Shown: positions 1 to 64,000, counted from the stretch's first letter. The stretch is DNA of 64,000 nt from an uncultured Trueperaceae bacterium (GCA_963815215.1 CAWFFU010000011.1:512001-576000); one strand, 5' to 3'. Notes: generated by a model from the sequence alone, not told the origin. Numbers and translations: made by a program.

Positions 1-1
1 C

Positions 2-505
2 CTCATCCTGATGGGTCAGGGCCCTGAGGTGAACGCCTTCGAGGGCATCCTTCCTTCGGCGCTGCAGGAGCTGGTGGTGGGGCGGCTAGCCGCCCCTGCC
101 AACGCCGACGCCACCGCGGCCGAGCTCGGGCCGCAGTTCACCGCGGCGTTGGAGGCGATCGAGACCGCCGCGGAGATCGCGGTGCTCGACCGCATCCAGG
201 AGAAGGGTGTCTGGGGCTTCGACACCACCCTCGACGCCGTCGGTGAGGGGCGGATCTACCTGCTGGCCGTCCCCTGGCGCATGCGCGCCAGGGTGTTCCA
301 GTGCGGCGAAGGCGACCGCGTCACGGCGAGCCACAGCGAAGCCTCGCGCCTCTACCCCGGCGAGACGATCCACGAGACCGCCCTCGCCGACGTCCTGCCC
401 GCGCTCATCACCCGCCAGAACTTGCAGCTCGCCGTCATGCACGGCGACAACGAGACGCGCCTCAACGAGGCCTTCGGCGGCCTGGCGGGTCTCGCCCGCT
501 GGTAG
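2..505 (+). CDS. aeRF1-type release-factor homologue (baeRF/VLRF1-like), 5'-truncated C-terminal part
   Basis: Frame is open from the window edge (LILMGQGPEV...). 'GFDTTLDAVGEGRIYLLAV' and the ending 'FGGLAGLARW' resemble eRF1 domain 3 / pelota-like C-termini. Confidence 0.6.
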   Translation, partial: LILMGQGPEVNAFEGILPSALQELVVGRLAAPANADATAAELGPQFTAALEAIETAAEIAVLDRIQEKGVWGFDTTLDAVGEGRIYLLAVPWRMRARVFQCGEGDRVTASHSEASRLYPGETIHETALADVLPALITRQNLQLAVMHGDNETRLNEAFGGLAGLARW

Positions 506-509
506 GCCC

Positions 510-860
510 GTGTCAGAGACCGATCGCGCGCAAGAGGTCGTTCGCCGCCTACTCGATGCCGAGAAGAGCGCCCACGCACGCCTGGCGGAGGCAGAGGAGC
601 GGGCCCGTCAACGGCTCGCGAGCGCCCGGCAGGAAGCCGAGCGCCAGCGCGCCCAGGCGCAGGAACGCGCGACGAGCGAACGGCATGCCGCGCTGGCCTC
701 GGCACGCAACGATGCCGAAGCGGAGGCGGCCGCGCTCGTCGCCGCCGAGCAGGACCGGTGGCAGCGGATCGGGGATGCGGCTCACAGCCGAACGGACGCC
801 GCCGTCGACGAGGTGGTCGCCTGGGTCTGCGCCGACGACGACGCGGAGCCGTTCCCATGA
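510..860 (+). CDS. V/A-type ATP synthase peripheral-stalk subunit G (H)
   Basis: GTG at 510. About 116 aa of Ala/Glu/Arg coiled coil; first gene of the ATPase cluster; ATGA overlap with the next gene. Confidence 0.7.
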   Translation: MSETDRAQEVVRRLLDAEKSAHARLAEAEERARQRLASARQEAERQRAQAQERATSERHAALASARNDAEAEAAALVAAEQDRWQRIGDAAHSRTDAAVDEVVAWVCADDDAEPFP

Positions 861-1888
861 TGGGGGTGCTCCGCCACGCGGCCTCCCACGCGCAGGTGCG
901 CGCACGCCTTCCCGGACTGCTCCTCCCGTCCCAGTGGCAGGCGCTGCTCGAGGCACAGGACGTCGAAGGCATCGCCCGGCGCCTTCAAGGAGGCGCCTAC
1001 GGGAGCGGGCTCCCCGAGCAGCCCGCCGCCCTCGAGCGCCACCTCAAGGCGACGCTTGCCGAGGAGACGAGCACCGTGGCGACGTTCCAATGGGGTGCCA
1101 CCCGGGCGCTGCTCGCCACCTACGCGCGACGTTTCGAGCTGTCCAACCTCAAGACCGTCCTTCGCGCCCGCCACTACGGCATCCCCTGGGAACGGAGCGC
1201 GGTCGTGATGATCCCCCTGAAGCGCTCGGCGTTACCGTGGCGCGCGCTGCTCGAGGCGTCGTCCATGGAGGCCGTCGCGCGCATGCTCGAAGCGACGCCG
1301 TTCGCGAGGCCGCTGGTCACCGTCTTGGAACAGCAGGGGGATGCCGCTCCCTTCCGCTTCGAGGTCGCCCTCGACCTGGCCTACTTCCAGGAACTCGTGA
1401 GGCGCATCGAGCGCTTGACGGGCCGCGACGGCGAACGCGCCCGCACGTTCCTCGGCGATTGGATCGAGGTCGAGAACCTGTCCTGGGCCTTCCGCTACCG
1501 GCGGCTGGCCGGGCTCACGCCCGAGGAGACGGTCAACTACACGCTGCACCGGGCCTTCGGAGCGGGGCTCGACGCGGTGAGGCGGGTGGTGATGGGGAGC
1601 ACCGTCGCCGAGGAGGCGGCCCGCCTCGGGTACGTGATCGACGACGACGCTCCGGAGGACGAGGCGCTCGCCGCCCTGGAGCGGACCGCCGGACAACAGC
1701 GCGCCGAGGCGGCCCTCCGCGTGTTCCTGGGAGCGCCGTTCGACGTGGGCGCTCCCCTGGCGTTGCTCACCCTGCGCGAGACCGAGGTGCTCGACCTGAT
1801 CACGCTGATCGAGGGCGTCGCGGCGGGCCTGAGCAAGGGCGCGCTGGCCACCCGCTTCCTGGGACCGTTGCGCCACGGAGAGGCCTGA
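857..1888 (+). CDS. atpC: V/A-type ATP synthase subunit C (d/AC39 family)
   Basis: 'HAQVRARLPGLL', 'FELSNLKTVLRA', 'LDLAYF', 'IEVENL'; size and operon position fit. Confidence 0.85.
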   Translation: MMGVLRHAASHAQVRARLPGLLLPSQWQALLEAQDVEGIARRLQGGAYGSGLPEQPAALERHLKATLAEETSTVATFQWGATRALLATYARRFELSNLKTVLRARHYGIPWERSAVVMIPLKRSALPWRALLEASSMEAVARMLEATPFARPLVTVLEQQGDAAPFRFEVALDLAYFQELVRRIERLTGRDGERARTFLGDWIEVENLSWAFRYRRLAGLTPEETVNYTLHRAFGAGLDAVRRVVMGSTVAEEAARLGYVIDDDAPEDEALAALERTAGQQRAEAALRVFLGAPFDVGAPLALLTLRETEVLDLITLIEGVAAGLSKGALATRFLGPLRHGEA

Positions 1889-1892
1889 CCCC

Positions 1893-3794
1893 GTGCTCGC
1901 GCCCGAACGGCTCCAGGAAGTGAGCATCTTCGTTCTCGAGCGCGACGTGGAGATCGTCACCAACGTCCTGCTCCACGCCGAGTCCCTCCACCTCGAGGAC
2001 GTCGAGACCGAGTCCCTGGAACCGAAGCGCCACTGGGCGGAGACCGCCGATCGGGCGCTGGCCCTGGCGCGCCGTGCCGGTCAGGTGCTCGAGCTCCTCG
2101 ACATCGAACCGCTGACGCAGGCGCCGACCGAACCCGTGCGCCCCGGCGACGAGCTCGACCTCATGGAAGCCCAGCTCGTCCTGGCCGAGACACGCGTCGC
2201 TTCCTGGCGCGCGCGCGCGGACCGGAGCCGGCGCGAGCTGGAGTCGCTGGCGCTGACGCGGTCCCAACTCGAGCTGCTCGAGCCGCTGCGCGTGCCCGTC
2301 GAAGCGCTGGGGGAGCTGCGGCAACACCACGTCGTCGTCGGAACGATGCCGGCGGAGAACCTGACTCGCGTCGCCGAGGCGCTCTTCACCGTGTCGTTCG
2401 TGATCGCGCCGGTGCAGGTGCGCGCCGGACGCGCACTGGTGGTAGCGGCCAGCACGCGTCAGGACGCCGCCATCCTGGACCGGGCACTGCGCAGCGCCTT
2501 CTTCGAACCGATCCCCCTTCCCGCCGACGCGCGTGGTCATCCGGAGGAGGCGCTGGCGGCGCTCGATCGGCGCGCGGAGCTTGCCCGGGCGAGCGACAGC
2601 GAGCTCCGTGCCGAACGCGCCCGCCTCGCCGGCGCGCTGCGAGACACCCTCGTTCCACTGGAAGCGCGTCTGCGCGCTGCGTCGATCGTGGCCGAGGCGA
2701 TCCGGCGCTTCCCCGGACGCGGTGAGGTGTACCTGATCGCGGGCTGGGTCCCCGAGCGCAGGGTGGAGGCCCTCGGCAGCGAGCTCCGGGCCGCCGCCGA
2801 CGCGCCCATCGTGCTCCAGGCGGCGCCGCCTGCCGGCACGCGCCAGGGCGTGCCCACGCTGCTCAGCGCACCTGCCTGGTTACGGCCATTCCGGATCCTG
2901 GTCACCACCTTCGGCCTCTCGGGCTACCGCGAGATCGACCCCACGTTACCGGCGGCGGCGACCTTCGTACTGATGTACGGGATGATGTTCGGAGACGTCG
3001 GGCACGGCCTGCTCCTGGCGGCGGCCGGCGCCTTGCTGGGCAGGCGCGTCGGTCCCATGGCGCGCATCATCACCGTGGCGGGTGTGAGCGGTGCCCTGTT
3101 CGGCGTGCTCTACGGGACCGTGTTCGGCGCCCCGCTGTTCCCTCCCCTGTGGCTGCGCCCCATGGACCGCATCCAGGACCTGCTCCTGGCGTCCATCGCC
3201 GCCGGCGTGGTGGTCCTCAACCTCGGCTTCGGCCTCAACCTGCTCACGCGGGCCCGCGCCCACGATCTCCTCGCGCTCGTGCTGGACAGGAACGGTATCG
3301 TCGGGATCCTGCTGTACTGGACGCTCATCGGAGGCACCGCCCTGAGCCTCCTCGGTCGGCTCGACATCCGTGTTGTGCTCGTGACGCTGGCCCCGTTGGC
3401 GTTGCTGCTGTGGCTCAAGGAGCCGATCCAGGAGTGGCTCCGGGGACGGCCCGTGGGGCCCATCGGCGACACCCTCGTGACGGGCTTCTTCGAGCTCTTC
3501 GAGACGGTGCTCGGCTACGCCAGCAACAGCCTCTCCTTCGTGCGCCTGGGGGCTTTCGCGGTGGCCCACGAGGGGCTCTCCGCGATGGTGCTGCGCTACT
3601 CAGGGGGGCCGGCGGGCTGGATCGTGCTGGTCCTGGGGACCGCGCTGATCGTGGGCTTCGAGGGGCTGGTGGTGGGGATCCAGGCCTTGCGCCTGGAGTA
3701 CTTCGAGTTCTTCGGTCGTTTCTTCAGGGGCGACGGCACTCCCTTCGTCCCGTTGACGTTCCAGGGAGGTCGCGATGCTCGCATTCACGCCTAG
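1893..3794 (+). CDS. atpI: V/A-type ATP synthase subunit I (a)
   Basis: 'EIDPT', 'YGMMFGDVGHG', 'SNSLSFVRLGAFAVAH' (essential Arg), 'IQALRLEYFEFFGRFF'. Confidence 0.95.
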   Translation: MLAPERLQEVSIFVLERDVEIVTNVLLHAESLHLEDVETESLEPKRHWAETADRALALARRAGQVLELLDIEPLTQAPTEPVRPGDELDLMEAQLVLAETRVASWRARADRSRRELESLALTRSQLELLEPLRVPVEALGELRQHHVVVGTMPAENLTRVAEALFTVSFVIAPVQVRAGRALVVAASTRQDAAILDRALRSAFFEPIPLPADARGHPEEALAALDRRAELARASDSELRAERARLAGALRDTLVPLEARLRAASIVAEAIRRFPGRGEVYLIAGWVPERRVEALGSELRAAADAPIVLQAAPPAGTRQGVPTLLSAPAWLRPFRILVTTFGLSGYREIDPTLPAAATFVLMYGMMFGDVGHGLLLAAAGALLGRRVGPMARIITVAGVSGALFGVLYGTVFGAPLFPPLWLRPMDRIQDLLLASIAAGVVVLNLGFGLNLLTRARAHDLLALVLDRNGIVGILLYWTLIGGTALSLLGRLDIRVVLVTLAPLALLLWLKEPIQEWLRGRPVGPIGDTLVTGFFELFETVLGYASNSLSFVRLGAFAVAHEGLSAMVLRYSGGPAGWIVLVLGTALIVGFEGLVVGIQALRLEYFEFFGRFFRGDGTPFVPLTFQGGRDARIHA

Positions 3795-4122
3795 GGCCTG
3801 CAGGTCCTTCGTCCTTCGGTTGCTCGTCGTGCTGGCGGCGGGTGCGGGATCCACGCTGGCAGCGGCCCAGACGGCCCCGCAGAGCCCTGTCGAGGCGGTT
3901 CAGGCCGTCACTCAGGGCAATCCCTTCCTGGCCGCCGCCATCGCCACCGGTCTCGCCGCCATCGGAGCGGGCATCGCCGTCGGGATCGCCGGGGCCGCGG
4001 CCATCGGCGCGATCGCCGAGAAGCCCGAGCTGCTCGGCCGGAGCCTGATCTTCGTCGGGCTGGCCGAGGGCATCGTCATCTACGGGTTGATCATCTCGTT
4101 CATCATCCTCGGGACGGGGTGA
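3775..4122 (+). CDS. atpK: V/A-type ATP synthase proteolipid subunit K (c), single hairpin with N-terminal signal-like extension
   Basis: 'GAGIAVGIAGAAAIGAIAEKPE...IFVGLAEGIVIYGLIISF'; SD GGAGG upstream. Confidence 0.93.
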   Translation: MLAFTPRACRSFVLRLLVVLAAGAGSTLAAAQTAPQSPVEAVQAVTQGNPFLAAAIATGLAAIGAGIAVGIAGAAAIGAIAEKPELLGRSLIFVGLAEGIVIYGLIISFIILGTG

Positions 4123-4448
4123 GCGCCGTGGCCGGCGCGCGCGGGCTCACGGTCATCGGGGGCGCCGATGTCGTCCTCGGCCTCGGGCTGCTCGGTATCG
4201 ACGGGGTCGTCGTCTCCGACGCGACGCAGGCCCGCGTTGCACTGGCACGAGCCCTGGCCGATCGCGACACCGCGCTGGTGCTGGTGGACGAGGCCTGGGT
4301 CGAGGACCTGCGCGACACCGTGGAGGCGGTCGCCCAGGAGTCCGCGAGCCCGTTGGTGGTCGAGATCCCCAGCGCGATCGGAGCCGACGCGGCGCTTACC
4401 CTGCACCTGAGGGTCGAACGCGCACTCGGCTTCAAGTTGAGGGAGTGA
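4119..4448 (+). CDS. atpF: V/A-type ATP synthase subunit F
   Basis: 'VIGGADVVLGLGLLGIDG', 'PLVVEIPS', 'VERALG'. Confidence 0.9.
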   Translation: MSAVAGARGLTVIGGADVVLGLGLLGIDGVVVSDATQARVALARALADRDTALVLVDEAWVEDLRDTVEAVAQESASPLVVEIPSAIGADAALTLHLRVERALGFKLRE

Positions 4449-5095
4449 GGATCGGCATGTTGGACGTGCGCGGGGACCTGGAAGCGCTGGTCGCGGAGGC
4501 TCATCGGCGGGTGGAGCAGAATGCCCTCGACAAGGAGGCTTCGGCCGACCGACGCTCCGCCGAAGCGCTGGACGAGGCGCGGAACGCCGTCGCCGCGATC
4601 CTCCACGATCACCGCGAGCGCACGAGGACCGAGGCCTCCGAAGCCCGCGCGCACGTGCTGGCGCTCGGGGAGATGCGCTCGAAGCGGGTCGCTCTGGAGC
4701 AACGCGAAGCACTGCTCGACGCCGTCTGGAGCGCCGCCACGGCGCGCCTCGAGGAGCTCCCCGACGACGGCCGCAGGTACCTCGCCACGCTCCGCCGACT
4801 CGCCGCGCTGGCCGCCCGGAACCTCCGCGCGGCCGAGGTCGAGCTCTCCTCCGAGGTGCGCGGCCACGACCTCCTGACGCCCGAGCGGCTCGAGGCCTGG
4901 GGCGCCGAGGACGATGTGCACTATCGACGTGCGGCCGCTCCCGTTGCGATGATGGGCGGCCTCATGGCCAGCGCCGGCCGGCTCCGAGTCGATTCCAGTT
5001 TCGATACCCGACTCCAGATCGCCCGGGAGGAGCTGCGTGAGGTCGCCACCGCGCGGCTCCTGGGAAGCGACGTCGTAGCGGGAGCGGAGCGTTGA
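4445..5095 (+). CDS. atpE: V/A-type ATP synthase subunit E
   Basis: N-terminal coiled coil plus 'MGGLMASAGRLRVDSSFDTRL'. The start could be ATG 4457. Confidence 0.85.
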   Translation: MRIGMLDVRGDLEALVAEAHRRVEQNALDKEASADRRSAEALDEARNAVAAILHDHRERTRTEASEARAHVLALGEMRSKRVALEQREALLDAVWSAATARLEELPDDGRRYLATLRRLAALAARNLRAAEVELSSEVRGHDLLTPERLEAWGAEDDVHYRRAAAPVAMMGGLMASAGRLRVDSSFDTRLQIAREELREVATARLLGSDVVAGAER

Positions 5096-5099
5096 CGCC

Positions 5100-6908
5100 G
5101 TGAGGCAGGTCGGTACCGTGACCTGGATCAGCGGACCGGTCGTCAAGGCGCGGCTGACGGCGCCGGTCGGGCTGATGGAGCAAGTCTGGGTCGGCACCCT
5201 CGGGCTGGCGGGCGAGGTCATCGCGCGTGAACACGATCTCGCGACGGTGCAGGTGTACGAGGAGACGGACGGCGTCCGGCCCGGCGAACCCGTGCGGTCC
5301 GACGGGCACCCGCTCGAGGTGGCCCTGGGACCGGGCCTGCTTGGCCAGGTCTACGACGGCCTTCAACGTCCGCTCGAGAGGTTGCTTGAGAGCGGTCCCG
5401 GCATCGAGCGCGGGGCCCACGCCGAACCCCTCCCGGATCGAACGTGGCCGTTCGTGGCGCGCGCCGTCGAGGGCGCCGACCTCCACCCCGGCTCCGTGCT
5501 GGGCGTCGTGCAGGAGACTCCGCTGATCGAGCATCGGGTACTCGTTCCGCCCGGCCTCGAGGGCCGGCTCGAGTGGATCGCCGACGACGGTCAGGTGGCC
5601 CGCGACCAGGTGATGGCCCGGCTCCGCAGCGACGCCGACGGCGAGGTGCACGAGCTGACGCTGGTGCAACGCTGGCCCGTCAGGGTGGCACGTCCGGCGC
5701 GGAGGAGGCTAGAGTCCCACCGGCCCCTGGTGACGGGGCAACGCGTGCTCGACACCTTCTACCCCGTCGCGCGCGGCGGCGCGGTGGCCCTGCCAGGACC
5801 GTTCGGCGCCGGCAAGACCATCCTGCAGCACAGTCTCGCCAAATGGTGCGACGCCCAGGTGATCGTCTACGTGGGGTGCGGCGAACGCGGCAACGAGATC
5901 GCCCAGGTGCTCACCGAGTTCCCCAGCCTGCTCGATCCCGCCTCCGGCCGGCCACTGCTGGAGCGGACGATCCTGATCGCCAACACCTCGAACATGCCTG
6001 TGGCCGCGCGCGAGGCCAGCATCTACACGGGGCTGGCGATGGCCGAGTACTACCGCGACATGGGCTACAGCGTCGCGTTGATGGCCGACTCGACCAGTCG
6101 CTGGGCCGAGGCCCTCAGGGAGATCGCGGGGCGGCTCGAGGAGATGCCGGCCGAGGAGGGCTACCCTGCCTACCTGCCCAGTCGGCTGGCCGCCTTCTAC
6201 GAGCGCGCCGGCGTGGTGGAAACGCTCTCGGGCGAGTCCGGCTCCGTCACCATCATCGGTGCCGTCAGCCCTCCGGGCGGCGACTTCACCGAGCCGGTAA
6301 CCCAGCACACCCAGCGCTTCACGCGGGCGCTCTGGGCCCTCAGCCGCGATCTCGCCGGAGCCCGTCACTACCCGGCCATCAGTTGGGAGAACAGCTACAG
6401 CTTCTATGTCGACGAGGTCGCCACCTGGTGGGATGCTGAGGGAAGCGAGGGCTGGACGGACCTGCGCCGCCGCGCCGTGTCCATCCTGGAGCAGGATGCG
6501 CGCCTCGAGCAGATCGTCAGGCTGGTCGGAAGCGAGGCGCTGCCCGACCGTCAGCGCTGGGTGCTGGAAGCGGCCCGGCTGCTCAAGGAAGGCTTCCTGC
6601 GCCAGAACGCCCTCCACCCCATCGACGCCACCTGCACGCCGAAGAAGCAGGCGATGCTGTTGGCCCTGTTCGTGCGGCTGTACGAACGCGGCCGTGACCT
6701 GATCGACGCCGGCGTGCCTCTCGTGCGGGTACGTTCCGCGATCGACGCCGGGCGCCTGCTCCGGCTCAAGGAGACCGTTCCAGGCGATGACCTGTCGCTC
6801 ATCGAGGCCGCTGAGAAGGAGATGGATGCCGCTCTGGTGGCGCTGCGTCCCACTCCGCCTGCGGCGAACGCGACCGAGGCCGCGTCGCCGGAAGGGGACG
6901 CGCCGTGA
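5100..6908 (+). CDS. atpA: V/A-type ATP synthase catalytic subunit A
   Basis: Walker A 'GPFGAGKT', 'YVGCGERGNE', 'ANTSNMPVAAREAS', 'DSTSRWAEALRE'. Confidence 0.98.
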   Translation: MRQVGTVTWISGPVVKARLTAPVGLMEQVWVGTLGLAGEVIAREHDLATVQVYEETDGVRPGEPVRSDGHPLEVALGPGLLGQVYDGLQRPLERLLESGPGIERGAHAEPLPDRTWPFVARAVEGADLHPGSVLGVVQETPLIEHRVLVPPGLEGRLEWIADDGQVARDQVMARLRSDADGEVHELTLVQRWPVRVARPARRRLESHRPLVTGQRVLDTFYPVARGGAVALPGPFGAGKTILQHSLAKWCDAQVIVYVGCGERGNEIAQVLTEFPSLLDPASGRPLLERTILIANTSNMPVAAREASIYTGLAMAEYYRDMGYSVALMADSTSRWAEALREIAGRLEEMPAEEGYPAYLPSRLAAFYERAGVVETLSGESGSVTIIGAVSPPGGDFTEPVTQHTQRFTRALWALSRDLAGARHYPAISWENSYSFYVDEVATWWDAEGSEGWTDLRRRAVSILEQDARLEQIVRLVGSEALPDRQRWVLEAARLLKEGFLRQNALHPIDATCTPKKQAMLLALFVRLYERGRDLIDAGVPLVRVRSAIDAGRLLRLKETVPGDDLSLIEAAEKEMDAALVALRPTPPAANATEAASPEGDAP

Positions 6909-8344
6909 GCGCCTCCGGCCGCTCGGGCCGGATCGAGCTGGTGGGCGCCGACCGCATCGAGGGTCCGCTCCTCCTGCTCGAGGGGTTCGGGAGGGCGGCC
7001 TACGGCGAAGTGGTCGAGGTCCACGGCGCCGGGCCGGTCCGCCTCGGCGAAGTGCTCGCCTCCTCGGAGGAATCCGCCGTGATCGAGTTGTGGGGCAACA
7101 CCGCCGGCATGACTCCCGAGTCGTTGAGCGTACGCTTCCGGGGCGAGACGCTGCACGCGCCGGTGGCCGAGGAGATGCTCGGGCGGGTGTTCGACGGGCT
7201 CGGTCGGCCGCGTGACGGCCTGCCCCCTCCGATCGCGGAGCGCCGCGTCGACGTCCATGGGCGGCCCATCAATCCCGCAGCCCGCGCCTATCCGCGCGAT
7301 CCCATCGAGACCGGCGTGTCGGCGATCGACCTGATGAACACCCTGGTACGCGGGCAGAAGCTCCCGCTGCTGTCGGGGTCGGGGTTGCCCCACAACGAGC
7401 TGGCGGCGCAGATCGCCCTGCAGGCCCGGGTCGCCGACGAGCGCGAGCGCTTCGCCGTGGTGTTCGTTGCGCTGGGAAGCTCGCACGACACCGCTGCGTT
7501 CTTCCGCCAGCAGTTCGAGGACTCCGGCCTGCTGGCCCGCACGGCCCTGTTCCTCAACCTGGCCGACGACGCACCGATGGAGCGCATCGTCACGCCCCGC
7601 GTGGCGCTGTCGCTGGCCGAGCACCTGGCCTTCGAGCACGACTACCACGTCCTCGCTCTCCTGACGGACATGACCAACTACGCCGAGGCCCTCCGCGAGC
7701 TCTCCGCTCGCAAGAACGAGGTACCCGGTCGAAAGGGCTACCCCGGCTACCTCTACACCGACCTGGCGTCGATCTACGAGCGCTGCGGCCGCATCAAGGG
7801 CAGGAAGGGGTCGCTCACCCAGATCCCCATCCTGACGATGCCGGGCGACGACATCACCCACCCCGTGCCCGACCTCACCGGCTACATCACCGAGGGCCAG
7901 GTGGTGCTCGACCGGGCGCTCCACCGGGCCGAGGTCTACCCGCCGGTGGACGTCATGCTGTCGCTGTCGCGGCTGATGAAGGACGGCATCGGCGAGGGAC
8001 GCACGCGCGCCGATCACGTCGGACTCGCTGCGCAACTCTATGCGGCCTACGCCCGGGTCCGGGAGGTCCGCAATCTGGCGACCGTGATCGGCGATGCGGC
8101 GCTGGCGACGGTCGACCGCATGTACCTAGAGTTCGGAGAGCGCTTCGAGCACGACGTCCTGCGGCAGGGGTCGAGCGAGATCCGCGCGTTCGACGATAGC
8201 CTCGATCGCGGCTGGGCCGCGCTCTCGGTGCTGCCCATGGACGAGCTCACGCGCGTCGGCGCGGAGGATCTGCGGAACCACTACGGTGGCCGCCCGCCGG
8301 CCGCCGAGGCGACCCCGCCTGTTGCGCCTGAGGAAGCCCGATGA
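6905..8344 (+). CDS. atpB: V/A-type ATP synthase subunit B
   Basis: 'TLVRGQKLP', 'GLPHNELAAQI', 'TDMTNYAEALRE', 'DDITHPVPDLTGYITEGQ'. Confidence 0.98.
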   Translation: MSASGRSGRIELVGADRIEGPLLLLEGFGRAAYGEVVEVHGAGPVRLGEVLASSEESAVIELWGNTAGMTPESLSVRFRGETLHAPVAEEMLGRVFDGLGRPRDGLPPPIAERRVDVHGRPINPAARAYPRDPIETGVSAIDLMNTLVRGQKLPLLSGSGLPHNELAAQIALQARVADERERFAVVFVALGSSHDTAAFFRQQFEDSGLLARTALFLNLADDAPMERIVTPRVALSLAEHLAFEHDYHVLALLTDMTNYAEALRELSARKNEVPGRKGYPGYLYTDLASIYERCGRIKGRKGSLTQIPILTMPGDDITHPVPDLTGYITEGQVVLDRALHRAEVYPPVDVMLSLSRLMKDGIGEGRTRADHVGLAAQLYAAYARVREVRNLATVIGDAALATVDRMYLEFGERFEHDVLRQGSSEIRAFDDSLDRGWAALSVLPMDELTRVGAEDLRNHYGGRPPAAEATPPVAPEEAR

Positions 8345-8985
8345 GCGGCGGCCACGGCGCCGCGGGCGGGCCTCCGACCCGGGCCAGGCTCCTCGAGCTG
8401 CGCCGCAGACTCGAGGAAGCGCGCGCGGGCCACGCCATGCTCGAGCGCAAGCGTGAGGTGCTGCTGCGCGAGGTCTGGAGCCTGCTCCGCGAGCTCGGGC
8501 ACGTGGAGCGCGACGTGCGGCGCCGCTTCGGAACCGCCTACGCCGCCCTGCGCGAAGCGCGGCTGGCCATGGGTAGCGAAGGGCTGGCATGGGCGGCGCT
8601 GGCGCCGGCCGCACGCAGCACGTGCGTCACAGAAGCTCGCTCGGTGATGGGGGTGACCCTCCCGCTGGTGCATGTGACCGTCACGGCCCTGCCTCTTCCC
8701 TACAGCCCATTCGGCACCAGCGTGACCATGGACCGGGCGCGGCAGCGCTGGCTCGAAGTCGGGGAGGTGCTGGGCGCGTGGGCCGAGACCTACAGCTCGG
8801 TGTGGCGGGCGAGTGCGGAGCTGGCGAGAACCCAGCGCCGCGTCAACGCCCTCGAGAAGCTGCTCATCCCCGACTACGAGGTCGCCATCCACGCCATCGA
8901 AGAGGCGCTCGAGGAGCAGGAGCGCGCGACCTTCCTGCGCGGCAAACGTGTCAAGGAGCGGAAGGAGGCCGAAGGTGAACGATAG
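8341..8985 (+). CDS. atpD: V/A-type ATP synthase subunit D
   Basis: 'PTRARLLEL', 'GHAMLERKREVL', 'TQRRVNALEKLLIP'. Confidence 0.95.
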   Translation: MSGGHGAAGGPPTRARLLELRRRLEEARAGHAMLERKREVLLREVWSLLRELGHVERDVRRRFGTAYAALREARLAMGSEGLAWAALAPAARSTCVTEARSVMGVTLPLVHVTVTALPLPYSPFGTSVTMDRARQRWLEVGEVLGAWAETYSSVWRASAELARTQRRVNALEKLLIPDYEVAIHAIEEALEEQERATFLRGKRVKERKEAEGER

Positions 8986-9457
8986 CGTGTTCAGCAAGAT
9001 CCTGGTGCCGACGGACGGCTCCGAAGGCTCGATCCAGGCCGCGCGCCTGGCCCTCGACATGCTCCGCGGGAGCTCCGGTCGGCTGGCGCTCCTGTTCGTC
9101 GTGGACACCGCGGTGCTCAGCGAGCTGCGGCGTTTCGGGGAGCAGACCGAGGCGGAGGTGGAGAGCGAGCTGCACGAGCACGGCAAGCGCTACCTCGATC
9201 TCCTCGTGGAGGAAGCGAAGGCCGGCGGCATCGGCGCCGAGACGTTCCTCAGGGAGGGTGACCCGTTCGCGGAGATCGTGGCGCTCGCCCGCGACATCGG
9301 CGCCGACCTGATCGCCATGGGCCATGTAGGCCAGCGCGGCACGCGCCGCGTGCTGCTCGGCTCGGTCACGCAGCGCGTGCTCGACTTCGCTCACTGCCCG
9401 GTGCTGGTCGTCAAGCACGAGACGACCGAGCACGTACCATGGGGGACGAACCCATGA
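8975..9457 (+). CDS. Universal stress protein (UspA family), ATP-binding type
   Basis: GTG 8975 with SD GGAGG; 'FSKILVPTDGS'; G-2x-G-9x-GS motif 'GHVGQRGTRRVLLGSVT'; 'CPVLVVK'. Confidence 0.93.
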   Translation: MNDSVFSKILVPTDGSEGSIQAARLALDMLRGSSGRLALLFVVDTAVLSELRRFGEQTEAEVESELHEHGKRYLDLLVEEAKAGGIGAETFLREGDPFAEIVALARDIGADLIAMGHVGQRGTRRVLLGSVTQRVLDFAHCPVLVVKHETTEHVPWGTNP

Positions 9458-9909
9458 GCTCCCGACCCGATCTGACCTTCGACAGGGACGAGGCCCTGGA
9501 CGCGCTGGTCGCCGCCTTCGAACGCGGCGACACGCCGTCGGAGGGGTTCTCTCACCAGGCGCACCTCGCGGTCGCGCTGGCCTACCTGGATCGACAAGGG
9601 CTGGCCCGTGCCACCCGCTCCATGCGGACGGGCCTGTTGAGCTTCCTGGAGCACGCCTTCGGCGATCGCGCCGCCGCGGAGGTGAAGTACCGCGAGACCG
9701 TCACGGTCTTCTGGCTGCGCCTGCTCGCCGCCGAACTCGCCGCGACCGACGCCTCGCGCCCTCTCCATGAACGCGTCAACCCGCTGCTGGCCCGCTATCG
9801 CGACGCCTCGACCATCCACAGCTATTACTCCCAGGAGCGCCTGGAGAGCGACGAGGCCCGTAGGTCCTTCGTCGAGCCCGACCTCAAACCGTTGCCGCCC
9901 CTGCTGTGA
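9454..9909 (+). CDS. Hypothetical protein (HxxHL ... YxETxTxFW ... YYSxERL ... FVEPDL type)
   Basis: ATGA overlap with the USP gene; protein-like composition with a recognisable conserved-hypothetical pattern. Confidence 0.75.
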   Translation: MSSRPDLTFDRDEALDALVAAFERGDTPSEGFSHQAHLAVALAYLDRQGLARATRSMRTGLLSFLEHAFGDRAAAEVKYRETVTVFWLRLLAAELAATDASRPLHERVNPLLARYRDASTIHSYYSQERLESDEARRSFVEPDLKPLPPLL

Positions 9910-10044
9910 GCCTGCGGGGCCTTCGGCGATCCGCCCCGGCAACCGGCGCACGGGCGCGCGCTCGCTATGATGAACGTCGTTCGCAAGGGCCCATGGGCTG
10001 TTCCCGTCGATCGCCCAGGGGATCGGCAGCGGGAGGGGATCATC

Positions 10045-10998
10045 GTGTCGCAGGGACGCATCGCCGTGTTCGGGAGTCTCAACGTCGATCTGGTCACACG
10101 GCTCGAGCGCTTCCCGAGCCCGGGTGAGACCGTGTCGGCACGCGACTTCACCCTGTACCCGGGAGGCAAGGGGGCCAACCAGGCGGTCGCCGCCGGCAAG
10201 CTGGGCGCCGACGTCGCCATGTACGGCCTGCTGGGCTCCGACGCGCTGGCCGATCGGCTCCGCGACTCGTTGCGCGCGGCCGGCGTCGACGATGGCGCCG
10301 TGCGGGCCGTCGAGGACGTGGCCACCGGTACGGCGGACATCTGGGTGGAAGACAGTGGCGAGAACATGATCGCCATCGCCGCCGGCGCGAACGGCCGGGT
10401 CGATGCCGGCTACGTGGACGAGCACATGGCCGGCCTGGCGAGCGCGGCCTATCTGCTGCTCCAGCTCGAGGTGCCGCTGCCGGCGCTGGCGCACCTGCTG
10501 CACATGTTGCCGTCGAGCGGCGGGCCCCGCGTCGTGCTCGATCCGGCTCCCGCGCGCCCGCTCGAGGCGCTCCCGCTGGACCGCGTGTGGATGGTCACCC
10601 CCAACGAGCACGAGCTCGCCCGCCTCACCGGCATGCCGACGGGCGACCCGCCGGCGATCCGCGATGCGGCCCGGGCCTTGGCCGCGCGTACGGGCGTCGA
10701 GCTGGTGTTGACCAAAGCCGGAGCGCGCGGCGCCTTCGTGAGTGCGGGCGAGCGCTTCGAGACGGTGCCCGCGTTCCCGGTGGACGCCGTCGACACCACC
10801 GCCGCCGGCGACGCCTTCAACGGCGCGCTGGCCGCGGCCCTGGCGCGTTCGGCCACCGTGCGCGACGACCTCATGCAGGCGATCCGCTTCGCCCACGCGG
10901 CCGCCGCGATCGCCGTGACGGGCGCGGGCGCGCAGCCGGCCATGGCCGATCGCGCGGAGGTCGAACGTTTCCTGCAACGACATGGAGGTCCGGCATGA
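10045..10998 (+). CDS. rbsK: Ribokinase (PfkB family)
   Basis: 'GSLNVDLV', 'PGGKGANQAVAA', 'TPNEHE', 'DTTAAGDAFNGA'. GTG 10045 follows SD GGGAGG; adjacent to rbsD. Confidence 0.93.
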   Translation: MSQGRIAVFGSLNVDLVTRLERFPSPGETVSARDFTLYPGGKGANQAVAAGKLGADVAMYGLLGSDALADRLRDSLRAAGVDDGAVRAVEDVATGTADIWVEDSGENMIAIAAGANGRVDAGYVDEHMAGLASAAYLLLQLEVPLPALAHLLHMLPSSGGPRVVLDPAPARPLEALPLDRVWMVTPNEHELARLTGMPTGDPPAIRDAARALAARTGVELVLTKAGARGAFVSAGERFETVPAFPVDAVDTTAAGDAFNGALAAALARSATVRDDLMQAIRFAHAAAAIAVTGAGAQPAMADRAEVERFLQRHGGPA

Positions 10999-11390
10999 AG
11001 AAACACGGCATCCTGAACGCCTCGTTGAGTGAGCTGATCGCCACGCTCGGCCACACCGATCAGCTGGTGGTCGCCGACTGCGGCCTGCCGGTGCCGCCGG
11101 AAGTGCCGGTCGTCGACCTCGCCCTGGTACAGGGCATCCCGCGCTTCAGCGAGGTGCTGGCAGCGCTGGCCGACGAGATCGTGGTGCAACGGTTGACGGT
11201 CGCCGAGGAGGCCGTGCGGCACAACCCTGATGCCCTCGAGGCGGTGCGGGCCGCCTTCCCGGACGTGCCTCTCGACCGCGTTCCGCACGAGCAGCTCAAG
11301 CAGGAGCTGCCGGCCGTGAAGGCCGTGGTGCGCACCGGCGAGGCGACTCCCTTCGCCAACGTCATCCTGGAGTGCGGCGCCGCCTTCTGA
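10995..11390 (+). CDS. rbsD: D-ribose pyranase
   Basis: 'MKKHGILN', 'LGHTDQLVVADCGLP', 'VRTGEATPFANVIL'. Confidence 0.96.
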   Translation: MKKHGILNASLSELIATLGHTDQLVVADCGLPVPPEVPVVDLALVQGIPRFSEVLAALADEIVVQRLTVAEEAVRHNPDALEAVRAAFPDVPLDRVPHEQLKQELPAVKAVVRTGEATPFANVILECGAAF

Positions 11391-11438
11391 GCCGCGTCCC
11401 TCTCAGACGCCGCTCATCTATTTCCGTGTGGAACGGTG

Positions 11439-11470
11439 TTCAGCTTGGCTTCAGCTAGCGGGGGCATGCT
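11439..11470 (+). promoter_or_regulatory. Tandem TTCAGCT direct repeat (11-bp period) plus a -10-like CATGCT; possible winged-helix response-regulator box
   Basis: TTCAGCT at 11439-11445 and 11450-11456; CATGCT at 11465-11470; upstream of ATG 11487. Confidence 0.35.
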
Positions 11471-11486
11471 TGCCTCGGTGATAGCC

Positions 11487-12188
11487 ATGAAGAGAACCCT
11501 GATCCTTCTGTTCACACTACTCGCCCTCGGCACCTCCGCCCTCGCCGCCTCGCTGCCCAGCAGCGGGACCGTCACCGTCAAGAACGATTCCGGCATCCAG
11601 GTGGGAACCGGGACCATCGCCAACGGCAAGCTGTCGCTCTCGCTCGCCAGCGGCACCAGCGGCTTCGTGACGATCACGGTCACAAGCGCCAACGGCAGCA
11701 GCCAGAGCTACGAGGCGATGGTCAAGGCCGGCGGCCAGGTCACGGTCGTGAACAGCGGCCAGCTCAGCGACCTGTCGAGCTTCGCCAAGACCGGCGGCGT
11801 GGACAGCGTCGACGTCAGCGAGACCACGGAGAGCCAGACACCGGAGAGCCAGACCTCCCAGACCGGGCAGCAGGAGAGCCCGGACAGCGCCACCACCACC
11901 GGCCCGGAGGACACGACGTCGCAGGCCGGCAGCGCCAGCAGCCAACCGTCGAGCAGCAAAGGCAGCAGCGCCTCGTCGTCCGGAAGCGGCCCCGCCACCA
12001 ACGCTTCGAGCGACAACAGCCCCGATACCAGCGCTTCCCAGGACAGCCAGACCGAGACGGGGAGCTCCAGCGGCGACGATCAGGTGAAGGTCGGCGCCAA
12101 TCTGAGCGGCGGGGCCAGCACCCACACCGGCTCGGACGGGACCTCCACCGACTCCAGCGCCAGCGGTTCCGCCTCCACCGACGACTGA
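11487..12188 (+). CDS. Secreted protein: small beta-rich domain plus long Ser/Thr/Gly/Asp low-complexity tail
   Basis: Sec signal 'MKRTLILLFTLLALGTSALA'; strongly C/G-biased third positions. Confidence 0.8.
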   Translation: MKRTLILLFTLLALGTSALAASLPSSGTVTVKNDSGIQVGTGTIANGKLSLSLASGTSGFVTITVTSANGSSQSYEAMVKAGGQVTVVNSGQLSDLSSFAKTGGVDSVDVSETTESQTPESQTSQTGQQESPDSATTTGPEDTTSQAGSASSQPSSSKGSSASSSGSGPATNASSDNSPDTSASQDSQTETGSSSGDDQVKVGANLSGGASTHTGSDGTSTDSSASGSASTDD

Positions 12189-12325
12189 CCTACCTCAAGC
12201 CTAGGGCCCGCCCGGCGGCGGTCCCCCCGGGAGCCGCACCTCCCGAGCCCGCGAGCGCCGCGTCCGGATCCCGGACGCGGCGCTCGCTCGTCCTCGACCC
12301 ACGGGACGATGACGGCGTCATCCGC

Positions 12326-14371
12326 TCAGCGGCTGCGGGCGCTCGCCGTGAACCGCTCCAGCGCCCGTAGCTCGATGCCGTCGTCGAGCGGCGCCAGCGC
12401 GTCCCAGCCGCGCCGCTCGGCGATCCACCCGAGCAGCAGGTCGGCCAGCCACGGGTTGCGCGCCAGCACCGGGCCGTGAAGGTAGGTCCCGATGGCGTGC
12501 CCGTGCACAACGCCCTCGTCGGCCGCGCCCTCGAAGGCGTTACCGTGCCCCTGGACGACCCGTCCGAGGGGCGCCCCGCCGGCAAGGTGAGTGTGCCCGC
12601 CGTGATTCTCGAAACCGACCAGGAGCTGAGCCACGAACGGGCTCTCGACGAGCATCCTACCCACCAGGCGCGGCGAGCCCCGCGAGGTGGTGACGGGCAG
12701 CAGGCCGAGACCGTCCACCGGACGGCCGTCGACCTCGAAACTCTCACCGAGGAGCTGGTAGCCACCGCATACCACCAGCGCCGCCGCGCCGTCGGCGAGG
12801 AGCGCGCCGAGCTCGCCGGCGTGCCGCCGGAGATCGCTCATGATCAGTCCCTGCGCCAGATCCTCGCCACCACCCATCACGACGGCGTCGATGTCCTGCG
12901 GCCAGTCGTCGCCCACGTCGACGCGGACCACCTCCGCGGTGCGGCCGCGCCAGGCGAGCCTTCGACGCAGCACCTCGAGGTTGCCGCCGTCGCCGTAGGT
13001 ACCCATCTGGTCGGGGTAGAGCCAGGCGACGCGGGCCGCCCGGCCGTTCGGACCGGGCCGCACAGGCGCCGGCGCGGCGCCGGCCTCGCCGGCGGGCAAC
13101 GCCAGGCCGGCCGCCGGCGCCGGCGCCGCGGGCCTGTCCAGCAACAGGCGCGCCTGCTTGAGATTGGTGTAGGTCGACAGCACCAGCACCGACCCATCGT
13201 CGGGCGCGTCCCGGACCGCCACGGTGAGCGCATCGTGCAGCGTGGGGTAGGCGACGGCCGCCGGCCTCGGGTCCAGGTAGCGCATGCGGATCAGGAACTC
13301 CAGCGCGCGTGAGCCGCCCACCGCCACCCGACCCAGGTCGGCGGGATAACGGGCGTCCCAGAGCCAGGACACATCGACGCCGTCGGCCGAGCCGTCGTTG
13401 ATGAGGAACACGTGGCCGTCAACGTGCTCCTGAGCCAGGTTCCAGCTCATGCTGGCGGGGTTCTTGACCAACGCCAGGCTCACGCGCCTGCCCTCGATGG
13501 TACGTACCTCTCCCCTGCCGCCGACCGTTCCCGGCCAGACCTCGAGCCGGGGCTCCACGCCTAGCTCCATCGCGGCCGCGAGCGCGGCGGTGGCGCTGTA
13601 GGGGTGCAGGTAAGGGGGCAGCGGCGGGAACGTGCGCCCGTCCAGCGTCAGGCCCGCCCCGTCGAAGGTGGCCTCGAAGCGCGTGTCCGGGTTGGTGAAA
13701 CCACACGACTCGCAACGGTAGCGCCCCAGGTGAGCGTAGTACCGCTCGCCGTAGCCCAGCTCGCCGCCGCACACGGGGCAGGCCGGGATGTCGCTGGGGA
13801 CCTCCATCGCGGGGAGCGCAGCCCGGAACGCGAGGCTGCGGCCCGGAAGCGCCAGGCTGGCCACCAGCGGGTCATCGCCGTTGAGCAGCAGGCGCGCGTC
13901 GGGGAGGCTGGCGATGGCCCGTTCGAGATGGGCGCGGGTGGTCCGGACCTCACCGAAGCGATCGAGCTGGTCACGGAACAGTCCGGTGACGATCACCAAC
14001 TGGGGCGCCAGAGCGGGCGCCAGCTTCGGGAAAGCCGCCTCGTCGACCTCCATCACCAGCGCGTCGCCCGGGCCCGCGAGGAGCGCCGCGGCGATGCCCT
14101 GGTGCAGGTTGGCGCCCTCCTCGTTGGCCACCACCCTGCGCCCGTCACGCTCCAGCAGGTGGCGCAGCAACGTCATGGTGGACGTCTTGCCGTTCGTGCC
14201 GGTGATCACCACGCGCAGCGGGAAGCGGGCGGCCGCCCGCTCCACGAACCTCGGATCGAGCTTCAACGCTACCCAACCGGGAAGTGTGGTGCCCCCTCCC
14301 GGCCGCACACGCCGCAGCACGCGCTTCGCCACACGCCCCATCACGGGCGCCAATACTCGCCAAGCCGTCAA
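12326..14371 (-). CDS. murT-gatD: Fused MurT (Mur ligase + DUF1727)-GatD (type-1 glutamine amidotransferase), lipid II isoglutaminyl synthase-like
   Basis: MurT motifs: 'GGGTTLPG', 'ITGTNGKTST', 'MEVDE', 'LFRDQLDRFGE', CPVC/CESC, 'LVKNPA', 'ADGVDVSWLWD'. GatD motifs: 'LYPDQMGTYGDGGN', 'VCGGYQLLG', 'GFENHGG', 'GTYLHGPVLARNP'. TTG 14371 follows AGGAGAGG; alternative ATG 14341. Confidence 0.9.
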   Translation of the reverse strand: MTAWRVLAPVMGRVAKRVLRRVRPGGGTTLPGWVALKLDPRFVERAAARFPLRVVITGTNGKTSTMTLLRHLLERDGRRVVANEEGANLHQGIAAALLAGPGDALVMEVDEAAFPKLAPALAPQLVIVTGLFRDQLDRFGEVRTTRAHLERAIASLPDARLLLNGDDPLVASLALPGRSLAFRAALPAMEVPSDIPACPVCGGELGYGERYYAHLGRYRCESCGFTNPDTRFEATFDGAGLTLDGRTFPPLPPYLHPYSATAALAAAMELGVEPRLEVWPGTVGGRGEVRTIEGRRVSLALVKNPASMSWNLAQEHVDGHVFLINDGSADGVDVSWLWDARYPADLGRVAVGGSRALEFLIRMRYLDPRPAAVAYPTLHDALTVAVRDAPDDGSVLVLSTYTNLKQARLLLDRPAAPAPAAGLALPAGEAGAAPAPVRPGPNGRAARVAWLYPDQMGTYGDGGNLEVLRRRLAWRGRTAEVVRVDVGDDWPQDIDAVVMGGGEDLAQGLIMSDLRRHAGELGALLADGAAALVVCGGYQLLGESFEVDGRPVDGLGLLPVTTSRGSPRLVGRMLVESPFVAQLLVGFENHGGHTHLAGGAPLGRVVQGHGNAFEGAADEGVVHGHAIGTYLHGPVLARNPWLADLLLGWIAERRGWDALAPLDDGIELRALERFTASARSR

Positions 14372-14609
14372 TCGATGTCCTCTCCTGCGGCCCGTCGCCG
14401 CCGGACGCCGAGGCACGCCGTTGCCCCGGCCGTCCGCCGCCCGGCGACCCGGACGCGTCGAACCGCGCCCCGGGCGGCGGCGCGCCCCCATGCTACTTTG
14501 CGCGCGGCTCCCGTGCACCGTCCCGCGCTGCGCCACGCCGTCGTGCCGCCGGAGCCGTTGCGTCACCGCGATTGCGGGCCGGCGGCGCTGCTGGTAGCCT
14601 GAAGTGCAC

Positions 14610-15194
14610 ATGGCTCACCAACCCCTTCTCGTCGCCGTCGACGTTCAGCGGCTCTACCGGGAGTTCGCCCCGTGGGCGCTCGAAGGCGTGGAGCGGGTGG
14701 CGGACGTCAGTGCCGGACTGGCCGACGCGTTGGGCTGCCCGCTGCTGTGCACCCGCACCGTGCTACCGAGCGCGCACGGTGTGGAGGACGGCCCCTGGCG
14801 AGCGTACGAGGAGCGCTGGCAGGCGCTGCGCGCGCGCGCCGCCGCCGAACCCGCGCTCCTCGACCCCCTGCCCGCGCTTCAGCGACGGTGCCGGGAGGTG
14901 TTCGACAAGCACACCTACTCCGCTTTCGAGAGCCCCGCGTTCACCGAGGCCGTCCGGGCCTTCGCCCCTTCGCCGCTGATCGTCACTGGCGTGGAGACGG
15001 ATATCTGCGTCCTGGCCACCGTCTTCGGAGCCATCGACCGCAACCTGCCGGTCTGGTTGGTGACGGACGCCGTGGCCGGTCCCGATGCACGCGCCCAGCG
15101 GGGGGTGCTGGCGACGTTGTCCCGCATGCCCGAGCAGGTGCGGCTCGTGACCGCCCGCGAGGTCGTCGCTGCGCTCGCGCCGGAGGCGCCGTGA
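14610..15194 (+). CDS. Isochorismatase-family cysteine hydrolase
   Basis: Triad motifs 'VDVQ', 'FDKHTYSAF', 'TGVETDICV'. Confidence 0.9.
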   Translation: MAHQPLLVAVDVQRLYREFAPWALEGVERVADVSAGLADALGCPLLCTRTVLPSAHGVEDGPWRAYEERWQALRARAAAEPALLDPLPALQRRCREVFDKHTYSAFESPAFTEAVRAFAPSPLIVTGVETDICVLATVFGAIDRNLPVWLVTDAVAGPDARAQRGVLATLSRMPEQVRLVTAREVVAALAPEAP

Positions 15195-16345
15195 TCGACC
15201 CCGGCCCCGGCGCCGCGTACGGGACCCGCGCGCCGGTGGACGACGCCCGCTTCCTGGTGGCGTCCGCCATGCGCCACGCCTACGACGGAACACCGGTCCT
15301 GAGCGGCGTCGACCTGGCGCTGCCGCGCGGCTCGCTGACCTGCCTGATCGGGCCTACGGGCTGCGGCAAGACCACGCTGCTGCGGGTCCTGGCGGGGTTC
15401 CTCCGGCCCGACGGCGGGCGCGTGCACATCGGCGGCCGCGACGTCACCGAGCTGGCGCCCGCTCGACGCGGCATCGGCTTCGTCTACCAGGACCTGGCGC
15501 TGTTCGATCATATGTCGGTGCGCGGCAACGTCGGCTTCGGGTTGCGCGCGCGGGGCCTGCGCGGCGCGGACCTGGACCGGCGGGTGCTCGACATGCTCGG
15601 CCGGGTCGGACTCGCCGAGTTCGCCGGCCGGCGTCCTACCACGCTCTCCGGCGGGCAACGGCAACGCGTCGCGCTGGCGCGCGCCCTCGTCTTCGAACCC
15701 GACATCCTGCTGCTCGACGAACCTTTCGCGGCGCTCGACAAGAACGTCCGCGCCCGGATGCAGCAGGAGGTGAGACGGCTCCAGCAGGAGCTCGGCATCA
15801 CCACCATCCTGGTGACGCACGATCAGCAGGAAGCCATGCGGCTGGCCGACGTGCTGGTGATCATGCGCGACGGCGGCCTCGAGCAGAGCGGCCCGCCGCG
15901 CGAGCTGTACACGCGTCCCGGTACCGTCTTCGCCGCCCGCTTCCTGGGGGACGCCAACCTCTTCGAAGGACGGGTGCGGTCGTCTCCACCACGGCTCGAG
16001 GGCGCCGTGGCGCTGCGCCTCGCCGACGCCGCTGTGGTAGACGAGCCCGTTCCCGACGGCGCCGGCGCCACCGCCATGATCCGTCCCGAGGACGTCGCCA
16101 TTCGACCGCGCGGCCGCGGCGTCCCGGCCGACGCGGCGCCAGACGCCACCGTCCTGGAAGGCACGATCGAGGACGCGGCCTTCACCGGCGCCAGCACCGA
16201 GTACACCGTGAGGACCCACCCCGGGGACGTGCTCGTGCGTGTGCTGGCGTCCGGCACCGAGGCCGAGGCTCATGCGCGCGGCGCCCCGGTGTGGCTATCC
16301 TTTCCGCGAGAGCGCGTGAGCCTGATCCCTGAGGAGCGCCTATGA
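15191..16345 (+). CDS. ABC transporter ATP-binding protein (PotA/FbpC-like, TOBE C-terminus)
   Basis: 'GPTGCGKTT', 'LSGGQRQRVALARAL', 'LLLDEPF', 'VTHDQQEA'. Confidence 0.93.
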   Translation: MIDPGPGAAYGTRAPVDDARFLVASAMRHAYDGTPVLSGVDLALPRGSLTCLIGPTGCGKTTLLRVLAGFLRPDGGRVHIGGRDVTELAPARRGIGFVYQDLALFDHMSVRGNVGFGLRARGLRGADLDRRVLDMLGRVGLAEFAGRRPTTLSGGQRQRVALARALVFEPDILLLDEPFAALDKNVRARMQQEVRRLQQELGITTILVTHDQQEAMRLADVLVIMRDGGLEQSGPPRELYTRPGTVFAARFLGDANLFEGRVRSSPPRLEGAVALRLADAAVVDEPVPDGAGATAMIRPEDVAIRPRGRGVPADAAPDATVLEGTIEDAAFTGASTEYTVRTHPGDVLVRVLASGTEAEAHARGAPVWLSFPRERVSLIPEERL

Positions 16346-18630
16346 GCCTGCGCGAGATCGCCCCCCGCTACCAGCTCAACACCTGGCTGTCCGACACCCC
16401 CGCGGCCGTGCTCGATGCCGTCTCCGGCCTGTTCGTGATGCCGGTGGCCTACAGCTCGGCGGCGAACGCCAGCTCGCGGTTCGAGGAGCCCGCGCACGTG
16501 CGCTTCGGCGCGCGGCGCCTCGACGGCTCGCGGCTCGAGCTCGACGTCGAGCACGCCGGCTCCCGGTTCCGCCTGAGCTACGCCAAGTCCGGCCCCTACC
16601 ACGTCACCGGCGAGCTGCGGGCCGTCGAGCTGGGAGAGTGGGGGTTGCGCACCTGGCTCAACCTGCTCGTCGGCTTCCGGTCAGGCAGCGAGGGCGCCGA
16701 GGCGGACGCTCGGCCGCGGGCCGGCGCGGACGGCACGATCACGGCCGAGGCGCCGGGCCGGGCTCTGGCACTCACCGTCGCCGACGCTCCGGTCTTCGTG
16801 ACCCTCCACGACTCGGTGGAGGACTTCGAGGCCGACCTCGAGGAGCACGGCTACTACGCCGACGACGACGCCTTGCGGGCGGGGGCGGAGCCGGCGACCG
16901 CGAAGGTCGTCGCGTTGCGCTTCAACCTGGAGGCGACCCCGGTGGTGCGCTTCAGCCTGGCCGTCGGCGCGGACGTCGAGCGCGCGTTGGCGCGCTCGCG
17001 CGCCGACGACGGCCCCCACGCGACGCGCGACGCCCACCCGAGCGGCGACGTGGACGAGGCCCTGGCCGCCGTGGACGCGGTTCTGGGATGGAACTCGGTG
17101 CTCGATCCGGCGAACGGCCGCTGGTACACGGCCCCCACGCGAGCCTGGATCGGCCGGAAGTTCGGCGGCTGGTTCACCTGGCTCGACGACACCTTCTTCC
17201 ACGCCCACCTGGCGGCCGCGCTCGATGCCGAGGCGGCGCGCCGCAACCTCGAGGTGGCCCTCTCGAGCGCCACGCCCGAGGGAAACCTCGCCTGCCTGCT
17301 CAGCCCCCGCACCCGGTGGCTGGACCGCTCGCAGAGCCCGATCGGCGGCCTGGTGGCGTGGTCGGCCTACCTGCGCACGGGCGACGTCGGGGTGCTGGAC
17401 CGGGCCCTGCCCACCCTCGTCGCGGCGTTCGATTGGTGGCTGCGCGAACGGCGTGACGAGGCGAGCGGTCTGCTCTCGTTCGGGACCTCGACCTACGGCC
17501 ACGGCGCCTTCAAGGGCACGGCGCTGGCCGCCCGCGACGAGTCGTTCATGGACAACAGTCCCCTGCACGACGGCGTCGAGCTCGACCCCGCGAGTCGCCG
17601 CCTGCGTCAGCTCGACGTGGGCCTGTCCAGCCTGCTGGCGCTCGAGGGGGAGATGCTGGCGCGCATCGCGCGGCGCCTGGGTGAGCGCGACCTGCACGCG
17701 CGCCTGGCCGGCATCGCGACGGGCCTCAAGCGGGCCATCGATCGCGTCCTGTGGGACGAGGAGGCAGGCATCTACGTCAATGTGGACCTCGACGGGACCC
17801 CGTCGAAGCGCATCGGCCCGACCAGCTTCTACCCGCTGTTGGCCGGGGTGCCGTCGCGCGAACGTGCCGAACGCATGGTCCGCGGGCAGCTCCTGGACGA
17901 GCGCGCCTTCTGGGGACCGCACGTGCTGCCTACCATCCGGCGCGACGACCCGGCGTTCGGCGACAACGTCTACTGGCGCGGCCGCATCTGGCCGCCCACC
18001 AACTACCTGGTGTACCTGGGGCTGCGGCGCTACGGCCTGACCGAGGCGGCCACGGGCGTGGCGGACCGCTCCTACGCCATGTTCGCCGCGGAGTGGCGCG
18101 AGCACGGTCACTGTCACGAGAACTACCATGCCGTCACCGGCGAGGGCCATGATTCGAAGGACTCCGACGGCTTCTACGGCTGGGGGGCGCTGTTGCCGCT
18201 GATGCGCGTCGAGGAGGCCATCTTCCCCTCCCCCTGGGAGGGGTTGAGCGTCGCGACCGGGCGCGGGCCCTGCCACCGCGGCACCCTGTGGGCGGGGCGC
18301 ACCCTCCGCTTGGAGGGCGGCGGCACGGGAGGCGACGGCGCCTGGAAGCTCACGCTCGACGGCCGCCCGGTGCTGGCAGGCGATGTCGCATGCCGGCTGA
18401 GCGGCCTGCAGGTCGAAAACGCCGGGCTCGAGCTCATCGCCGAGAGCGAAGCCGGCGTCCACCTGACGGTGCCGCGGCTGACGCCCGAGCGGGTGCTCCA
18501 CGCCGCGCTCCCGGAGGGAGCCCGGCTTACGTTCACGACCGACGGTGCGCGCCTGGCGCTGCCCCCGGGCCGGAACGCCGCGCGCCTGGCGCTGTCGCGC
18601 ACCGAGGACGAAGGGGACGACGGCGCGTAG
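16342..18630 (+). CDS. (alpha/alpha)6 glycoside hydrolase, GH63/MGH1/trehalase-like
   Basis: 'WLDDTFF', 'DESFMDNSP', 'TSFYPLLAG', 'YWRGRIWPPTNY', 'HENY'. Confidence 0.8.
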   Translation: MSLREIAPRYQLNTWLSDTPAAVLDAVSGLFVMPVAYSSAANASSRFEEPAHVRFGARRLDGSRLELDVEHAGSRFRLSYAKSGPYHVTGELRAVELGEWGLRTWLNLLVGFRSGSEGAEADARPRAGADGTITAEAPGRALALTVADAPVFVTLHDSVEDFEADLEEHGYYADDDALRAGAEPATAKVVALRFNLEATPVVRFSLAVGADVERALARSRADDGPHATRDAHPSGDVDEALAAVDAVLGWNSVLDPANGRWYTAPTRAWIGRKFGGWFTWLDDTFFHAHLAAALDAEAARRNLEVALSSATPEGNLACLLSPRTRWLDRSQSPIGGLVAWSAYLRTGDVGVLDRALPTLVAAFDWWLRERRDEASGLLSFGTSTYGHGAFKGTALAARDESFMDNSPLHDGVELDPASRRLRQLDVGLSSLLALEGEMLARIARRLGERDLHARLAGIATGLKRAIDRVLWDEEAGIYVNVDLDGTPSKRIGPTSFYPLLAGVPSRERAERMVRGQLLDERAFWGPHVLPTIRRDDPAFGDNVYWRGRIWPPTNYLVYLGLRRYGLTEAATGVADRSYAMFAAEWREHGHCHENYHAVTGEGHDSKDSDGFYGWGALLPLMRVEEAIFPSPWEGLSVATGRGPCHRGTLWAGRTLRLEGGGTGGDGAWKLTLDGRPVLAGDVACRLSGLQVENAGLELIAESEAGVHLTVPRLTPERVLHAALPEGARLTFTTDGARLALPPGRNAARLALSRTEDEGDDGA

Positions 18631-18701
18631 GTATCGTGGGCTAGGGGTTCGATCGCCCCCTAGGCGGGCAGCGCCCGCAGCGGGGCATGAAGGGAAGGGT
18701 T

Positions 18702-19760
18702 ATGAGGAACCGAGGCAAGCACGTCCGGCTGTTCCTGTCGATGCTCGTCGGGGCAGCCCTGCTGGCCACCGCGTCGGCCCAGAAGCCGACGCTCCTGGTG
18801 GCCAACTGGCAGGGTTACGGCAGCGACCTGCCGTGGGTGGTCCAGGCGTTCGAGCAACAGTGCGGCTGCACCGTCAAGCAGGTCGACTTCGGCTCCGAGC
18901 AGCAACTGCTCAACATGCTGAAGCAGGGGGGCGTGGGCAAGATCGACGTGGCGCTCCCGAACTCGACCTACATCCGCTACGCCGTCGATGACGGCCTGGT
19001 CCAACCCATCGACGTCTCCAGGCTGACGAACTACCACGAGCTCATCCCCGGGCTGACGCAGCTCGCCGCGCTCAAGTCAGGCGGCCAGGTGTACGGCGTT
19101 CCGTGGCTGTGGGGCACCGTCGGCATCGGCTACAACCCCGACCTGGTGAGCGCCCCGGTCGAGGGGTACGCCGCGCTGTGGGACAAGCAGTACGCCGGCA
19201 AGACCACCTTCAACGACGACCCGGTCATCGCCGTCATGACGGCGGCCGTGTACCTCGGCGAGGATCCCTACCACCCCGACCTGGCCAAGGTGAAGCAGGC
19301 GCTCCTGGAGCAGAAGCGCCTCGACCTGACCTACTGGGCCACCACCGACGACTTCACCAAGCTCTACGCCGCCAAGCAGGTGGTCATCGGCAACGTGTGG
19401 TCCGGCCTGGCCACCCAGATCCAGGCGAACGGCTACCCCATCCGCTACGTCACACCCAAGGACGTCATCACCTGGGTCGATACCTGGGTGATCGTCAAGG
19501 ACGCGCCGCACCCCGCTCTGGCCTACCAGTGGATCGACTTCATGATCTCCCAGACATTCCAGGACCGCTACGCGCGTGACCTCCAGCAGCAGCCGCCGTC
19601 GCCCGCCAACCAGATCGTGGCCGAGAGCCTGCCGCCGGATCAGCGCCAGACCTTCCAGTCCGACGCCGTGCTGGAGACCAACATCCCGCAGGACACCTAC
19701 AACGCCTGGTCGCAGCTGTGGACGGACGTGAAGACCACCCCGGTGAAGCCGCTGCCGTGA
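18702..19760 (+). CDS. ABC substrate-binding protein (PotD/PotF-like)
   Basis: Signal peptide ending 'ASA-Q'; 'ANWQGY', 'YGVPWLWGTVGIGYN', 'AYQWIDFM'. Confidence 0.88.
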   Translation: MRNRGKHVRLFLSMLVGAALLATASAQKPTLLVANWQGYGSDLPWVVQAFEQQCGCTVKQVDFGSEQQLLNMLKQGGVGKIDVALPNSTYIRYAVDDGLVQPIDVSRLTNYHELIPGLTQLAALKSGGQVYGVPWLWGTVGIGYNPDLVSAPVEGYAALWDKQYAGKTTFNDDPVIAVMTAAVYLGEDPYHPDLAKVKQALLEQKRLDLTYWATTDDFTKLYAAKQVVIGNVWSGLATQIQANGYPIRYVTPKDVITWVDTWVIVKDAPHPALAYQWIDFMISQTFQDRYARDLQQQPPSPANQIVAESLPPDQRQTFQSDAVLETNIPQDTYNAWSQLWTDVKTTPVKPLP

Positions 19761-19809
19761 TCCGCTCGGACCCCGCGCCCGCCCGCCCTCGCTCCGCCGC
19801 GAGCCGGCG

Positions 19810-20673
19810 GTGAGACGACGGCCCAGCCGCTGGGCGGGCGCGGGGCTCCTGGCGCCCGCCTACGGGCTCATCCTGGTGCTGGTGCTGGTGCCGCTGGGGG
19901 CGCTGGTCGTCGCCAGCCTCACACCCGCGCAGGTGACGGGCCTGTCGACGCTGGGCCTGCTGTTCGAGTCCTACCTGCGCTTCTTCCGCGACCTCCCGTC
20001 GCGCCTGGTGCTCGCCAACTCGCTGACGATCCCCGCGCTGGCAACGCTTCTGAGCCTGGGGCTCGGCTGGCCCCTGGCCTACGCCCTGGCGAAGGTGCAC
20101 CGGCGCCGCGGCAACGCCCTGCTGGCGGTGCTGATGGCGCCCTTCTTCGTCTCCTATCTGCTCATCATCTACGCCTTCATGGGGCTGCTCCAGGTCGGCG
20201 GACCGCTGCAAGCGGCGCTTCACGCGTTGGGCCTGGTGCCCGCCACCACCTCGCTGTTGTACTCGCGCGCCGCCGTGACGATGGCGCTGGTGTACGAGTA
20301 CCTGCCGTTCATGGTGCTGTCGATCTACGGCTCCCTGGAGCGCATCGAAGACAGCGTGCTGGAAGCGGCCTCCGGCCTGGGAGCGGGAGCCTGGCGGACG
20401 TTCGCCGAGATCCTCTGGCCCCGCAGCGTGCCCGGCGTCATCGCGGGCTGCGCCCTGGTGTTCATCCCGGCGACCGGCGCCTTCGTCGAGCCGCAGGTCC
20501 TCGGCGGGACGCGCGTCAGCATGCTCGGCGAGGTCATCAACGCGCAGATCAACCAGACTTTCGACCTCACTCGCGCGGCCACGGTGTCGCTGGTGCTGAC
20601 GGCGGCGGCGGTGCTGGGGTTCGCCGTGCTCGCCGCGTTGGCGCACGCCAGCCGCCGGGCGCTGAGGCGCTGA
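19810..20673 (+). CDS. ABC permease (PotB-like)
   Basis: Multiple TM helices; 'YLPFMVLSIYGSLERI', 'LEAASGLGA' EAA loop. Confidence 0.9.
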   Translation: MRRRPSRWAGAGLLAPAYGLILVLVLVPLGALVVASLTPAQVTGLSTLGLLFESYLRFFRDLPSRLVLANSLTIPALATLLSLGLGWPLAYALAKVHRRRGNALLAVLMAPFFVSYLLIIYAFMGLLQVGGPLQAALHALGLVPATTSLLYSRAAVTMALVYEYLPFMVLSIYGSLERIEDSVLEAASGLGAGAWRTFAEILWPRSVPGVIAGCALVFIPATGAFVEPQVLGGTRVSMLGEVINAQINQTFDLTRAATVSLVLTAAAVLGFAVLAALAHASRRALRR

Positions 20674-20678
20674 CCGAC

Positions 20679-21491
20679 ATGGCCCGCGGCGTGCGCAAGA
20701 CGCTGTGGACGGCGTACACCGCGCTGGTGTTCACCGCCATGTTCGCGCCGATCGGCTATCTGGTGCTGATGTCGTTCAACGCCTCTCCCTACGGGACGTT
20801 GCCCTGGCACTTCACCACGGCGTGGTACGTGCGCCTCTTCGACCAACCGACGCTGGCCCACACCACCCTGCAGACGCTCCTGATGAGCGGCGTGGTCGCG
20901 CTCGCCTGCGCCGTGACGGGCACCATGGCGGCGCTCGGCCTGGTCCGGGGACGGCCGCCGCGCGCGCTGGCGAGCGCGCTCCAAGTGGTGAACCTGATCC
21001 CGGTGACGGTGCCGTGGCTGGTGCTGGGCGTCACCATGCTGCTGTTCCTGCTGCTGGTGGGCTCGGGCCGCAGCGTGCTCAACCTCTACCTCGGCAACAC
21101 CGTGGTGGTGCTGCCCTACGTCACCCTGCTGGTCCACGCGCGATTGCGGGGAGAACGCTTCGAGCAGGAGGAGGCGGGCGCCCAGCTCGGCGCCTCCGGG
21201 GCACGCATCTTCCTGGCCATCACGCTGCCCAAGCTGGCGCCGTCGATCCTGGCGGGCTCGATCATGGCGTTCATGGTGTCGTTCAACAACTTCCTGATCC
21301 AGTACTACCTCGCACCGTTCGGCTTCAACACCCTGCCGATGGAGATCTACGGACTCGTGCGCAGCGGTGTGCGGCCCGATATCAACGCCCTCTCCACCTT
21401 CCTGGTGCTGGCGTCGCTCGGGCTGGTGGTTGCGCTCGACCGGCTGGTCGGGATCGGCTCGAGCTTCGGCGCCGGCCGTCGCGCCGCCTGA
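20679..21491 (+). CDS. ABC permease (PotC-like)
   Basis: 'MSFNAS', 'FTTAWY', 'EEAGAQLGAS', 'TLPMEIY', 'PDINALST'. Confidence 0.9.
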   Translation: MARGVRKTLWTAYTALVFTAMFAPIGYLVLMSFNASPYGTLPWHFTTAWYVRLFDQPTLAHTTLQTLLMSGVVALACAVTGTMAALGLVRGRPPRALASALQVVNLIPVTVPWLVLGVTMLLFLLLVGSGRSVLNLYLGNTVVVLPYVTLLVHARLRGERFEQEEAGAQLGASGARIFLAITLPKLAPSILAGSIMAFMVSFNNFLIQYYLAPFGFNTLPMEIYGLVRSGVRPDINALSTFLVLASLGLVVALDRLVGIGSSFGAGRRAA

Positions 21492-21519
21492 GGCCCCGTC
21501 CGGCGGCCGGGCGCGCACC

Positions 21520-22446
21520 TCAGCGGAACAGCGCGGCCATCGAGGTGGCGTCGGCCGCCTTCCCCAGTCGGGGCAGTCCCCAGGCGTCCTCGAGCGTCCG
21601 CAGCAACGAGTAGTGATCGGTCGGGGCGTGGAGCGTGAAGCCTCGGGGCCCCTCGCGGCTGATGACGAGGGTGGCGATGTGGTTCTCGCCCAGTCCCAGC
21701 ACCGACGCCACCCCTTGTGGAGCTTCGTCGAACGTCACCACGATGGCGCTGTTCCCCGTCCAGGCGCGGGACGCCTGGATCGTCTGCACCCAGTGCTGCA
21801 CGAACGCGTCGCCCGCGCGATCGAGGGCGTGCGCGTCCTGGCACTGCGAGGTGCCGTGCATGTCGTGGCACTGGTCGGGAACGATGAAGGCGAAGGCGGG
21901 AGCGTGGCCCGTCTCCAGGTCGGCCCCGAGCTGCTGCAAGGGCACCACCCGGCCCGCCCTCGACGGCACGCTGGCGATCCGTGGGAACAGCAGGAAGGGA
22001 TCGTGCTTCTTGGCGTACAGGCCGCCGGCGCCGGCGAATGACCCCTGGAATCCCGCGGACGGAAGCCCCTGCATGTAGGCCTTCCAGTCGAGTCCCTTGG
22101 CCTCGAGTTGGCCCGCCAGCGTGGGCTGCTCGAACGTCTGCGTCGGGTCATCGGATCGGCTCCCCCAGGTCCCGCCCGAGATCAGCGCGACGTAGTTGGG
22201 GAGGCTGGGGTGCGCCACGCCGTGGTGGTTCGCCGCCAGACCGTAGCGTTCGGCGAGCGCGTTGAGGCTCGGCATGTCGGGGTTGCCGATCACCTGGTCG
22301 AAACCCCTGTTCTCCAGCACGATCAGGAACAGGTGATCGAAGGGCGGCAGGGGAGCCGGCGCGGGGGCGCCGGCGCCCTGCGCCAGGGCCATCCCGAGCA
22401 CGCCGATCATCATCGTCGTCATCCACACACGCATCCGCTGGCTCAT
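21520..22446 (-). CDS. Secreted phosphoesterase (acid phosphatase/phospholipase C-like family)
   Basis: Signal peptide; 'IVLENR', 'HPSLPNY', 'YAKKHDPF', 'CHDMH', 'VTFDE', 'DHYSLLRTLE'. Confidence 0.88.
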   Translation of the reverse strand: MSQRMRVWMTTMMIGVLGMALAQGAGAPAPAPLPPFDHLFLIVLENRGFDQVIGNPDMPSLNALAERYGLAANHHGVAHPSLPNYVALISGGTWGSRSDDPTQTFEQPTLAGQLEAKGLDWKAYMQGLPSAGFQGSFAGAGGLYAKKHDPFLLFPRIASVPSRAGRVVPLQQLGADLETGHAPAFAFIVPDQCHDMHGTSQCQDAHALDRAGDAFVQHWVQTIQASRAWTGNSAIVVTFDEAPQGVASVLGLGENHIATLVISREGPRGFTLHAPTDHYSLLRTLEDAWGLPRLGKAADATSMAALFR

Positions 22447-22616
22447 CGCATCCCTCTCGGCCCCCGGTCCTCGAAAGGCTACCGCGCCGCTGTCGGTCCG
22501 TGATGAACGCATCGTGTACCCGCCTTCGCCGCGCGCCGCTTCCCGCCCGTCCGTCGAGCGTGGTTGGATGGGGCCGGATCGCCGCACGCCCCACCCGGGG
22601 CACGGAAGGGACCGCC

Positions 22617-23465
22617 ATGCGTTACGCCACCGTCGTCAGCGATCACGGCCACGAGCCCGCCACGTTGGCAGGGGACCGGCTGCTCACCTTCGACCGCCTG
22701 GCGCGGGATACCGGCCTCGAGCTCCCCGCCAGCCTGCTCGCGACCGTGGTCGAGGGCGACGCCGCGGTGCGGCGCGCCTACGGTGACTGGCTCGCTCGCT
22801 TCGACGCCGATGCCCTTCCCGCCGCCGCGACCGCTCGCTTCGCCCTGCCCTTCCGGCCCCCCGGCAAGATCTGGGGGATCGGGCTGAACTACCGCGATCA
22901 TGCGCGCGATCTCGACGAGGAGGTCCCGCCGGCACCTGCCAGCTTCATGCGGCCGCCCTCGAGCGCGATCGGCGAGGGCGACATCATCAGCCTCCCCGCC
23001 GTGTCGCAGCGGGTGACCGCCGAGGCGGAGCTGGCCGTGATCTTCGGCCGCCGCACCTACGCTGTCGAGGCCGGCGCCGCCCTCGACGCGGTGTTCGGTT
23101 ACACCACGGTGCTCGACATGACGGCCGAGGACATCCTGCGCGTCAATCCCCGCTTCCTGACGCGCGCCAAGAGCTTCGACGGCTTCTTCAGCTTCGGGCC
23201 GGTGATCGTGACGCCCGACGAGGTCGCCGACCTGCCCGCGCTGACCGTGCGCATCGAGGTGAACGGCGTTGCGGGCCCGGCCAATCAGATCCGCAACATG
23301 ACCTACGGTCCGGCCGAGCTCATCGCCTTCCACTCCCACGGCATGACCTGGGAGCCCGGCGACGTCCTCTCCACCGGCACCCCGGGGGCCGTTCCCATCG
23401 TGGCCGGGGACGAGGTCGCATGCCTAATCGACGGCGTCGGCGTGCTGCGCAACGCCGTGGCGTGA
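22617..23465 (+). CDS. Fumarylacetoacetate hydrolase family protein
   Basis: 'KIWGIGLNYRDHA', 'EAELAVI', 'AKSFDGF', 'GDVLSTGTPG'. Confidence 0.93.
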   Translation: MRYATVVSDHGHEPATLAGDRLLTFDRLARDTGLELPASLLATVVEGDAAVRRAYGDWLARFDADALPAAATARFALPFRPPGKIWGIGLNYRDHARDLDEEVPPAPASFMRPPSSAIGEGDIISLPAVSQRVTAEAELAVIFGRRTYAVEAGAALDAVFGYTTVLDMTAEDILRVNPRFLTRAKSFDGFFSFGPVIVTPDEVADLPALTVRIEVNGVAGPANQIRNMTYGPAELIAFHSHGMTWEPGDVLSTGTPGAVPIVAGDEVACLIDGVGVLRNAVA

Positions 23466-23472
23466 ACTTCGC

Positions 23473-24081
23473 CTAGAGGCCCAGCAACCCGACCCCGAAC
23501 AGCGCCAGCGAGGGCACGTACACGTCCCACGCGAAGTGTGGAGGCGCGCTCCGCAGGAACGCGCCGACCAGCACAACGCCGCCGGTCACGGCCAGGGCTC
23601 CCGCCCAGCGTCGAAACCCGCCGCCGTCGGAACGCAGCAGACGCGCGCCGCCGACGACCAGCAGCGCGGCGATCGACGCCGGCGCCAGCACCGGTCCCCA
23701 CCACGGCGCGGGGATCAGGAACAGCAGGTCCCAATCGAGCGGGCCTGAGGGCCAGCCCACCAGCACCGCCAGCGCCAGGTAGTACACCAGGTCCCAGATG
23801 CCGAAGACCAAGGCGAAGGCCCCGAGGCGCTGGCGCCAGCCGCGCGCGGCCAGCGCCGCCACCGTCAGGATCATCACCAGCGTGGCCAACTCGCGGGCCA
23901 GCTCCATGCCTCGCACCGAGGCCCACACCGAACCGTGCGGCGGCGTCACCACGTTCCCCACCCCGACGCCCAGCAGCCGGCGCAGGTAGATCACCACCAC
24001 GGCCTCGAGCAGACCCATCGCCGCGGCGTAGGCGGTCACGATCGCGAGGCGGCCCCAGCCCGTGCGGGCGGACGCCTTCAC
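23473..24081 (-). CDS. Conserved hypothetical membrane protein
   Basis: About 6 TM helices; 'EAVVVIYLR', 'RELATLVM', 'WDLVYY', 'WDLLFLIPAPWWGPVLAP'; GTG 24081 after GGGAGG. Confidence 0.75.
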   Translation of the reverse strand: MKASARTGWGRLAIVTAYAAAMGLLEAVVVIYLRRLLGVGVGNVVTPPHGSVWASVRGMELARELATLVMILTVAALAARGWRQRLGAFALVFGIWDLVYYLALAVLVGWPSGPLDWDLLFLIPAPWWGPVLAPASIAALLVVGGARLLRSDGGGFRRWAGALAVTGGVVLVGAFLRSAPPHFAWDVYVPSLALFGVGLLGL

Positions 24082-24133
24082 CCCGGCCCTCCCGTCGGCG
24101 TGGGACGCCACGCCCTCATCCGACTCGGCCGCG

Positions 24134-25345
24134 TCACACCGGTCCGCAGCATGGGTCGGGGCAATCCTCGGGGAAGGTCCGGCCGTCGGCCAGCGCCGCG
24201 CCGAGCTCGGCCCGGACACGCGGGCGATCGGGCAGCGGGGCTCTCAGGAACACCACCCCCACCGGACGCGGTCCGACGGGGATGAGCCGGCGGACCCGGA
24301 ACCCGGGCACCTCGATGGCCGCCACCGCATCGCGGCCGGGCAGCGGCACGAACATCGTCGAGCCGGCGTCGCCCCCGTACAGGAACGTCCCCGCCACCGG
24401 TTGGCTGCCGGAGGGGAACGGCACCTTCGCCACCACCTCGAGTGTCTGGGTATCGACCACCGAGACCTCGTCGGAAGCCCGGCAGATCACCATGCCGTAG
24501 CGGCCGTCGGGCGTGATCTCGCTGGTGAGCGGCATGCGCCCCAGACCGTCGGCTACCGACAGCCGCGCCACCTCCCGGGGGCGGGCCGGGTCGCCGAGAT
24601 CGAAGATCGACTCGCTCCCTGTCGCCGATCCTCCGGGTACCACCGCGTTCTCGACGAAGAGCACGTTCCCCGTCGGGCTCACGGTCGCCATGTAGGGCTC
24701 CAGCGGTCCGCGCCCCGATGTGCGCTCGACGCCCACCTGAGAGGCGACCCGGAAGCCGCTGACATCGACCGTCGTGACGGTGTCGCGCCCGCGGTCGGGC
24801 AGGTAGGCGAAGTCCCCCGTGGAGCGGACCGTGACGTCGCAGGGCTGCGAGCCCGGCGGTAACTCGAGGCTGGCCTGCACGGTACCGAAGCCCGGGCTGC
24901 CGGGATCGGCGTCCACCCTCAGCAGCCGGTCGTGATCGCGCACGGCCACCAGCAGCGCGGCCCCGTCGGGCGTCAGCTCGGTGTAGTTCTGGCGCGAGCC
25001 CGTGCTCACGTGCGCCACGCGCCGCCCGCTCGACAGCCGGAAGGCATCCACGGCGCCGCTCTCGGAGAAGCCGCTCCAGATGAGGTCACGCTCGGGGTCC
25101 CAGCGGGTGGCGGGGAAGCTGAAGGCGCCGGCCAGCGGCACCGTGGCGAGCACCTCCAGCGACGACGGGTCGATCAGGGTGACGCTGGCGCCGCCGTTGT
25201 TGGAGACCACGATCAGGTCGCGCGGTGTCCCGCCCTGCCCGGCCGCGAAGCGCCACGGCCCCAACGCGAGCAAAGCGGCACCGCCGACAGCTCCCCTGAG
25301 GAAGGCTCGGCGCGACAGGGCGCGTTCGTCCTCGACGTTCGCCAC
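24134..25345 (-). CDS. Tat-exported YncE/YVTN-type beta-propeller with Cys-rich C-terminus
   Basis: Twin-arginine signal 'SRRAFL'; repeated blades ('TPDG', 'VSVVDT', 'IPVGPRPVGV'); ends 'CPDPCCGPV'. Confidence 0.85.
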   Translation of the reverse strand: MANVEDERALSRRAFLRGAVGGAALLALGPWRFAAGQGGTPRDLIVVSNNGGASVTLIDPSSLEVLATVPLAGAFSFPATRWDPERDLIWSGFSESGAVDAFRLSSGRRVAHVSTGSRQNYTELTPDGAALLVAVRDHDRLLRVDADPGSPGFGTVQASLELPPGSQPCDVTVRSTGDFAYLPDRGRDTVTTVDVSGFRVASQVGVERTSGRGPLEPYMATVSPTGNVLFVENAVVPGGSATGSESIFDLGDPARPREVARLSVADGLGRMPLTSEITPDGRYGMVICRASDEVSVVDTQTLEVVAKVPFPSGSQPVAGTFLYGGDAGSTMFVPLPGRDAVAAIEVPGFRVRRLIPVGPRPVGVVFLRAPLPDRPRVRAELGAALADGRTFPEDCPDPCCGPV

Positions 25346-25500
25346 GCGGCATCTCCCTTCGCTCGGCCGCGTGCGTCCGCTACGGCGACCGGTTCCGGCA
25401 AGCATAGGTCACCGCGCAGCCCGCCGGCGTCGCCGCCGACGCCCCGGTCAGGACCTGGCGGGCACGGTCGAGTCGGGGCCGGGCGCCGCCGGCGGCGGGC

Positions 25501-25920
25501 TCAACCGCTGCCGGACAGGAAGGCGCGCCAGCCCTCGAGCGGCTGTTCAGGGATCTCGCGGTAGTCGTTCTCGGGCGTGGCCGAGGAGAAGAAGCAGTAC
25601 AGCCTGAGCACGCCGGGGCCGGGGTTGACGGTGGCGTGCCGGGCGCCGGCAGGCATGATCCAGGCGTCCCCCTCGGTGACGCGGGCCCACGCCCCCTCCA
25701 CCCACAACGCCCCGCCCCCCCGCGCCACCACGATGATCTCCTCCATGCCTTCGTGGACGTGCGGCACGCGGGGGCTCGCTTCGTCCTGCGGCTCGATGTC
25801 GACGGTGCGGAACGAGCAGGACGAAGCGAAGCCGGTGCGGGCCGAGAACACCTCGCGCACCGAGCGGTTGGGGAGCCGGTAGGCCTCCACCGCGTCGATG
25901 GCGCGCACCGTCGCCTTCAT
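25501..25920 (-). CDS. Cupin domain protein
   Basis: 'PHVHEGMEE' and 'PAGARHATVN' cupin motifs; ATG after GGAGG. Confidence 0.88.
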   Translation of the reverse strand: MKATVRAIDAVEAYRLPNRSVREVFSARTGFASSCSFRTVDIEPQDEASPRVPHVHEGMEEIIVVARGGGALWVEGAWARVTEGDAWIMPAGARHATVNPGPGVLRLYCFFSSATPENDYREIPEQPLEGWRAFLSGSG

Positions 25921-25975
25921 GCCTCCCCCGCCGGCGTCCGCCGCAGCGGCCCGGCTGCCGCCCTCCGCCGGCGGC

Positions 25976-26755
25976 TCATGCGGGAGCATCCGGGAGCTCC
26001 GCCATGGCGGCGCTCGCCTCGCGCACGTCGGCGGCGATGCGATCGGCCACCCCCGCCACGACCCGCGCCGCCTTCTCGACGGTGGCGTGCTCGGGGGCGC
26101 CGTACCAGCCGGTCGCCGCGATCTGGCGGACATCGTGGAGCACGGGCCGCACGTTGGGGTTGCGGCGCACCGCGTCGATGCGCCGGCCCCGGCCGGGCGG
26201 CGACGAATTGGTGGCGCGCTCCACGTGCACCAGGCTCGGATCGAAGGCCAGCACCGGCAGCACCTCCAGCTCGCCGCCGTGGGTGAGCCCACCGGTCTCC
26301 TCGCCGTAGAGGTCGCGCGCCACGTAGCAGGCCTCGACCTTGAGGACCTCCAGCCCCAGCTCGTGGTGGATGCGGCTGGCCGCGACGCCGATGGCGTCGC
26401 TGTTACCCTCGTGCCAGTTGAGGATGACGACCCGTTCGGCGCCGTGCCTCGCCATGCTGTCGGCGATGTCCAGCATGAGCGCCACGAAGGTGTCGGGGCG
26501 GAGCGTCACGGTGCCGGCGAACCCCATGTGGAAGGGGGTGATGCCCATCGGGGCGAAGGGCACCACCAGCGCGCCCAGCCGCTCGGCGACGGCCCGCGCG
26601 AACACCAGAGCGGCGATCCAATCGGTGCCGCACGGCAGGTGCGGGCCGTGCTGCTCCACCGACCCGGTGGGGATGATCACCGTCCTGCTGCCCCGCAGAA
26701 GCGCCTCGGCCTCGGGCTGCGTGATGTCCATCAGGTCGTTGGGGTGGGGCGCCAC
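25976..26755 (-). CDS. Creatininase-family amidohydrolase
   Basis: 'GSVEQHGPHLPCGTD', 'HMGFAGT', 'NWHEGN', 'HGGELE'. Confidence 0.92.
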   Translation of the reverse strand: MAPHPNDLMDITQPEAEALLRGSRTVIIPTGSVEQHGPHLPCGTDWIAALVFARAVAERLGALVVPFAPMGITPFHMGFAGTVTLRPDTFVALMLDIADSMARHGAERVVILNWHEGNSDAIGVAASRIHHELGLEVLKVEACYVARDLYGEETGGLTHGGELEVLPVLAFDPSLVHVERATNSSPPGRGRRIDAVRRNPNVRPVLHDVRQIAATGWYGAPEHATVEKAARVVAGVADRIAADVREASAAMAELPDAPA

Positions 26756-26763
26756 GTTCGTCC

Positions 26764-27072
26764 TCAACCTTCCGCTGTGGCGTCGCCGGCAGGGTCCACC
26801 CTGCCGAGCAACGCCAGCACGTCGCTGGAGTTGTGCAAGATCTCGTCGGGGAACACGATGGTGATGGCGTTGGTGGGACACACGGACTCGCAGTGTCCGC
26901 AGTACCAGCACTCGTCCGGGAAGGCTACCACCGGCAGCGTCTCCCGGTCCCCCTCCTCCTTGTAGATGATGTCTCCGGGGCACACCCAGTCACACAACGT
27001 GCACCGCACGCAGGTGTTGGGATCGATCTGGATCGGGTTGTGCGCGCTCGCCGCGCCGTCACCGTGTGGCAT
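26764..27072 (-). CDS. 2x[4Fe-4S] ferredoxin (AprB-like)
   Basis: 'CVRCTLCDWVCP' and 'ECWYCGHCESVCP'. Confidence 0.93.
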   Translation of the reverse strand: MPHGDGAASAHNPIQIDPNTCVRCTLCDWVCPGDIIYKEEGDRETLPVVAFPDECWYCGHCESVCPTNAITIVFPDEILHNSSDVLALLGRVDPAGDATAEG

Positions 27073-27079
27073 GCCGCTC

Positions 27080-28804
27080 CTAACCTCCCTCTCCCGGCCG
27101 CCGCCGAGCGAACGCGGTGGACAGTGGCACCAGGGCCGACAGCGTGCTCACGCCCGGACCCTCGGCGGTCTGATCGACCAGCACGAACGAGCGCCAGTGC
27201 TCGTCGTCGGTGACCGGGAAGTCCATCCTGTGGTGGGCCGAGCCGGTCCGGCTCTCGCGGCGCTCGAGCGCGGCCTCGGTCAGCAGCTCGGCGTTGAGCC
27301 GGATGTTGCGCGCCTCGTGCACCCGCATCAAGGCGTGGTGGTGGGCCGCGCCGAGTGCGGTCTCCTCACGCCGCAACTCCTGCAGCGTGGCGAGCGCATG
27401 GCGCAGGCCCTTCTCGGTGCGGCGCACGCCGGCGTAGTCGGTCACGGTGTGGCGGATGCGTTCCTCGAAGGCCTGCCAGGAGGGGCCGCCGGGCTGCCGG
27501 AGGTGGACCGTCGCCTCCGCGATCAGCCCTTCCAGCTCGCCGGGATCGACGTCCGGCAGCGTGGCTCCCTCCTCGAGGTACTGCACGATGCTCTCCCCCG
27601 CGATGTGGCCCAGGGTGGCGGCCCCGGCGATCCCGCCACTGACCGTGGCGCTGTCGCCGGCGGAGAACAGGCCGCGCACCGACGACTCGGCGTTGGCGTC
27701 GACGGCGATGCCGCTGCCGCGGAAGTAGAGCCCGCTGCGGCGGATGCTGAGTTCGGAGATCGATACCTCGATGGGATCGGAACGGAAGTCGACGCCCTTC
27801 TGCCGATAGAACGCCGGCAGCGTGTGCCGGTCGATCTGCAGCGTCTCCTCCATGTGGTCGAGGACGTCGGCCGGAAGGTGGCGGCAGTCGAGGTAGATCG
27901 GGCCGTTGCCCTCCAGGTACTCGTTGATGACGCCGTCGGCAAGGACGGCGCGGCGCGCGTTCTCGCCCTTGGGATCGTAGCGGAACATGAAGCGCTCGCC
28001 CTGGCGGTTGAGGAAGTGGGCGCCCAGGCTGACGAGTGCGTTGAGCCCCTGGGTGGAGAAGCCCTTGGGCGTGAGCGTGGTCTCGGTGAACTCCATGTTG
28101 GCAAGGGTGGCGCCGGCGCGGTAGCCCATCGCCTGTGCGTCCCCGGTGTTGTAGGGGCAGTGCCAGCTGTCGAACGCCAACCCCGAGGCGTTCATCGACA
28201 GGCGGTTGACGTCGCCCGTCGAAAGCACCACGGCGCGCGCCCTGATGTAGTACCAGACGCCCGAGCGGATGTCGAAGGCCAGCACGCCGTAGGCGCGGCC
28301 GTCCTCCACCAGCACCTGGACACCCATGGTGCGGGCCAGCACGGTGGCCTTGCCCCGCCGCACACGCTGACCGATGTGGTGCTTGAAGCGGGTGCCGTCG
28401 AAGTTGATGTGGTACGCACCCGGCAGCCCGAACGAGCGGTGGCGGTCGTAGGTCCCGGTACGCGGATCGGTGAAGTCGACGCCCAGCGCCTCGAGCGTTC
28501 GCAACACGCGCGGCATCTCACGGACCACGCGATCGGTGACCTCCATGTCGACGATGCCGTCGGTCAGTTCGGGGATGTGCTTGAGGAGGAACTCGGGGGT
28601 GTCCCATTCGGGCCCCGTCTCCATGATCGTCAGATAGTGGTCGACGCCGCCGCCGACCGAGCCGCTTCGTTCGAGCAACTTGCCCTTGTCACAGATCACG
28701 ACCTCCAGCCCGGCCTCCAGCGCCGGGATCGCCGCCATGCAGCCGGCGACCCCACCACCGACCACGGCCACGTCGGTCTCGAGCCGGATCACCTCGTCGT
28801 TCAC
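27080..28804 (-). CDS. FAD-dependent oxidoreductase of the SdhA/FrdA/NadB/AprA superfamily (AprA-like)
   Basis: 'VVGGGVAG', 'LERSGS', 'PYNTGD', 'GLFSAGD', 'RRESR...HHRMDFP'; followed by a small ferredoxin and no membrane anchor. Confidence 0.88.
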   Translation of the reverse strand: MNDEVIRLETDVAVVGGGVAGCMAAIPALEAGLEVVICDKGKLLERSGSVGGGVDHYLTIMETGPEWDTPEFLLKHIPELTDGIVDMEVTDRVVREMPRVLRTLEALGVDFTDPRTGTYDRHRSFGLPGAYHINFDGTRFKHHIGQRVRRGKATVLARTMGVQVLVEDGRAYGVLAFDIRSGVWYYIRARAVVLSTGDVNRLSMNASGLAFDSWHCPYNTGDAQAMGYRAGATLANMEFTETTLTPKGFSTQGLNALVSLGAHFLNRQGERFMFRYDPKGENARRAVLADGVINEYLEGNGPIYLDCRHLPADVLDHMEETLQIDRHTLPAFYRQKGVDFRSDPIEVSISELSIRRSGLYFRGSGIAVDANAESSVRGLFSAGDSATVSGGIAGAATLGHIAGESIVQYLEEGATLPDVDPGELEGLIAEATVHLRQPGGPSWQAFEERIRHTVTDYAGVRRTEKGLRHALATLQELRREETALGAAHHHALMRVHEARNIRLNAELLTEAALERRESRTGSAHHRMDFPVTDDEHWRSFVLVDQTAEGPGVSTLSALVPLSTAFARRRPGEGG

Positions 28805-28832
28805 GGCAAGCCTCCTTCAGGGCGATGCACCC

Positions 28833-29954
28833 TCATCCGTCGTACCGCAGGATCTCGATGCCTGCGCCCCCCCGGTCGCTGGTGAACGTCAGGCCGTCCG
28901 CCTGGACGAACACGTCGTTGGTCTGCGGGTGGACGCCCCCCTTGGAGGGAGGGACGTGGCTGGCCACCTCGACCGGCGCGCGGGGGTCGGAGCAGTCGTA
29001 CGCCCGCACGCCCGCGCTGAAGTAGGTCACGAAGATCAGCGTCTCGCTCGAGAACGCGCCGGGACGGTTCTCGTGCAGGTTGTGCGGCCCGAAGCGGGGC
29101 CCGTGCGTGCGCACGGGCCCGTCGGGCTCGGGGAACGTCGAGAGCTCCCTGGGGTGGCTCTCGTCCCGGATGTCGAAGACCCGCACGAGCCGCGGTGTGG
29201 CGTCGGTCTCGGGCGTGGACTTGGCCTCGTCGGTCACCACCAGCAGATCGCGGCCGGGCAGCGGCATGGCGGTGTGGGTGTGGCCGCCGCGCTCGGGCGC
29301 CCACAGCGCCGAGCCGACCACCGTCGGCCGGCTCGGATCGCGGATGTCGAGGATGCGCAACCCACCGTCCCACACGCCAACGTAGGCGCGCTCTCCATGG
29401 ACGATCGCGTGGTGGAGCTTGGGGTTGATGGTGTCGGGCCAGGCGGGTACCTCGCCACCGGCCTCCCATTGGCCCGGCAGCCACCAGCGGCCGGTCTCAC
29501 GGGGGCACGTCGGATCCGCGACGTCCACGATCAACAGCATGCGATCGCGGAAGCCCGGGGCGACGGCCGACAGGTAGACGGTGGGCTCGAGCCCGTCGAT
29601 CCACATCCTGTGCACGCCCCGGCCGCCGGTGTCGTAGAACGACACCTCGCGAGGCCGCGCGGGATCGCTCAGGTCGAAGATCCCGAAGCCGGTACGCGCG
29701 GCCCGTTCCCCGGCACGCCACTCGTAGTTGACGAAGAGCAGGTCGTGAACGATCTGCACCTTCGGGGACATGGTGTTGGCGTAGCCGGGCAGGAAGCCCG
29801 TGAGGACGGGCGCGCGCGGGTCGGACACGTCCAACACCGCAGTCCCGACTCCAGGTTCCATATTGCCGACGTAGAGGTGCCGACCGTGCGACATGAGCTG
29901 CATGGTGCTGCCCTTGCCGCCGAGATCGTGGTGACCGAGGAGTTCGAAGCCCAT
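28833..29954 (-). CDS. LVIVD-repeat beta-propeller protein (putative His-rich metallohydrolase)
   Basis: Repeated 'xDxSDPxxP' blades; 'GVHRMW', 'LHH', 'HTHTA', 'VTDE', 'RFGPHN'. Confidence 0.88.
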   Translation of the reverse strand: MGFELLGHHDLGGKGSTMQLMSHGRHLYVGNMEPGVGTAVLDVSDPRAPVLTGFLPGYANTMSPKVQIVHDLLFVNYEWRAGERAARTGFGIFDLSDPARPREVSFYDTGGRGVHRMWIDGLEPTVYLSAVAPGFRDRMLLIVDVADPTCPRETGRWWLPGQWEAGGEVPAWPDTINPKLHHAIVHGERAYVGVWDGGLRILDIRDPSRPTVVGSALWAPERGGHTHTAMPLPGRDLLVVTDEAKSTPETDATPRLVRVFDIRDESHPRELSTFPEPDGPVRTHGPRFGPHNLHENRPGAFSSETLIFVTYFSAGVRAYDCSDPRAPVEVASHVPPSKGGVHPQTNDVFVQADGLTFTSDRGGAGIEILRYDG

Positions 29955-29967
29955 CGAGATCCCTAAC

Positions 29968-30987
29968 CTACTGAATGGCGGCGACCGCCTGCTTGAGGAC
30001 CGGCACGATGCTCTGACCGGCCGCGGCGATCTGTTCGACCTTCGGCTGCTCCTCGGCGCCCTGCATGGGCACGATGATGAGGCCCTGCTTCTTGGCGTCG
30101 GCCAGCAGGCCGGGATCGTGGAGCGCCGCCCACACGGCCGAGCGCATGGCGCTCACGGCGGCCTCGGGCATGCCGGGAGGTCCGAAGAAGCTCCGGTGCA
30201 TGGTGATCATGTTGACGATCGCCTGGACCAGGGTCTTGTCCTGGCCCTGCGTGACCTCGACGGCGGTGGGCACGTTCGGGTAGCCCGCCTCGCGGGCGTC
30301 GCCGATAATCAGGATCGGGCGCAGGTCGCCCGCCTGGATACCTGCCAGCGAGGAGTGCCAGGCCGTGATGTGACCGTCTCCCTCGCCCTTGATGACGGCC
30401 AGGGTGGTGTCGGCGTTGCCCTGGTAGCCGGTGACGGCCTTGAGCTCGAAGTTCAGGGCCTTGGCCAGCACCGCCATGGTGTAGAAGTCCTCGTCGGTAC
30501 CCTGGGTCGGGAAGACGAAGGGGCGGCCCAGGTTCTGGACGTCCTGGATGCTCTTGATCTTCGACTTGCCTCCCACCACCAGCACACGCGCCTCGGTGGC
30601 TGCGCGCCCCAGGTAGATGAACTTGGTGGCGTCGAACTCGACGCCCTTGCTGCCGGAGAGCTGCGCCAGTACCAGTGCCGGCACGCTCGTGAAGGCGATC
30701 GTCATGCCATCAGGCTTGGCGTGCCACAGGTAGTTGGCACCCACCACGCCGCCGGCGCCCTGCATGTTCTTGACGCGCACGTCGGCTGCGCCGAGGTGCT
30801 TGGCGATGTAGGGGGCGATCATGCGGGCGTACTGCGTCATCTGGCCGCTGGGGCTGTTGGGCAGGATCAGGGTGACCGTCTTGCCCTTGTAGTAGTCCGA
30901 GCCGCTCTGGGCCATCGTCATGCCGCCGAAGAGCGCGAGGGCGGCGATCAGCCCAGTCAGGATGTTGAAGCGTGCCTTCCGTCCCAC
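29968..30987 (-). CDS. Tripartite tricarboxylate transporter substrate-binding protein (TctC/Bug)
   Basis: Signal peptide; 'YYKGKTVTLI', 'NMQGAGGVVGAN', 'AKPDGMTI', 'VTGYQG', 'PPGMP'. Confidence 0.9.
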   Translation of the reverse strand: MGRKARFNILTGLIAALALFGGMTMAQSGSDYYKGKTVTLILPNSPSGQMTQYARMIAPYIAKHLGAADVRVKNMQGAGGVVGANYLWHAKPDGMTIAFTSVPALVLAQLSGSKGVEFDATKFIYLGRAATEARVLVVGGKSKIKSIQDVQNLGRPFVFPTQGTDEDFYTMAVLAKALNFELKAVTGYQGNADTTLAVIKGEGDGHITAWHSSLAGIQAGDLRPILIIGDAREAGYPNVPTAVEVTQGQDKTLVQAIVNMITMHRSFFGPPGMPEAAVSAMRSAVWAALHDPGLLADAKKQGLIIVPMQGAEEQPKVEQIAAAGQSIVPVLKQAVAAIQ

Positions 30988-31065
30988 AGTTGCCTCCAGG
31001 TTCAGGTCGTGTCAGTCGTCAGGTCGTCGAACGTCGTACCTTCGCCTCCGCTCCTTCCCGACCGT

Positions 31066-31599
31066 TCAGAACGGTCCCGGCAGGATGCCGTAGTACATCT
31101 GGGTGTTCAGCAGCACGACGAAGAGCAGGTAGAGCGCCCCACTCACGCCGAATGAGAGGGCCAGCACGCTGTACCAGCGCAGCCGCCCGATGACGGCCGC
31201 GTAGCCGAACACGAACAGGAAGATGCCCGTGATGGGGCCGAGCAGCAGCACCAGGCCCAGCAGGATCCCCAGCAACACGAAGGCGACGACCTCGCGGCGG
31301 GCCCGCGTGCCGGGTGGGTGGGCGGTGGCGACGCTCGCCCGCGACGCCCGTGCCTTGTCCGTCAGGCCCTCGCGCGCGCTGCGCCGCGTCAACATCTCCA
31401 GCACGTCGACGTGCAGATCGTCGGGCGAGCCGGTGTTCTGCACCACGAGTTGGGCGATCACCAGGATCAGCGAGAACACCGCCACGGGCACGGGCACCAG
31501 CCGCGAGCGCGGGCCATAGCTCATGCTGACGACGATGACAGCGACCAAGATGCCGGCCAGCACGATGGCGAGGACGTTCTCCTGGGCACGGCGGCTCAC
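31066..31599 (-). CDS. Tripartite tricarboxylate transporter small membrane subunit TctB
   Basis: GTG overlapping the tctA stop; 4-5 TM helices; lies between tctA and tctC. Confidence 0.85.
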   Translation of the reverse strand: MSRRAQENVLAIVLAGILVAVIVVSMSYGPRSRLVPVPVAVFSLILVIAQLVVQNTGSPDDLHVDVLEMLTRRSAREGLTDKARASRASVATAHPPGTRARREVVAFVLLGILLGLVLLLGPITGIFLFVFGYAAVIGRLRWYSVLALSFGVSGALYLLFVVLLNTQMYYGILPGPF

Positions 31600-33098
31600 G
31601 GCTCCCTCGCTTCCGCGGCCGCCCGCCGGCGCGCCAGGCGCCGACGCACGATCGGGAACGCGGTCGTGAACAGGATGAACAGGAACATGGCCAGCGTGAC
31701 GGGACGCGTGAAGATGAAGGTGGCGCCGTAGAGCGTCAGCGAGATGTGCAGGTCGCGCTCGATCATGGTGGCGAGCACCATGCCGATGACGAAGTCGGCG
31801 CGCGAGTAGTTGTACTTGTCCATGACGTAGCCGACCACCCCGAAGATGGCGGCGACCGCCACGTCGCCGATGCGTCCGTGGGTGGCGTAGGCCCCCATGA
31901 AGCACACCGCCAGCACCGTCGGCACCAGGTAGCGCGACGGCAGCTTGGCCGAGCGCGCCAGCGTCCGGGCGCTCAGCAGCCCGATCACCGTGGTGAGGAT
32001 GTTGGCGATCACGATGATCCACACCATGGTGAAGACCAGGCTCAGGTTGGTGGTGAGCATCTGGCGGCCCGGCGTGATGCCCATGTTGATGAACGCGGCC
32101 AGCAGGATGGCCATGCTCTCGCCACCGGGGATGCCGAAGGCCAGGGTGGGGAGCAGGCCGCCGCCTTCGGTGGCGGCCAGCGTGGCGTCCGGCCCGATGA
32201 CGCCCTCGACCGCACCGTGACCGAAGCGCTCGGGATGCTTCGAGGTCTGGGCGGCCTGCGCGTAGGCGGCGATGCCGCCGACGCTGGCGCCCACCCCCGG
32301 CAGCACGCCGATCCACAGCCCGAGCAGGCTGGAGCGCACCACCAGCCACCAGTGGCGGAAGGTGTCCTGGACGCCGTCCCACACGGTGCTCGACTCAGTG
32401 TCGACCTGCGCCTCCACCACCGAACCGCCCTTGACGAACAGCTTCAACATCTGTGACACCGCGAACAGCCCGATCATCGCCACCGGGAACGAGATGCCGT
32501 CGAGCAAGAAGAGGTTGCCGAAGGTGTAGCGGGCGGTGCCGGTGATGGGGTCCATGCCGATGAAGGCGACCAGGATGCCGAGGCCGGCGGCGATGAGCCC
32601 CTTCACCACCGAGCCCTCGCTGAAGGTGGCGATGATGGTCAGGCCCCAGAGCGCCATCATGAAGTACTCGCTGGGGCCGAGCGCCAGCATGAGCGGCCTT
32701 ACGACGGGGATGGTGGCGACCAGGAAGACCGCGCCGATGACGCCGCCGAGGAGTGCGGCCATGGCCGAAGCGCCCAGCGCCCGCGCGCCCTCGCCGCGCT
32801 GCGTCATCGGATAGCCGTCGAAGACGCTGGTGATGGTCTTGGCGGCCCCCGGCACGTTGAACAAGATGCCGGTGATGGAACCGCCCCAGACGGTGGCCGC
32901 GTGGGCTCCGAGGAGCAAAGCCAATGCGGCCGCCGGCTGGAATCCGAAGGTGAAGGGCAGCACCAGCGCCATCGCGACGATCCCGCCCAGGCCGGGCAAC
33001 ACGCCGATGACGAGCCCGTAGATCACGCCCACGACCATGAACAGGATCGATTGCGGCGTGAACAGCGCCAACAGTCCGGTCACGGCGGCGGTAATCAC
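31596..33098 (-). CDS. Tripartite tricarboxylate transporter large permease TctA
   Basis: 'IGVLPGLG', 'GILFNVPG', 'DGYPM', 'PTLAFGIPG'. Confidence 0.93.
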   Translation of the reverse strand: MITAAVTGLLALFTPQSILFMVVGVIYGLVIGVLPGLGGIVAMALVLPFTFGFQPAAALALLLGAHAATVWGGSITGILFNVPGAAKTITSVFDGYPMTQRGEGARALGASAMAALLGGVIGAVFLVATIPVVRPLMLALGPSEYFMMALWGLTIIATFSEGSVVKGLIAAGLGILVAFIGMDPITGTARYTFGNLFLLDGISFPVAMIGLFAVSQMLKLFVKGGSVVEAQVDTESSTVWDGVQDTFRHWWLVVRSSLLGLWIGVLPGVGASVGGIAAYAQAAQTSKHPERFGHGAVEGVIGPDATLAATEGGGLLPTLAFGIPGGESMAILLAAFINMGITPGRQMLTTNLSLVFTMVWIIVIANILTTVIGLLSARTLARSAKLPSRYLVPTVLAVCFMGAYATHGRIGDVAVAAIFGVVGYVMDKYNYSRADFVIGMVLATMIERDLHISLTLYGATFIFTRPVTLAMFLFILFTTAFPIVRRRLARRRAAAEAREP

Positions 33099-33113
33099 TC
33101 CCAGCGCTCCCTT

Positions 33114-34175
33114 CTAGCCCAGAAGCTCGGCGACGTCGACCATCCTGCCCTCGCGGCTCGAGCGGACCGCGGCCAGCATCACCGCGACGTTGCGGGTCGC
33201 CACCTGGGCATCGACCTCGGCGGCGGTCTCGCCGCGCACCGTCCGCGCGAACTCCTCCACCTCGTCGCGCAGGTGGTCGACGCGCGGCACCTCCACCGCG
33301 ACATCGGTGAGCTCGAAGTCGTCGGGATCGTCGGTGGCGCGCGCGAAAGCCCGCTTGGTCAAGGTCGAATGTTCGTCGGTCACGTCCGAGTTGCTCCACC
33401 AACTGAAGTCGAGCTGGTAGAACAGGTCGCCCGTGGTGCCGTAGACGTTGATGGAGAAGACGCCGGGACAGGCCCAGTTCGTCCCCAGGTAAGCCATCTG
33501 GCCGCTCTCGAACTCCAGCAGCGTGACGTTGACGGTGTCGTTCTCGACCCGGGTGTACATGGGCTTGCCGAAGGTGGCGACGCGCCTCACCGGGCCGAGC
33601 AGGTACTGCAGGTTGTCGATCTGGTGGATGCCGAGCTGCGTCAGCGGCCCGCCAGGAGCCTTCTCGGGATCGCCGCGCCAGTTCCCGGGCTCGATCTGCA
33701 GGCCGCGCTCGTTGGCGAACACCGCCTCGATGACCGAGACGTCTCCGATCTCGCCCGCGTCCATCAGCGCCTTGATCTTCCGCAGGCCGCCCAGGCGCCG
33801 GGCGGAGTGCCCGCAGCTGAACACCACGCCCGCAGCCGCCACCGCACGCTCGATGCGGCGTGCGTCGACGAGCGAGACCGCGATGGGCTTCTCCACGAAG
33901 GCGTGCTTGCCGGCCGCCGCCGCCTGCTCGATGACGTCGGCGTGATGGTCGTTCGGTACCGTCACCACCACGCCCTCGATATCGTCGCGCGCCAGCAGCG
34001 CTTCGAGGCTGGCATCCTGAGCGCAGCCGTAGCGATCCGCGAAGGCGTCGCGCTTGCCCTGCGAGCGGCTGAAACAGCTCACCAGCTCGACCTCGCCGCT
34101 GCGGGTGTAGGCGTCCGCCAGCACGTTGGCCCAGCGCCCCAGCCCCACGGCGGCCACGCGCACGGGCCGGCTCAT
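33114..34175 (-). CDS. Gfo/Idh/MocA family NAD(P)-dependent oxidoreductase
   Basis: 'VGLGRW', 'VPNDHH', 'GKHAFVEKPIA', 'GIHQID'. Confidence 0.92.
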   Translation of the reverse strand: MSRPVRVAAVGLGRWANVLADAYTRSGEVELVSCFSRSQGKRDAFADRYGCAQDASLEALLARDDIEGVVVTVPNDHHADVIEQAAAAGKHAFVEKPIAVSLVDARRIERAVAAAGVVFSCGHSARRLGGLRKIKALMDAGEIGDVSVIEAVFANERGLQIEPGNWRGDPEKAPGGPLTQLGIHQIDNLQYLLGPVRRVATFGKPMYTRVENDTVNVTLLEFESGQMAYLGTNWACPGVFSINVYGTTGDLFYQLDFSWWSNSDVTDEHSTLTKRAFARATDDPDDFELTDVAVEVPRVDHLRDEVEEFARTVRGETAAEVDAQVATRNVAVMLAAVRSSREGRMVDVAELLG

Positions 34176-34215
34176 CGCGGCTCCCCGGCTCCGGGGGTCG
34201 AGGCTCTTTGCATCC

Positions 34216-35370
34216 TCACGCGCTCCGGTAGAGCTTGGTGAGCACGAACTCGCGATGCCCGAGGGCTTCGGCGCAGGTGCGGCGGCCGCGGACGGTCCGC
34301 TCCACCACCGTCATGAGCTGCTCGCCCGCGCCTTCCACGTCGATCTCCCGGCGCAGCAGCCCGCTGACGTCGAGGTCGATGTGCTCGGTCATGGTCCCGG
34401 CGGTGATGGGATTGCCCGTCAGCTTGATCACCGGCTCGATGGGGTTGCCCACGATGTTGCCCTGGCCGGTCGGGAACAGGTGGATCACGGCGCCGGCGGC
34501 CGCCATGAGGGTGATGCACTCGGCGGCCGCCGAGGAGGTGTCCATGAAGTTCAGGCCCTTGCGACTCGGCGCCACGGCCGGCTCGAGCACGTCGACCACC
34601 GGCTTGGTGCCGGTCTTCTCGATGTTGCCGAGCGCCTTCTCCTCGATGGTGCTGAGGCCCCCACGGATGTTGCCCTGGGTGGGTTGCGAGCCCATCAGAT
34701 CGGCGTCCTGCTCGTCGATCATTCGGATGTAGGCGTCGTAGGTCTCCTGGAAGCGCCGGCGCACATCGTCGTCGACGCAGCGCTCGGCGATGAGGTGCTC
34801 GCCGCCGGTGAGTTCGGACGTCTCGCCGAACAGCACCGTACCGCCCGCCTCGACCACCTTGTCGACCACCTGCGCCACCGTGGGGCACGATGCCAGACCG
34901 GTGGTGGTATCGCTCTCGCCGCACTTGATGCTGAGCGTGATCTCGCCCAGCTCGATCGGCTCGCGGGGGATCTCGCCGGCCTCCTGGACGAAGCGCTGCG
35001 CGGCGCGCGCCGCGACCTTGATGGTCTCCAGGTCACCGTGGCGTTCGATGGAGAAACCCTGCACCGGGGTGCCCTGCGCGCGGATGCCCTCGACGACGAG
35101 CTCGGTCCAGTTGGGCTCGATGCCGATCACGATGGCCGCGGCCACGTTCGGGTTGGAGCCGGTGCCGATCAAGGTCCGGAAATGGAGCTCCAGGTCCTCG
35201 CCGAACTGCAACCGTCCGTACGGGTGCGGGATGGCCAGCGCTTCGGGAACGAGCCGCGCCACCCCTTCGGCGGCTGCGTTGGAGATGTCGTCGACGGGGA
35301 TGACGACCACGTGGTTGCGGATGCCGACGCGGCCGTTGGCCCGCCTGTAGCCGGTGAGTTCCGATGCCAT
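34216..35370 (-). CDS. suyB: (2R)-sulfolactate sulfo-lyase beta subunit (UxaA family)
   Basis: '[21 protein letters not shown]', '[30 protein letters not shown]', '[11 protein letters not shown]', ending 'LTKLYRSA' match SuyB as I recall it. Confidence 0.85.
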
Positions 35371-35383
35371 GGTGCTCCCTCTC

Positions 35384-35662
35384 CTACCAGCGCGCCGAAC
35401 GGATGTTGTGGGTGTGGACGTAGTCGCCGACCTCGATGTCGCCCGTGGCGATGCCGACGCGCGTGCCGTACTCGGTGACCTCGTCGCCGCGCTTCAAGGC
35501 GCGGACGGCGATCTTGTGGCTGAGCGGAACCGCGCCGCGCGCGGTGATACCGACCTCGCCGCCGGTATCCATGAAGATGCCGACGATCGCGTCACCGACG
35601 TCGATGTCTTCGGTTGCGACCCCGACGTCGTCGCCTTCGTTATGGACCAGGAACTTGTGGAT
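35384..35662 (-). CDS. suyA: Sulfolactate sulfo-lyase alpha subunit (SAF domain); start codon uncertain (probably ATC)
   Basis: '[13 protein letters not shown]', 'VPLSHKIA', '[11 protein letters not shown]'; directly upstream of suyB. Confidence 0.85.
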
Positions 35663-35748
35663 GGCGGACCACCTCCCCTGTGGGCGCCGAGTCGGCCCCA
35701 CATGGTCCGGGCGCCTCAGGAGCCCGGCCGCTTGATTGCGATGGCGCC

Positions 35749-35778
35749 ATTCTAGGGGGCGGCTCCCATCAATGTCAA
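35749..35778 (-). promoter_or_regulatory. Sigma70-type promoter of the suyAB operon
   Basis: TTGACA (35778-35773), 18-nt spacer, TAGAAT (35754-35749). Confidence 0.8.
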
Positions 35779-35802
35779 TTTTCAATTTTCTGTCGAAAAT
35801 TG
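35773..35802. promoter_or_regulatory. Putative GntR operator 1
   Basis: Minus-strand CAGAAAATTGAAAATTGACA (35792-35773) plus inverted repeat CAATTTTC-N4-GAAAATTG (35783-35802). Confidence 0.7.
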
Positions 35803-35819
35803 GCGACACACGAAGCCAC

Positions 35820-35847
35820 GGCCCCGCACCCTGCTACGGGCGGGGCC
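35820..35847 (-). terminator. GC-rich hairpin after the gntR operon, possible terminator
   Basis: GGCCCCGC...GCGGGGCC 8-bp stem, 5 nt past the stop at 35853; no clear U-tract. Confidence 0.4.
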
Positions 35848-35852
35848 GGCGT

Positions 35853-36074
35853 CTACTCCCGCAGCGCCGCGTCGGCTGCCGGCGTCACGCCGGCGAGATC
35901 GCGCCCACACCAGGGGCAGTAGCGCACCGTCACGCGCTGCTGACGGGCCGGGACGCCCGGCGGCACGCTCGTCAGCACCCACGATCGGCTACGCGAGCTA
36001 TAGAAGACGAGGCCCTCGATCTGCCCCGTCTCGGGTCGACAGACGTGGCTCGAGCCGCGAACATCATCGCTCAT
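35853..36074 (-). CDS. Small hypothetical protein with HxC...YCPWCG motif
   Basis: ATG 3 nt after the upstream stop, SD-like GAGG; CxxC motif. Confidence 0.6.
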   Translation of the reverse strand: MSDDVRGSSHVCRPETGQIEGLVFYSSRSRSWVLTSVPPGVPARQQRVTVRYCPWCGRDLAGVTPAADAALRE

Positions 36075-36077
36075 GCC

Positions 36078-37067
36078 TCACCCCCCGACGGGCACGGCAA
36101 CGGGATGGAGCGCGGCCTCGCCACGCAGGCAGCGCGCCACCTCTTCGGCGGCCAGCCTGCGCATGCGCACCTGCGCTTGCTCGGAGTACCAGGCCATGTG
36201 CGGCGTCACCAGCACCGAACGGTGGCTCCGCAGCGCGTCGTCTGCCGCAGGCGGCTCGCCCTCGGTCACGTCCAGGCCCGCGCCCGCCAGCCGGCCGCTG
36301 TCGATAGCGCGAAGCAACGCGGCCTCGTCGATCAGGCCGCCACGACTGACGTTGACCACGAACGCCCCCGCCGGGAGGAGCGCCAGCTCTCGCTCGCCCA
36401 GCAGATGGTGCGTGGCGTCACTCAGGGGCAGGTGCAGGGACACCACCTGAGCGTCCGCCAGCACCTCCTCCAGCGAGCCGCGCAACTCGAGCGCACCGCC
36501 GGTCGGGTCGGAGGTCACGAACGGATCGAAGCCCGTGAGCCGGAACCCCAGTCCCTTCAAGAACTCGGCCGCGCGGCGGCCGATGCGTCCTAGACCGAGC
36601 ACCGCCACGGTGGTCGCCTCGGGGGCCGCGATGGGCCGCACCTCGGCGACCCCCCAGCCGCCCGCACGCACGTGGGCGGCGGCCGTCTCGATCTTGCGTG
36701 TGAGCGCCAGGATCAGCGTCACGGCATGCAACGCCACCTCGTCGGTGCAGTAGTCGAGCACGTTGCATACCGCCACGCCCATCTCGGCTGCGGCCCCGAC
36801 ATCGATGCGGTCGACGCCGATGCCGTAGCGCACCAGCGCCGTCGTGCCACGCATCTCGGCCAGCACCGCACGCGTGAAGCGGGGCGCCGAACCCGCCAGG
36901 ACCGCGGCGGCACCACGGCAACTGTCGATGAGGGCGGCCTCGTCGTCCCCGGGGGCTCGGACCACCTCGACTCCGAGCGGGGCGAGCACGCGTTCCTCGA
37001 TGTCGAGTGGGTCGAATCGTGCGCCGCACACCACGACGCGGCGCGGCCCGGAGGCGGCCTCCGTCAT
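36078..37067 (-). CDS. D-isomer-specific 2-hydroxyacid dehydrogenase (CtBP-like)
   Basis: 'RYGIGVDRID', 'DYCTDEVA', 'GLGRIG', 'VNVSRGGLIDE', 'TPHMAWYS'. Confidence 0.93.
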   Translation of the reverse strand: MTEAASGPRRVVVCGARFDPLDIEERVLAPLGVEVVRAPGDDEAALIDSCRGAAAVLAGSAPRFTRAVLAEMRGTTALVRYGIGVDRIDVGAAAEMGVAVCNVLDYCTDEVALHAVTLILALTRKIETAAAHVRAGGWGVAEVRPIAAPEATTVAVLGLGRIGRRAAEFLKGLGFRLTGFDPFVTSDPTGGALELRGSLEEVLADAQVVSLHLPLSDATHHLLGERELALLPAGAFVVNVSRGGLIDEAALLRAIDSGRLAGAGLDVTEGEPPAADDALRSHRSVLVTPHMAWYSEQAQVRMRRLAAEEVARCLRGEAALHPVAVPVGG

Positions 37068-37137
37068 CGATGGGCGGCCGTGCCGGGCATCCCACGGCGC
37101 GACGGGCGGAAACGGATCAGCATGGGGTGCGACGTCT

Positions 37138-37857
37138 TCATGAAGTTACCTCCGTCTTGCCGTTGGTGGTGGGAAGCGTGAGTTGCGAACCGAGGTGCGC
37201 CAGCAGCGCCGAACCGGCGTTGCGGACGTGCTCGCGCATGGCGGCTTCCGCCGGACCGACGCGTCCGCGCGCCACATGCGCCAGGATGCGGTCGTGCTCG
37301 GCCATGGACGAGGGTAGGCGCCCCTCGACCTCGGCGGAGGTACCGATCAACAGGCGGACTTGCCCCATCAACATCTCCGACATCTTCAGCAGTCGATCGT
37401 TGCCCGATGCCTCCCACACCGTTCGGTGGAAGGCGACATCGAGATCGGCGTAGCGCGCCAGGTCGCCCTGGTCACAACACTCCACCTGCTCCTCGTGGAG
37501 CTCGCGCAGAGCGGTCGCCAGCACCTCGGGGTGCGCCTCGACCGCGAGCCGCATCGCCAGCCCTTCCAGCACCGCGCGCAAAGTGTAGATGTCGACGATG
37601 TCGGCAGGCTCCAGGGTGATGACGTAGTACCCGCGATGCGGCCGAGACTCCACCAGGCCCTCGCGCTCCAACGCGGCGAGAGCCTGGTTGATCGGGGTGG
37701 GCGAGAGCTCGAGCTGCTCGACCAGGTCCCGCATCACCAGCTTGCTCCCGGCGGGCAGGGTCCGCGTAAGGATGCCCTCGCGCAGCGCGTCGTAGGCCTG
37801 GCGCGACAGAACATCGCGCTCTGGAACGTGCAGTTTGCCGATCATCGGCTTCCCCAT
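37138..37857 (-). CDS. GntR family transcriptional regulator (FCD domain)
   Basis: 'AYDALREGI', 'LSPTPINQALAALEREGLV', 'DVAFH', 'EHDRI', 'MREHV'. Confidence 0.95.
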   Translation of the reverse strand: MGKPMIGKLHVPERDVLSRQAYDALREGILTRTLPAGSKLVMRDLVEQLELSPTPINQALAALEREGLVESRPHRGYYVITLEPADIVDIYTLRAVLEGLAMRLAVEAHPEVLATALRELHEEQVECCDQGDLARYADLDVAFHRTVWEASGNDRLLKMSEMLMGQVRLLIGTSAEVEGRLPSSMAEHDRILAHVARGRVGPAEAAMREHVRNAGSALLAHLGSQLTLPTTNGKTEVTS

Positions 37858-37866
37858 GATGAGAAG

Positions 37867-37875
37867 ACTATAGCA
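37867..37875 (-). promoter_or_regulatory. Extended -10 (TGC-TATAGT) of gntR, near-leaderless
   Basis: TATAGT ends 9 nt before ATG 37857; no SD. Confidence 0.55.
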
Positions 37876-37899
37876 GAAAATTGAAAATTGACAATTGTC
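37874..37899. promoter_or_regulatory. Putative GntR operator 2
   Basis: CAGAAAATTGAAAATTGACA (37874-37893), identical to operator 1, extended by the palindrome GACAATTGTC (37890-37899). Confidence 0.7.
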
Positions 37900-37916
37900 C
37901 CGGCGCGACCTAGAAT
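37888..37916 (+). promoter_or_regulatory. Sigma70-type promoter of the NitT/TauT ABC operon
   Basis: TTGACA (37888-37893), 17-nt spacer, TAGAAT (37911-37916). Confidence 0.82.
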
Positions 37917-38063
37917 TGCCGAATCGACAATCCCATGCCTAGCACGCGCACGTGCGCCGCCCATTACCGGGCGCCGTAGCGCCGGGAGGTGGCTCATTCA
38001 AGGGTTCCTCGTTCTTTCCAGGGTTGCACGCAGCACGGGTCGTGCCCGAGCGCGCGTCCGGCC

Positions 38064-38849
38064 GTGACCGTCTCCACCCCAGTGAGGCAGGCCAAGGCCG
38101 CAGCCTCCAACATCTCCAAGTGGTACGGCGACCTCGAGGTGCTCCACGACATCAATCTGGAGATCTACCAGCATGAGTTCCTGTGCCTCCTCGGCCCCAG
38201 CGGCTGCGGCAAGACCACCCTGTTGCGCATCCTCGACGGCCTGATCCAGCCCGACGAGGGCAACGTGACCATCGACGGTGAGGTCATCCACGGCCCCCCG
38301 CGACAGGCTGCCATGGTCTTCCAGCAGTTCGGCCTCTTCCCCTGGAAGACGGTGAGTCAGAACGTGGCCTTCCCGATGGTTCTCGCCGGCGTGCCCAAAG
38401 CGCAGATCGAGGAGAAGGCGCAAGCGGCCATCGATCTCGTCGGCCTGAAGGGGTTCGCGGATTCCTTCCCCGACAACCTCTCGGGCGGCATGAGGCAACG
38501 CGTCGGCATCGCCCGCGCGCTCGCGGTAGGCCCGGAAGTCCTGCTCATGGACGAGCCCTTCGCTTCCGTCGACGCCTACACGCGCGAGCTGCTCCAGGGG
38601 GAGCTGTTGTCGATCTGGGAGCGCTTCCGGCAGACGGTCGTGTTCGTCACGCACAGCATCGACGAGGCCATCACGTTGGCCGATCGCATCGTGGTCATGA
38701 AGGCCAGGCCGGGCGAGGTGTACCACGTCTTCGACGTGCCCATCGACCGCCCGCGTACGGTCAACAGCGTGCGCCAGCACCCAGCCTACGAGCCGCTGCG
38801 CGAGACCATCTGGAACGACATGCTCAAGGGCAGCGGGAGGGTCGAGTGA
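38064..38849 (+). CDS. NitT/TauT (SsuB/TauB-like) ABC ATP-binding protein
   Basis: 'GPSGCGKTT', 'VFQQFGLFPWKTV', 'LSGGMRQRV', 'VTHSIDEA'. Start uncertain (37989 or 38064). Confidence 0.93.
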   Translation: MTVSTPVRQAKAAASNISKWYGDLEVLHDINLEIYQHEFLCLLGPSGCGKTTLLRILDGLIQPDEGNVTIDGEVIHGPPRQAAMVFQQFGLFPWKTVSQNVAFPMVLAGVPKAQIEEKAQAAIDLVGLKGFADSFPDNLSGGMRQRVGIARALAVGPEVLLMDEPFASVDAYTRELLQGELLSIWERFRQTVVFVTHSIDEAITLADRIVVMKARPGEVYHVFDVPIDRPRTVNSVRQHPAYEPLRETIWNDMLKGSGRVE

Positions 38850-39691
38850 TGGACGTAGGACACCGCCGTGCCGACGAGCGCACCGCGTTGCGCGAGCGCG
38901 TCAAGGAACGCCGGCGCCAGACCGAACGCCGCAAGCGGAACCGCTACCTCCTCATCCGCGCGCTGTCGTTCGTAGTGGTGCTCGGTGCCTGGCAGATCTA
39001 CGGCAACAACAGCCTCGAGATCATCTTCACGCCCTTCACCACGGTCGTCGCCCATCTCTTCGAGCTGCTCGTCTCGGGACCGCTGGCCGGCGCCATCGCC
39101 TACAGCCTGTCGATGTTCTTCGGCGGCCTGGTGATCGGCAGCATCATCGGCGTCACGTTGGGCGTGGCAATGGGCCGCTTCGCGATGTTCGAGGCCGCCC
39201 TCGGCATGTACGTCTACGCCATCTACTCCACCCCTCTGGTGGCGTTGATCCCGCTGATCTCGCTGTGGTTCGGCTTCGGCGTGCAGGCTCAGCTCATCAT
39301 CATCTCGATGTTCGTGTTGTTCCCCATCACCATCGCCGTCTACAACGGCGTGCGTAGCGTGGACCCCTCCCTGATCGAGGTCGCCCGCTCGTTCCGCGCC
39401 AACGAGATGGCGATGTGGCGCCACGTCATCATCCCCAGCGTCGTCCCCTACATCGTCACCGGCCTCAGTCAGGGGGTGGCCATGGGCCTGGTGGGCATGT
39501 TCATCTCCGAGATCTACACCGCGCTGTCGGGCATGGGGCAGATCCTGGCCTTCTCGGCCAACGCCTACAAGACGGCCGACATGCTGGCCGTGCTCCTGAC
39601 GGTGATGATCCTGGGGGTCACCTTCCGGACCGTCATCGAGGAGCTCCGCAAGCGTCTTGCGCCCTGGTTCAACAAGGAGTCCGGGCGTTGA
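38849..39691 (+). CDS. NitT/TauT (SsuC/TauC-like) ABC permease
   Basis: 'PLVALIPLISLWFG', 'GVRSVDPSLIEVARSF'. Confidence 0.92.
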   Translation: MDVGHRRADERTALRERVKERRRQTERRKRNRYLLIRALSFVVVLGAWQIYGNNSLEIIFTPFTTVVAHLFELLVSGPLAGAIAYSLSMFFGGLVIGSIIGVTLGVAMGRFAMFEAALGMYVYAIYSTPLVALIPLISLWFGFGVQAQLIIISMFVLFPITIAVYNGVRSVDPSLIEVARSFRANEMAMWRHVIIPSVVPYIVTGLSQGVAMGLVGMFISEIYTALSGMGQILAFSANAYKTADMLAVLLTVMILGVTFRTVIEELRKRLAPWFNKESGR

Positions 39692-39776
39692 GCCCGACCC
39701 CTCGGGGCAGACGAACCGATCGGTGTCACCGGGACGGACCGTGTCCGCTCCCGTGCACAGCAAAGGGAGGCAGCAG

Positions 39777-40853
39777 ATGAGCAGGTCGATCAACGGATGG
39801 TTCACGAGCAGGCCGCTGGCAGCGGTCGCGGCGGCCCTGGTCGTCGCAGCGCTGCTGGCCGGCACAGCCAGTGCTCAAGGCTCGAACGACTGGCCCAATG
39901 TCACCGCTTCCACCGCCTGGGGGACCATCGGCGCCACGGTAGCCGTGTCGCCTCCCAAGGCCGTGTTCCTGGTGCCCTTCATCGCGCAGGCCGAAGGCTT
40001 CTTCGATCGTGAGCACCTTCACGTCAAGCTGGTCCCCGAGACCAGCGGCGTTCCGGCGTTCCTGAGCACGGTGGCGGGCTCGACCAAGTTCTCGTTCACG
40101 TCGGCCACCGACCCGATCATCGCGGCCTCGCACGGCCAAGCGGCCCACGTGATCTGGTCGTACGGGCTGAAGCTCGACACCGTGTGCATCGGTGGTGACG
40201 GCATCAAGACCGCCAAGGATCTGGTCGGCAAGAACGTCGGCGTCACGGACACCGGCGGTTTCGCACAGACGTTGCTGCAGGCCTGCCTGGCGCCCGCCGG
40301 CGTGTCGCTCGACAGCGTCCACATGATCCACATGCAGCGCTCCGGCTTCGTGCCGGCGATGGTCAGTCACCGCATCTCCGCCGCCGTTTTCCACGCCGAC
40401 GGCGCCTACGTGGTGCTGCAGAAGGACCCCGGTGTGACGGCGCTGGCCTACGAGTACGAGGCCATCCCCGACTGGTGGTACGGCGCGCTGGCCGCCAACG
40501 ACGCCTACGTCAAGGCCAATCCCGGTGAGGTCAAGCGCTTCCTTCGGGCGCTGGTGCTCGCCAGCCGCTGGATGTACGACCCGGCCAACAAGGCCAAGGT
40601 CATCGCCGACGGCGCCAAGGCCAGCGGTGAAGACCCCGCCGCCATCGAGTACGCCTACAACCTGATGATCAAGGGCCACATCTGGCCGTTGAACGCCGGT
40701 CTGCCGACGCAGCAGTCGTACATGTACACGGCCCAGAAGCTCAAGGACTTCGGCGAGATCGACACCATCCCCAGCTACGAACAGACGATCGACGCTTCGT
40801 ACGTCGACGCCGTCCTGCAGAATGTCGGGAAGGTCGACCCCTCCAAGTACTGA
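39777..40853 (+). CDS. NitT/TauT (SsuA/NMT1-like) substrate-binding protein
   Basis: SD GGGAGG; signal peptide; 'IAQAEGFF', 'DLVGKNVGV', 'VKRFLRAL'. Confidence 0.88.
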   Translation: MSRSINGWFTSRPLAAVAAALVVAALLAGTASAQGSNDWPNVTASTAWGTIGATVAVSPPKAVFLVPFIAQAEGFFDREHLHVKLVPETSGVPAFLSTVAGSTKFSFTSATDPIIAASHGQAAHVIWSYGLKLDTVCIGGDGIKTAKDLVGKNVGVTDTGGFAQTLLQACLAPAGVSLDSVHMIHMQRSGFVPAMVSHRISAAVFHADGAYVVLQKDPGVTALAYEYEAIPDWWYGALAANDAYVKANPGEVKRFLRALVLASRWMYDPANKAKVIADGAKASGEDPAAIEYAYNLMIKGHIWPLNAGLPTQQSYMYTAQKLKDFGEIDTIPSYEQTIDASYVDAVLQNVGKVDPSKY

Positions 40854-40859
40854 GCCGTT

Positions 40860-40886
40860 CGCTGGGACGCGCCTGGCTTCTCAGCG
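40860..40886 (+). terminator. Possible hairpin after the ABC operon
   Basis: CGCTGGGA...TCTCAGCG 8-bp stem with one G-U pair; weak U-tract. Confidence 0.3.
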
Positions 40887-41016
40887 TTCGAGACGTCGCC
40901 GGCCGCTACCGCCCACCCGGGCGGAGCGGCCGGCGTCCTCATGGTGATACTGCGGCGCCTCGCGAGGCTGCTGTAGGCTAGGGCCCCGACCCATGTGGGC
41001 GGAGGAGGAGGCCCTC

Positions 41017-41799
41017 GTGCCACGCATCGACGGAAGGCCCACCCAAGGCACCCCCTGCTGGACCGACCTGATGTCGCCCAACGTGGAGGTGGCCGCCGGC
41101 TTCTACCGGGGCTTGTTCGGTTGGGAATACGACGCAAGCGGACCGGAGTACGGCTTCTACCACATGGCGCGAGTGGACACCCGTGCTGCCGCTGGCATCG
41201 GGCAGATCCCCGAGGGCGCCGGCCTCCCATCCGCCTGGACCGTGTACTTCGCCGCCGACGATGTCCATGCCATGGCCGAGCGTGCTGGAGCGCTCGGCGG
41301 CACCATCATGATGCCGCCGATGGAGGTGCCGGGTCAGGGATGGATGGCCGTGATCCTGGACCCCGTCGGGGCGACCTTCGGGCTCTGGCAGGGGACCGGA
41401 CACCTGGGGGCCGGCATCAAGGAGGTGCACGGCGCGACGACGTGGCGTGACCTACACACCGCCGACGTCGAAGGCGCCCACGACTTCTATGCCGAGCTGC
41501 TCGGGGTCGAGGCACAGCTGTTCGACGGCGGGAGTACCCGCTACTACACCCTCGTCAAGGACGGCAAGAACATCGCCGGAATCGCCCAGACGCCCCCACA
41601 GGGGGCGGCCGCGCCGTCGCGCTGGTTGACCTACTTCGAAGTGGCCGACCTCGACAGGATCCTTCGGGACGCTGTCGAGGGCGGGGGCACGGTCCTGGAG
41701 CCTCCTTCCGACACCCCCTTCGGGCGCATGGCGGTTCTGGCCGATCCGTTCGGGGCCGTCTTCTGCGTCCACTGGAGCAGGCAGCCTGCGTCGGAGTGA
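41017..41799 (+). CDS. Two-domain VOC/glyoxalase protein (CFP32-like)
   Basis: 'GTPCWTDL', 'FYRGLFGW', 'WTVYF', 'DPVGATFGLWQ', 'GRMAVLADPFGA'. Confidence 0.92.
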   Translation: MPRIDGRPTQGTPCWTDLMSPNVEVAAGFYRGLFGWEYDASGPEYGFYHMARVDTRAAAGIGQIPEGAGLPSAWTVYFAADDVHAMAERAGALGGTIMMPPMEVPGQGWMAVILDPVGATFGLWQGTGHLGAGIKEVHGATTWRDLHTADVEGAHDFYAELLGVEAQLFDGGSTRYYTLVKDGKNIAGIAQTPPQGAAAPSRWLTYFEVADLDRILRDAVEGGGTVLEPPSDTPFGRMAVLADPFGAVFCVHWSRQPASE

Positions 41800-41925
41800 A
41801 CGCTGAAGCTACCACGGGGGTCGAGGACCTCCGCGTCGGAGCGACCGCGCTGTCGTAAGGCGTCGCCCCCGGCAACTGTCGTCCCGGCATGCGTCCGGCC
41901 GGAAGGACCTCTCTAGACTGGGCCC

Positions 41926-42312
41926 ATGCTCGATCCAGGAGAACGGGGCGCTGTGGCACGCGCCTGTATCGCCAACATCGACGCTCCCGAGCGGCAGCGG
42001 CGGCTGGTCTTCGGGGTGGCGGCGCTGGCGGTTGGGGCGGCCGCGTTCGCCCTTCTGCTGGCGACCGGCACCGCGCGCGGATGGCGGTTGGCGCTCCTGC
42101 TGGCGTTCTACCCCGGCGCACTCGGCGTCTTCCAGTGGCGTGACCACACCTGCGTGGCGCTGGCCGCCCGTGGCCGGCGCAAGCTCGGCGGGGGCGCCGA
42201 AGCCATCGCGGACGCCGCGGAGCTCGCGGCCGTGAGGGCGCAGGCGAGCGGCGTGCAGCGCAAGGCCATCGCCGCGGCCGTTGCGCTGGCCTTGATCGCT
42301 CTGATGGTGTAG
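41926..42312 (+). CDS. Small hypothetical membrane protein (CxxNI...ERxRR...QxRxxTCV)
   Basis: Three hydrophobic segments; -10 TAGACT ends 6 nt before ATG. Confidence 0.7.
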   Translation: MLDPGERGAVARACIANIDAPERQRRLVFGVAALAVGAAAFALLLATGTARGWRLALLLAFYPGALGVFQWRDHTCVALAARGRRKLGGGAEAIADAAELAAVRAQASGVQRKAIAAAVALALIALMV

Positions 42313-42501
42313 TAGCCGACCTGCCGGCACGTCCGGCGATGTGCGACCAAGCCCGCCGGCGCGCCACCGACGCAGTAGCATGAAGTGAACGCTCCCCCTC
42401 GCTCGGCGTGGCTCTTCTTCTCACGTTCTTCCGACAACGTCCGCCTCCACGGCCCCAGGCGAACGCGGAGCATGGGCGATCTGGCGCGACGGAGGAGCAC
42501 C

Positions 42502-43470
42502 ATGTTCGAGCACATCCTGGTCCCCCTGGACGAGTCGCCCGCTGCCGAGTGCGTGCTTCCCCATGTGACGGCGATCGCTCAACTCACGGGCGCACGCATC
42601 ACGCTGATGCGCGTGCTCGAGGGTCCGATGACGGCGGGGAACGTGCAACCGACCGATCCGGTGGCATGGCAGCTGCACCACGACGCCGCAGCCTCCTACC
42701 TGACCGACATCGCCAGGCGCCTGGAAGCACGCGGCCTCTCCGTGGAAGCCCGCATCTTCGAGGGAGATCCGGCCACCACCATCATCGATCACGTTCGCGA
42801 TGACCGTGTGGACCTCGTCGCCCTCGCCAGCCACGGCCGAACCGGCGTCACCGGGGCCGAGCTCGGTGCGGTCGCCCTCAAGACGATCCTGGGGGTCCAC
42901 GTTCCCCTGCTGCTGGTCCGAGCGTTCGGTGCGGGGCCGCGAGGCGCCGACGGTGCCCACTACCGGAAGGTGCTCGTCTTGCTCGACGGCTCGCGCCGGG
43001 CCGAGTGCTCGCTGCCCGTCGTCCATCGCATCGCCGACGAGCACGGAGCGGCGCTGCTCCTGGGTCATGTGGTACGGGCGCCCGAGGTGCCCCATCGACT
43101 GCCGCTCAGCCAGGACGAACAGGCGATCGTCGATGGTCTCGGAGCTCTCGCTCGCCGCCATGCCACGGCCTACCTCGACGCGCTGGGCAAGGATCTCGCG
43201 GGCGCCGGCCGGAGCGTCAGCGTTCACGTGCTGAGCGGCGACGACCCGGTCACCGAGCTCGAGGCGTTCGCCGAACGCGAAGACGTCGATCTGATCCTGA
43301 TGAGCGCCCACGGCGCCACCGGCACGACGAGGCGGCCGTTCGGGGCGATCGCGGAGGAGCTCGTGTTGTACGGAAGCCGGACGATCCTGATCGTGCAGGA
43401 TCGCTCGCGCGATGAGATCGAGGCCAGTCCGGCGCGCGCGGCCGCCCGTCAGCACACCGGCCACTCGTGA
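42502..43470 (+). CDS. Tandem-domain universal stress protein
   Basis: SD GGAGGAG; 'FEHILVPLDES', 'ASHGRTG', 'YRKVLVLLDGS', 'MSAHGATG'. Confidence 0.92.
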   Translation: MFEHILVPLDESPAAECVLPHVTAIAQLTGARITLMRVLEGPMTAGNVQPTDPVAWQLHHDAAASYLTDIARRLEARGLSVEARIFEGDPATTIIDHVRDDRVDLVALASHGRTGVTGAELGAVALKTILGVHVPLLLVRAFGAGPRGADGAHYRKVLVLLDGSRRAECSLPVVHRIADEHGAALLLGHVVRAPEVPHRLPLSQDEQAIVDGLGALARRHATAYLDALGKDLAGAGRSVSVHVLSGDDPVTELEAFAEREDVDLILMSAHGATGTTRRPFGAIAEELVLYGSRTILIVQDRSRDEIEASPARAAARQHTGHS

Positions 43471-46400
43471 TCGATTACACCGCTGCTCCACCTATCGACG
43501 ACGAGACCCTCGAGCAGCACGCCGAGGCCCTCGCGGCGATGCACGAGGCGGCGCCCTGTCGCGGGTCGCCGCGCCACCTGCGCCGCCGCATCGAAGCCGT
43601 CCGAGAGCGGGTTCGCTCGCTGTACAAACGCCTACCGAGCGATGAACAGCGGATCACCAGCGGCCAGCGCTGGTTGCTGGACAACGACTATCTCGTGCTC
43701 CGCACCCTGAGGCAGGCCGGCGAAGACGTGTCCGATGCCTTCCTCCGGGTCCTGCCGTGCGTCAGGCGCGGCGCCGAGACGAACCTTCGCGTCGCCGAAC
43801 TGATCGAGGCGTTCATGGACCGGCTTGGCGGGCGCATCGAGATCTCGGTCCTCCAACGGTTCGTCGATGCCTACCAGCGCATCGTCCCTCTCACGCTCGC
43901 CGAGCTGTGGGCCCTGCCCGCCCTGCTGCGCGTGACCTCGCTCGAGCGCCTCGTCGAAGCGGCCGACCGGGAGTTGCTCTCGCAACACGAGATCGCCGGC
44001 GAGGAGGGCTCGATCGCCGATCTCGTGCAGGGGCTCCACGAGATCGAACAGCAGGATTGGACGGTCTTCGTCGAATCGCTGAGCGTGATCGAACGCCGCC
44101 TCCGCGGCGATCCCGCCGGCATCTACGCACATATGGATCTCGCGACGCGCGATGCCTACCGCCGCGTCGTCGAGGTCATCGCGCGCCGAGGGGGACATCC
44201 CGAAGCCGACGTCGCGCAGGAAGCCGTGCGCCTCGCAGGCGAGACGGCCAACACCCACCACGTGGGCACCGTACTTTTCGGACGGGAACGCCGCCGGCTC
44301 GAGGGGCGTCTCGGCGTCCGCGCGGGGCTCGGGCGGCTCCTGCGCAGCTGGCTCCGCCGCATTCGGGCGCCCATCTACCTCGCCACGATCGGCGCGCTCA
44401 CCGCGGGTTTCCTTGCCGGCACCGCGCTCCTGGCGGCGTCGTACGGGGCGCGGGCGTCGCTTCCGTGGCTTCTGGCCGCCTTCCTCGCCCCGGCGACCGT
44501 TGCAGCGGAGACGCTGGTGCACTTCGTGATCATGCGCCTGCTCCCGCCCAGGACGCTCCCGAAACTGGACTTCTCCGACGGCGTGCCCGACACCGCCCGG
44601 ACTCTCGTGGCGATCCCCACGCTGGTCTCCTCGGAGAGCGACGTTCCGTGGCTCTTCGCGCAGCTCGAACGGCACGCCGTCGGCAACCGCGATCCCAACA
44701 TCGGCTTCGCAGTCCTGACGGATCTCGCCGACGCGCCGGAGCGCGTCATGCCGGACGACGCCGCGCTGCTCGCCTCGCTCGAGACGCACCTGGAGGCCCT
44801 CCGCGCACGCCACCCCGCCATGCGCTTCTACCTCATGCATCGTGACCGGCGCTGGAACCCGTCCGAAGGGTGCTGGATGGGGTGGGAACGCAAGCGCGGG
44901 AAGCTGGCGGAGCTGAACGCCTGGCTCGAGCGCGGGGAGCGCGGCAGCTTCGTGCTCCCGGAGAGCGTTCCCGGCGGCCCGACAGATTACGCGTTCGTCG
45001 TCACGCTCGACACCGACACGGTGTTGCCGCCGGGCGCCGCCGCCCGCCTCGCCGGAACGTTGGCCCACCCTCTGGTACGGCCCCGCTTCAGGGACGACGG
45101 TTCGCTGGCGCAGGGCTACACGGTCCTGCAACCGCGCGTCGACATCCTTCCCACGGATGGGCCGCAGAGCCCGTTCAACAGCGTGTTCGGCGGCAGTTCC
45201 GGGGTCGACCTGTACGCCCGCGCCGTCTCGGATCCGTACATGGACCTGTTCGGAGAGGGCATCTTCGTCGGGAAGGGCATCTACGACGTTGCCGCGGTCG
45301 CCCGCGTCACCCGCGGCAAGGTGCCCGACAACAGCATCCTGAGTCACGACCTGTTCGAGGGGGGCTTGGGCCGGGCCGCCCTCGTGAGCGACGTGATCGT
45401 ACTTGAGAATTATCCGGCCACCTACCTCGCCTACGCGCGCCGGCTCCACCGGTGGGTGCGGGGTGACTGGCAACTGCTGCCGTGGTTGGGGCGCAAGGCC
45501 CCGGTGCCCGGCGGCGGCCGCGACGCCAACCCCCTGACACGGCTGACGCGCTGGTTGATCCTCCAGAACCTCATCCGCAGCCTGTCGCCACCCTCGCTGG
45601 CCGTGTCACTCGCTCTAGTGTGGACCGTCGTCCCAGGCCCGGCGTGGGCATGGACGCTGCTCGTTCTGGGCGTGTCCGCGATCCCCTTCCTGCTGGGTCG
45701 CCTCACGCGGTTGACGCGCTCGCTCCGACGGAAGGACCGGGGCGCATCGACCTGGCCGGCCGAAGCGCGCCGCTGGCTCGCCGACCTCGCCTTCCTTCCG
45801 GCCACCGCCGCCGTCTCCGTCTCGGCGATCGGCCTCACGCTGTGGCGCCTGATCGTGTCGCGACGGCACCTGCTGTCGTGGCACGACGCGGCCCGTACCG
45901 CCCGGGAGGTGCGATCGCACGACGGACCCGTGTCGACCTGGCGCGAGATGGCCCTCGCGCCGCTGGCGGCTGTTGCCCTCGCAGCCATCGTGGCCTGGAG
46001 CCGATCCGACGCGCTGCCGGTCGCGCTGCCGCTCCTCCTGGCCTGGCTCGCGTCCCCGGCCCTCGCCTATCGATCGGGGCGCTCCGTCGAACACGTGGAT
46101 CCACCCTTGCGAAGCCAGCAGAAGCGCTGGCTGACGACCATCGCACGGCGTACCTGGTTCTACTTCGAGCGGTTCGTGGGTCCCGGCGACCACTGGCTGC
46201 CCCCCGACCACTTCCAGGAAGAGCCACGCGGCGTGATCGCGCACCGCACCTCGCCGACCAACATCGGGCTGTTGTTGACGTCGACGCTGGCGGCGAACGA
46301 TCTGGGCTTCCTCGACGCCCGCACGGCCCTGCAACGGATCGGCAACACCTTCGCGACCCTCGCAACGCTCGAACGGTCGCGCGGCCACCTGCTCAACTGG

Positions 46401-49400
46401 TACGACACGCAGTCGCTGCAGCCGCTGCCCCCTCGGTACGTGTCGTTCGTGGATAGCGGCAACTTCCTCGCCTGCCTGGTGACCGTGAAGCACGGCTGCC
46501 TGGAGATCCTGCAACAACGTCCCGTGGAACGCTCGTCGTGGGCCGGCGTGGAGGTCCTGCTGGATCTGCTCGACGAGAACGCCACCTCGCTGCCGGGCGA
46601 CACATCGGCGATCGAGGCCGGTCTCGCCAACGTGCGAGAGAAGGTCGAGGCGCTGGAGGACGCGCCCGAACGCTGGTCCGACACGATCGACAGGCTCCTC
46701 GACGAGGACCTGCCGACCCTGAACGTGGCGATCCTCGACCTGGTACGTTCGACAGCGCCCCACATCGACCGCGAGGTCCTGTCCGAGCTCGCCATGTGGT
46801 CCGGGCGCCTACACGGCCACGCCGAGACCCTGCGACGCGAGCGCGACCTGTTCCTCCCTTGGCTGGCGCCGAATATCCGCACGCCCCGGCTCGACGCGCG
46901 CGCGGCCGAATGGCCGGCCTCGCCGACCTTCGCCGAGCTCGACGACATCTACGCGCGCATCCTCGGGACCCTGACCGGCACCGCCGAGCACGAAGATCAC
47001 CTGGAGGCCGGAGGCGACCCCCATACCGAAGACCTCCTGCGCCGCGCCGTGATCACGGCCGGCTCGGCGCTCGCCGACGTCTTGAGCACGGTCCGGAACG
47101 TCGTGGACGAGACCGAGCGCTACCTGCGCGAAGCCGATTTCGAGGCGCTCTACGATGCGCGCCGCAAGGTCTTCCGGATCGGCGTCCACGTGGACACGGG
47201 AAGGAACGACGAGCACGCCTACGATCTGCTGGCGTCCGAAGCGAGGATCGGCAGCTTCCTCGCCATCGCACTGGGGCGCGTACGCCAGGAACACTGGGTC
47301 CACCTGGGCCGGCCGTTCGCACTCGCCGGCGGGCGGCCCGTGCTGCAGTCGTGGAGCGGAAGCATGTTCGAGTACTTGATGCCATCGCTCATGATGCGGA
47401 CACCGCGTCACAGCCTGTTGGGTCAGGCGAGCCGCTCGGCCGTGCGGCGCCAGGTCGCCTTCGGCGCGGAACGCGCCATCCCGTGGGGCGTGTCCGAGTC
47501 CGGATACGCCCGGACCGACGCCAACGGGAACTATCAGTACCGAGCGTTCGGGGTGCCCGACCTCGCCCTCTCCCGTACCGAGACCGAGTCCCGCGTGATC
47601 GCTCCCTACGCGACCCTGATGGCGCTGCCGTTCGCACGGCGGGAGGCCGTGCGGAACCTGGAACGGATCGCCAAGGCCGGCGGCGTCGGGCGCTACGGCT
47701 TCTACGAGGCCATCGACTACACACCCGCCCACCTGCCGCTGGGCCGCCACGACAGCGTGGTTCGTTCGTTCATGGCACACCACCACGGCATGTCCCTGCT
47801 CGGGCTCTGCGCGGTCCTCGACGGGCCGAGGTTCGTCGACCGGTTCCATGCCGACGTGCGGGTCCAGAGCGCGGAGATCCTCCTGTACGAGACCGCCGTC
47901 GGCGTGCCGGCGTTGCGGCACGATCAAGGCAACGCACGGCCCGCCGAGCGGCGGCCGGCCCCGGAGCCGCTGCCCGTAGTTCCGCGCCAGATCCCCCCTC
48001 GAACGAGCGCGCCCCTGGTGAACGTTCTCTCCAACGGCCGCTACACCGTCTTCCTCAGTAACGCCGGCGGTGGAGGCTCTCGTTGGACAGGGATGGATCT
48101 CACCCGCTGGCGGGCCGACGCGACCCGGGATGCGTGCGGCACCTGGACGTACCTGCACGATCTCGAATCGGGGCGCCTATGGTCCACGACCCGGCAACCT
48201 ACCGGCGACGCCGACCAGGACGAGACGGTGTTCTTCCATCCTCACGCCGCGGAGTTCGTGCGGCGCGTCGATTCCATCGTCACCCGCCTCGACGTGACCG
48301 TCGACCCCGACGAGGACGCCGAGATCCGCCGCCTCGCCATCACGAATCAGGGCCCTGGCCCCCGTCGCCTGGCGATCACCAGTTACGGAGAAGTGGTGCT
48401 CGCCCCCCACGCCGCCGACTTGCGGCACCGCGCCTTCGGTGGCCTGTTCATCGAGAGCCGCTGGCTGCCGGAGGTCCACGGACTGCTGTTCCGCCGACGA
48501 CCTCGAGACGAGGGCGAGCACGCCTACTCGTTGCTGCACCGGCTGGTCACCGAGGACGGTCGACCGGAGAGCGTCGAGTACGAGAGCGATCGCGCCCGTT
48601 TCCTGGGCCGGCACGGTAGCGCGGAGCACCCCTCGGCTCTCCGGGCCGGCGCCCTGTCAGGAACCACCGGCGCGGTTCTCGATCCCGTGTTCGCCCTACG
48701 CACATCGCTCCTCGTCCCTCCCGGCGCGACCGTTCGCCTCGCCTTCGTGACGCTGGCGGGCACCGACGAGGCGACCGTGCGGACCGTCGCCCAGCGCTTC
48801 GGCCACTGGAACGCGATCGAGGCGGCGTTCCGCGACGCCCGCGCACACCAGATGACGGCGCTCGAACAGCTCGAGTTCGAAGGGACGGACTGGTGGACCG
48901 TCCAACGGCTCCGGTCCCACCTCCTCTACCCGAGCCACGCGATGCGCGCGCCGGCGCGGATCCTGCACGACAATCGCCTGGGCCAGTCGGACCTGTGGGG
49001 ATACGGGATCTCCGGCGACCACCCGATGGCGCTCGTCCGCGTGCGCGAGCCCGAAGACATGGACGTCGCACGCTTGCTGTTGAAGGCGCACCGGTACTGG
49101 CGTGAGCAGGGGTTCATGACCGAGCTGGTCCTTCTCGACGAACGGGACGACGGCTATCGGCAGACCACCCAGGGTCGCCTCAGGGCCCTCGTCCAAGCCG
49201 GCGGCCACGACGCCTGGATCGATCAGCCTGCCGGCATCTTCATCCTGGGAACGAACCGGATCGACGACGCGCACAAGGTCTTGCTGCTGACGGCGGCACG
49301 GCTGGTGGTGGGTGCCGGAGTTCCGCTCGAAGGAGCGTTGGCGCTGGCCCGCGACCGGAGCGAGCCCCGCCTTCCCACCCTGATGGCCACGCGCAGCGTC

Positions 49401-51893
49401 ACCGACACCGCCGAATCTCTGGCGCCGCTGCCGTCCTCGCAGACGCTCCACTTCGACAACACCCTGGGAGGATTCGCCGAGGAGGACCGCGAGTACCGGA
49501 TCGTTCAAGACGGGACCCCGACCCCGGCACCCTGGATCAACGTGCTGGCCAATCCCGACTTCGGCTGCCTCGTGAGCGAATCGGGGTCGAGCACCAGTTG
49601 GGCGGTCGACGGCGGAGAGAACCACCTCACGCCCTGGTCCAACGATCCGGTGGCGGATCCCAGCGGCGAAGTCCTCTACCTGCGCGACGAGGAGACGGCC
49701 GAGGTCTGGACCCCCACACCCCAGCCGATCCCCGGCGGCGCGCCGTACCAGGTGCACCATGCCGCCGGCTCCACTCGTTTCGACCACCGCAGTCACGATC
49801 TGGACCAGCACCTGCAGCTGTTCGTGCCGGACGATGCACCCCTGAAGGTGGTACGACTCCGGATCGAGAACCTTCTGCCGACGCCGCGGCGGCTCACCGT
49901 CACCTACTTCGCCGAATGGGTCCTGGGCACTACCCGCGAGGGTGCGCAGGCGTTCGTGATCCCGGAGTACGACGGCGAGCTCGAAGCGCTGCTGGCCCGC
50001 AATCCGTACCATCCGTCCTACCCGTCCCAGGTGGCCTTCCTGGTCGCCAGCCGTGTCCCGCACGGGCTCACCACCGATCGGGAGGAGTTCCTCGGTCGAG
50101 AGGGAAGTGTGGCCCGCCCGGCAGCCCTGACGCGTGTTGGCCTGTCCGGGCGCGTCGAGGCCGGTCGGGATCCCTGCGCAGCCCTGCAGGTCCACATCGA
50201 CCTTCCCGCCAACGGCAGCGACGAGGTGTTCTTCCTGCTGGGCGCAGGCACGGATCGCTCCGCGGCTCGGGACCTGATCCGCCGCTTCCGCGATCCCGCC
50301 CGACTCGATGCCGCTGCGGCGGCGCTGCAGCGAGCATGGGACGAACGTCTCGGCGCCGTCATCGTGCACACTCCCGATCCGGCGATGGACACGATGCTCA
50401 ATCGTTGGCTGCCGTACCAGACGATCGCCTGCCGGTTATGGGCCCGCGCAGCGTTCTACCAGGCCGGCGGCGCGTTCGGCTTCCGTGACCAGCTGCAGGA
50501 CGTCATGGCCGTCCTGCACGCCGCCCCCGAGCTGGCGCGGGCCCAGATCCTGCGCGCGGCCCGTCACCAGTTCGAAGAAGGCGACGTGCTCCACTGGTGG
50601 CATCCCGGCGCCACCCACGGGGTGCGAACACGCATCTCCGACGACCTCGCGTGGCTGCCGTTCGTGATCGAGCGTTACCTCGATCACACGGGTGACGACG
50701 CCATCCTGGACGAGAGTCTGCCGTTCTTGCACGCCGCCCCGCTGGAACCTGGGGAGAGCGAACGCTACGATCGGTCCCCGGAGACCGAGGACGGCTTCTC
50801 CCTGTACGAGCACGCCTGCCGAGCGCTGGACCGAGCCTGTACGGTGGGTCGCCACGGCCTACCGCTCATGGGAAGTGGCGACTGGAACGACGGTATGAAC
50901 CGGGTCGGCGTCGGCGGGATCGGGGAGAGTGTGTGGCTCGCCTGGTTCCTCATCGCGACGCTGCGGCGATTCGCGCCCCTGTGCGACGCCCGTGCCGACG
51001 CGACCCGCGCGGAGCGCTACCGGCGCCAGGCAGACGCCTACCGGACGGCCGCGGAAGCGCACGCCTGGGACGGTGACTGGTACCTGCGGGCCTTCTTCGA
51101 CGACGGCGCGACACTCGGTTCGCACCGGGACGAAGAGGCGAGGATCGACGCCATCGCCCAGTCCTGGTCGGTGCTCTCGGGAGCAGGCGATCCTGCGCGA
51201 TCCGCACGAGCGATGGCGTCGGTGGCCGAGCATCTGGTACGCCCGGACGACGGAATCGTGCTGCTGCTCACCCCGCCGTTCGACCACGGCACGGTCGATC
51301 CCGGATACATCCGGGGCTACCTGCCCGGCGTGCGGGAGAACGGCGGCCAGTACACCCATGCTGCGATCTGGACCGCGTGGGCGTTCGCGGCGCTCGGTGA
51401 CGGGGCCACCGCGCACCGCCTGTTCGACCTCCTCAACCCCATACGGCACGCCGACACGCCCGAGGCCGCCCAACGCTACAAGGTCGAGCCCTACGTGATC
51501 GCCGCCGACGTCTACGGCGTCCCGCCGCACGTCGGACGCGGCGGATGGAGCTGGTACACGGGGTCGTCCGGCTGGATGTACCGCCTGGGCATCGAGGCGA
51601 TCCTCGGTCTGCACCGCCACGCCGACGTGCTCGACATCCAGCCCTGCATCCCCCCGAGCTGGGACGGGTTCCAGGTGGACTATCGGCACGGCGCGAGCTC
51701 CTACCGGATCGAGGTGCTGAACCCACATCACGTCGCCCGCGGCGTGGAGGCGGTGACGGTCGACGGCCGCCTTCAAGCGGGAATGGGCGTGCCCCTGAGC
51801 GACGACGGTCGCGCCCACCGCGTGCTGGTCAGGATGCGGCAACCGGAAGCCGCCGCCCGGGCCGGGGAGCCCTCCGTCACCGGCCGAGGTTGA
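43467..51893 (+). CDS. ndvB: Cyclic beta-1,2-glucan synthase-like (NdvB/ChvB/Cgs: GT84, transglycosylase, GH94 phosphorylase), 2808 aa
   Basis: 'WERKRGKL', 'TLDTDT', 'SHDLFEG', 'RWVRGDWQ'; TM segment; 'TSPTNIG', '[11 protein letters not shown]', 'PWGVSES'; GH94 'GFRDQLQD', 'GDWNDGMN', 'RENGGQYTH'. Confidence 0.93.
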
Positions 51894-52235
51894 GGCTCGC
51901 GGCGCCATGCCGGCACCGCTATGCCCGGCCGAACCTCGGTGCACGACGAGCGGGCCGGCACCCGGGGCCCGGCATGGCAGCCGCCACCGGAACGCTGGGG
52001 TCCTGGCCCCTGGCCGTCGCCGGCCGAACCCGCTACGGTATCGGTGTAGGGAGCTGGCAACGCGCACTAAGGAGGCCCGTCAGGCGGCGTCTCCTCGATG
52101 GTGTAGCGCGATTCTTGGCTCCCTTCGGGGGCGCAGAAGTCGGGAGATGGCGGATGCACGTCGGCGTGGACCTCCTCGCAGCCATGATGCTGGCGCGGGA
52201 CGCGGCGACGTGCGGGGGATCCGGGAGGCGCGTCC

Positions 52236-53324
52236 ATGGACGAGGCAACGAGGGCTGCATCCGATTTCGCGGGTTGGCAAGAACTCGTCCGCAGGTACCA
52301 GCAACCCGACCTGAGAACGAGCCTGTGGCAGATCGTGAACTCCTTCGGCGGCCTGTTCCTGACAACCGGTCTGATGATCCTGTCGCTGCGCGTGGGCTAC
52401 TGGCTCACGCTGCTGCTGGCCGTCCCTGCCGCCGGCTTCCTGGTCCGCATCTTCATCATCCAGCACGACTGCGGGCACGGCTCGTTCTTCGAGTCCAGAC
52501 GGGCCAACGACATCGTCGGCGCGGCGAGCGGGGTCCTGACGATGGTGCCCTACCGCTTCTGGCGTAAGACCCACGCGATCCACCACGCCCACCACGCCGA
52601 GCTCGAGGAGCGTGGCATCGGTGACGTGTGGACGATGACCGTGCGGGAGTACGAGGCGGCGCCCTGGCGGGTGCGGGCGGTCTACCGCGTGTTCCGCCAC
52701 CCGCTGTTCCTGTTCACGGTGGCGCCCGCTGTGAACTTCATCGTCCTCCAACGCCTCCCGCTCAAGGGTGACCCCAGGTGGCGCACCGGCGAGACGGCCT
52801 CGGTCTGGTGGACCGACGTGGCGATCGTGGCGCTGCTGGGTACGGCGAGCCTCGCTCTCGGCGTGCTGACGGTGGTGTCGATCGTGCTACCCATCATGGT
52901 GATCGCCGCGAGCGCGGGCACCTGGCTCTTCTACGTGCAGCACCAGTTCGAACGAACCTACTGGGAGCACACGCCAAGGTGGAACTACGTGCTCGCCGCC
53001 ATGAAGGGCAGCTCGTACTACGCGCTACCGCGAGTGCTGCAGTGGTTCACGGGCAACATCGGCTTCCACCACATCCACCACCTCAGCCCCCGCATCCCCA
53101 ACTACAACCTGCAGAAGTGCCACGACGAGAACCCGGTCCTCCAGACCGCGCCCGCGCTCACGCTCGCCGCCAGCCTCAAGACGGCCGCCCTGAACCTGTG
53201 GGATGAAGACCGGCATCGCCTCGTCTCCTTCCGCGAAGCGAAGCGCGCCGCGGAATCCGGTAGCAGGAAAGCGCGAACGGCGGAGAACACCGCCGCCGAG
53301 CCACGCACCCCGCGACAGATCTAG
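52236..53324 (+). CDS. Membrane fatty acid desaturase (Bacillus Des-like)
   Basis: Three His boxes: 'HDCGH', 'HAIHH', 'HHIHH'; 'LFYVQHQFE'; SD GGGAGG. Confidence 0.93.
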   Translation: MDEATRAASDFAGWQELVRRYQQPDLRTSLWQIVNSFGGLFLTTGLMILSLRVGYWLTLLLAVPAAGFLVRIFIIQHDCGHGSFFESRRANDIVGAASGVLTMVPYRFWRKTHAIHHAHHAELEERGIGDVWTMTVREYEAAPWRVRAVYRVFRHPLFLFTVAPAVNFIVLQRLPLKGDPRWRTGETASVWWTDVAIVALLGTASLALGVLTVVSIVLPIMVIAASAGTWLFYVQHQFERTYWEHTPRWNYVLAAMKGSSYYALPRVLQWFTGNIGFHHIHHLSPRIPNYNLQKCHDENPVLQTAPALTLAASLKTAALNLWDEDRHRLVSFREAKRAAESGSRKARTAENTAAEPRTPRQI

Positions 53325-53346
53325 GGACGCCGCCGTCGGCCGAACA

Positions 53347-54516
53347 TCAGTAGCCGACCAGGCCTCGCTCCCTGGCCCACACGATGGCATCGGCGCGCGA
53401 GTGCAGCCCGAGCTTGTCGTAGATGCTGGTGATGTAGTTCCGCACGGTCTGCTCCTTGATCCCCAGCTCTTCTGCGATGTCGCGATTGTTGCGGCCGGAT
53501 GCCACCCGCTCCAAGACCTGCCGCTCGCGCTGGGTGAGCTCGGCCACCGCCGCGGAGCTCGGCCGATCCCCCTGCCTCCCCCTGATCTGCGCGATCTTCT
53601 CCAGCAGCGACCGACTGAACCACGCGGTATCGGTCATCACCTCCTGCACGGCCCGCATCAGCTCTTCCTCGCTCCTCTTGCGCTCGCTGACGTCCTCGAT
53701 GTATAGGGTGAGGCCCTCCGCGCCCGAGTACGCCCGCACCTGCATCCAGGCGCCCAGGGAAGGCACATGGGTCTCGAAGGTTACGGGCTCGGGGCTCGCT
53801 TTCGCGCCACGGTAGCGCTGCGCCAAGGGGCTATCGCGCCCGCCCGGGAAGATGTCCCACACCGACATCCCGATCAGATCCGCGGGCACCTTCCCCGTCA
53901 ACTGCGCGATCAGCTCCTCGCCTCGCGGGTTCAGGTAGGTCAAGCGATCGTCGCGGTCGACCGTCACGAACCCGTCGGAGATGCTCCGCAGGATCGCCGC
54001 GACATGCGTCTGCTCGGCCACGACGGCATCGCGAGAGGCCCGGAGCTCGGTGGTGCGCTCGGCCACCCGCGCCTCGAGATCCTGAGCGATACGCTCCTGC
54101 CGGCCCAGCAGGTCCCGTACCTGGAACTGACGTCGTCGCGCCCGGATCGCGGCGCGCACCACCGTGACGAGGCTCGACGGGTGGACGGGACGGAAGAGCA
54201 CCGTCGTGTTGCCGCCGTCGACCAACTCGTCCGGTCCGTGCCAGGGCGCGTCGAGCAACAGGACGATGGGCAGGTCCGACCAGGCGGCCTGCGTCTCGTT
54301 CGCCTCCCTCAGGACGGCCGCCGTTGCCGTGGTCAGGGCCTCCCCGGAGAGAACCACGGCACCGGATCCCTCGTGCAGCCGGCGCCGCAACTCCGCGGTG
54401 TCGGCACAGGGAGCGGTAGCGAGGCCCGCCCGCGACAGCGCGCCGCACAGTAGGACGGCGTCCCGGCCCAACGGGGCGAACACGAGAACGCGCAGCTCGT
54501 GGGAGCTAGTGCTCAT
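53347..54516 (-). CDS. Transcriptional regulator: degenerate REC-like domain, coiled coil, PAS, LuxR HTH
   Basis: N-term 'RVLVFAPLGRDA...WSDLPIV...RARRRQFQVRD'; PAS 'ILRSISDGFVTVDRDDRLTYLN'; LuxR 'LTQRERQVL...NRDIAEEL...TVRNY...IYDKL'. Confidence 0.88.
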   Translation of the reverse strand: MSTSSHELRVLVFAPLGRDAVLLCGALSRAGLATAPCADTAELRRRLHEGSGAVVLSGEALTTATAAVLREANETQAAWSDLPIVLLLDAPWHGPDELVDGGNTTVLFRPVHPSSLVTVVRAAIRARRRQFQVRDLLGRQERIAQDLEARVAERTTELRASRDAVVAEQTHVAAILRSISDGFVTVDRDDRLTYLNPRGEELIAQLTGKVPADLIGMSVWDIFPGGRDSPLAQRYRGAKASPEPVTFETHVPSLGAWMQVRAYSGAEGLTLYIEDVSERKRSEEELMRAVQEVMTDTAWFSRSLLEKIAQIRGRQGDRPSSAAVAELTQRERQVLERVASGRNNRDIAEELGIKEQTVRNYITSIYDKLGLHSRADAIVWARERGLVGY

Positions 54517-56011
54517 CGCGGTCGGCGTCGAGGTCGTGTGGCTCGAGGACCGGGGTCCCGGAGAGCACGTTCCTGAAGCCGACGAGAGGTTCGCCCACGG
54601 TGATGCCCTTCTTGGTCAACTCCAGCTCCCGGATCGTCGACTCGTGTGCTCCACTGCGCTTCTTGATGACCGAGACCGCCCTACGGAGGCGACCCTCGGT
54701 CTCGAAGTGACGGAGCAGCAGCACGACATCGGCCAGATAACTGATGTCGAGCGGGATGATCTCCTCGCTTCCGATCATCCCTCCCTGCGCCATGATCAGG
54801 AGCGTCAGCACGCCGCGCCGGCTCAGGTAGGCAAGGAGCTCGTGCATCTGGGTGACGAGCAGGGCCTCCTGTGGCATCGCGTTCAGGTAACCGGTCAGGC
54901 TGTCGATCACCACGACCTTGGCCCCGTCTTCCTCGACGACCTTGCGCACCCTGTGGGCGAACTCACCGGGGGAGATCTCGCCCGTGTTGATCTGCTCAAG
55001 GTGCACGAGGCCGGAATCGACGAAGGGCCGGATGCTGATGCCCAGGCCCTCGGCCCGCCGCAGCAGACTCTCGGGACGCTCATCGAACATGAAGATCGCG
55101 GAGCTATCGCCTCGCTTCGCAGCGGAATAGACATATTGAGTGGCGATGGAGGTCTTGCCGGTGCCGGTCGGCCCCAGCACGAGGCAGGCGGAACCCCCCT
55201 CGAGACCGCCCCCGAGCAGGGTGTCGAGGGCCTCCACGCCACTGAGCAACGCACGGCCGTTGGAGGACTCGTTCGATCCCAACGTTTCGAGGCGCGGATG
55301 CACCTCCAACCCGCCCGTCCGGATGCGGAAGCTATGGTAGCCCGCCTGGAACTGCATGCCGCGTCCCTTGACCATCTCGAGCTGGCGCCTGACCGTGCCG
55401 TACTCCGGAGACCACCGTTCGAGCGAGAGGATGCCGTGAACCAGACCCTCGAGCTCGGACTCGCCATCCGGCGATGGACCGGTCAGGAACAGGCTGGTGC
55501 ACGGAAAATCCGTGAACGCCTGCTTGAGGATGAGGAGCTGCCTGCGGTACCTCAGCCGGCTGGCGGTGAGCAGCCGGATCTGTTCGACGGGGTCGAGCAC
55601 CAGCCGCTGCGGCTGAACGCTCCTGACGGTCGTCAGGATCGTTTCGATCGTCTCGCCGAGCTCCACCTCGTCCGTGTGGAACACCGTCTGATCGGCCGAC
55701 ATGCGGTCGGCCGCCTCGCCCGCAGAGAACTCGAAAACGGGTAGGTCATCGAGCGACCAATCGTGGGAACGTGCGATCTCCCGAAGCTCACGTTCGCTAT
55801 GCGATAGCGTCACGTAGAGCACCCGCTCGCCCAGCCGTACCCCCTCGAGCAGGAACTGCAGCCCCAACGTGGTCTTCCCCGTGCCCGGCGCACCCTGCAC
55901 GAGATAGATCCACTCGCGCGGGAGGCCGCCCTCCAGGATGGTGTCGAGCCCCCCGATACCAGTTGCCGCACGGCCGTTGTGGGCAGGTTGGCCGGATCCT
56001 CGATCCTTCAT
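54506..56011 (-). CDS. KaiC-like double-domain RecA-type ATPase
   Basis: Two Walker A motifs 'GAPGTGKT' and 'GPTGTGKT'; 'VVIDSLTG'; 'ISYLAD'; 'IKKRSGAHE'. Confidence 0.93.
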   Translation of the reverse strand: MKDRGSGQPAHNGRAATGIGGLDTILEGGLPREWIYLVQGAPGTGKTTLGLQFLLEGVRLGERVLYVTLSHSERELREIARSHDWSLDDLPVFEFSAGEAADRMSADQTVFHTDEVELGETIETILTTVRSVQPQRLVLDPVEQIRLLTASRLRYRRQLLILKQAFTDFPCTSLFLTGPSPDGESELEGLVHGILSLERWSPEYGTVRRQLEMVKGRGMQFQAGYHSFRIRTGGLEVHPRLETLGSNESSNGRALLSGVEALDTLLGGGLEGGSACLVLGPTGTGKTSIATQYVYSAAKRGDSSAIFMFDERPESLLRRAEGLGISIRPFVDSGLVHLEQINTGEISPGEFAHRVRKVVEEDGAKVVVIDSLTGYLNAMPQEALLVTQMHELLAYLSRRGVLTLLIMAQGGMIGSEEIIPLDISYLADVVLLLRHFETEGRLRRAVSVIKKRSGAHESTIRELELTKKGITVGEPLVGFRNVLSGTPVLEPHDLDADRDEH

Positions 56012-56017
56012 GGATCG

Positions 56018-56023
56018 ATGATA
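56018..56023 (-). promoter_or_regulatory. Leaderless -10 element (TATCAT) of the kaiC-like gene
   Basis: TATCAT, 6 nt, then ATG 56011; no SD. Confidence 0.55.
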
Positions 56024-56089
56024 GGGCTTCGCCGCGCACCGCGCCAAGGGACCCTCACGTCCATGAGATGTGAGGTCGGCCCCGAACCG

Positions 56090-56317
56090 CTAGTGGCAGT
56101 CCCGTGAGCTCTTGCACTGGCACCGGTTGCCGGCCCGTCGCAGAGCCTCCTGGCGGGTAGGCTCCGTGAACGGCTCCGGCGTCGGCCCTGAAAGGCCGTA
56201 GAACGGCGTCTTCTCGAGGCAAGGCCGACACAACACCATTGCGTTGGATATGCGGTTGCCCTTGCCGCGCTGCTTGTGATGCACGACGAGATCGTCGCGT
56301 CTGTTGCACCTCGACAT
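56090..56317 (-). CDS. 75-aa HNH-like zinc-finger mini-protein
   Basis: SD AGGAG and -10 CATAAT (56376-56371); 'VHHKQRGKGNRISNAMVLCRPC'; C-term 'ALRRAGNRCQCKSSRDCH'. Confidence 0.7.
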   Translation of the reverse strand: MSRCNRRDDLVVHHKQRGKGNRISNAMVLCRPCLEKTPFYGLSGPTPEPFTEPTRQEALRRAGNRCQCKSSRDCH

Positions 56318-56988
56318 GGCGGTTCTCCTGCCCTCACTCTGGATTGGAGACGCCCTCGTCCCCATCCCCCATTATGTGCAGGGATCGGGCTGCCGGACCC
56401 CCACGCGACACGTCCTCCGAACTGGTGTCACGACCCCACCCCGGATGGCCATAACGCCTCTGGTCGGTGGCATGCCGCGGGCCTAGGCTTGCTGTTGAAC
56501 ACGCTGGCATCACCGTTCGCGCACAGCCGGACCGTGCCGGCAACGATGGGGGGAGCCTGATTCGGCAGCCCGTCAACGAGACCCGGAGGACCCTCCTCCG
56601 ATACCGGCGCGGAGCCTCCGTCACGAACCGGGGGAGCGCCGCCGACGCATCGCCCCAGCGCCGCCGGAGCGATCGGTATCGCCTGCGCCCAAGACGTCCC
56701 CTCTCCCGCGACCTCGGGCCGAGTCCTCCCACCCGGTTCGGGGTCGCCCTCGGCGACGAGGAAGTACACGTACCAGGCGGAGGAACGGGACCCTCTCCAA
56801 GTGGCGAAGCGGGACGCTCACGGTGGTACGCACCCGAACGGGATGGGGCCACGACGCCACTGCGGCAGGGCTCGCGGAGTCTACCCCCGCGAACACCCAG
56901 GCCGTAGCGTGGGTCCGTGGAGTCGCAGGTTCGCCTTGGCCCAACACGCCGAACGAAGCCTGCGAGCAATCGGAAGGAGGTCCGGACG

Positions 56989-57930
56989 ATGAAGCAGATA
57001 GGTGTCTCGCTGCAGGGCGCTCTGAACGCCATGACGGAACAGCTCCTCATCCTGGACCTCGAGGGCACCATCCTTGCCTGCAACACCGCGTGGCGGGACG
57101 CACATCTTCGCGACACGTCGGGACCGCAGGAGTTCGTCGGTCTCCCCGTTCGCGACGCGTTCCGGCCGGCCCACGGGATCGCCGAGAACGCCATCGACCG
57201 GATCCTGGAAGGCATCGACGGGGTGCTCCACGGCGGCTTGGCTCGCTTCGAGTTTGAGTACCGGGACGCTTTCGATTCCCAGATCCGTTGGTTCCTGCTG
57301 AGCGTCACGGTCATTAGCGACGGGCAACGGGGGGCCCTGCTCACGGTGCGCGACATCAGCTCCCAGAAGGCGCGCGAGGACACGTTGCTGACGCGCGCCA
57401 ACTTCGATCCCCTCACGGGGCTCGCCGGTCGCGGCTACTTCCTGCTCGAGGCCGAACACATGCTGTTGCTCGCCAAGCGGCAAGGCTGGCATCCGGCGCT
57501 CATCTTCCTCGACATCAACCGGTTCAAGGAGATCAACGACCGCCACGGCCACAGGGTGGGCGACCTGGTGTTGGAGCGCGTGGGACTGCGCTTGCGGCGA
57601 CGGACGCGTGCGAGCGACCTGGTGGCCCGTTTCGGAGGCGACGAGTTCGTCATCCTCCTGAACGACGTCACGTCGGAAGAGACCAAGCGGATCGTGTCGA
57701 TCTACCGGAGGAGCCTGGCGCAGCCGCCCATCATCGATGGCATGGCCATCACCGTGCAGGCCAGCTTCGGCGTGGCCCACTACCCTGTCGACGGCGCCAC
57801 CGTCGAGGCCATGCTGGCGACGGCCGACAAGGCCATGTACGCCGCCAAGGCATCGGCCAAACGGCGCCGGAGTCGGCACAGCAGGTCGGGTGCTATCGCC
57901 GCTCGGGCCGAGAACCGCGCATCGCAGTAG
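56989..57930 (+). CDS. PAS-GGDEF diguanylate cyclase
   Basis: SD AAGGAGG; PAS 'ILDLEGTILACNTAW'; 'DPLTGL', 'FKEINDRHGH', 'ARFGGDEF', 'ADKAMYAAK'. Confidence 0.93.
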   Translation: MKQIGVSLQGALNAMTEQLLILDLEGTILACNTAWRDAHLRDTSGPQEFVGLPVRDAFRPAHGIAENAIDRILEGIDGVLHGGLARFEFEYRDAFDSQIRWFLLSVTVISDGQRGALLTVRDISSQKAREDTLLTRANFDPLTGLAGRGYFLLEAEHMLLLAKRQGWHPALIFLDINRFKEINDRHGHRVGDLVLERVGLRLRRRTRASDLVARFGGDEFVILLNDVTSEETKRIVSIYRRSLAQPPIIDGMAITVQASFGVAHYPVDGATVEAMLATADKAMYAAKASAKRRRSRHSRSGAIAARAENRASQ

Positions 57931-58290
57931 CCCTTCGGACGTTGTCGGTGCAGGCCTCAGCTCGTACTCAGCGCGAATACGCGGAAGCCCTCAGCGCTCA
58001 TCCATGGGCCCCGGGTCGTCCGATGGTTGGCGTGGACGGCGCGGCGGGTGCGTGGACGTCTACTGCACCGTCCAGGGATGCCAGCCCCGCACGTACTTCG
58101 CTGAGGGCGTAGCTGGCGCGAGCGGGGAACCTTAGCAGCTGAACGCCGGCCGCGGCGCAGGCGCCCTCGAAGAAAGCATCGCGCGCGAGGCGGCTGCGGA
58201 TGGAGATGTCGACCGTCCGGTCGCTCGCTCACCTGTGTCGATGCCGTCTGGAGGGCGCTTCGTCGCGTTCACGGCCCCGCACGTACCAGG

Positions 58291-59118
58291 TCATCCAACG
58301 TCGAAGCCTACTGCTACGCCACCAGCCCCCGTCGCTCGGATCCGTTCCAGCGCCACGGTCTTGAGCTGCTCCCTGGCGCGCGCATACACAGCTCGATGGT
58401 CGGGCGCGTCTGCGCTGTGCTCCCAGACCGATCGGAGGGTCCGGTAGAGCGCGCTTCCGATGTTCACCTTCACGACGCCCAGTGCCCGGGCCACCACCAG
58501 ATCCGAAGTCGGAATCCCGCTCCCCCCGTGGAGCACCAACGGGCCCCCGACGCTCTCGGCGACCTCGCGCAACCGGTCCAGGTCGAGCACGCTCGCCCGT
58601 CCGTGCTCACTGCCCACGGAGACCGCCACCATGTCGGCACCGGCCTCCTCGAACAGCCGGGCCACCTCCTCGGCACGCGTCGCCGTCACGTGACCATGGT
58701 TGAAACTGTCGGCTGCCACCTCCACGGACGCTCCCATCGCGTGCGCTACCTCCACGATGCGGCTCGTCTGCGCGACCACTTCGCCGAAGGGCCGTTCCGC
58801 CCCGTCGAACATGACCGAGCCGTATCCGGCCCGCAGGCACGTCATCGCCATCTCGAAGTCCCGGCCGTGATCCAGGTGGAGCAGCACCGGCACCCTCGTG
58901 CGCGCCGCGAGGGACCGGACGAGCGCCGCCATCGCCGCCGCCGGGACCTGCTCGAGGTCGGTGGGGTAGGTCTGCACGATGATCGGCGCCGACGCCTCCT
59001 CCGCGGCCTCCACGCACGCACGCACCATCTCGGCGCTGCACACGTTGAAGGCGGGAAGGCTGAACCGTCGCCCGAAGGCGTAGCGGATCAGCTCGCGACC
59101 GTCCTCGACGAAAGGCAC
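58291..59118 (-). CDS. iolJ: Class II aldolase, probable 6-phospho-5-dehydro-2-deoxy-D-gluconate aldolase
   Basis: 'PAFNV', 'LHLDHG', 'SVMFDG', 'VGSEHG', 'VLHGGSG', 'KVNIG'; last gene of the iol operon. Confidence 0.75.
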   Translation of the reverse strand: MPFVEDGRELIRYAFGRRFSLPAFNVCSAEMVRACVEAAEEASAPIIVQTYPTDLEQVPAAAMAALVRSLAARTRVPVLLHLDHGRDFEMAMTCLRAGYGSVMFDGAERPFGEVVAQTSRIVEVAHAMGASVEVAADSFNHGHVTATRAEEVARLFEEAGADMVAVSVGSEHGRASVLDLDRLREVAESVGGPLVLHGGSGIPTSDLVVARALGVVKVNIGSALYRTLRSVWEHSADAPDHRAVYARAREQLKTVALERIRATGAGGVAVGFDVG

Positions 59119-59119
59119 C

Positions 59120-60136
59120 TCAGAAGCCGCCGTGCTCCTTCACGAACTCCAGGGCCTCGTCCTCGAATGCCGTGAAGTTCGCGCAGCCGTGTCGCGTCAC
59201 CACGATGGCGCCGCAGGCGTTGCCCATGCGGGCGCTCTTGTGCCAATCCCAGCCCCGGGCACGACCGTAGATGACGCCCGCCGCGAACGCGTCGCCTGCG
59301 CCCAGCACGTTCATGACCTCGACCGGGAAGCCCGGCACCCGCGTGACGGTGCCGTCGGCCAGGTGCACGGTGCACCCTTCCGCGCCGCGCTTCACGAGCA
59401 GCGTCTCCGGGCCGGGCCTGCGCGCAAGCATCGCCTCGATGTTGGCATCGACGTCGCCACGGATGATCGGCGCGGAGATCTGCTGGTCGCGGATCTCGAC
59501 GTCGGCCGGATCGCTCAACATGGCTGCGTTGATCTCCTCCACGGTCCCGAACACCACTGTCACCAGCGGCAACAGCGCGCGCACGGCCAGGCCGAAGGCA
59601 CGCGGATCGTGCCACTGGTCGGCGCGGAAGTCGAGGTCGAGGTAGACCGTCACCCCGGCCACGTGCGCCTGCTCCGCGGCGAAGAACGCCGCGGAGCGGC
59701 TCGGCTCCGCGTACAGGGCCGTCGCCGAGATCTCCAGCGCGCCGGCTTCGGCGATCGGCGCCGCGGCCACGTCGTCGATGCTGAGCGCCATGTCGGCGCA
59801 ATTCTCCCGGTAGTACACCAGCGGGAACCGGTCCTTCTCGATGCCGAGCAGCACCGCGCTGGTCCGCTTGCCCGGCTTGGTCGGGATGAACCGCGTGGCC
59901 ACCCCTTCCCGGTCCAGGAAGTGACGGATGAAGTCGCCGACCTTGTCCCGACCCACGGCGGTCAAAAGCGCTACCTCGAGTCCGAGCCGCCGCGCTCCCA
60001 CGGCGATGTTCGTCGGGCTCCCGCCGACGTAGGCCGCGAAGCTCGTGATCTCCTCGAAGGGCGCGCCCACGTCGTTGCTGTACAGATCGATGGAGGAGCG
60101 CCCCAGCGTGATCAGATCGTATCGGTCGTTGCTCAC
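59120..60136 (-). CDS. iolC: 5-dehydro-2-deoxygluconokinase
   Basis: 'DLITLGRSSIDLY', 'YVGGSPTNIAVG', 'YYRENCAD', 'DLDFR', 'LGAGDAF'. Confidence 0.93.
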   Translation of the reverse strand: MSNDRYDLITLGRSSIDLYSNDVGAPFEEITSFAAYVGGSPTNIAVGARRLGLEVALLTAVGRDKVGDFIRHFLDREGVATRFIPTKPGKRTSAVLLGIEKDRFPLVYYRENCADMALSIDDVAAAPIAEAGALEISATALYAEPSRSAAFFAAEQAHVAGVTVYLDLDFRADQWHDPRAFGLAVRALLPLVTVVFGTVEEINAAMLSDPADVEIRDQQISAPIIRGDVDANIEAMLARRPGPETLLVKRGAEGCTVHLADGTVTRVPGFPVEVMNVLGAGDAFAAGVIYGRARGWDWHKSARMGNACGAIVVTRHGCANFTAFEDEALEFVKEHGGF

Positions 60137-60146
60137 CGTGCCCGCC

Positions 60147-61637
60147 TCAGAACTGCCGACTCCACGCCGCCGGCCAGCGCTCGATCACGACCTTCGTCTG
60201 GGTGTAGAACTCGACACCGTGCCGCGCCTGGGCGTGGAGGTCGCCGAAGAACGAGTCGCCCCAACCGCTGAAGGGGAAGAAAGCCATCGGCGCCGCGACG
60301 CCCAGGTTCACGCCGATGTTGCCGGCGCGCACGCGCTTGCGGAACGCTCTCGCGGCCGACCCGGACGCGGTGAACACGCACGCCTGGTTGCCGAAGGCGC
60401 GGTCGTTCACCAGGTCGATGGCCTCTTCCAGGTCGCGGGCGTGCATCAGGCTCAGCACCGGACCGAACACCTCGGTCGTCGCCAGCGTGCCCGCCGGGTC
60501 GACCTCGTCCACCACCGTGGGATGCACGAAGAAGCCGTCGCTGAACGCATCGCCAGCCACTTCGCGGCCGCGGCCATCGACCAGCAGCCGTCCGCCCTCC
60601 TCCACGCCGCGGCCGACCAGGGCACCGACCCGCTCGCGCGAGGCGGCCGTGATCACCGGACCCATCTGCACCCCCTCGTCGAGGCCGAAGCCGACCTTCC
60701 TGCTAACGGCGTCCTCGACGATGCGTTCAGTGAAGCGGGCGCGCGCGTCGCCGACGGTGATGGCCACCGACGTCGCCAGGCAGCGCTGGCCGGCGCAGCC
60801 GAAGGCGCTGTCGGCCAGGATGCGGGTGCTCATGTCCATGTCGGCATCGGGCAGGATCACCGCCGGGTTCTTGGCGCCCCCCTGACACTGCGCGCGTTTG
60901 CCGTTCGCGGTGGCGCGACCGTAGATGTACCTCGCCACGGGCGTCGAGCCCACGAACGACACGCCCTTCACGAGCGGGTGGTCGAGCAAGGCATCGACCG
61001 TCTCCTTGCCGCCATTCACGAGGCTGAGCACGCCCTCGGGGAAACCCGCCCGCTCGATCAGGCGGAACAGGGCCTGCGTGGTCATCGGCACCCGCTCGCT
61101 CGGCTTCAGCACGAACGCGTTGCCCGTGGCCACCGCGTACGGCAGGAACCAGAGCGGGATCATGCCCGGGAAGTTGAAGGGCGTGATGGCCGCGACCACC
61201 CCCAACGGCTGCCGGAAGACGTGCTCGTCGATCCCGGGCGCGATGTCCTCGTTGTTCCAGCCCTGCATCAGGCTCGGCATGCCGCAGGCCACCTCGACGT
61301 TCTCGATGCCGCGCTGCAGCTCGCCCTTGGACTCCGCGAACGTCTTGCCGCACTCGAGCGTGGTCGTCCGCGCCAGCTCGTCGATGTGCTCCTCCAGGAG
61401 CGACTTGAGGCGGTACAACGGCTGCACCCGGTCGACCACGGGCACCTCGCTCCAGACCAGCTGGGCCTGGTGCGCGGCCCGCACCGCCTCGTCGACCTCC
61501 GCCGCTGCGCTCAAGGGCACCGACGCGATCACCTCCGCCGTGGCGGGATTGACCACATCCTGCCGGGCGCCGGCGCCGGAGCGGCGCCAGCCGCCGGCCA
61601 CGAAGTTCAGCATCTCTTCCTTGCTCTGGGTCGTCAT
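60147..61637 (-). CDS. iolA: CoA-acylating (methyl)malonate-semialdehyde dehydrogenase
   Basis: 'ITPFNFPGMIPLW', 'LKPSE', 'SFVGST', 'GGAKN', 'GCAGQRCLA', 'SFFGDLH'. Confidence 0.93.
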   Translation of the reverse strand: MTTQSKEEMLNFVAGGWRRSGAGARQDVVNPATAEVIASVPLSAAAEVDEAVRAAHQAQLVWSEVPVVDRVQPLYRLKSLLEEHIDELARTTTLECGKTFAESKGELQRGIENVEVACGMPSLMQGWNNEDIAPGIDEHVFRQPLGVVAAITPFNFPGMIPLWFLPYAVATGNAFVLKPSERVPMTTQALFRLIERAGFPEGVLSLVNGGKETVDALLDHPLVKGVSFVGSTPVARYIYGRATANGKRAQCQGGAKNPAVILPDADMDMSTRILADSAFGCAGQRCLATSVAITVGDARARFTERIVEDAVSRKVGFGLDEGVQMGPVITAASRERVGALVGRGVEEGGRLLVDGRGREVAGDAFSDGFFVHPTVVDEVDPAGTLATTEVFGPVLSLMHARDLEEAIDLVNDRAFGNQACVFTASGSAARAFRKRVRAGNIGVNLGVAAPMAFFPFSGWGDSFFGDLHAQARHGVEFYTQTKVVIERWPAAWSRQF

Positions 61638-61668
61638 GGGCCCTCCAGGATCGGTACGGTCGCTTTCA

Positions 61669-62517
61669 TCATGAACGCTCGGACGCGACCTCCCGATGAT
61701 CGAGCGTCGGGGTCTCGTGTGGTTCGGGGCCGGTGGGTCCGACCTCGCCACCTTCCATCGGAGCCGTCTCGCAGCGGATCGAGCGCCGGACGAGCTCGAC
61801 GAACTCGGCCGGCGCACTGGCGTCGGTGACGAGCTCGTCGACATCCGCGAGGTCGGCGTACCTGGCGAGCGTGACCCGAGCCAGCTTGCTGGCGTCGGCG
61901 AGCACGACCGTTCGGGTGGACGCCCGCACCATCGCCGCCTTGGTCTCCGCCTCCAGGGCGTTGGGCGTGGTGAAGCCACGCTCGACGTCCACGCCGGTGG
62001 CGCCCAGGAACGCGACGTCGGCGTGGTAGGCGCGGAGCGTCTCCACCGTGGCCGGTCCGATCATCGCCAGGCTGTGGTGCCGCAAGTGCCCGCCGAGGAG
62101 CAGCACATCGAACGACGAGCCGGCGAGCTCGAGCGCTACCGGGATCGAATTGGTGATGACCACCACGTGCCTGCGCCGCCGCTGAAGCAAGCGTGCCAGC
62201 GCCAAGGTGGTGCTGCCACCATCGAGGATGATCGACTCACCGTCGTGGATCCGCGATAGGGCGAGCTCCGCGATGGCGAGCTTGGCGCGTGACCGGACGT
62301 GCTCCTTCTCCTTGAACGAGGGGTTGTACAGCACCCGCGGCGCGAACACCGCGCCACCGTGGACCCGCTCCAGCAGGCCGCGCTGCTCGAGCTGCTTGAG
62401 GTCCTTGCGGATGGTGACCTCGCTCACCTCGAAGCGGCCGCTGAGTTCGTCGACCGAGACGGCGCGCTGCCGCTCCAACAGGTCGATGATGGTGCTCCTT
62501 CGCCTGCCCGCCTTCAT
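61669..62517 (-). CDS. DeoR/GlpR family regulator (IolR-like)
   Basis: 'VSEVTIRKDL', 'RVHGGA', 'ILDGGSTT', 'VITNS', 'LADASK'. Confidence 0.93.
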   Translation of the reverse strand: MKAGRRRSTIIDLLERQRAVSVDELSGRFEVSEVTIRKDLKQLEQRGLLERVHGGAVFAPRVLYNPSFKEKEHVRSRAKLAIAELALSRIHDGESIILDGGSTTLALARLLQRRRRHVVVITNSIPVALELAGSSFDVLLLGGHLRHHSLAMIGPATVETLRAYHADVAFLGATGVDVERGFTTPNALEAETKAAMVRASTRTVVLADASKLARVTLARYADLADVDELVTDASAPAEFVELVRRSIRCETAPMEGGEVGPTGPEPHETPTLDHREVASERS

Positions 62518-63344
62518 GAATCGGCCCGGATCGGCAGCCGCAACGGCCGTCCATCCCACTCCTCACGCATCCACGCCCACTCGGTGTCGTCCACCGGAGG
62601 TGTGGCGCGGGCCTCGTCGAGTAGCTCGCCGGCCATGTAGTTCAGATAGTAGAGGTTCGACCCGGGCGGCGCGGCCACCGGGTGGAAACCGCGCGGCACC
62701 AGCACCAGATCGCCGTCGCGCACCAGCACGAGCTCGTCGAGCTCACCGTCACCCGTGTAGTTGCGGTGCACGCCCCACCCGTTCCGCGGTTGGATCTTGT
62801 AGTAGTAGATCTCCTCGACGTAGGCCGAGCCCTCCTCGCCGTCGTGGCGATGGGGCGGCCACCCGGACCAGTAGCCGCTCGGGGTGTAGACCTCGAACAG
62901 GTAGAGCCGCTCCGCGGGCAGGTGCGGTCCCAACACGTGGCTCACCTGGCGATAGGCGTTGGCGCCTCCCCGCAGCTCCACCTTCATCTCATCGGGCCGG
63001 AACAGTCGCAGCGGGTAGCGCCCCTCGGCAGGGGCGCCGCCGATCGTGAACTCGAACGTCTCTTCGGCCACCACCGCATAGTCCGTGCCTGGTGGCATGT
63101 ACAGCACCGAGGGCAAGGCCTGGAAGACGCTGGCTCGGCGCAGCTCGAAGGTCTCGCCGCCCACCTCCACGCGCCCTGCGCCCTCGATCGGCACCAGCGC
63201 CACCTCGCTACCGTCGGTGCGGGCCCGGTAACTCTCCCCGGCCGACAGCCGCACCGCCCGGAACGAGACGTAGGTCCATCCGGCCGACGCAGGGTCGACA
63301 TCGACCAGGACGCCGCGGTCGGCCGTGGGCCGGATCGGGTTCAC
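62514..63344 (-). CDS. iolB: 5-deoxy-glucuronate isomerase
   Basis: 'EVYTPSGYWSGWPPHRHD', 'EEIYYY', 'VPRGFHPV', 'YYLNYMAG'. Confidence 0.95.
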   Translation of the reverse strand: MNPIRPTADRGVLVDVDPASAGWTYVSFRAVRLSAGESYRARTDGSEVALVPIEGAGRVEVGGETFELRRASVFQALPSVLYMPPGTDYAVVAEETFEFTIGGAPAEGRYPLRLFRPDEMKVELRGGANAYRQVSHVLGPHLPAERLYLFEVYTPSGYWSGWPPHRHDGEEGSAYVEEIYYYKIQPRNGWGVHRNYTGDGELDELVLVRDGDLVLVPRGFHPVAAPPGSNLYYLNYMAGELLDEARATPPVDDTEWAWMREEWDGRPLRLPIRADS

Positions 63345-64000
63345 GACGCCCCCTCCACGGACACCGCCCGCTGACTTCGGAAGCTGAGGGTCGCAGCCTG
63401 CGCGATCTTCATCGCCTGCAACGCGTCGTCGATGCCGGGCGACGGCGGCGTCCCCGCTCGCACGCTGGCGACGAAGGCCCGCAGCTCCTCGTGCGACGCG
63501 TCGCGGAACCTGTCGGTGAAGAAGGTGTAGTGGTCGGCGCTCACCCCCTGCTCGCCGTAACGCAACAGCGGGGTCTTCGGGGTGGCATCGACCACCAGCT
63601 TGCCGCCGCTGCCGAAGACCTCGGTGCGGATATCGTACCCGTAGACGGCCCGACGGGAGTTCTCGATCACGCCCAGAGCGCCGCTCTGGAAGCGGAGCAT
63701 GGTGACGGCGGTGTCGGCGTCACCCATGGCTCCGATCTCCTCGTCGACGCGCGCAGCGCCCCAGACCATCACCTCGCTCACCTCACCCACCAGGAAGCGC
63801 GCCAGGTCGAACTCGTGCAGGGCCTGATCGAAGAAGATGCCGCCCGACACCTTCAGGTAGGACATCGGCGGTGGCGCGGGGTCGCGCCCGACGGAACGGA
63901 ACTGGTCGATCGTGCCGATCTCGCCGGCGTCGATCCGGCGGCGCGCCTCCGCGTAGCCGGGGTCGAAGCGCCGCTGGAAACCGATCTGGAAGGGGACGCT
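63341..64000 (-). CDS. iolG: Inositol 2-dehydrogenase-like Gfo/Idh/MocA protein, 5'-truncated
   Basis: Frame is open to the window edge: 'QIGFQRRFDP', 'SGGIFFD', 'NSRRAVYGYDIRTEVFGS'. Confidence 0.85.
   Translation of the reverse strand, partial: SVPFQIGFQRRFDPGYAEARRRIDAGEIGTIDQFRSVGRDPAPPPMSYLKVSGGIFFDQALHEFDLARFLVGEVSEVMVWGAARVDEEIGAMGDADTAVTMLRFQSGALGVIENSRRAVYGYDIRTEVFGSGGKLVVDATPKTPLLRYGEQGVSADHYTFFTDRFRDASHEELRAFVASVRAGTPPSPGIDDALQAMKIAQAATLSFRSQRAVSVEGAS

Follow-up and report, generated by a model that had tools for sequence, protein, structure and literature searches.

A conserved gene cluster around suyAB in a Trueperaceae bacterium, probably for sulfonate degradation via sulfolactate

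A cluster of genes around suyAB in an uncultured Trueperaceae bacterium (genome 3.3 Mb, 97%-complete) probably serves the conserved degradation of a sulfonate to sulfolactate and subsequently to sulfite. For the specific chemistry we prefer a sequence of oxidation, tautomerisation and C-C bond hydrolysis, a tentative assignment just short of an even chance, over amide hydrolysis, which seems rather unlikely. The enzymes upstream of sulfolactate match no characterised pathway, no description of the cluster was found in the literature, and the conservation of enzymes and importers in unrelated bacterial groups suggests a step still missing from our picture of microbial sulfur cycling.

Gene layout and shared promoter

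The window, i.e. the whole stretch of DNA that was analysed, comprises 64,000 nt (GCA_963815215.1 CAWFFU010000011.1:512001-576000), with the cluster at 25501..40853. Gene calls combined with Pfam and NCBIfam profiles found each gene of the preliminary description at its position, strand and order: a minus-strand run (suyA, suyB, Gfo/Idh/MocA, tctA, tctB, tctC, LVIVD, flavoprotein, ferredoxin, creatininase, Cupin_2), a unit of gntR, D-2-hydroxyacid dehydrogenase and small Cys protein, also on the minus strand, and a divergent SsuABC/TauABC-type importer on the plus strand. Starts were corrected for the cupin (from 25920) and the creatininase-fold gene (from 26755).

25501..25920, minus: metal cupin (HxH..E..H; Pfam Cupin_2), core gene
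25976..26755, minus: creatininase-fold binuclear metal hydrolase, NWHEGN subfamily (Pfam PF02633), core gene
26764..27072, minus: 2x[4Fe-4S] ferredoxin (Pfam Fer4), flavoprotein partner
27080..28804, minus: AprA/SdhA-superfamily flavoprotein (FAD_binding_2 + Succ_DH_flav_C), putative accessory entry module
28833..29954, minus: LVIVD beta-propeller (Pfam PF08309), probable metal-dependent hydrolase, semi-core
29968-30987, minus: tctC (Pfam), tripartite tricarboxylate transporter (TTT; whole 29968..33098)
31066-31599, minus: tctB (Pfam)
31596-33098, minus: tctA (Pfam)
33114..34175, minus: Gfo/Idh/MocA NAD(P) dehydrogenase (PDB 3db2 match), core gene
34216..35370, minus: suyB, predicted (R)-sulfolactate sulfo-lyase beta subunit (GD_AH_second + GD_AH_C; identity, tree, residues)
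35384..35662, minus: suyA, predicted SAF-domain alpha subunit, inferred ATC start (SAF; strong Shine-Dalgarno)
35749..35792, minus: suyA operon promoter (20-nt element ending TTGACA, 18 nt, TAGAAT)
35853..36074, minus: 73-aa Cys protein (DUF6980-like lead), accessory
36078..37067, minus: D-2-hydroxyacid dehydrogenase (Pfam), core gene, apparently not an SlcC orthologue
37138..37857, minus: GntR/FCD regulator (Pfam GntR+FCD)
37867..37916: overlapping divergent promoters, gntR on minus and ABC on plus, with the second element copy (37874-37893)
37996..38067, plus: candidate 23-codon ATH-started upstream ORF, suyA-start-like (conserved length)
38064-38849, plus: ABC ATPase (Pfam), importer (whole 38064..40853)
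38846-39691, plus: ABC permease (Pfam)
39777-40853, plus: NMT1/SsuA-like binding protein (Pfam)

The promoter element that had been proposed to be shared is real: a 20-nt word occurs at 35773-35792 and 37874-37893, these being its only two copies in the 3.3-Mb genome even when up to 4 mismatches are allowed. Each copy ends in TTGACA, with TAGAAT 17-18 nt further (11/12 consensus matches), while promoter-like sites number 4 in 16 kb versus 1.1 +/- 1.0 in shuffles, and both copies are kept in 5/5 other loci tested. The two copies represent a duplicated promoter plus leader, and the rarity of the element, its promoter-like form and its conservation support common control of the cluster. The regulator shares 55-57% identity with the GntR encoded divergently to suyAB in three genomes of the same order (G047, G051, G059). 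The upstream ORF, the stop of which overlaps the ATPase start, is open and of equal length in 6/6 loci, and is a candidate known from this conserved open frame. For suyA no credible canonical start was found; ATC at 35662, behind a strong Shine-Dalgarno, is best supported, and the gene apparently starts at an AUH codon.

Identity of SuyAB

Identity, phylogeny and residues agree that the UxaA-type pair is SuyAB, as had been suggested, and does not group with sugar-acid dehydratases. SuyB is 60% identical to SuyB of the Cupriavidus pinatubonensis hpsRNOUP-suyAB cluster (33% for SuyA), the reference being strain HN-2, which differs from the assayed strain. In the tree it lies in a 24-row clade (support 100/100, stem 1.12) with the SuyB of C. 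pinatubonensis, P. versutus, S. mexicanum and Rhodococcus, and outside this clade fall GarD, altronate dehydratase and two split sugar-cluster pairs, functions of the outgroups being those given by annotation or context. The 17 cluster SuyB are likewise invariant in 125 of the 155 columns that are invariant in 7 reference SuyB, and D27, D28, R53, W88, E152, H297, Q303 and N305 are invariant in all 24 SuyB rows but absent from the 7 outgroups. The three Cys conserved in sugar-acid dehydratases are missing, the Cys pattern being of the SuyB type (compared on the basis of part of PMC6336799), and the JGI labels carried by homologues were counted as SuyB evidence as well. The split SAF + GD_AH architecture is also present, but is not diagnostic alone, because split sugar-cluster pairs exist. 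By orthology, the pair is thus SuyAB, the predicted (R)-sulfolactate sulfo-lyase.

An enzyme of this clade could also act on a 3-substituted lactate with a different leaving group (e.g. methanesulfinate from a sulfone), so that the substrate would be an oxidised thioether and not a sulfonate. This would be compatible with beta-elimination chemistry, and the ABC binding protein shares no more than 23% identity with that of the Paracoccus hps cluster. It is nevertheless very improbable, as only 3 invariant positions of the reference SuyBs carry a replacement in the cluster set, two of these exchanges being conservative, and the cluster SuyBs form no clade of their own but an unresolved fork with the reference SuyBs.

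Conservation across lineages

The upstream enzymes, undescribed as the preliminary description proposed, are conserved across phyla: the core (Gfo, creatininase-fold hydrolase, cupin and D-2-hydroxyacid dehydrogenase) recurs in Actinomycetota, Chloroflexota, Gemmatimonadota, Bacillota, haloarchaea and metagenome contigs. Among 47 outside loci with a Gfo orthologue, creatininase is present in 44, the dehydrogenase in 39, cupin in 38, suyB in 29 and LVIVD in 13, whereas around distant Gfo proteins (25-36%) none of 8 loci had creatininase, cupin or suyB. In an independent, flavoprotein-anchored sample, creatininase was found in 24/27 loci of 9 kb or more.

In both samples suyB is often missing, namely from 18/47 Gfo loci (within the DNA examined around each) and from 18/27 flavoprotein loci, and in Actinomycetota and Chloroflexota suyAB is divergent from the remaining genes. 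This would fit suyAB as a co-located, independent module for free (R)-sulfolactate, with Gfo, creatininase, cupin and dehydrogenase degrading a non-sulfonate (sugar acid, cyclitol or N-heterocycle). Such independence is decidedly improbable, given that the linkage holds in at least five phyla and four different gene orders, that suyAB and the core here form one operon behind one promoter, and that 4/4 bacterial genomes with a suyB-less locus have a SuyB (58-72%) elsewhere.

Outside the host genus, an orthologue of the SsuA-type binding protein is present in 21/23 loci without flavoprotein and 0/24 with it, and one of TctC in 10/24 with flavoprotein and 0/23 without; this split is not an independent statistic, because both anchored samples draw on related lineages and on contigs that are truncated. 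We distinguish two entry modules, the ABC importer and the AprA-like module with TctC. A single substrate entering through both transporter classes, as originally described, is therefore not upheld: since the SsuA-like protein and TctC never share a locus outside the genus (the window has both), they probably carry two related compounds.

G077, a genome of the same family as Desulfosporosinus fructosivorans, has suyAB, all four core genes, LVIVD, flavoprotein, ferredoxin and tctABC in a single same-strand run. As this family is strictly anaerobic, the pathway is probably oxygen-independent. In both G077 and G074 the run is followed by an alanine dehydrogenase, which hints that ammonium may be released. 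A Halorubrum locus has an extra PF03601 exporter and PntAB, as in the Paracoccus suyAB cluster, and PntAB is present in the Cupriavidus suyAB cluster too.

Accessory proteins

The best PDB match of the flavoprotein is the PAPS reductase alpha subunit 8a8o (170 bits), and it scores under every NCBIfam cut-off shown, with 95 bits versus 642 for TIGR02061 (aprA) and 333 versus 587 for PRK08275. The alignment places Thr at AprA Arg265 and Tyr at the His398 equivalent, which we take to be catalytic positions, and no match to ATP sulfurylase Sat (PF01747) was found; on these three grounds an APS reductase AprA was rejected. Members of the flavoprotein family that are ~70% identical occur in metagenomes, while identity to PRK08275-type plasmid proteins, presumably AsfA, is ~31%. 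Desulfurisation of the AsfAB/ssu type was rejected likewise (PRK08275, through which AsfA was judged, under cut-off; no SsuD monooxygenase; no LysR). A ferredoxin accompanies the flavoprotein in 27/27 loci of 9 kb or more. The flavoprotein is predicted to belong to an uncharacterised AprA/SdhA-superfamily subfamily, in an accessory entry module. Flavoprotein, ferredoxin and TTT are present as parts of the regulon, as had been claimed, but dispensable, the module being deleted in three congeners (stubs remain in two).

The LVIVD protein is probably a metal-dependent hydrolase, a candidate lactonase or esterase, judging by a model (pLDDT 93.3) with a Sphingobium phosphotriesterase as best fold match (5hrm, E 1e-15; next unrelated propeller 3e-8) and by invariant H115, H181, H227, E243, H291 and E295. 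For the ABC binding protein, SsuA_fam is the best NCBIfam model, at 76.7 bits under the 163.5 cut-off, and sulfonate binding is predicted. The 73-aa Cys protein, part of the cluster here and 69-79% identical in congeners, stands outside the conserved core: it is absent from G002 and had no match in 35 outside Gfo loci. Its Atlas feature matches (0.93-0.94) are to hypothetical and DUF6980 clusters.

Core enzymes and the type of bond cleaved

The best PDB match of Gfo is 3db2, a 'putative NADPH-dependent oxidoreductase' (525 bits; next 78 bits), followed largely by sugar and cyclitol dehydrogenases; no structure named SqgA or sulfoquinovosidase (GH188, NAD-dependent) was among the best 60 of 81 PDB matches. 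The creatininase-fold hydrolase keeps the family fold and metal ligands (model pLDDT 92.5, matching creatininase structures), has invariant R194, R195 and R207, and is a distinct NWHEGN subfamily. Equivalog assignments as creatininase (94 bits, cut-off 235), MftE (94, cut-off 172) and IolN (51, cut-off 245) were all rejected as under cut-off. The cupin, with conserved R14, R33, R46, H49, H51, E56 and H90 (numbering of the query as cut), has weak PDB matches (KdgF best, E 0.0012; DddK, E 0.009) and is a candidate tautomerase, ring opener or epimerase. The D-2-hydroxyacid dehydrogenase is 31-34% identical to context-defined SlcC-like proteins, for which another gene at C11:629.6 kb is the better match (45-50%); by this comparison it does not appear to be an SlcC orthologue.

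The lower score for IolN than for the C-N hydrolases creatininase and MftE runs against C-C chemistry. C-N hydrolases being both the best NCBIfam and the only PDB fold matches, a substrate with nitrogen, corresponding to the amide-containing or cyclic sulfonate of the preliminary description, has to be weighed. It could be a sulfonated amide, lactam, cyclic amidine or N-acyl amino-sulfosugar: the creatininase-fold enzyme would cut a C-N bond, the flavoprotein would be a ring reductase or amine dehydrogenase, and the same (R)-sulfolactate/SuyAB funnel would follow. The adjoining alanine dehydrogenase fits this, as do the binding protein (NMT1/THI5-like, second PDB match a formylaminopyrimidine-binding protein) and the membership of L-aspartate oxidase in the flavoprotein superfamily. 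It gives Gfo and cupin no evident step in the sequence, however; no aminotransferase or amine oxidase was found among conserved neighbours in flavoprotein-free loci, and the Halorubrum locus combines Gfo, cupin, dehydrogenase and FAH hydrolase with no creatininase match within 10 kb.

A C-C hydrolase accounts for more of the gene set. Cleavage of a C-C bond is favoured because the next Gfo relatives are largely sugar and cyclitol dehydrogenases, the cupin is closest to KdgF (weakly) and IolN belongs to the creatininase family, and also because FAH hydrolases adjoin cluster genes (in the host genus and both haloarchaea) while the conserved neighbours examined included no aminotransferase. Counted against this explanation are the alanine dehydrogenase in G077/G074, the suyB-less Gfo loci and the SsuA_fam score.

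Proposed pathway

In the favoured pathway, a GntR-controlled route would cut a larger organosulfonate down to a C3 sulfonate, which would pass as (R)-sulfolactate to SuyAB, with predicted conversion to pyruvate and sulfite. We infer two entry points: compound B, a polyhydroxy sulfonate that may be sugar-acid- or cyclitol-like, would be imported by the SsuA-type ABC system directly to the core, while precursor A would enter via the TTT and be converted to B in a two-electron step by the flavoprotein/ferredoxin pair. Gfo would oxidise a hydroxyl, LVIVD would open a lactone or ester where formed, the cupin would tautomerise the product to a beta-dicarbonyl, and the creatininase-fold enzyme would release (R)-sulfolactate by C-C hydrolysis (IolN-like retro-Claisen), leaving the fate of the other fragment and NADH re-oxidation to the D-hydroxyacid dehydrogenase.

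As in the preliminary description, queries for hps, sulfo-EMP, TauE and sulfite oxidase gave no match inside the window among those listed (best 3 per multi-hit query), such genes existing elsewhere in the host genome, which also has CuyA and CuyB (over NCBIfam cut-offs). The cluster has no hpsN, hpsO or hpsP, the best genome match to HpsN (34%) being on another contig. ComC (Ldh_2 family) was not found in the cluster or the 97%-complete genome, nor in 3/5 other core genomes, and (R)-sulfolactate is therefore probably made directly. D-gluco sulfosugars yield (S)-sulfolactate, which requires SlcC/ComC, according to parts of PMC12421959 and PMC13436972; with no ComC found, either the substrate would have the L configuration or the centre would be inverted by the cupin or Gfo, a demand that counts against the favoured chemistry.

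Of the sulfonate-catabolic regulon originally proposed, SuyAB orthology, undescribed conserved enzymes and a shared promoter thus stand, whereas the one substrate is probably to be replaced by two related compounds, the AprA-like module is dispensable and the small Cys protein lies outside the core. A further-reaching reading, which we regard as unlikely, is that the compound is an unrecognised, widespread organosulfur metabolite occurring as a natural redox pair, with flavoprotein and ferredoxin as a new sulfur-chemistry enzyme, e.g. an organosulfinate dehydrogenase (flavin N5 adduct) converting A to sulfonate B, and the creatininase-fold C-C route giving (R)-sulfolactate without oxygen, racemase or aldolase. 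If true, this would be a fifth, mechanistically distinct feed of SuyAB, in aerobes and sulfite respirers.

Comparison with known systems

Like the hpsRNOUP-suyAB pathway for DHPS of C. pinatubonensis (part of PMC11382572; locus L073), the cluster ends in SuyAB, has a local regulator and importer, and would reach (R)-sulfolactate without ComC. It lacks HpsN, HpsO, HpsP and HpsU, in place of which stand Gfo, creatininase-fold hydrolase, cupin, D-hydroxyacid dehydrogenase, LVIVD, and flavoprotein with ferredoxin. Systems of tandem sulfoglycolysis or sulfofucolysis and SuyAB (sulfo-TAL, sulfo-EMP2, sulfofucolytic ED), of which G047, G051 and G059 have clusters, likewise reduce a larger sulfonate to a C3 unit for SuyAB, but through isomerase, kinase, aldolase, transaldolase and dehydratase, which are absent here. 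In the SlcC/ComC-SuyAB system the TTT importer is SlcHFG. That system racemises and desulfonates sulfolactate in Chromohalobacter salexigens and Paracoccus (parts of PMC9594981 and PMC12421959) and shares SuyAB, a D-2-hydroxyacid dehydrogenase and a TTT transporter with the cluster, where in contrast ComC was not found (cluster or genome), the dehydrogenase is apparently not an SlcC orthologue, and TctC tracks the flavoprotein and not suyB.

An AprA-fold flavoprotein with ferredoxin adjoining a transporter in a sulfonate context also recalls asfRABC arylsulfonate desulfurisation (part of PMC4267179) and AprAB. Unlike asfRABC/ssu, the cluster has GntR instead of LysR and no SsuD-type monooxygenase; unlike AprAB, the catalytic AprA residues are replaced and no Sat was found. 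In the inositol route of Thermotoga (IolG/IolM/IolN), a creatininase-fold enzyme acts after a dehydrogenation, hydrolysing the ring or a C-C bond, IolN being 3-dehydro-scyllo-inosose hydrolase (NCBIfam NF041098). By analogy, the favoured pathway would follow the same order of steps, with a hydrolase that, by its score, is not IolN itself and in a cluster that ends in a sulfo-lyase.

Gene layout and identity of the SuyAB pair

All reading frames listed in the preliminary description were found, in the order given there. From suyA to the cupin gene they form a single minus-strand run with gaps below 80 nt, with gntR, the dehydrogenase and the Cys protein gene on the same strand upstream of it and the ABC importer divergent. 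The nearest homologues carry the labels Deinococcales or Trueperaceae, and the host genome is 97% complete. The positions used here are:

22500-25405: genes for an FAH-family hydrolase, a membrane protein and a YncE-like propeller
25501-40853, minus strand with divergent plus-strand importer: the cluster
35662, minus strand: putative suyA AUH start
35773-35792 and 37874-37893: the two copies of the shared element
37996-38067, plus strand: upstream ORF (uORF) in the ABC leader

The 22500-25405 genes flank the cluster in congeners, the propeller having a twin-arginine-like N-terminus and a Cys-rich tail, and FAH genes (35-40%) also lie beside haloarchaeal cluster versions.

The proposal that the two UxaA-family genes are suyAB was borne out by phylogeny, in which 24 of 32 rows, references included, fall into one clade (100/100). 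Outside it lie GarD, an altronate dehydratase, two split pairs with sugar-related gene neighbours and three fused proteins. A Halorubrum pair appears as its sister on a long branch, at an insecure position. Of 155 columns invariant in the seven reference rows, 125 stay unchanged throughout the 17 cluster rows and three are replaced. The cluster SuyB also lacks three Cys residues conserved among the sugar-acid members, an absence likewise described for SuyAB in the accessible text of PMC6336799. A sugar-acid dehydratase was therefore rejected (its members fall outside the clade, and the three Cys are absent), and judged by sequence the pair is predicted to have SuyAB activity.

The beta subunit shares 60% identity with a UxaA-family gene from a plasmid-borne C. 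pinatubonensis cluster (LacI, hpsN, hpsO, MFS, Zn-dehydrogenase, UxaA, UxaA), which agrees with the hpsRNOUPsuyAB order in the part of PMC11382572 consulted. Its identity is 72% with a Rhodococcus gene that adjoins genes for aldehyde, hydroxyacid and Ldh dehydrogenases, and 61-63% with genes in three genomes from another family of the same order; beyond these, plasmid matches drop to 42% identity or below. In other genera of the family, ~900-aa open frames (L013-L020) contain a remote UxaA-like domain (24-31%) that does not belong to the SuyB clade.

Shared promoter and leaders

The promoter element that had been reported as shared was recovered as a 20-nt word with only two copies genome-wide, allowing up to 4 mismatches (located by direct word search; it is not among the top families of a repeat search). 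One copy is oriented towards suyA and the other towards the ABC ATPase, each contributing the -35 box of a TTGACA-17/18-TAGAAT promoter, and the window shares this pair of copies with all five other loci tested. The leaders downstream are also alike: over an alignment that includes the shared Shine-Dalgarno and start region, the score was reached by 0 of 300 shuffles in five of six loci, and by 4 of 300 for the leader pair of congener G007. From this we infer that promoter and leader were duplicated together, probably carrying a putative GntR operator. Leader RNA folds were no more stable than those of shuffles (z of -1.2 and -0.3), and therefore no riboswitch or attenuator is claimed.

No credible canonical start was found for suyA. 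In the window and seven related loci a GGAGGTG Shine-Dalgarno is followed, at 7 nt, by ATC, ATA or ATT opening IHKF; in-frame GTGs further upstream occur in some loci, without conservation. A genome scan for strong Shine-Dalgarno sequences gave 175 canonical starts and five non-canonical candidates, including suyA. The ABC leader has a matching ATH-started ORF of 23 codons, whose stop overlaps the ATPase start in all six loci. Translation would thus appear to begin at ATH codons in both suyA and the uORF. The two sites (35662 and 37996-38067) are paralogous, possibly a form of translational tuning left by promoter duplication.

Conservation within the genus

SuyB occurs in eight of nine congeners, and the comparison covered eight regions from seven genomes. 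The full gene order is kept in G003 and G007. In G004 (L022) the minus-strand run is visible to the contig end, with many frameshifts across cluster genes that are possibly assembly errors rather than decay, and the G005 region is interrupted by a contig end. Missing from G002 are tctABC, flavoprotein, ferredoxin and the Cys gene, G001 has neither tctABC nor ferredoxin and retains a 52-residue flavoprotein stub, and in G009 a TctA stub is fused onto the creatininase gene. These losses and stubs indicate that the TTT-flavoprotein module is dispensable. The Cys protein was rejected as a core gene. The creatininase-fold hydrolase subfamily is found in six of 301 genomes of the phylum, every one in this genus.

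Conservation beyond the genus

A Gfo-anchored scan gave 41 loci, of which six Trueperaceae-like ones were set aside and 35 examined. Gfo was at least 52% identical in 27, from Actinomycetota, Chloroflexota, Gemmatimonadota, Bacillota and Halorubrum, and these contain creatininase (25), cupin (24), suyB (23, including a 35% Halorubrum gene), binding protein (22), LVIVD (9) and flavoprotein (2); creatininase, cupin and suyB were found in none of the eight loci with a distant Gfo. An independent scan, anchored on the AprA-like flavoprotein gene, gave 61 metagenome loci. Those of at least 9 kb (27, two of them Trueperaceae-like) hold ferredoxin (27), creatininase (24), Gfo (23), dehydrogenase (18), cupin (16), TctA (15), suyAB (9) and LVIVD (4). 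Pooled, 52 outside loci of at least 9 kb include 47 with a Gfo orthologue, accompanied by creatininase (44), dehydrogenase (39), cupin (38), suyB (29), flavoprotein (24) and LVIVD (13).

Flavoprotein-free loci have the binding-protein orthologue in 21 of 23 cases, against 0 of 24 flavoprotein loci, and the TctC orthologue in 0 of 23, against 10 of 24, a split that is suggestive only, given related lineages and two anchored samples. No flavoprotein orthologue was found elsewhere in the five flavoprotein-free genomes tested. In the four bacterial genomes tested that had no suyB at the locus, SuyB (58-72%) is encoded elsewhere every time; for Halorubrum the 36% SuyB-like gene is the only one in the genome.

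Cultured carriers are Desulfosporosinus fructosivorans 63.6F and Haloarcula ordinaria ZS-22-S1, the latter with core genes scattered over a plasmid region and no suyAB match in the DNA fetched. Gfo occurs in four of 69 genomes of the D. fructosivorans family, whose members are strict anaerobes that respire sulfite. In one of this family (G077) a single run comprises Gfo, LVIVD, tctABC, flavoprotein, ferredoxin, dehydrogenase, creatininase, cupin and suyAB, and there are additionally an isopropylmalate-synthase-like gene, aldehyde:ferredoxin oxidoreductase, CoA ligase, GntR and alanine dehydrogenase. Desulfitobacterium hafniense uses sulfolactate, according to the portion of PMC12890257 available.

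Several variants were also seen. Bacillota versions (L176, L178, L043, L044) have an additional isopropylmalate/homocitrate-synthase-like gene, joined to a varying extent by aldehyde:ferredoxin oxidoreductase and an ADP-forming CoA ligase, extra genes from which the co-product may become apparent. In D. fructosivorans (G062) a LarA lactate-racemase-family gene lies directly 3' of suyB (L179:520-1815), a candidate one-enzyme sulfolactate racemase in place of SlcC/ComC. A third cluster type (L112, L117, L122, L128, L133, L134), mostly without adjacent suyAB, combines a threonine-synthase-family gene, dehydrogenase, PhnS-like ABC importer, flavoprotein, ferredoxin, creatininase, Gfo and cupin; three of these loci also contain an FMN alpha-hydroxyacid dehydrogenase.

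Individual enzymes and proposed pathway

The best PDB match of Gfo is 3db2 (525 bits), an entry with no assigned function, followed at 78 bits or less by enzymes that are mostly sugar and cyclitol dehydrogenases. The creatininase-fold protein retains the family fold and metal ligands and fits no named equivalog, and the cupin weakly resembles KdgF and DddK. For the LVIVD model a Sphingobium propeller phosphotriesterase is by far the best match, and the invariant His/Glu residues of the LVIVD protein are consistent with a metal hydrolase; an Atlas search with the propeller returned LVIVD clusters only. Conserved Arg/Lys residues in Gfo, creatininase, cupin and flavoprotein suit anionic substrates and name none. 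The PDB matches of the binding protein and TctC are distant only and give no clue to the ligand.

The flavoprotein is nearest to the PAPS reductase alpha subunit (170 bits). The two catalytic AprA residues are replaced in it, Arg265 by Thr and the His398 equivalent by Tyr, and Sat was not found in the host genome; on these grounds a true APS reductase with APS-route sulfite oxidation was rejected. Sulfur scavenging of the asf/ssu type was also rejected as a reading of the cluster. The dehydrogenase is probably not the SlcC of an SlcC/ComC racemase, since another host gene is a better match to SlcC-like proteins; a ComC family member was found neither in the host genome nor in three of five other core genomes.

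Building on the observed gene identities, orthology, co-occurrence, modularity and promoter, the cluster would yield sulfolactate as its product, with entry by two compounds and steps in the order oxidation, tautomerisation and hydrolytic C-C cleavage. C-N hydrolysis instead of C-C cleavage is a close rival; C-C cleavage, releasing (R)-sulfolactate to SuyAB, is favoured because all four core enzymes then act in sequence, in a scheme that is redox-balanced and needs no oxygen. Without ComC, either model needs an L-configured unit or an inversion step.

At a distance of ~52-67 kb from the window, the host genome also has a sulfo-EMP2-like set, an SlcC-like gene, and CuyA and CuyB scoring above cut-offs (cuyA, cuyB and the SlcC-like gene at L076:15364-18571 and L077:6098-10649), and a second Gfo gene sits in the sulfo-EMP2-like set, near cuyA/cuyB. 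There are six TauE matches above cut-off and two molybdenum sulfite-oxidase-family genes. Sulfoquinovose thus seems to have a separate route in the host, which argues for another substrate of the SuyAB cluster. In another family of the order, L027-L029 (G051, G047, G059) have gntR divergent from suyAB, with SlcC-like, ComC-like, sugar ABC, SftI-like (sulfoquinovose-isomerase-like) isomerase, PfkB kinase and LacD-like aldolase genes, a probable complete sulfoquinovose mineralisation operon, the annotations all lying below or near generic cut-offs.

Comparison with known sulfonate funnels

Organosulfonates are a major pool of organic sulfur. The cluster set spans at least five bacterial phyla as well as haloarchaea, and its carriers include aerobes and a family of strict anaerobes. 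It implies a natural substrate new to SuyAB, along with as many as five novel enzyme activities. It is open to direct testing through the cultured carriers, the Gfo homologue structure 3db2 and ligand screens on the binding proteins.

No description of the cluster was found in the literature searched, the main texts of largely open-access journals; an appearance in a supplementary network figure is conceivable. In the texts available in part, known SuyAB feeds are hps, SlcC/ComC or sulfoglycolytic genes (PMC9594981, PMC11382572, PMC12421959, PMC13436972, PMC13372026, PMC12814064; PMC4267179 for asf); the accessible parts of these seven do not mention the Gfo/creatininase/cupin/dehydrogenase set. 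Discovery has usually proceeded from orphan genes next to a known sulfo-lyase, as for the cysteinolate pathway in the part of PMC12814064 available. By its gene content the cluster would likewise be a SuyAB-terminating sulfonate funnel, a type that is itself known, here with an orphan upstream pathway.
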